Source: an uncultured virus (IMG/VR IMGVR_UViG_3300027608_000025) (taxonomy: Duplodnaviria; Heunggongvirae; Uroviricota; Caudoviricetes). Taken from it: a DNA stretch of 20,000 nucleotides. The translations under genes and the position numbers were made by a program. Shown here one piece after another: positions 1 through 20,000 of the stretch (within the stretch, counting starts at the first letter, position 1; each line of letters opens with the position of its first letter). The DNA is taken from the IMG/VR virus record IMGVR_UViG_3300027608_000025; one strand, given 5' to 3'. Under the pieces are notes generated by a model. That model was not told where the DNA came from. It searched no databases and saw only the letters and a program-made list of their open reading frames with translations.

Positions 1-1
1 T

Positions 2-313
2 TTGATATTCTCTAGTTCCCGCAGCATCTGTGAATCTGCGTTCCCTCACATGCACTTTAGAAACAAACGTAGGATCACTGAGCCGCGACGTATCCATTTC
101 TAGGGCACTGATATAACAGCTGATCTTGGGCACAGACGGCATTTTATTTTCTGAATTTTCTTTGATGATAGCAGCTACCTGGCGTGCCTGGTCACCATAG
201 CTTACAGGCACACTGATCTCATCACCATTGCCAGCTTTGTATTTGAAGCCTATGAACACACGCATGAACTGTGTTACATAGCGTCTTATTTGTCCGTCAT
301 AGAAAAAATCCAT
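2..313 (-). CDS. Tail terminator / sheath stabiliser, T4 gp15-like (runs off the window edge; not in the ORF track)
   Basis: Manual translation from ATG at 313 gives MDFFYDGQIRRYVTQFMRVFIGFKYKAGNGDEISVPVSYGDQARQVAAIIKENSENKMPSVPKISCYI, open to the edge. It resembles the gp15 N-terminus (FY...RRY...F...VP+.Y...P+I). The start overlaps the upstream stop (TAATG). Confidence 0.75.
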   Translation of the reverse strand, partial: MDFFYDGQIRRYVTQFMRVFIGFKYKAGNGDEISVPVSYGDQARQVAAIIKENSENKMPSVPKISCYISALEMDTSRLSDPTFVSKVHVRERRFTDAAGTREYQ

Positions 314-1704
314 TATTCATCCGCCTGTGGTCTTAGAGCCTTGGTAAGGCTCTGCTTTTCTTTGGTCTCATGACCATCTATGGTAGTCACTGTGGTGTTG
401 TTGACAAACGTGGCCTTTTGTGTCTGACGAATATCTTTGCCAGCATAGGTACCACCTGCAGCCACATCACTGGCTCCGAGATTGTTCATGGTCATGCGCA
501 CATTGTCCTCAAATTTAGTCCAACGTCTGCCATCAAATCTAAACAGTCTGTTGGGTAGATAATCAGTCCTAAGAGCAAACTGCCCCACAGTGGGATTGAT
601 AGGAAATGCGATACCAGCAGTAAATGGAGCGCCGTTAGGCGGCAGGCCATCTCTGGTCAGATACCCGTTATAGCCGTCGCCGTCTGCAGACATAAGCATC
701 GAGCTTGCAGTCTGTCCTACGTAGACAGGATTGCCGTCTGCATCAAACAACGGTGTGCCATCTATGTCAGTGGCCTGTGTCTCAGCATCTACAGTCACAG
801 CAGTGGCATCTACCGAAGCAAGTTCCGCTGTGCCATCCTCTGCTCTCTGCAAGGTGTAGAACTTGCTGTTATCATATCCACTCTTAGGAGCATCAGCTTC
901 TGCTTGATTTAATACAGCTGACGTGATCTGCATTTCTTTGTTGTAGGTAGAGATGATATCTTTCAGCGTGTCAGCGATCACATAGTAGGTACCATTGGGA
1001 GGTGCAACTCCTGTTACTTCTTGGGTGACCTGATATTTCTTGCCATCTGCGCCTGTGACAATGTCTCCAGGATAGTAAGTGATATCAGCATTGTAGGAGC
1101 CTCGGTCGGAGTCTGTGTTGGCTATGCCGTCTAAGATCTGTTTATATTCTTGGCTGTCTACCAATGGTTTGCATTTGGCTCTGTACAGATGCGGATACCA
1201 TGTCACAGAAAATCCTTCTGCTGCTCTGCTTACTTCTTCGATGACATAAAATCTTTTCAGCGCATACTGAAGATCGTTCAACGCATATTCATCTGTGAGG
1301 TGCGGCAGTTCTATCACATCACCTGCGATGATTTTACGACCTATCTTTTCCACAGTGTCGTTGATGTGGAACGTAATAAAAATAGTATCGTTCTGTAGAA
1401 ACAGTCCAAATTGGCTGAGATTGAAATCTATGTCTGAGAGATTATACACCCCCCTAAGCAGATAAATGTCGGGATCATATTTGCGATCTCGATTTTCTAA
1501 GAACAATAGATCCTGTATGTTAAAGGGATCGTCTGTGTTGTACGTGGGCGTCGAAGGAGTGTTGCCCTGCACAGCGGTATCGGGCCCAAGATATTTGTGC
1601 ACCAGCACATCCGTGCCGCCAACCTGGAACATTTCCCAGATGGTTTTATCTATAAATCGGTAATCATTGCCCTTTTGGGGCCGGTAGAGACTGAGTCTTG
1701 GCAT
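313..1704 (-). CDS. Neck / head-closure protein, T4 gp14-like, with extra domains (about 463 aa)
   Basis: Long ORF. The N-terminal ~200 aa (D.LFLE..DR.Y, FGL...D...+T+H, GD+I.LP, F...W...LY...C) resemble gp14-type neck proteins, and the gene lies between gp13-like and gp15-like genes. Start moved to ATG 1704 (alternative 1710), downstream of the minus-strand TAAATA box. Confidence 0.6.
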   Translation of the reverse strand: MPRLSLYRPQKGNDYRFIDKTIWEMFQVGGTDVLVHKYLGPDTAVQGNTPSTPTYNTDDPFNIQDLLFLENRDRKYDPDIYLLRGVYNLSDIDFNLSQFGLFLQNDTIFITFHINDTVEKIGRKIIAGDVIELPHLTDEYALNDLQYALKRFYVIEEVSRAAEGFSVTWYPHLYRAKCKPLVDSQEYKQILDGIANTDSDRGSYNADITYYPGDIVTGADGKKYQVTQEVTGVAPPNGTYYVIADTLKDIISTYNKEMQITSAVLNQAEADAPKSGYDNSKFYTLQRAEDGTAELASVDATAVTVDAETQATDIDGTPLFDADGNPVYVGQTASSMLMSADGDGYNGYLTRDGLPPNGAPFTAGIAFPINPTVGQFALRTDYLPNRLFRFDGRRWTKFEDNVRMTMNNLGASDVAAGGTYAGKDIRQTQKATFVNNTTVTTIDGHETKEKQSLTKALRPQADE

Positions 1705-1711
1705 AGTCATA

Positions 1712-1717
1712 TATTTA
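1712..1717 (-). promoter_or_regulatory. Late-promoter-like box (G)TAAATA for the gp14/gp15-like genes
   Basis: Reverse complement reads GGTAAATA-TATGACT-ATG; back-to-back with the plus-strand box at 1727. Confidence 0.6.
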
Positions 1718-1726
1718 CCGCTACGA

Positions 1727-1732
1727 TAAATA
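1727..1732 (+). promoter_or_regulatory. Late-promoter-like box (GA)TAAATA, 5 nt before the ATG
   Basis: GATAAATA-CTATC-ATG(1738), no SD. Confidence 0.75.
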
Positions 1733-1737
1733 CTATC

Positions 1738-2496
1738 ATGAGCACAACTGATCAAGCAAAACAACAGGTTTTTGACTACTGCAAGGCCATGCTGGGTGAC
1801 GGCATGATCGACATAGAACTAGACCCTATACACTACGAAACCGCACTGAATCGCAGTCTAGCTGTGTTTAGGCAGCGCAGTGATAACGCTGTAGAGGAAA
1901 GTTATTGTTTTCTCACACTAACTGAAAGCAACAACGAATATATCCTTCCTAAAGAAATACAACAGGTTAGACAGATATTCCGTCGTTCAGTGGGATCTAG
2001 AACGGGCAATGGCACAGGTGGAACGGTGTTTGAACCGTTCAATTTAGCCTATTCCAATACCTATCTGTTAAGCTCGACTAACATGGGCGGATTAGCTACC
2101 TATGAACTGTTTGCACAATATCAGGAACTGGTGGGCAAAATGTTCGGCTCCTTTATCAACTTCACATGGCACCCACAGAGCCATAAGCTGATCATACATC
2201 AACGTCCTAGAGGCGAAGAGTCTGTGATGCTACAGGTCTATAATACCAAACCCGACTTCGCTATCATAGATGATGTGTATTCTGGGCAGTGGATCAAGGA
2301 CTATACCTTGGCCAACTGCAAGATGATGCTGGGCCAAGCACGTGAAAAATTCGCACAGATCGCAGGACCACAGGGTGGTTCGGGGCTCAACGGTGCTGCT
2401 ATGAAAACTGAAGCTGCCGCAGAAATGGAAAAACTAGTGGATGACCTAATGAAGCTAGTGCCCGGCGGTTCAGGGTATTCTTGGATAATTGGCTAA
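1738..2496 (+). CDS. Neck protein, T4 gp13-like (252 aa)
   Basis: N-terminal DYCKAMLGDGMIDIELDPIHYETALNRSL and C-terminal WIKDYTLANCKMMLGQAREKF...GPQGG..LNG match the gp13 pattern. Start corrected from 1597 to 1738. Confidence 0.8.
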   Translation: MSTTDQAKQQVFDYCKAMLGDGMIDIELDPIHYETALNRSLAVFRQRSDNAVEESYCFLTLTESNNEYILPKEIQQVRQIFRRSVGSRTGNGTGGTVFEPFNLAYSNTYLLSSTNMGGLATYELFAQYQELVGKMFGSFINFTWHPQSHKLIIHQRPRGEESVMLQVYNTKPDFAIIDDVYSGQWIKDYTLANCKMMLGQAREKFAQIAGPQGGSGLNGAAMKTEAAAEMEKLVDDLMKLVPGGSGYSWIIG

Positions 2497-2502
2497 AAAT
2501 TC

Positions 2503-2531
2503 TTGACTCTTTGATTATTCTATAGTATACT
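2503..2531 (+). promoter_or_regulatory. Sigma70-type (early) promoter for the dNMP kinase
   Basis: TTGACT (2503-2508), 17-nt spacer, TATACT (2526-2531); SD TAAGGAG at 2539-2545. Confidence 0.75.
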
Positions 2532-2551
2532 GTCTTTGTAAGGAGACATTT

Positions 2552-3223
2552 ATGATTATAGGAGTATGTGGTTTTATTGGCAGCGGCAAGGACACCGTCG
2601 CAGACTATCTGGTTAACTTCCACGAATTTAGACGAGAATCATTTGCCAGCACACTGAAAGATGCTGTGGCAGCCGTATTTGGTTGGGACAGAACCATGTT
2701 GGAAGGTCGTACTAAAGCAGCTCGTGAGTGGCGCGAACAGGTAGATCCATGGTGGGCCAAACGCTTAGATATGCCTACGCTAACCCCTCGATGGGTCTTG
2801 CAATACTGGGGCACAGAAGTCTGTAGAAAATCCTTCCACGATGATATCTGGATAGCCAGTTTAGAAAACAAACTGCGAAATTCACAGGATCATGTGGTAA
2901 TCTCAGACTGCCGTTTTCCTAATGAAATTGCCAGCATACGCAATGCGGGCGGTAAAATCATTTGGGTGCAACGTGGTGCGTTACCCGAGTGGTATGATAC
3001 CGCAGTGGCAGCTAATCAAGGCTATAATTGGGCTCATCAAGATCTCAAGATGCGAAAGATACACGCTTCAGAGACTGCTTGGGTGGGCACAGAGTTTGAT
3101 CATATCTTGATCAACGATCACAGCATAGACGAGCTCTACGATACTGTGAGATCAATAATCAGCAACGAGATCACCTTGACGCCAAGTGACTCCTTCTTTG
3201 CTCAGAACGCCAGCACAGTTTAG
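2552..3223 (+). CDS. Deoxynucleoside monophosphate kinase (T4 gp1-like)
   Basis: P-loop GFIGSGKDT, plus SFASTLKD, TPRWVLQYWGTEVCR, VISDCRFPNE and HASE motifs; strong SD. Confidence 0.9.
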   Translation: MIIGVCGFIGSGKDTVADYLVNFHEFRRESFASTLKDAVAAVFGWDRTMLEGRTKAAREWREQVDPWWAKRLDMPTLTPRWVLQYWGTEVCRKSFHDDIWIASLENKLRNSQDHVVISDCRFPNEIASIRNAGGKIIWVQRGALPEWYDTAVAANQGYNWAHQDLKMRKIHASETAWVGTEFDHILINDHSIDELYDTVRSIISNEITLTPSDSFFAQNASTV

Positions 3224-3487
3224 ACATATGGTTTTAAGATTCGCAGCTCGGCAGTTGTCTAAATTGCCGTCCATGTGAAACACTCTAAAAACTTCCGCAT
3301 GCGGAGAACGAAACCCGCATTTTTCACACTGCGATTTCATTCTATAGCCACTGCGCAACCATCGTGGCACTCCTGTGTATAACCCATGAGCCATACAGAT
3401 TTCACAGAGACTTCTATAATAGGTCTTGGAATTTTTCTTATAGTTCACAGCACAGGGTCTTGCACCGCACTTGCATAGTGGTCTCAT
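3152..3487 (-). CDS. Zn-finger / HNH-like protein, apparently degenerate active site (111 aa)
   Basis: CKC, CEIC, CEKC and CLNC pairs, plus VFHMDGNLDNCRAANLKTICLNC, an HNH-type ββα-Me pattern. Start set to ATG 3487, 5 nt after TAAATA. Confidence 0.7.
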   Translation of the reverse strand: MRPLCKCGARPCAVNYKKNSKTYYRSLCEICMAHGLYTGVPRWLRSGYRMKSQCEKCGFRSPHAEVFRVFHMDGNLDNCRAANLKTICLNCAGVLSKEGVTWRQGDLVADY

Positions 3488-3492
3488 ACAGA

Positions 3493-3498
3493 TATTTA
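3493..3498 (-). promoter_or_regulatory. Late-promoter-like box TAAATA, 5 nt before the HNH-like gene ATG
   Basis: Reverse complement GTTAAATA-TCTGT-ATG. Confidence 0.7.
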
Positions 3499-3563
3499 AC
3501 GCTTCTGTACCTTTTGCGCCCCTTTTGATTGGCACGTAATCATCCATTTTTACTTGATACAGC

Positions 3564-3592
3564 TAAATATTATGAGCAACTATTACCAGGAG
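3564..3592 (+). promoter_or_regulatory. Late-promoter-like box plus SD for the tail sheath
   Basis: GCTAAATA (TAAATA at 3564-3569), then AGGAG at 3588-3592, 8 nt before ATG 3601. Confidence 0.65.
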
Positions 3593-3600
3593 AAAATGGG

Positions 3601-6600
3601 ATGGCACTACAATCACCAGGCGTACAAGTTACGGTAATCGACGAGAGTTTTTATACACCAGCAGAACCTGGTACCACACCTCTTATCGTAGTAGCAACAG
3701 CGCAAGATAAAACCAATGGTGCAGGCACAGGCACTGCATTAGGTACCACAGCGGCCAATGCTGGCAAGGCCTTTAAGATAACCAGCCAGCGAGAACTTAC
3801 AGAAACATTCGGCGTTCCATTCTTTGAGAAAACAGCCAGTGCTACTCCTGTACATGGTTCAGAGCGCAACGAATACGGACTGCTTACAGCCTACAGTTTA
3901 TTGGGTGTAAGCAATGCTGCTTTTATCGTAAGAGCAGATGTCGACCTAGACGAACTAGAAGCACAGACTGACGCCCCGGGAGCGAATCCCACAAACGGCC
4001 AGTGGTGGATTGATACGCAGGCCACAACCTGGGGTATCCAAGAGTGGAATGGTGCCGCTGCAACAGTAGCAGGCGGCCAGAAATTCACATATAAAGTGCC
4101 AATCGTACTCACAGACGCAGACTATCCTTCAAAAATTGTTCTTAATGGCAACGCCCCAAAAGAAGGAGTAGGCAAGATTGGTGACTATGCTGTGGTTTTC
4201 CGCACAGTGGAAGGTGACACTAGTTTTGGTGCAGAAGAAGAATATGCTAGAATCTATTACAAGAGTCCCGGTGCTCCAGCGTCTGCTGGTGGCAATGTAG
4301 CTGCGGTTGATGCAGGCGAATGGGTTCTAGTTGGATCTAACGAATGGCAGTCTAGCTGGCCTACAGTTAGCGGGACAGCAGTTAATACTTCAGTGACTTA
4401 TGATTTTTATATAAACAACAGTTTGGTCACTGGTACAGGAACTATTACGCAAGTGGCCTCAGCTATTAACTCTGGCAGTATTGAAGGAGTCAGCGCCCAG
4501 GCCATCAGCGGTAGATTGTACATTTACTCCAATGGTGAAACAAGCGCCACCGACGACTCAACCGGAGCAGATGGCAGAATTGTAATAGCGGTTGGAACAT
4601 CTCCTTTAAGTAATGTTGGATTGACAGCAGGAACATATCTCAATCCTCGTCTAGCACAACAACCCCATACATCAATACCTGCGTTCAAACTTGCAGATAA
4701 TGCCGGAACGGTAGGCGGAGCAGCCACTGGCAGTGTGTGGGTCAAAACCACCGAACCCAATAACGGCGCTCGTTTGAGAGCCAAACGTTGGAGCTCAGCC
4801 ACACTGTCATGGGTCAGCTATGAAGCACCTATCTATGACACCACCTCAGCAGCTCTGTACTATCTAGATCGCAGCGGAGGCGGTGCAGGTATTGCAGAAG
4901 ATGCATTATTCACACAGTCAAATGCCAAAGAAACATCTGGTCTTGACACAACACCTGCTACAGCAACATTTAGATTATGGCGTAGAAATATTGCTGTAGG
5001 TTCAGCTACCAGCATCACCAGCAATATAATTAAAAACGGCACATTGGGATCATCAGGTACCAAAACATTTACCATCAGTGAATCACTGAAAACCACACTT
5101 GCCCTAGACACTGCGAAAACAATTACATTTACAGCAGTCAATACCAGCGCAGATGCAGAACTAATGGCTGCGGCTATTAACGCAGCTGGATTTACCAACA
5201 TTGTGGCTTCTGTTACAGCAGTCAGCCTTACATCTAACAGATTAATTATCAGTCACACACTAGGTGGAGATTTTAGACTAGTAGATACAGTAAGCACCGC
5301 AGTGGCCAGTATGTTTACTGCTTACAACATAGACACACTAGCAGGCACAGAAAACTTCTACGCTGCAGAATCTGCAGTAGGAGGCTACCTAGCTTCTGGT
5401 TGGAAGCCACTAGCAGCCTCGGATCCAAGATTTGCTGCTTCTCCAGATGCTCCGTTGAACGAGCCACAGGACGGTCAGTTATGGTATAATCCGAACTTCT
5501 CAGAAGTTGATCTAATGGTGCACAATGGTAATACATGGGTTGGATATCGTCATTCGACAGCACCGTACTATGAAGCAGCCACAGCAACATTGAGAAACGG
5601 ATATCTGCCTATAGTGTCAGCTTCAAATCCCTACAAGGCCAGCGTAACTGCCAATGGTGATATATGGATCAGCACAGCGGATCTTGAAAATTATCCTACC
5701 ATTTACAGATACAACACCAACTTGAGTGATGTACCTGATCTTGCACAGCGTTGGGAACTGGTAGACAAAGCAGACGATACCACAGAAGAAGGTGTGTTGT
5801 TTGCAGATGCACGTTGGAATACCGCAGGTACTTCAACAGTGGCCAGCACCATAGAAGACCTAATTACCAACAACTTCTTAGATCCAGACGCTCCGGATCC
5901 TGCACTATATCCTAAGGGTATGCTGTTATGGAACCTACGCCGCAGCGGAGGTAACGTCAAACAGTATCAAAACAGCTACATTGATACTACCGCTGATAAT
6001 CCAAGAACCAGTGCAGCTACACTAGCAGGTTCAGCATTTGTCAGCGGCAGCGGTGAAAGCATGGAAACCTATGCCACAGACCGTTGGACCACAGCTTCAG
6101 GCAACAACGAAGATGGCTCAGGATCATTTGGTCGCAAAGCACAGCGCAAGGTTGTAACACAGGCCTTGAAGAGTGTAGTTGATACCAGTCAAGAGATCCG
6201 TGACGAAGAACGCCGCAATTTCAACATCATAGCTGCTCCTGGTTATCCAGAACTGTTGAGCAATCTAGTGAATCTAAACATCGATCGCGGTGTTACAGCG
6301 TTCGTGGTTGGCGACACACCGTTGAGACTACCTTCAGATGCCACAAGTTTAACCACATGGGGTACTAATGCTAACCTAGTCACAGACAACGGTGACGATG
6401 GTGTTGTTACATATGATGAGTATTTGGCGGTTTATTATCCAAACGGATTCACCACTGATCTCAGCGGTTCGCCTGCAGTGGTTCCAGCTAGCCACATGAT
6501 GCTGAAGACCATCACACTCAGTGACAACGTCAGCTTCCCATGGTTTGCACCAGCAGGAACACGTCGAGGTGGTATTACTAATGCAACAGCAGTGGGTTAT

Positions 6601-7065
6601 ATTGACGCTGCCACAGGTGAATTCCAAACTGTAGCTCTAAACGAAGGACAGCGTGATACATTGTATGATCTTAAGATCAATCCAATTCCATTCTTCAACG
6701 GAATAGGATTAGTAGCACACGGACAAAAGACTCGCGCAAGAAACGCTTCAGCATTGGATCGTATCAATGTAGCACGTTTAGTGGTATATCTACGCAGCCA
6801 GTTGAACAAGCTAGCTCGTCCGTATATCTTTGAACCCAATGATAAAATCACACGTGATGAAATCAAACAAGCTGTAGATAGTCTATTGTTAGAACTAGTA
6901 GGACTAAGAGCACTCTACGACTTTGCGGTTGTCTGTGACGAAAGCAACAACACACCTGCAAGGATAGATCGCAACGAACTGTATGTTGATATTGCAATTG
7001 AACCCGTGAAGGCGATTGAGTTCATTTACATTCCGTTACGTGTCAAGAACACAGGAGAAATTTAA
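3601..7065 (+). CDS. Contractile tail sheath protein (T4 gp18-like), enlarged to 1154 aa
   Basis: N-terminal MALQSPGVQVTVIDES; C-terminal PWFAPAGTRRG, LYDLKINPI, GQKT, ALDRINVARL, FEPND, VVCDESNNTPARIDRNELYVDIAIEPVKAIEFIYI are hallmark sheath motifs. Start corrected to 3601 using the SD. Confidence 0.95.
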   Translation: MALQSPGVQVTVIDESFYTPAEPGTTPLIVVATAQDKTNGAGTGTALGTTAANAGKAFKITSQRELTETFGVPFFEKTASATPVHGSERNEYGLLTAYSLLGVSNAAFIVRADVDLDELEAQTDAPGANPTNGQWWIDTQATTWGIQEWNGAAATVAGGQKFTYKVPIVLTDADYPSKIVLNGNAPKEGVGKIGDYAVVFRTVEGDTSFGAEEEYARIYYKSPGAPASAGGNVAAVDAGEWVLVGSNEWQSSWPTVSGTAVNTSVTYDFYINNSLVTGTGTITQVASAINSGSIEGVSAQAISGRLYIYSNGETSATDDSTGADGRIVIAVGTSPLSNVGLTAGTYLNPRLAQQPHTSIPAFKLADNAGTVGGAATGSVWVKTTEPNNGARLRAKRWSSATLSWVSYEAPIYDTTSAALYYLDRSGGGAGIAEDALFTQSNAKETSGLDTTPATATFRLWRRNIAVGSATSITSNIIKNGTLGSSGTKTFTISESLKTTLALDTAKTITFTAVNTSADAELMAAAINAAGFTNIVASVTAVSLTSNRLIISHTLGGDFRLVDTVSTAVASMFTAYNIDTLAGTENFYAAESAVGGYLASGWKPLAASDPRFAASPDAPLNEPQDGQLWYNPNFSEVDLMVHNGNTWVGYRHSTAPYYEAATATLRNGYLPIVSASNPYKASVTANGDIWISTADLENYPTIYRYNTNLSDVPDLAQRWELVDKADDTTEEGVLFADARWNTAGTSTVASTIEDLITNNFLDPDAPDPALYPKGMLLWNLRRSGGNVKQYQNSYIDTTADNPRTSAATLAGSAFVSGSGESMETYATDRWTTASGNNEDGSGSFGRKAQRKVVTQALKSVVDTSQEIRDEERRNFNIIAAPGYPELLSNLVNLNIDRGVTAFVVGDTPLRLPSDATSLTTWGTNANLVTDNGDDGVVTYDEYLAVYYPNGFTTDLSGSPAVVPASHMMLKTITLSDNVSFPWFAPAGTRRGGITNATAVGYIDAATGEFQTVALNEGQRDTLYDLKINPIPFFNGIGLVAHGQKTRARNASALDRINVARLVVYLRSQLNKLARPYIFEPNDKITRDEIKQAVDSLLLELVGLRALYDFAVVCDESNNTPARIDRNELYVDIAIEPVKAIEFIYIPLRVKNTGEI

Positions 7066-7067
7066 AA

Positions 7068-7718
7068 ATGGCAATTACATCACTGAATAATTTAGGTATT
7101 CCAACAACTAACGCAGCTGGCAGCACACAAGTGCTGTTGATGCCTAAATTAAAATATCGCTTTAGGGTTACATTGTTGGGTTTTGGAGTTGCCGCTGCCA
7201 CAGAACTTACCAAGCAGGTACAGGACGTGACTAGACCCAAGGTGTCATTTGAAGAAATGACCTTAGACATCTATAATTCCAAAGTCAAACTGGCCGGAAG
7301 ATATACCCTGGAAAATATTACATTGACCTTACGTGATGATGCCAGCGGTCAAGTGCAAAAACTTGTGGGACAACAGATCCAGAAACAATACGATTTCATG
7401 GAACAGGCATCTGCTCGTTCAGGTATCGACTATAAATTTACCACACGCATTGAAGTCTTAGACGGTGGTAACGGCGCTTTGGTTCCTTCAACTCTAGAAA
7501 CATTCGAACTATATGGATGCTTTGTTCAGAACGCAGACTACGGTGATGCCAACTATTCTACCAATGAACATATGACGGTGGCATTGACGCTCGCCTACGA
7601 TAATTTGGTTCAGTTCGCAGCAGGCGCAGCATCTACTAGCCCGATTGGTGGTATTGGTGCAGCAGTAGGACGCTCTCTTGGTGCAGCCGTAACTGGTGCA
7701 TCAACTACACAGGGTTAA
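7068..7718 (+). CDS. Tail tube protein (T4 gp19-like)
   Basis: Directly follows the sheath; YRFRV, RPKVSFEE, AGRYTLENITLTLRDD, FELYGCF and VALTLAYD fit the tube fold; SD AGGAG upstream. Confidence 0.88.
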   Translation: MAITSLNNLGIPTTNAAGSTQVLLMPKLKYRFRVTLLGFGVAAATELTKQVQDVTRPKVSFEEMTLDIYNSKVKLAGRYTLENITLTLRDDASGQVQKLVGQQIQKQYDFMEQASARSGIDYKFTTRIEVLDGGNGALVPSTLETFELYGCFVQNADYGDANYSTNEHMTVALTLAYDNLVQFAAGAASTSPIGGIGAAVGRSLGAAVTGASTTQG

Positions 7719-7735
7719 TTGAACCTATAATCAAG

Positions 7736-7762
7736 AAAAGCTCGATTATTCGAGCTTTTTTT
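7736..7762 (+). terminator. Intrinsic terminator after sheath-tube
   Basis: AAAAGCTCGA-TTAT-TCGAGCTTTT hairpin with a T7 tract; the A-tract on the 5' side suggests it may work in both directions. Confidence 0.85.
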
Positions 7763-7768
7763 GTGACA

Positions 7769-7774
7769 TAAATA
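7769..7774 (+). promoter_or_regulatory. Late-promoter-like box, 5 nt before the ATG
   Basis: CATAAATA-TTTGT-ATG(7780), immediately after the terminator; no SD. Confidence 0.75.
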
Positions 7775-7779
7775 TTTGT

Positions 7780-8883
7780 ATGGCAAACTATTTTACAAGA
7801 TTTCTCACTGGTGTCGGCGAAGGTTTATTAACTCCTAAAGGTCAGAGCGCAAACTGGCGCCATGCCACCAAGTTGTTCATAGATGGCAACATGCGGCTGG
7901 CTCCTCGCACCAAGTTCAACTACTATGTGAGATTTGATCTAGACAAAAGTGTGGTGCGTGTTCCTGCATTTACACAAAAACATCATGAAGAAATTGGCCT
8001 GCTAGTCAAAACAGTAGAACTACCTAAGTATAATTTTGATAGTGTGGTAAAAAATCAGTATAATAGAAAAAAATTAGTCTATAAGAATTTCAATTACGAC
8101 CCTGTGTCCATAACCATGCACGATGATGCTACGGGAGTTATCAATGCGATGTGGGCTGTATATTATGGATATTATATTGCTGATAGACAATTGCCAGAAT
8201 CGGCCTATTCTGAAACCAAATATCGTGCGGCTGATACTCCTAAAGACAATTTCCGATACGGTATGGACAACGATGTCACTGCTGGATTTTTTAAATCAGT
8301 TAGCATTTATACCATGGCACGCAGAAGATTTTTAGGATACACTTTGATTAATCCAAGAATCAAATCATGGAATCACGGTAACATGGATTATGCAGCTAGT
8401 GAATTTGCAGAAAGTACCATGACTTTGGAATATGAATCAGTTAAATATTCAGCGGGACAGGTATCATTTAATAATCCCAAAGGATTCGCTACACTTCACT
8501 ATGATTCTATGCCAAGCCCTATATCAGTGGCAGGTGGCGGCGTTGCTACACTAACCGGCGAAGGCGGTGTCCTAGACGGGCTAGAGCAGATATTCGGAAA
8601 TATCGGCTCCGGTGCTGCGTTCGACAGCAAAGGAGGGTTTCTCAGCACTGCCATTGCATCAATAAACACCTACAAGAATTTTAAATCTCTAACACCGGCA
8701 CAGTTGAAATCAGAAGCCATCAATATACTCAGCGATCCAGGAAATATCTCATCAGCTATATCTACAGTAGGTGGAGTTATAGGTGCGGCATTTCCAAAGA
8801 GTGCGACACCGACGCCATCTACCACAGCTACTCAACGACCGTTGGTAGGAGACTTCCCCCCAGCACCAGGAAATCAAGCATAA
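7780..8883 (+). CDS. Tube-fold baseplate / tail-tube initiator protein (gp48/gp54-like)
   Basis: VKTVELPKY, NQYNRK, YDPVSITMHDD, YTLINPRI.SW and TMTLEYE parallel the tube motifs; G/A/S-rich C-terminal extension; adjacent to the tube gene. Confidence 0.65.
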   Translation: MANYFTRFLTGVGEGLLTPKGQSANWRHATKLFIDGNMRLAPRTKFNYYVRFDLDKSVVRVPAFTQKHHEEIGLLVKTVELPKYNFDSVVKNQYNRKKLVYKNFNYDPVSITMHDDATGVINAMWAVYYGYYIADRQLPESAYSETKYRAADTPKDNFRYGMDNDVTAGFFKSVSIYTMARRRFLGYTLINPRIKSWNHGNMDYAASEFAESTMTLEYESVKYSAGQVSFNNPKGFATLHYDSMPSPISVAGGGVATLTGEGGVLDGLEQIFGNIGSGAAFDSKGGFLSTAIASINTYKNFKSLTPAQLKSEAINILSDPGNISSAISTVGGVIGAAFPKSATPTPSTTATQRPLVGDFPPAPGNQA

Positions 8884-8884
8884 C

Positions 8885-9250
8885 ATGGCTACCAATCTAC
8901 CCTCATTTGAAATCCAAGACAGTGCCGCAGGTACCAAGCTGTATTTTGACACCTACGGTGAAGCTGCGCTGGAGTTCGCAGCCAACGACGTCACAGCCGC
9001 TGTGAGCTTTTTCACTGCCGCAGGTTTTGACTCAGATGCAGCTGCCACTGTGGCTATGACACTGCTGCGCCAGGCTAAGATTGATGCTACTCCTATCTCA
9101 CAGATCTTAGATACGCTTACCGGGACGAACAAAAACAAACTCAGCCAATTAGTTGGAGAGATACTGAACAATAATCGTGTGCCAACCAGCCTTCTGGGGT
9201 TTAGAACCGCAGATGTCAAACCTGCCCAGATCAGAAACATAGCTGCATAA
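8885..9250 (+). CDS. Hypothetical protein (121 aa), probably virion-associated
   Basis: Fills the gap exactly between neighbours; its stop overlaps the next start (TAATG). Confidence 0.7.
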   Translation: MATNLPSFEIQDSAAGTKLYFDTYGEAALEFAANDVTAAVSFFTAAGFDSDAAATVAMTLLRQAKIDATPISQILDTLTGTNKNKLSQLVGEILNNNRVPTSLLGFRTADVKPAQIRNIAA

Positions 9251-9690
9251 TGGGCAAATTCGCACAGGGTAGATTTGAAATGAAAAATCCTGCCAAGTAC
9301 GTAGGATTAAAAACTCCGTTGGCTCGCAGCTCATGGGAATTCGTGTTCATGCGGATGTTGGATGAACACCCAGGCGTACAGAATTGGGCCTCAGAAAGCA
9401 TCAAGATACCCTATAGAGATCCCCTGACTGGTCGCAGTACCATATATGTGCCAGATTTTTTTATCGTGTATCAAGATAAGAATGGTGCTAAACACGCAGA
9501 AGTTGTAGAAGTTAAACCTTCTAATCACACATTTAGAGAAGCTGTGGGCAGAAGCCAATATAATCAACAGCAGTATGTGAAAAACATGGCCAAATGGGAA
9601 GCTGCTAACGCTTGGTGCAAACAGCAGAACATAAAATTTAGGGTGATAAACGAAACAGACATTTTCCATCAAGGCACAAAACGAAGATAA
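9250..9690 (+). CDS. Head completion nuclease (T4 gp4-like, TnsA-type PD-(D/E)xK)
   Basis: NPAKYVG, RSSWE..FM, WASE.I.IPY, YVPDF, EVKP, N.AKWEAA..WC and FRVINE.D motifs. Confidence 0.9.
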   Translation: MGKFAQGRFEMKNPAKYVGLKTPLARSSWEFVFMRMLDEHPGVQNWASESIKIPYRDPLTGRSTIYVPDFFIVYQDKNGAKHAEVVEVKPSNHTFREAVGRSQYNQQQYVKNMAKWEAANAWCKQQNIKFRVINETDIFHQGTKRR

Positions 9691-9697
9691 GTATGAT

Positions 9698-10174
9698 ATG
9701 ACCAAAAGACTTGAAGAATTGTTAAATCTAGAAACCACAGAACACACGGCAGCAACGCCAGTTGAAGCACCTACACATGAACAGGTACAGAGCCTGGATG
9801 ACAGCTATCGCAGAGTGGCCGAAATCACTAGAGGACTGCCGCAGATCAAAGAGCTCGATGAGTTAGATGATAGAGAACTAGACGAGCTGGCTAAAAAAGC
9901 AGAAGCTGCATATGATGATCTAATGGATCTTGGTATGAACGTAGAAGTTAGATATGCAGGGCGTATCTTTGAAGTAGCTGCTAGCATGATGGGCAACGCT
10001 ATCACTGCTAAAACCAATAAGATAGATAAAAAACTCAAGAGCGTAGATCTACAACTAAAGAAGCTGAAAATAGACAATGACGCAGGTAATGAACAAGACG
10101 GTGTCATCAACGGTGCTGCCTATGTGATCACAGACCGCAACGAGCTGCTGAAAAAATTAAGCGGAAAAGCATAA
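9698..10174 (+). CDS. Probable terminase small subunit (T4 gp16-like)
   Basis: 158-aa helical protein with RIFEVAASMM...K followed by a coiled coil and a terminal DRNELLKKL, reminiscent of gp16 (PR.+EV...++). Preceded by the variant box TAAGTA-N4-ATG. Confidence 0.55.
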   Translation: MTKRLEELLNLETTEHTAATPVEAPTHEQVQSLDDSYRRVAEITRGLPQIKELDELDDRELDELAKKAEAAYDDLMDLGMNVEVRYAGRIFEVAASMMGNAITAKTNKIDKKLKSVDLQLKKLKIDNDAGNEQDGVINGAAYVITDRNELLKKLSGKA

Positions 10175-10177
10175 ATA
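10172..10177 (+). promoter_or_regulatory. Late-promoter-like box overlapping the upstream stop codon
   Basis: GCATAAATA-CAAGT-ATG(10183); the TAA is the stop of the previous gene. Confidence 0.75.
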
Positions 10178-10182
10178 CAAGT

Positions 10183-10749
10183 ATGAAAACTTTTAAAGAA
10201 TATCTCACTGAAAACAAAAAAATCTACAGCTTCAAGGTCAAAGTTGCTGGCGACATTCCTGAGAATTTTCAGGAAAGTCTCAAGACCAAACTAGAACGCT
10301 GCAAGGTCGTGACCTTTGAAAAGATGAGCACAACACCTATACAGAAGTTTCCGCTGGATTTTCCAAACAAAAGCAACATGGAAGTCACTGTGTTTGAAGT
10401 TGTTACAGAATATCCGGTAACTCCTCCAGAAATTGCTGTTATGATCAAGGGCTCCGGAATCACTGAAGACTGTTTTCGTGTACGCGGCAGCGGCGAACCT
10501 ACAGAAATGGATCAGCTGCTCATGGACAATGAGCCCACAGGTGATGCACTGTTAGATGAACAGGACATGGACAAAAGCACAGGAAAAATCAAACACAAAG
10601 ATTATTTCGGAGATGATTTCAACAAGAGTTTCTTAAAAGATTTAACTAAAGCTGCCAAAGATCGCAAGAAGGATGGCATCAACGTGGAATACAAACTGCC
10701 TAAGGGCAAACAAGACAAAGCAGGTGCTAAAAGCGCCCTAGGGAGTTAA
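10183..10749 (+). CDS. Hypothetical protein with a capsid-targeting-like N-terminus (188 aa)
   Basis: Intact ORF starting MKTFKEYLTE. Confidence 0.75.
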   Translation: MKTFKEYLTENKKIYSFKVKVAGDIPENFQESLKTKLERCKVVTFEKMSTTPIQKFPLDFPNKSNMEVTVFEVVTEYPVTPPEIAVMIKGSGITEDCFRVRGSGEPTEMDQLLMDNEPTGDALLDEQDMDKSTGKIKHKDYFGDDFNKSFLKDLTKAAKDRKKDGINVEYKLPKGKQDKAGAKSALGS

Positions 10750-10752
10750 TAC

Positions 10753-11508
10753 ATGGATTTCAATCAATTAATGGCACGCATGCGTGAACTGGATCAACCC
10801 ACAAATGAGGGAGGTTGCGGCATGGATTCGCCAATGGCACCGCCTATGTCTCCGCCCATGAGCATGACTCCGCCAAAACCAGACACACCACCACCTACAA
10901 TGAGCATCAATCTAAATGCCCAAGGCATGGACAACATCGAGTCATTGATGAAATTAGTGACGAAAGTGAATCCAAGCATGGATAAACCGATGATGCCACC
11001 GAGTATCAGTATTGAGCCTATGGACAAACCAGCAGGCATGCCTCCAATGGGCGGTCTTGGAGACCTAGACCGAGGTCCTTTAAAAATGCTGCCAGATCTA
11101 GACGCAGACAACGATGATATGCCAGGCGGTGAAATGGACAGTGACTATGATGACAGCGGAGATCTAGATGCACATGAAAAAGATCACGCTGATGAAAAAC
11201 CATTGATCAAAACTCTAGACCGTGATGACGACGGCGATCATGACATGGACGATCATGACGCAGAGAAAAAAGAAAAAGATGAAGCGTTCGGCAACAGTGT
11301 AGACGATTCCGAACCCGGCTACAAGACTATCGCCGATGTGATGAACAAAGGCAACGATCTAAACAGACCAAAGAAAAGCTTCAGCGGCAAACCATATCGC
11401 GGTGACAATCCTATGGCAGCTGGAGCATATGAAAGCAAAGAACAACTACGTGCCGGCATACGTGCAGAACTCATGCAACGTTTGGCAGAAGCTAAAGGAG
11501 CGAAATAA
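10753..11508 (+). CDS. Hypothetical low-complexity Pro/Met- and Asp-rich protein (251 aa)
   Basis: Tightly packed ORF; its stop overlaps the next start; SD GGAG for the next gene lies at its 3' end. Confidence 0.75.
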   Translation: MDFNQLMARMRELDQPTNEGGCGMDSPMAPPMSPPMSMTPPKPDTPPPTMSINLNAQGMDNIESLMKLVTKVNPSMDKPMMPPSISIEPMDKPAGMPPMGGLGDLDRGPLKMLPDLDADNDDMPGGEMDSDYDDSGDLDAHEKDHADEKPLIKTLDRDDDGDHDMDDHDAEKKEKDEAFGNSVDDSEPGYKTIADVMNKGNDLNRPKKSFSGKPYRGDNPMAAGAYESKEQLRAGIRAELMQRLAEAKGAK

Positions 11509-12209
11509 TGGCATCAGGATTCCAACAAAACACAGATCAACTTACACCGGGGTTATATCGTGTGGTAATTGATCTCACAGGTTATTCAACCACAGCAGCT
11601 AATGAAGATGCAGGTGGCGTTGAAACCAGAGACAACAGTGCGTTCGCCACACAGGTCACTACCACAGCAATTGGCCGACGCAGAGCCAGAGGCAATCTAC
11701 GCTGGCAAGGAATTTTAGAAAATCTAGGCCGAGGTGGCGATTTTAGGATCTTAGACATAGAAGAACTAGAAGCTACAGGTCCAAGCGTGTTAGACAATGC
11801 AGACGACACCACTACTACACTTACCTTTACCGTGCAGTATGACAGAGATGCCTTTGTGTTGGGCAACGTACAAAACTTCCTGATCGCCGAAGGCAGAGTT
11901 AGCGGTGGTGTGGCTAAGAATTCAGATCACGAAACACTGGCCTCAGCAACTACCTGTTCAACTACTGCATTAGCCATAGAGGAGCTTGTGGTAAGAGGCA
12001 TTACCAAAGGCTATCAGGACTACGTGACCGATGTCAGCACAGCAGTGACCAGCACGGATATATTCAAAAGAAGTTATCGTGTATTTGATGGCACTAATGC
12101 CATTGAGAATCAAGAAGTTCTCACGGTGAAAGCACCAATCACACCAAAAGCAGCTCACACAGATGTCACTGTTACTAATATTGACGGTACCACTCTGCCA
12201 ACTACATAA
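11508..12209 (+). CDS. Hypothetical Thr-rich protein, probably structural (233 aa)
   Basis: SD AAGGAG upstream, TAATG coupling, followed by a terminator. Confidence 0.75.
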   Translation: MASGFQQNTDQLTPGLYRVVIDLTGYSTTAANEDAGGVETRDNSAFATQVTTTAIGRRRARGNLRWQGILENLGRGGDFRILDIEELEATGPSVLDNADDTTTTLTFTVQYDRDAFVLGNVQNFLIAEGRVSGGVAKNSDHETLASATTCSTTALAIEELVVRGITKGYQDYVTDVSTAVTSTDIFKRSYRVFDGTNAIENQEVLTVKAPITPKAAHTDVTVTNIDGTTLPTT

Positions 12210-12224
12210 ATCCAGCACACACCC

Positions 12225-12252
12225 AAATAGGCTCTACGGAGCCTATTTTTTT
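12225..12252 (+). terminator. Intrinsic terminator with a C(UACG)G tetraloop
   Basis: AAATAGGCTC-TACG-GAGCCTATTT plus a T tract. Confidence 0.88.
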
Positions 12253-12255
12253 CAG

Positions 12256-12261
12256 TAAATA
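12256..12261 (+). promoter_or_regulatory. Late-promoter-like box, 5 nt before the terminase ATG
   Basis: AGTAAATA-AACAT-ATG(12267); no SD. Confidence 0.75.
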
Positions 12262-12266
12262 AACAT

Positions 12267-13853
12267 ATGGGAAAATCACTAGACGGCGTACTGATTAAAA
12301 AGGCTCATGCTCAGACCAAATACACAATGGATGAGGTCAAGCATCTTGAAGCCTGCTTGGATCCTGTCACAGGACCTTTGTATTTCTGCACTAACTTTTT
12401 AAAGATACAGCATCCAACTCGTGGCGCTATCAATTTTGAACCCTACGAATATCAAGAAAGATTGATAAAAAGCATACACACTAATAGGCAGTGTATAGCC
12501 ATGCTGCCTCGCCAGATGGGCAAGACCACCTGTGCTACTGGTTATCTGCTTTGGTACACCATGTTCATACCTGACTGTCAGGTGTTGATAGCTGCCCACA
12601 AGTATGAAGGTGCCAAAGACATCATGGACAGATATAGATTTGGTTATGAAAATCTTCCAGACTTTATTCGTGCAGGAGTTTATTCATACAACAGAAACAC
12701 CATTGAATATGACAACGGTGCTAGGATACAGGCCACAACTACAACAGAAAACACTGGTCGTGGTAAATCTCTTTCATTGATCTACTGCGATGAGTTTGCG
12801 TTTGTGCAGCCGCCAGAAAAAGCCAAAGAGTTTTGGACAGCTTTGAGTCCCACACTAGCCACTGGTGGTAAGTGTATAATCACATCCACACCAAACTCAG
12901 ACGAAGATCAGTTTGCGTTGATATGGGCCGAGGCCAACAAGCGTTTTGACGAATTTGGCAACGAAGCCGAAGTAGGACAGAACGGATTTGCTTCATACAC
13001 AGCTCATTGGTCAGAGCATCCAGATCGAGATGACGCATGGGCCAACGTGGAAAGATCTAAAATTGGTGAAGAACGTTTTCGTCGTGAGTTTGAATGTGAA
13101 TTCTTGATCTTTGATGAAACGCTGATCAACTCTGTGAAACTGGTCGAGTTAGCAGGCTCAGATCCCACAATGACCATGGGACAAACACGCTGGTACAAAG
13201 ACATAGATCCCAAGGCCACCTATCTAGTGGCTCTAGATCCCAGCCTAGGCACAGGCGGAGACTATGGTGCCATACAGGTCTATGAAATGCCTACAATGAC
13301 CCAGGTAGCAGAATGGCATCACAACCAAACTCCAGTGCAGCAGCAGGTCAAACACATGCGAGAAATACTGAGATACATACACGATCGTGGAGAAGAACAG
13401 GGCGGTGTACCACAGATCTATTATTCAGTGGAAAACAACAGCCTCGGTGAAGCTGCGCTGATAGTGATCAACGACATAGGCGAAGAAAACTTCTACGGCC
13501 TGTTTCTCTCAGAACCCATACGCAAAGGACACATACGCAAGTTCCGAAAAGGATTCAACACCACGCACCGTTCAAAGATCACTGCCTGCAGCCAACTGAA
13601 AAATCTCATTGAAACTAATAAAATGAGCCTTAAATCAAAACCCTTGATTTCAGAACTCAAGACTTTTGTAGCCACTGGATTGGGTTTCAAGGCCAAAAGC
13701 GGTGAGCATGACGACCTAGTATCCAGCACACTGTTAATCATACGTATGGCCGATGTACTGGCCGATTGGGATCCGCAGATCTACGATAAAATGACTGAAA
13801 AAGTCTCCGAAGAATCTATGCCTATGCCGATCTTTGTTAGCATGGGCCTTTGA
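12267..13853 (+). CDS. terL: Terminase large subunit (T4 gp17-like)
   Basis: Adenine-binding YQ motif (PYEYQ), Walker A PRQMGKTT, Walker B LIYCDEFAF, coupling motif ITSTPN, nuclease acidic motifs ALDPSLG, VENN and HDDLV. Confidence 0.96.
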   Translation: MGKSLDGVLIKKAHAQTKYTMDEVKHLEACLDPVTGPLYFCTNFLKIQHPTRGAINFEPYEYQERLIKSIHTNRQCIAMLPRQMGKTTCATGYLLWYTMFIPDCQVLIAAHKYEGAKDIMDRYRFGYENLPDFIRAGVYSYNRNTIEYDNGARIQATTTTENTGRGKSLSLIYCDEFAFVQPPEKAKEFWTALSPTLATGGKCIITSTPNSDEDQFALIWAEANKRFDEFGNEAEVGQNGFASYTAHWSEHPDRDDAWANVERSKIGEERFRREFECEFLIFDETLINSVKLVELAGSDPTMTMGQTRWYKDIDPKATYLVALDPSLGTGGDYGAIQVYEMPTMTQVAEWHHNQTPVQQQVKHMREILRYIHDRGEEQGGVPQIYYSVENNSLGEAALIVINDIGEENFYGLFLSEPIRKGHIRKFRKGFNTTHRSKITACSQLKNLIETNKMSLKSKPLISELKTFVATGLGFKAKSGEHDDLVSSTLLIIRMADVLADWDPQIYDKMTEKVSEESMPMPIFVSMGL

Positions 13854-13859
13854 TAAATA
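13854..13859 (+). promoter_or_regulatory. Late-promoter-like box, 5 nt before the ATG
   Basis: TGA(stop)-TAAATA-TACTT-ATG(13865). Confidence 0.75.
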
Positions 13860-13864
13860 TACTT

Positions 13865-15733
13865 ATGGACGCAAGAAATAACATAGCAACAGATTTATTC
13901 TACAAGGTACGTAGTCGGTTTTCTGGCCTTAAATTAGGTGCGGAAACCGGGGAAATAACCATCAATCCTGAAGAAGCTCGATTCTTTGATTTTGACTACA
14001 TGGAAGGAAAGACTCCCATAGGACATGTCAGTATCAGTCTTGCAGAACCCAACTCGATGAAGGTATATTTCAGTCATGGTATTTCTGAAGGCATGGATGA
14101 AAAACAAAAGGTCAATTGGTACGGTTTCCTCAAAGAGCTGCGCCAATTCGCTAAACGTAGACTACTGAGTTTCGACACCAGAGACATAGCCAAAGACAAT
14201 CTAGATCGCAGGGACTACGAATTTCTAGTGCAAAACTCACAGCCCAAGCAGACCAAGCAGGACACTATACAAAAACCAGTCGGAGAAAGTATGATGGCAG
14301 AAAGCAATATGTATGGTAGTAGAACCATGAGCTACCAAAAATTAATGGACACTAGATTGATTATCAAACACAACCAAGCGGTCATGGATGAGAATCAGCC
14401 AGGTGCAAGAACACGCCACATAGGTGCGTTGTTCGTGGAAAACCAAGACGGTGAAAGATTCAAATATCCTTTCATCCATCTAGCAGGTGCTAGAGCCATG
14501 CAGAGACATGTGGCCAACGGTGGCGTTCCCTATGATGATCTAGGCAAGAGCATAATTGGCATGAGCGAAGAAATCGCACAGTTAAAGAGTTTTGGTAATT
14601 ATGTTGTACGTAACGATCTTATGAACTCAGATACAAATTCAGTAGTAGAAAGATCAACCACTTACCTAAATCAATTGCGCGAGCAGATCAAGGCACTGAG
14701 CAAACAGAGCCATTACGAAGCATACAAAGAAAACTTTCAGGCCTATGACAGTGAAGAAATTCCACAGGACGTGGTAGAAGATTTCAAAGAAAAATTCACT
14801 GTAAAATCATTCAAAGAAGATATCGCATCAGTGTTTCCTGTGTTGTACAGACTGATGAAAGAAGGAAACACCATAGGCTACGACGACATAGTCGCAATGA
14901 CACAGGAAGAAATAGCCAACGAAGATCTAGAAGTCAGTGAAGACGCCTATGATCCATTTGATCAATTTGAATCATGGGTGATGGCACTGGGTGAAGAATC
15001 CGCTATCACCTCAGAAGATCCAGAAGCACAGGCCACTGCCGTCCAGAGCCTACAAGAACTAGTAGGACAGCATTTCCCCGCAGGCGTAGATGGCACTAAT
15101 GCCATAGAAAGCCTCAAAGGCATCATAGAAGATCCAGAACTATACAAACGCATCAAAGCACAGGCCGCCGAAGACGCAGACTCATGCGTGAGACCATTGG
15201 TCAAAGAATGGTTAGAATTAAATGCTCCAGAAACTCTAGAGCAATTAGATTTTGGTGATATGGTCGATGAGCCGGAAGCAGCCCAAGGAGGTGACCAAAC
15301 TGCCCCGGAAGGAGAACCAGTAGCAGTTGATCCAGCCGCAGCCGAAGTTCCTGTGCAACAACCAGTTCCGCAGGAAGCTATAGATCCTGACAATCCCAGA
15401 GATTATGAGAGACCTGCGATTGATAGAAAGAAATCTGGTCAAGCACCATTAACAATGAAAGACGTCAAAGACAAAGATGAAAAATCAGAACGTGATCGCA
15501 AAGAACGCTCAGGCATAAAAGTTGAAGAACTAGCAGAATTTATTACATCATTCTATGACAGGCAGTCAGGTACGTTCCCTAAAGGACCTGAAGGTGTAGT
15601 GATAATGGTAGGCAAAAAGTTTGGCGAACAGGCAGAACAAGTTGCTCGAAAGTTTGTAGAGCGCATGGCCCCACAACAGCAAGATCCACAGATTTCAGAA
15701 TTGGCTCGTATCAGAGAACTAGCAGGCTATTAA
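13865..15733 (+). CDS. Large acidic hypothetical protein (622 aa), possibly head-internal or core
   Basis: Long ORF with a Glu/Asp-rich C-terminal half ending ELARIRELAGY. Start corrected from TTG 13850 to ATG 13865. Confidence 0.8.
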   Translation: MDARNNIATDLFYKVRSRFSGLKLGAETGEITINPEEARFFDFDYMEGKTPIGHVSISLAEPNSMKVYFSHGISEGMDEKQKVNWYGFLKELRQFAKRRLLSFDTRDIAKDNLDRRDYEFLVQNSQPKQTKQDTIQKPVGESMMAESNMYGSRTMSYQKLMDTRLIIKHNQAVMDENQPGARTRHIGALFVENQDGERFKYPFIHLAGARAMQRHVANGGVPYDDLGKSIIGMSEEIAQLKSFGNYVVRNDLMNSDTNSVVERSTTYLNQLREQIKALSKQSHYEAYKENFQAYDSEEIPQDVVEDFKEKFTVKSFKEDIASVFPVLYRLMKEGNTIGYDDIVAMTQEEIANEDLEVSEDAYDPFDQFESWVMALGEESAITSEDPEAQATAVQSLQELVGQHFPAGVDGTNAIESLKGIIEDPELYKRIKAQAAEDADSCVRPLVKEWLELNAPETLEQLDFGDMVDEPEAAQGGDQTAPEGEPVAVDPAAAEVPVQQPVPQEAIDPDNPRDYERPAIDRKKSGQAPLTMKDVKDKDEKSERDRKERSGIKVEELAEFITSFYDRQSGTFPKGPEGVVIMVGKKFGEQAEQVARKFVERMAPQQQDPQISELARIRELAGY

Positions 15734-15754
15734 AAGTTTCGTCGCAGTTAGATC

Positions 15755-15778
15755 GGGCACTTCGGTGCCCTTTCTTTT
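15755..15778 (+). terminator. Intrinsic terminator with a C(UUCG)G tetraloop
   Basis: GGGCAC-TTCG-GTGCCC-TTTCTTTT; UUCG loops are typical of T4-type terminators. Confidence 0.9.
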
Positions 15779-15811
15779 GGCAAAACAAAATCAAAAAAAC
15801 GCAGATAATCA

Positions 15812-15840
15812 TTGACCTTGATAAATAAAAAGCGCATAAT
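15812..15840 (+). promoter_or_regulatory. Composite promoter for gp32: sigma70-type with a nested late box
   Basis: TTGACC (15812-15817), 17-nt spacer, CATAAT (15835-15840); TAAATA at 15822-15827 lies inside the spacer; SD AGGAGG at 15883-15888. Confidence 0.65.
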
Positions 15841-15896
15841 AAAACATGTGCATAAGGCATATAAACATTTTAGGCATAACATAGGAGGCATTTAAA

Positions 15897-16874
15897 ATGG
15901 CATCACTCGCAGAAATCCGTGCTAAACTTCAAGAAGCACAATCAAAGTCCACAGGACAATCCACCGGCGGTGGAGACAACGCAATTTACCCACACTGGAA
16001 CATGCAAGAAGGCAAGGAAGCGGTTATCCGTTTGCTACCTGATGGCAATCCCAACAACACATTTTTCTGGGTAGAACGTGCGATGATCAAACTGCCATTC
16101 GCTGGCATCAAAGGTGAGACTGATAGTCGTCCAGTTCAAGTGCAGGTTCCATGCGTGGAAATGTACAACGACGGCACAGCTTGTCCGATCCTCGCAGAAG
16201 TGCGTGGTTGGTTCAAAGACAAAAGTCTTGAAGAAATGGGTCGTAAGTATTGGAAAAAGCGTTCATACATTTTCCAAGGCTTTGTAGTTGAAGATCCAAT
16301 TGGTGAAGACAAGACGCCAGAAAATCCTATCCGTAGATTTATCATTGGTCCTCAGATCTATAATATCATCCGCTCGGCATTGATGGATCCAGAACTAGAT
16401 GAACTGCCAACAGACTTCCTGAAAGGTCTAGACTTCCGTATCGCTAAAACATCCAAAGGCGGATTCGCTGACTACTCAACATCTAAGTGGAGCCGCAGAG
16501 AACGTGCTTTGAGCGATGTTGAAAAAGCAGCCATTGACACTCACGGACTGTTTGATCTCAGCGGGTTCCTTCCTAAGAAGCCTACAGATGTTGAGCTTAA
16601 AGTGATGAAAGAAATGTTTGAAGCGTCAGTGGATGGCGAAGCATATGACATGGATCGCTGGGGACAGTATTTCAAACCAGCAGGTATGGGACAGGCCACT
16701 GGTGATCCTAACAAAGCATCTGCTCGTGCAGCCCCAGTTGATGAAGATGCAGATGACACACCCGCTCCTGTAGTCAAACCTGTAAGTGCTCCTGCAGCAC
16801 CAGCGGCTGCCGCTGAAGGTGCTAGTCGTGCGCAAGATATCCTTGCAATGATTCGCAATCGTCAAAAGCAGTAA
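15897..16874 (+). CDS. Single-stranded DNA-binding protein (T4 gp32-like)
   Basis: AVIRLLP, CPI, RKYWKKRSY, V+EDP..PEN, G.DFRI.K..KGGFADYSTSKW match the gp32 core; strong SD; located upstream of uvsX. Confidence 0.88.
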   Translation: MASLAEIRAKLQEAQSKSTGQSTGGGDNAIYPHWNMQEGKEAVIRLLPDGNPNNTFFWVERAMIKLPFAGIKGETDSRPVQVQVPCVEMYNDGTACPILAEVRGWFKDKSLEEMGRKYWKKRSYIFQGFVVEDPIGEDKTPENPIRRFIIGPQIYNIIRSALMDPELDELPTDFLKGLDFRIAKTSKGGFADYSTSKWSRRERALSDVEKAAIDTHGLFDLSGFLPKKPTDVELKVMKEMFEASVDGEAYDMDRWGQYFKPAGMGQATGDPNKASARAAPVDEDADDTPAPVVKPVSAPAAPAAAAEGASRAQDILAMIRNRQKQ

Positions 16875-16882
16875 TTAACACG

Positions 16883-16918
16883 GCTCGGGCCAATGAGACG
16901 TAGTTCTTATGCCCGAGT
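16883..16918 (+). other. Intergenic stem-loop between gp32 and uvsX
   Basis: GCTCGGGC pairs with GCCCGAGT; inner ATGAGA/TCTTAT stem; followed by the weak tract TCTTCT. Confidence 0.6.
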
Positions 16919-16941
16919 TCTTCTCATCACAGGATAATAAT

Positions 16942-18021
16942 ATGGCAAAAGCATTTGATATTTCTAAATTTAGAAAGTCAATTACTAAGAGCATCGAAGG
17001 ACTTAGTATTGGCTTCAATGATCCAGTAGACTGGATCTCAACCAACAACTTCGCACTGAACTATTTGATCAGTGGAGATTTTTACAAAGGCATTCCCCTG
17101 GGCAAGGTCACTGTGTTTGCTGGCGAGTCAGGTGCAGGCAAGAGTTTTATCTGTGCCGGTAACTTGGTCAAGAACGCACAGGCATCGGGCATATTTCCTA
17201 TATTGATTGACACAGAAAACGCCTTAGATAAAGATTGGCTAGAAGCCTTAGGCGTAGACACTTCAGAAGATAAATTGATGAAGTTGAACATGGCCATGAT
17301 CGATGATGTGGCCAAGACCATCGTGGAGTTCGTAGCAGAATATAAATCCATGGATGAAGCCACACGTCCTAAGATCTTGTTCGTGATAGACAGTCTTGGA
17401 ATGTTACTGACTCCCACGGATGTTAATCAGTTTGAAGCCGGGGATCTCAAAGGTGACATGGGCCGTAAGCCCAAAGCACTTACGGCACTGGTTCGCAACT
17501 GTGTGAACATGTTTGGTAGTCTTAATATCGGTTTGGTGTGTACTAATCATACCTATGCCAGCCAAGACATGTTTGATCCAGATGACAAGATCAGCGGTGG
17601 TCAGGGTTTTATCTACGCCAGTTCAATCGTAGTTGCCATGCGTAAGCTAAAACTCAAAGAAGACGAAGACGGCAACAAGATCTCAGAGGTCAAAGGCATT
17701 CGTGCTGCCTGCAAGGTTATGAAAACACGATATGCTAAACCTTTTGAATCAGTGCAGGTGAAGATTCCTTATGAAACAGGTATGAATCCATATAGTGGAC
17801 TGGTCGACCTGTTCGAAGCCAAAGGCATGCTCAAGAAAGAAGGAAACAGCCTAGTCTATACCACTGCCGATGGCGAGATCATCAAACAGTTCCGCAAGGC
17901 CTGGGAACGCAATGACAATCTCGGTCTCGACAAGGCCATGGCAGATGTATCAAAACACGGTGAAAAATCCATTTCTGAGATAACTACTACAGTTGAACCA
18001 GACTTGGAGGAAGCCGAATGA
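16942..18021 (+). CDS. uvsX: RecA-like recombinase UvsX (359 aa)
   Basis: Walker A GESGAGKS, IDTENA, Walker B FVIDSLG, TNHTY, SGG.G..YASS and KTRY motifs. Start corrected to ATG 16942 (AGGA upstream). Confidence 0.93.
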   Translation: MAKAFDISKFRKSITKSIEGLSIGFNDPVDWISTNNFALNYLISGDFYKGIPLGKVTVFAGESGAGKSFICAGNLVKNAQASGIFPILIDTENALDKDWLEALGVDTSEDKLMKLNMAMIDDVAKTIVEFVAEYKSMDEATRPKILFVIDSLGMLLTPTDVNQFEAGDLKGDMGRKPKALTALVRNCVNMFGSLNIGLVCTNHTYASQDMFDPDDKISGGQGFIYASSIVVAMRKLKLKEDEDGNKISEVKGIRAACKVMKTRYAKPFESVQVKIPYETGMNPYSGLVDLFEAKGMLKKEGNSLVYTTADGEIIKQFRKAWERNDNLGLDKAMADVSKHGEKSISEITTTVEPDLEEAE

Positions 18022-18245
18022 AAGAAGATTTAATCGCCGATATATGGAATGTAGTGATTGGTCATATTCCAGAAAAACAACGAGCTGATGTTGCCGCTGA
18101 TTTTGTTAATACACTATTAGACTACGGTATCAAAGACTCTGTGTTAGAATCACTGCAAGGAGTGGATCCTTATTTAGACGATGCTATCGATTACGCAATC
18201 GATGGTGAGGAAATCGAAGAAGAATACGAAGACGACGAGGAATAA
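18018..18245 (+). CDS. Small, very acidic hypothetical protein (75 aa)
   Basis: SD GGAGG; ATGA overlap with the uvsX stop; C-terminus EEIEEEYEDDEE. Confidence 0.75.
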   Translation: MKEDLIADIWNVVIGHIPEKQRADVAADFVNTLLDYGIKDSVLESLQGVDPYLDDAIDYAIDGEEIEEEYEDDEE

Positions 18246-18701
18246 ATGAATTGGTATGATCGAGTTTCCAAGGATATTTCGAATATTCCTGATGCTGTGG
18301 CCTATTATGAAGCTGAATTAATTTCAGCAAAACAAGATGTCCGTGTAACGGGAAACATCGAGAAAGCCTCTGCGCAGATGCCTGGCATCGTAGAAACTCG
18401 GTTCAATCAACTTCAAGAAATTGAAGGTATTCTAGAATATCTCAATATCGAACTTCGAAGACTGCGTAGTCAACACTTTCGTAAATATCTCGAAAACTAT
18501 CAACGTCAGCTCAGTTCCAGAGACTGTGAAAAGTTTGTGGAAGGTGAAGCTGATGTTGTAGATTTTGAAAAGATCATCAATGACTTTGCTCTGCTACGTA
18601 ACAAATGGCTAGGCATTATCAAAGCCTTAGACATCAAGCAATGGCAGTTGAGTAATATCGTCAAACTTAGAACTGCAGGACTAGAAGACGCTACTCTATG
18701 A
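18246..18701 (+). CDS. uvsY: Recombination mediator, UvsY-like
   Basis: 151-aa helical protein downstream of uvsX, with Y+E.Y...L...D..K++.G+.D and terminal IIKALDIKQWQLSNIVKLRTAG, similar to the UvsY C-terminus. Confidence 0.7.
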   Translation: MNWYDRVSKDISNIPDAVAYYEAELISAKQDVRVTGNIEKASAQMPGIVETRFNQLQEIEGILEYLNIELRRLRSQHFRKYLENYQRQLSSRDCEKFVEGEADVVDFEKIINDFALLRNKWLGIIKALDIKQWQLSNIVKLRTAGLEDATL

Positions 18702-19666
18702 CAATTTTAGTAACTGGTGGCCTAGGATTAATAGGGCACCATGTAGTTAAGAAATTAGAAGATCTCGGTGAACAAGTGGTAATCACTGACACCCGAACCA
18801 ACTACGGTATTATACCTCAGGCCGAAATCGATTATCTAATTTCTCAGAGATTAAAATCAATCACGACCGATAAAATACATCGCATTGACATCAGCGAACG
18901 AGATAGTGTAGAATGGTTGTTCAGGCACTACCGACCTTCAGCAGTGGTACATCTAGCATCATTTCCCCGGCAAAAAGTAGTTAATGCTGATCCTGCGCAA
19001 GGCGCTAAAGTCATGAGCGAAGGACTACTGAACCTATTAGAGGCCAGTGTGAAATATCAATGTCCGAGATTCCTGTATGCCAGTTCTAGCATGGTCTATG
19101 GTGATTTCAAAGATTATGTCAAAGAAGATGCTGTTTGCCGTCCACAAGGTCAGTATGGTATAATGAAATTAGCAGGCGAGTGGTTAGTACGAGATTATCA
19201 ACGTAAAGGAATCGAGCATACTATTTTTAGACCCAGTGCGGTGTATGGTCCATTAGATGTTGAGGACCGCGTGATTTCAAAGTTTCTGCTCACTGCCATG
19301 AGAGGCGGTGTATTAAAGGTAAACGGGATCCACGAAACTCTAGATTTCACCTATGTGGACGATGCAGCCCAGGGCATGGTAAAGGCACTGCTGAGTAAAA
19401 ACACCAAAAACAAAACATACAATATAACCAAAAGCCACAGTAAAACTTTGTATGCAGCCGCACAATTGGCCGTGGAGTTAGTTGGCAATGGCAGCATAGC
19501 CATCGGTGATAAAGATCAAGATTTTCCTAGTCGAGGTGCCTTAGACATTTCTGCTGCACGTCAAGATTTCGGATTTGATCCGAAGATAGATATAGAGGAA
19601 GGTTTCGAACGTTATTATCATTGGTTGAAAAATTCTTCGTACTATCAAGCCAATCTTTTAGATTAG
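18698..19666 (+). CDS. NAD-dependent nucleotide-sugar epimerase/dehydratase (extended SDR)
   Basis: ILVTGGLGLIG Rossmann motif, VVHLA, YASSSMVYG, catalytic YGIMK, R...VYGP and DFTYVDD. Confidence 0.92.
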   Translation: MTILVTGGLGLIGHHVVKKLEDLGEQVVITDTRTNYGIIPQAEIDYLISQRLKSITTDKIHRIDISERDSVEWLFRHYRPSAVVHLASFPRQKVVNADPAQGAKVMSEGLLNLLEASVKYQCPRFLYASSSMVYGDFKDYVKEDAVCRPQGQYGIMKLAGEWLVRDYQRKGIEHTIFRPSAVYGPLDVEDRVISKFLLTAMRGGVLKVNGIHETLDFTYVDDAAQGMVKALLSKNTKNKTYNITKSHSKTLYAAAQLAVELVGNGSIAIGDKDQDFPSRGALDISAARQDFGFDPKIDIEEGFERYYHWLKNSSYYQANLLD

Positions 19667-19682
19667 TCATTATATGTGCAGA

Positions 19683-19688
19683 TAAATA
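19683..19688 (+). promoter_or_regulatory. Late-promoter-like box, 5 nt before the ATG
   Basis: GATAAATA-TCTGC-ATG(19694); no SD. Confidence 0.75.
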
Positions 19689-19693
19689 TCTGC

Positions 19694-20000
19694 ATGAAAA
19701 CCTTAGTACTTGTCACAGGGGGATTCGATCCTCTACACTCCGGGCACATCGCCTACTTTCGTGCAGCAAAGCAACTAGGAGACACACTGGTTGTTGGTGT
19801 TAATTCTGATGCGTGGTTGGTTCGTAAAAAAGGTCGAGCATTTATGCCTTGGAACGAACGCATGAATATCGTCAAAAATATCAAAGACGTAGATTTTGTC
19901 TTGGAATTCAATGATGATGATGGCAGCGCCAAACAGGCAATAAAATTAGCCAGACAAACATGGCCGGATCATAAAATTATATTTGCCAATGGCGGGGACC
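19694..20000 (+). CDS. Cytidylyltransferase-family nucleotidyltransferase (TagD / RfaE domain II-like), 3' truncated by the window; not in the ORF track
   Basis: Manual translation MKTLVLVTGGFDPLHSGHIAYFRAAKQLGDTLVVGVNSDAWLVRKKGRAFMPWNER...IIFANGGD contains the HxGH motif, VGVNSD and ER. Confidence 0.9.
   Translation, partial: MKTLVLVTGGFDPLHSGHIAYFRAAKQLGDTLVVGVNSDAWLVRKKGRAFMPWNERMNIVKNIKDVDFVLEFNDDDGSAKQAIKLARQTWPDHKIIFANGGD

Follow-up and report, generated by a model that had tools for sequence, protein, structure and literature searches.

The phage contig analysed here carries a TAAATA box at a short, fixed distance before the ATG of a set of genes that lack a Shine-Dalgarno (SD) site, and these genes are probably expressed as leaderless mRNA. 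From the sequence evidence we assign this reading, in which the layout is not specific to late genes, a probability of roughly 0.75. The contig is a fragment of an uncultured freshwater jumbo myophage related to PA5oct and GAP32, and the whole stretch that was analysed (the window) has a length of 20,000 nt.

TAAATA boxes in the window

For 7 of the 13 TAAATA hexamers in the window, exactly 5 nt separate the hexamer from the ATG of a real open reading frame (ORF), compared to 0.21 expected under a second-order Markov null (300 runs, maximum 2). An earlier reading of the letters without database searches (the sequence-only reading) had listed these seven sites and two variants, and all of its coordinates were correct. 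The sites are as follows.

1704..1738, both strands: back-to-back TAAATA pair, divergent start codons 33 nt apart
1717-1712, ATG 1704, minus strand: TAAATA-N7-ATG, virion protein
1727-1732, ATG 1738, plus strand: TAAATA-N5-ATG, gp13-like head-tail adaptor
3498..3487, minus strand: TAAATA-N5-ATG, 111-aa Cys-rich protein with a weak HNH match
3564..3603, ATG 3601, plus strand: leadered TAAATA, tail sheath, 31-nt gap, AGGAG SD
7736..7782 (box 7769, ATG 7780), plus strand: hairpin and TAAATA-N5-ATG, tube-like baseplate protein
9688..9700, ATG 9698, plus strand: TAAGTA-N4-ATG, the TAA being the stop codon of a head-closure gene
10172..10185, ATG 10183, plus strand: TAAATA-N5-ATG, virion protein, the TAA of the box being the upstream stop codon
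12225..12269 (box 12256, ATG 12267), plus strand: hairpin and TAAATA-N5-ATG, large terminase (TerL)
13854..13867, ATG 13865, plus strand: TAAATA-N5-ATG, virion structural protein, the box immediately following the TerL stop (TGA)
19683..19696, ATG 19694, plus strand: TAAATA-N5-ATG, cytidylyltransferase-like protein

The base before the ATG is a pyrimidine at all nine SD-less starts (T in seven, C in two), and the absence of an SD was confirmed at 9 of 9, with anti-SD pairing weaker than -3.4 kcal/mol; the weakest case is 10183 (-3.3 kcal/mol against this cut-off). Among the remaining gene starts in the window, 11 of 13 reach -3.4 kcal/mol or better. PHROG/Pfam matches upheld the labels gp13-like/head-tail adaptor, tube-like, TerL and cytidylyltransferase, but the HNH-like label at 3487 was weak (HNH_3, E 0.016, below the cut-off). 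Three details can be added. The 1704 gene has a second in-frame ATG at N1 from the 1717 box. Overlooked previously were the sheath box at 3564, which is divergent from the 3498 box, and the overlap of the box TAA with a stop codon at 10172 and 9688.

The box-ATG distance (d, in nt) is preserved in orthologues. In near orthologues, which are non-independent samples, d was 4-5 for the 3487 gene (31/32), the tube-like gene (56/56) and the 13865 gene (76/77), 4-6 for TerL (75/77), 5 for the 10183 (62/62) and 19694 (32/32) genes, and 28-35 for the sheath gene (35/35). The spacing of the 1704..1738 pair was identical in all four orthologue pairs examined. In far orthologues, the 13865 gene had d5-8 in 47 of 58 and the 9698 gene had TAAATA at d4-8 in 20 of 42, while the 10183 gene had d17-28 in 39 of 45, mostly with an SD. 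The sheath SD was present in all 32 distinct leadered upstreams (near and far sets together). The TAAGTA variant recurs 4 times in each of two near-complete relatives, G001 (a near-identical genome, TerL 99%) and G002 (80% complete).

The orthologues also showed no conserved N-terminal extensions, so that these ATGs are the true starts, as had been assumed. No in-frame ATG was present upstream in near orthologues (again non-independent) of TerL (77/77), the tube-like gene (56/56) and the 19694 gene (32/32), nor in most of those of the 13865 (73/77), 10183 (60/62) and 3487 (29/32) genes.

Two spacing classes across the clade

A sharp genome-wide spacing peak had been predicted, and it was found at d4-5: the observed/expected numbers were 9/0.1 for the contig itself (G000), 25/0.8 for G001 and 22/0.5 for G002, and the pattern compared to a reversed-pattern control gave 20 vs 2 and 18 vs 3. 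In the two relatives, d was bimodal, either 4-8 (the short class, without an SD) or 14-40 (the long class, with an SD); of 408 distinct orthologue upstreams, 284 were at d4-8, 1 at d9-13 and 121 at d14+. An SD was found at 0/10, 1/30 and 4/26 short sites in G000, G001 and G002, compared to 6/6, 32/43 and 26/35 long sites, respectively. When 241 distinct orthologue upstreams were scored for the lack of an SD, 33 had one, 28 of them at two genes.

The base at -1 was a pyrimidine at 27 of 32 d5 sites, vs 100 of the 232 genes led by an SD (P 9e-6), as it was for 107 of the 109 distinct spacers of orthologues, and the start codon is almost exclusively ATG; at d4 sites, -1 is G in 9 of 15. An A at +4, a proposed leaderless signal, was not enriched (21/47 vs 101/232). 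Short-class genes had significantly weaker 5′ structure in G001 and G002 together (P 0.003), but in none of G000, HTVC008M and XacN1.

The spacer sequence drifts while its length is preserved, with 30 different N5 spacers at TerL alone (near and far sets). The fixed length, free sequence and near-invariant -1 pyrimidine therefore point to selection on the box-ATG distance. Across the clade, orthologues switch between the short SD-less and the long SD-led state, and in PA5oct, Phosso, GAP32 and SP27 the TAAATA of the same orthologous genes is followed by a long leader with an SD. On a TerL tree (73 of 159 sequences kept at <92% identity), the states formed a mosaic.

The earlier proposal that much of the late programme is leaderless was not supported: fewer than half of the gene-start boxes are short, and strong SDs precede the sheath, tube, capsid, scaffold and large fibre genes. 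We suggest that two interchangeable cassettes may be in use for each promoter, box plus 14-40 nt leader plus SD for proteins of high copy number (sheath, scaffold, fibres), and box-N5-ATG for genes such as terminase, neck, baseplate-hub and accessory enzymes, a split by copy number that is based on gene labels. Likely reasons would be compact gene-by-gene transcription and lower output, in hosts that are good at leaderless translation.

Probable late and host-type promoters

The proposal that TAAATA is a gp55-type late promoter gained support from a gp55 homologue on the same contig (G000:C1:3114-3968), and this gp55-like sigma probably recognises the box as the core of a T4-type late promoter. 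The homologue was located through synteny with CBB, a Sigma70_r2 Pfam search having found no sigma in G000 to G003. It matched phrog_12791 (PHROG late sigma, E 4e-80), phrog_234 (E 2.9e-24) and CBB_244 (41%), its sole PDB match was T4 gp55 (7d7c, E 5.6e-05), and the alignment showed identity at 5 of the 7 pocket residues given in PMC7892883. As in CBB, it adjoins gp47/gp46-like genes. A gp33 homologue, which the sequence-only reading had suggested seeking together with gp55, was not found: the gp33 and gp45 families (PF16805, PF09116) were detected in none of four clade genomes, two of them listed as 100% complete, in a search that divergent homologues could escape and in which the positive control HTVC008M matched both. 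CBB has likewise been reported without gp33/gp45.

The T4 late box lies at -13 to -6 (PMC1524935). The likeness to T4 late transcription (TATAAATA; gp55, gp33, gp45) consists of the TAAATA core, the gp55 homologue and the position of the box before virion and packaging genes (TerL, sheath, neck, tube-like, baseplate, fibre). However, TAAATA alone is fixed and the full TATAAATA consensus is absent, with A at -12 in 15 and T at -13 in 4 of 32 d5 sites, a looseness known for other T4 relatives (PMC1524935), and in T4 itself the leaders are long and carry an SD, with 1 site at d4-5 against 0.5 expected. A -35 element would not be needed, and the matrix has no conserved upstream positions. We rejected the possibility that TAAATA is a -10 hexamer of the host, since it fits TANNNT in no register.

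The nearest cultured relatives are CBB/GAP32 and PA5oct/Paride (Arenbergviridae), with TerL at 54% and 44%. ATAAATA has been predicted as a late promoter in the Rak2-like jumbo phages CBB and GAP32 (PMC5259590), and these relatives share the gene order, the box before orthologous genes and a gp55-like sigma. In contrast to the contig, their boxes are mostly 14-40 nt upstream with SDs, and a d4-5 peak was missing (observed/expected 2/1.4 in PA5oct, 0/0.5 in GAP32, 2/0.5 in Phosso). The layout was absent from T4, PA5oct, GAP32, Phosso, Syn9 and S-PM2, and pattern counts gave no clear excess in Atu_ph07 (15 vs 9 control), P-SSM2, phiM12, Cr30 and KVP40. The TAAATA-N5-ATG peak at d4-5 was found in two cultured phages, HTVC008M (12/0.3) and XacN1 (10/1.6), for which we found no published description of the layout.

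The term late regulon did not stand, because host-type sigma70 promoters show the same fusion, in the form TTGACA-N16-18-TATAAT-N6-ATG with the box 6 nt before the ATG. Sigma70 pairs at d5-7 numbered 14 of 41 in G001 (P 7e-7), 7 of 24 in G002 and 14 of 103 in XacN1, and 0-1 in PA5oct, GAP32, Phosso, T4, Syn9 and S-PM2. XacN1, a Xanthomonas phage, thus shares the fused sigma70 promoters, whereas the Pelagibacter phage HTVC008M differs in that it encodes gp33 and gp45 and lacks a sigma70 fusion peak (1/16). The A of the ATG is found 7 bp downstream of the conserved T in gp55-type (N5) and sigma70-type (N6) promoters alike. The Y-A-T at fused starts equals the bacterial YRY start element, which in E. 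coli, when centred 7 bp after the -10 box, co-localises with the start site in 93% (PMC12641261).

Predicted leaderless messages and alternatives

With a box 4-8 bases before an SD-less ATG, the message would start on or within about 3 bases of the AUG, and it would be read as leaderless mRNA by ordinary host ribosomes. That transcription begins on the A of the AUG, as had been proposed, we infer from the promoter geometry, which places +1 there; d4 and d7-8 sites would require a shifted start, which counts against a uniform +1 on the A. Leadered promoters showed a purine peak at d5 in T4, PA5oct, GAP32, Syn9 plus S-PM2, and XacN1; in the clade's own leadered promoters this peak was not recovered (0.46 of 46 sites), which also counts against it. 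Three sites lie at divergent junctions, and so no upstream message is expected there. Two boxes directly follow terminator-like hairpins with T-runs, at 12225-12248 before TerL and at 7736-7763 before the tube-like gene, where the hairpin was listed on the minus strand and the plus-strand T-run was read from the sequence.

RNA from 22 listed runs was considered, none of them part of an infection time course; 16 hold part of window positions 7000-16900, all as assembled contigs; runs X1, X2, X3 and X5 were compared on the whole window and X2-X5 on 9850-11050. A contig in X2 spans the 10172 box (10101 to 10480), and the gene upstream is covered in X4 and X5, which means that this region is represented by read-through RNA (or DNA). 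The ends of contigs at 10375, 10475 and 10576 lie 3′ of the ATG and differ between runs, with no start clusters, which contigs cannot show.

It is unlikely that UAAAUA acts on RNA, for SD-independent ribosome entry or re-initiation in longer or polycistronic messages, sometimes as a stop codon plus A/U-rich spacer. The stop-codon overlaps at 10172 and 9688, the TGA abutting 13854, the X2 contig and the resemblance of the 5-nt spacing to SD spacing would fit such a signal, and translational coupling could serve the 11 of 30 short genes in G001 that are closely packed, with a gap to the upstream gene of <15 nt. However, 9 of these 30 are divergent and 6 follow gaps of at least 60 nt, most closely packed SD-less starts have no box (171 genes with a gap <15 nt), and the same hexamer lies 14-40 nt 5′ of SD-led genes, including orthologues of these genes. 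The matching register of the sigma70 -35/-10 pairs and the gp55 homologue argue for promoters as well. We regard as still less probable that the boxes are late promoters that mainly serve downstream operon genes or give leaders of several bases, with the first gene translated from read-through RNA. The mixed distances (d4, d5, d7, d8), the missing purine peak and the read-through at 10172 agree with this, whereas the fixed and sequence-free spacers, the -1 pyrimidine and the hairpins before TerL and the tube-like gene disagree.

Least probable is that the phage alters host ribosomes late (anti-SD or bS21 loss), so that leaderless phage mRNAs are translated and SD-led host mRNAs shut off. G001 does have genes for bS21, a cold-shock protein, a DksA/TraR-type protein and a two-piece tmRNA, although extra bS21 should rather benefit SD-led initiation, if it has an effect. 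Ribosomes without uS2/bS21 are reported to favour lambda cI leaderless mRNA (PMC10491246). Against such an alteration stand the strong SDs on which sheath, tube, capsid and scaffold genes of the phage itself depend and the fusion of host-type, presumably early promoters. The stress-altered ribosomes of the sequence-only reading drew no support, as the layout is not accompanied by any factor that would alter ribosomes: bS21 occurs in PA5oct, Paride and Phosso, which do not have the layout, and was not found in XacN1, G002 and G007 (complete), which show it. No PemK/MazF family gene (PF02452) was detected in 5 genomes, nor an initiation factor among 326/340 ORFs of G001. As a cause, bS21 was rejected, since it occurs in 8 of the 34 genomes or records with no match to the layout.

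Leaderless expression by ordinary ribosomes has bacterial parallels. Bacterial leaderless mRNAs have a -10 box 5-7 nt before the AUG, as for lambda cI from pRM, and in phages leaderless translation is best known from such single genes. Leaderless mRNAs make up 14% of Xanthomonas mRNAs (PMC3300014). The likeness lies in the predicted 5′-terminal AUG, lack of an SD, nearly exclusive ATG and -1 pyrimidine; the difference is that dozens of lytic-phage genes, under a phage sigma plus host sigma, are predicted here from sequence. In two mapped jumbo-phage transcriptomes, leaderless mRNAs were not reported for phiKZ (PMC8244752), and leaders were at least 26 nt in AR9 (PMC5312081).

More tentatively, a large, mostly uncultured aquatic branch of T4-like/jumbo phages may have rebuilt both early (host sigma70) and late (gp55) promoters in such a way that the AUG is the first codon and 5′ end of dozens of messages. 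Leaders would be lost and regained gene by gene, as a switch that has been flipped repeatedly, and this would set the stoichiometry of the virion and follow how well the host can initiate on leaderless mRNA. If so, the translation style of a host would be predictable from the proportion of fused promoters in the genome of its phage. Confirmation of leaderless expression would mean that dozens of genes in an abundant aquatic phage group, terminase included, are translated from leaderless messages; it would supply orthologues that occur naturally with and without a leader, for asking how the leader affects output, as well as a rule for annotating start codons and a possible means of predicting the hosts of uncultured phages. 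The layout is directly testable in XacN1 (Xanthomonas) and HTVC008M (SAR11). As to the host of the present phage, the best matches of its DnaK (75-76%), among 6 of 64 parts scanned, were in a Burkholderiaceae MAG and a Gammaproteobacteria MAG.

Spacing between the TAAATA box and the start codon

The seven TAAATA-N5-ATG sites and two spacing variants reported in the sequence-only reading were all located in the sequence at the positions claimed, and the pyrimidine at -1 was present at 9/9 of them. The lack of a Shine-Dalgarno (SD) sequence also held, with anti-SD pairing weaker than -3.4 kcal/mol at all nine sites, a value attained at 11 of the 13 remaining gene starts of the window. It was found that 7 of the 13 TAAATA hexamers in the window take the TAAATA-N5-ATG form, whereas 300 Markov simulations averaged 0.21 such sites and never exceeded 2. 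Over the 72.7-kb contig, the ATG of an ORF of at least 50 codons lay at N5 for 9/36 boxes, and control hexamers (unrelated permutations of TAAATA) gave 0-2 N5 matches.

The source of the window, G000, is a virus record that is 21% complete and spans the region of neck, tail, terminase and recombination genes. Its closest cultured relatives by TerL are PA5oct/Paride (54%), Phosso (52%) and CBB/GAP32 (44%), and its gene order matches that of PA5oct. Box-to-start distances (d, the nucleotides between box and ATG) were counted for G000 and its relatives G001 (TerL 99%) and G002 (TerL 85%), using a simple ORF caller (at least 60 codons, ATG only). The sharp peak that had been anticipated was present at d4-5 in all three genomes.

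Boxes by distance to the ATG, and SD at short (d4-8) and long (d14-40) sites
Genome; d4-5, observed/expected; d9-13, observed; d14-40, observed/expected; SD at short sites; SD at long sites
G000; 9/0.1; 0; 6/2.1; 0/10; 6/6
G001; 25/0.8; 1; 43/9.2; 1/30; 32/43
G002; 22/0.5; 1; 35/7.9; 4/26; 26/35

The pattern was found in all fourteen further IMG/VR genomes (123 matches vs 23 in the reversed control), the lowest excesses being 5 vs 3 (G008) and 3 vs 2 (G019). Orthologues were taken from a near set (80 of 590 confirmed IMG/VR relatives, 82-100% identity) and a far set (80 more distant loci from a PA5oct TerL query), excluding those whose first aligned residue fell past position 25 or that lay too near a contig end. 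In the near set, whose members are closely related and not independent samples, the distance was kept for TerL (d4-6 in 75/77), the genes starting at 10183 (62/62), 13865 (76/77) and 19694 (32/32), and the tube-like gene (56/56). The N5 spacer of TerL had 30 sequence variants over both sets, and the -1 base was T or C in 107/109 distinct spacers. Far orthologues of the gene at 10183 were leadered in 39/45 cases, with an SD in 32 of 34 distinct upstream sequences, and d9-13 was occupied in just 1 of 408 distinct orthologue upstreams. The TerL tree is a mosaic of the two states, with the window's subclade the most fused; genes switch between leadered and fused states among distant relatives. The box-to-ATG architecture is real, conserved and clade-wide.

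The probable late promoter and the predicted transcription start

A search for a gp55 homologue found one on the same contig (284 aa, C1:3114-3968; PHROG E 4e-80), adjoining gp47/gp46-like genes as in CBB. It is 41% identical to CBB_244, and its sole PDB match is T4 gp55. At seven pocket residues (PMC7892883), N13, R57, F86, Y97 and T99 are identical, with Y in place of L54 and F in place of H95. In CBB and GAP32, the use of ATAAATA with a gp55-like sigma, and without gp33 or gp45, has been predicted (PMC5259590). The gp33 homologue also sought was not found, nor was the gp45 family, in four clade genomes; both were detected in HTVC008M. Several orthologous genes of PA5oct, Phosso, GAP32 and SP27 have TAAATA 11-27 nt upstream of the start, in most cases together with an SD; at two PA5oct starts it additionally lies at 0-2 nt. 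The TAAATA box is therefore likely a late promoter. Its likeness to the T4 type is one of mechanism; strict membership fails, however, because positions -13/-12 are loose and gp33/gp45 were not detected.

In T4, the late promoter box is placed at -13 to -6 (PMC1524935), which puts +1 five bases past the final A. The sigma70-type promoters provide a second, independent ruler for the start site. TTGACA-N16-18-TATAAT pairs lay 5-7 nt before the ATG in 14/41 cases in G001 (11 at d6; P 7e-7), 7/24 in G002 and 14/103 in XacN1, and in 0-1 each in PA5oct, GAP32, Phosso, T4, Syn9, S-PM2 and HTVC008M; G000 has one pair of this type near an ATG, at C1:4000. In gp55-type and sigma70-type promoters alike, the A of the ATG falls seven bases past a conserved T. 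A Y-R-Y motif whose centre lies 7 bp downstream of the -10 element marked the start in 93% of library variants (PMC12641261), and pyrimidine-A-T at these starts matches it; a pyrimidine was present at -1 in 27/32 d5 sites vs 100/232 SD-led genes. Terminator-like hairpins lie directly 5' of two boxes in the window, and the divergent ATGs at 1704 and 1738, with 33 nt between them, have one box each, a context consistent with +1 on the A. It is thus likely that +1 falls on the A of the ATG, and we predict, with a probability of roughly three in four, that these messages are leaderless.

Several observations weigh against this reading. An RNA contig of run X2 (10101-10480) spans the 10172 box, and the gene upstream of it is covered in runs X4 and X5; these are assembled contigs, and they indicate read-through RNA or the presence of DNA at 10172. 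A purine at d5 is common in the leadered promoters of T4 (0.71), PA5oct (0.81), Syn9 and S-PM2 (0.86) and XacN1 (0.82), and this peak was not seen at the clade's own 46 leadered sites (0.46). The -1 base is G in 9/15 d4 sites, so that these would need a shifted start. In G001, 11/30 short genes are tightly packed behind the preceding gene, and A at +4 was not enriched.

In G001 and G002, the fourth base after TAAATA is often G (14/32 at d5, and 9/15 at d4, for which this base directly precedes the ATG), and few sites have a G as the first or second base. In the window, an out-of-frame ATG 2 nt past the sheath promoter box, which would fall just 5' of the start site predicted at 3575, opens a 21-codon ORF (3572-3637) overlapping the sheath start. 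At 15755-15899, a terminator hairpin is followed by an overlapping sigma70-like promoter (15812-15840) and TAAATA (15822), upstream of a ssDNA-binding gene whose leader is long and whose SD is very strong; this may be a dual early and late promoter. A dNMP kinase gene within the late structural block has its own sigma70-like promoter (TTGACT-17-TATACT, 2503-2554) and a short SD-led leader.

Ribosomes, hosts and published transcriptomes

The sequence-only reading had suggested that a leaderless late regulon might use 70S or stress-altered ribosomes during host shut-off. The layout extends beyond late promoters to fused sigma70-type promoters, and the high-copy sheath, tube, capsid and scaffold genes are SD-led, so a loss of SD recognition would harm the phage. 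Pfam scans of G001 (326/340 called ORFs) detected no initiation factor or MazF, and they did detect chaperones and, among the following features, bS21, the cold-shock protein and the DksA/TraR finger.

L086:15418-15720, minus strand, bS21
L087:6573-7023, minus strand, two-piece tmRNA (long tag ends ANESRFALAA)
L087:6999-7202, minus strand, cold-shock protein
L089:3621-3899, plus strand, DksA/TraR zinc finger

The ribosomal protein bS21 was considered as the cause of the layout and rejected. Of 34 genomes or records, eight carry it (G001, G006, G008, HTVC008M, PA5oct, Paride, Phosso and Atu_ph07), and the last four of these have no clear fused-promoter layout; among the same 34 it was not found in XacN1, the complete G007 or G002, which do show the layout. 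This mismatch indicates that bS21 does not explain the layout. Altogether, a host shut-off mechanism is very improbable.

Among cultured phages, a d4-5 peak was found in HTVC008M (12 observed, 0.3 expected) and XacN1 (10/1.6, with a further 9/1.8 at d6-8; the XacN1 counts include two terminal-repeat duplicates), and not in T4, Syn9, S-PM2, PA5oct, GAP32 or Phosso (400 kb). In published host data, 118/831 mRNAs are leaderless in Xanthomonas (PMC3300014), 55 against 2,187 start sites in P. aeruginosa PAO1 (PMC8244752) and 4.67% in Cupriavidus (PMC7563307). Host-matching of the layout is consistent with these published data, which are few in number.

Our full-text search, with subscription papers mostly outside its scope and supplements excluded, found no description of gp55-type promoters fused to start codons. 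The phiKZ transcriptome has no leaderless transcript in the accessible text (PMC8244752), and AR9 leaders are at least 26 nt, although the same paper remarks that leaderless transcripts are frequent in phages (PMC5312081). The available part of the PA5oct preprint gives sigma70-like motifs alone, and that of a pelagimyophage survey states that late promoters could not be predicted (PMC7029224).

Host and further gene content

The RNA runs containing the sequence are freshwater and lake metatranscriptomes. The phage DnaK loosely indicates a proteobacterial host, and the two-piece tmRNA tag of G001 presumably resembles betaproteobacterial ones. G002 carries an array of 27 tRNA genes (L113:5947-12250), and G001, 79% sequenced, just 2. 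In the window, a 251-aa low-complexity protein rich in Pro, Met and Asp (10753-11508), with no PHROG match, is flanked by two virion genes. A cluster in G001 (L086:544-14424) encodes a CHASE2-adenylate/guanylate cyclase, FecR, curli CsgG/CsgF, ClpS, Hsp20, DnaK, heme oxygenase and a ferredoxin-dependent bilin reductase, with TAAATA-N5-ATG starts at the cyclase and one neighbour. Three other G001 regions (L087:12339-13926, L090:8052-11490 and L093:1983-15342) contain Fe-S assembly genes (IscU/IscA-like), superoxide dismutase, a Bax-inhibitor family protein, two tryptophan-halogenase-like genes, a luciferase-like monooxygenase, carbamoyltransferases and numerous 2OG-Fe(II) oxygenases.
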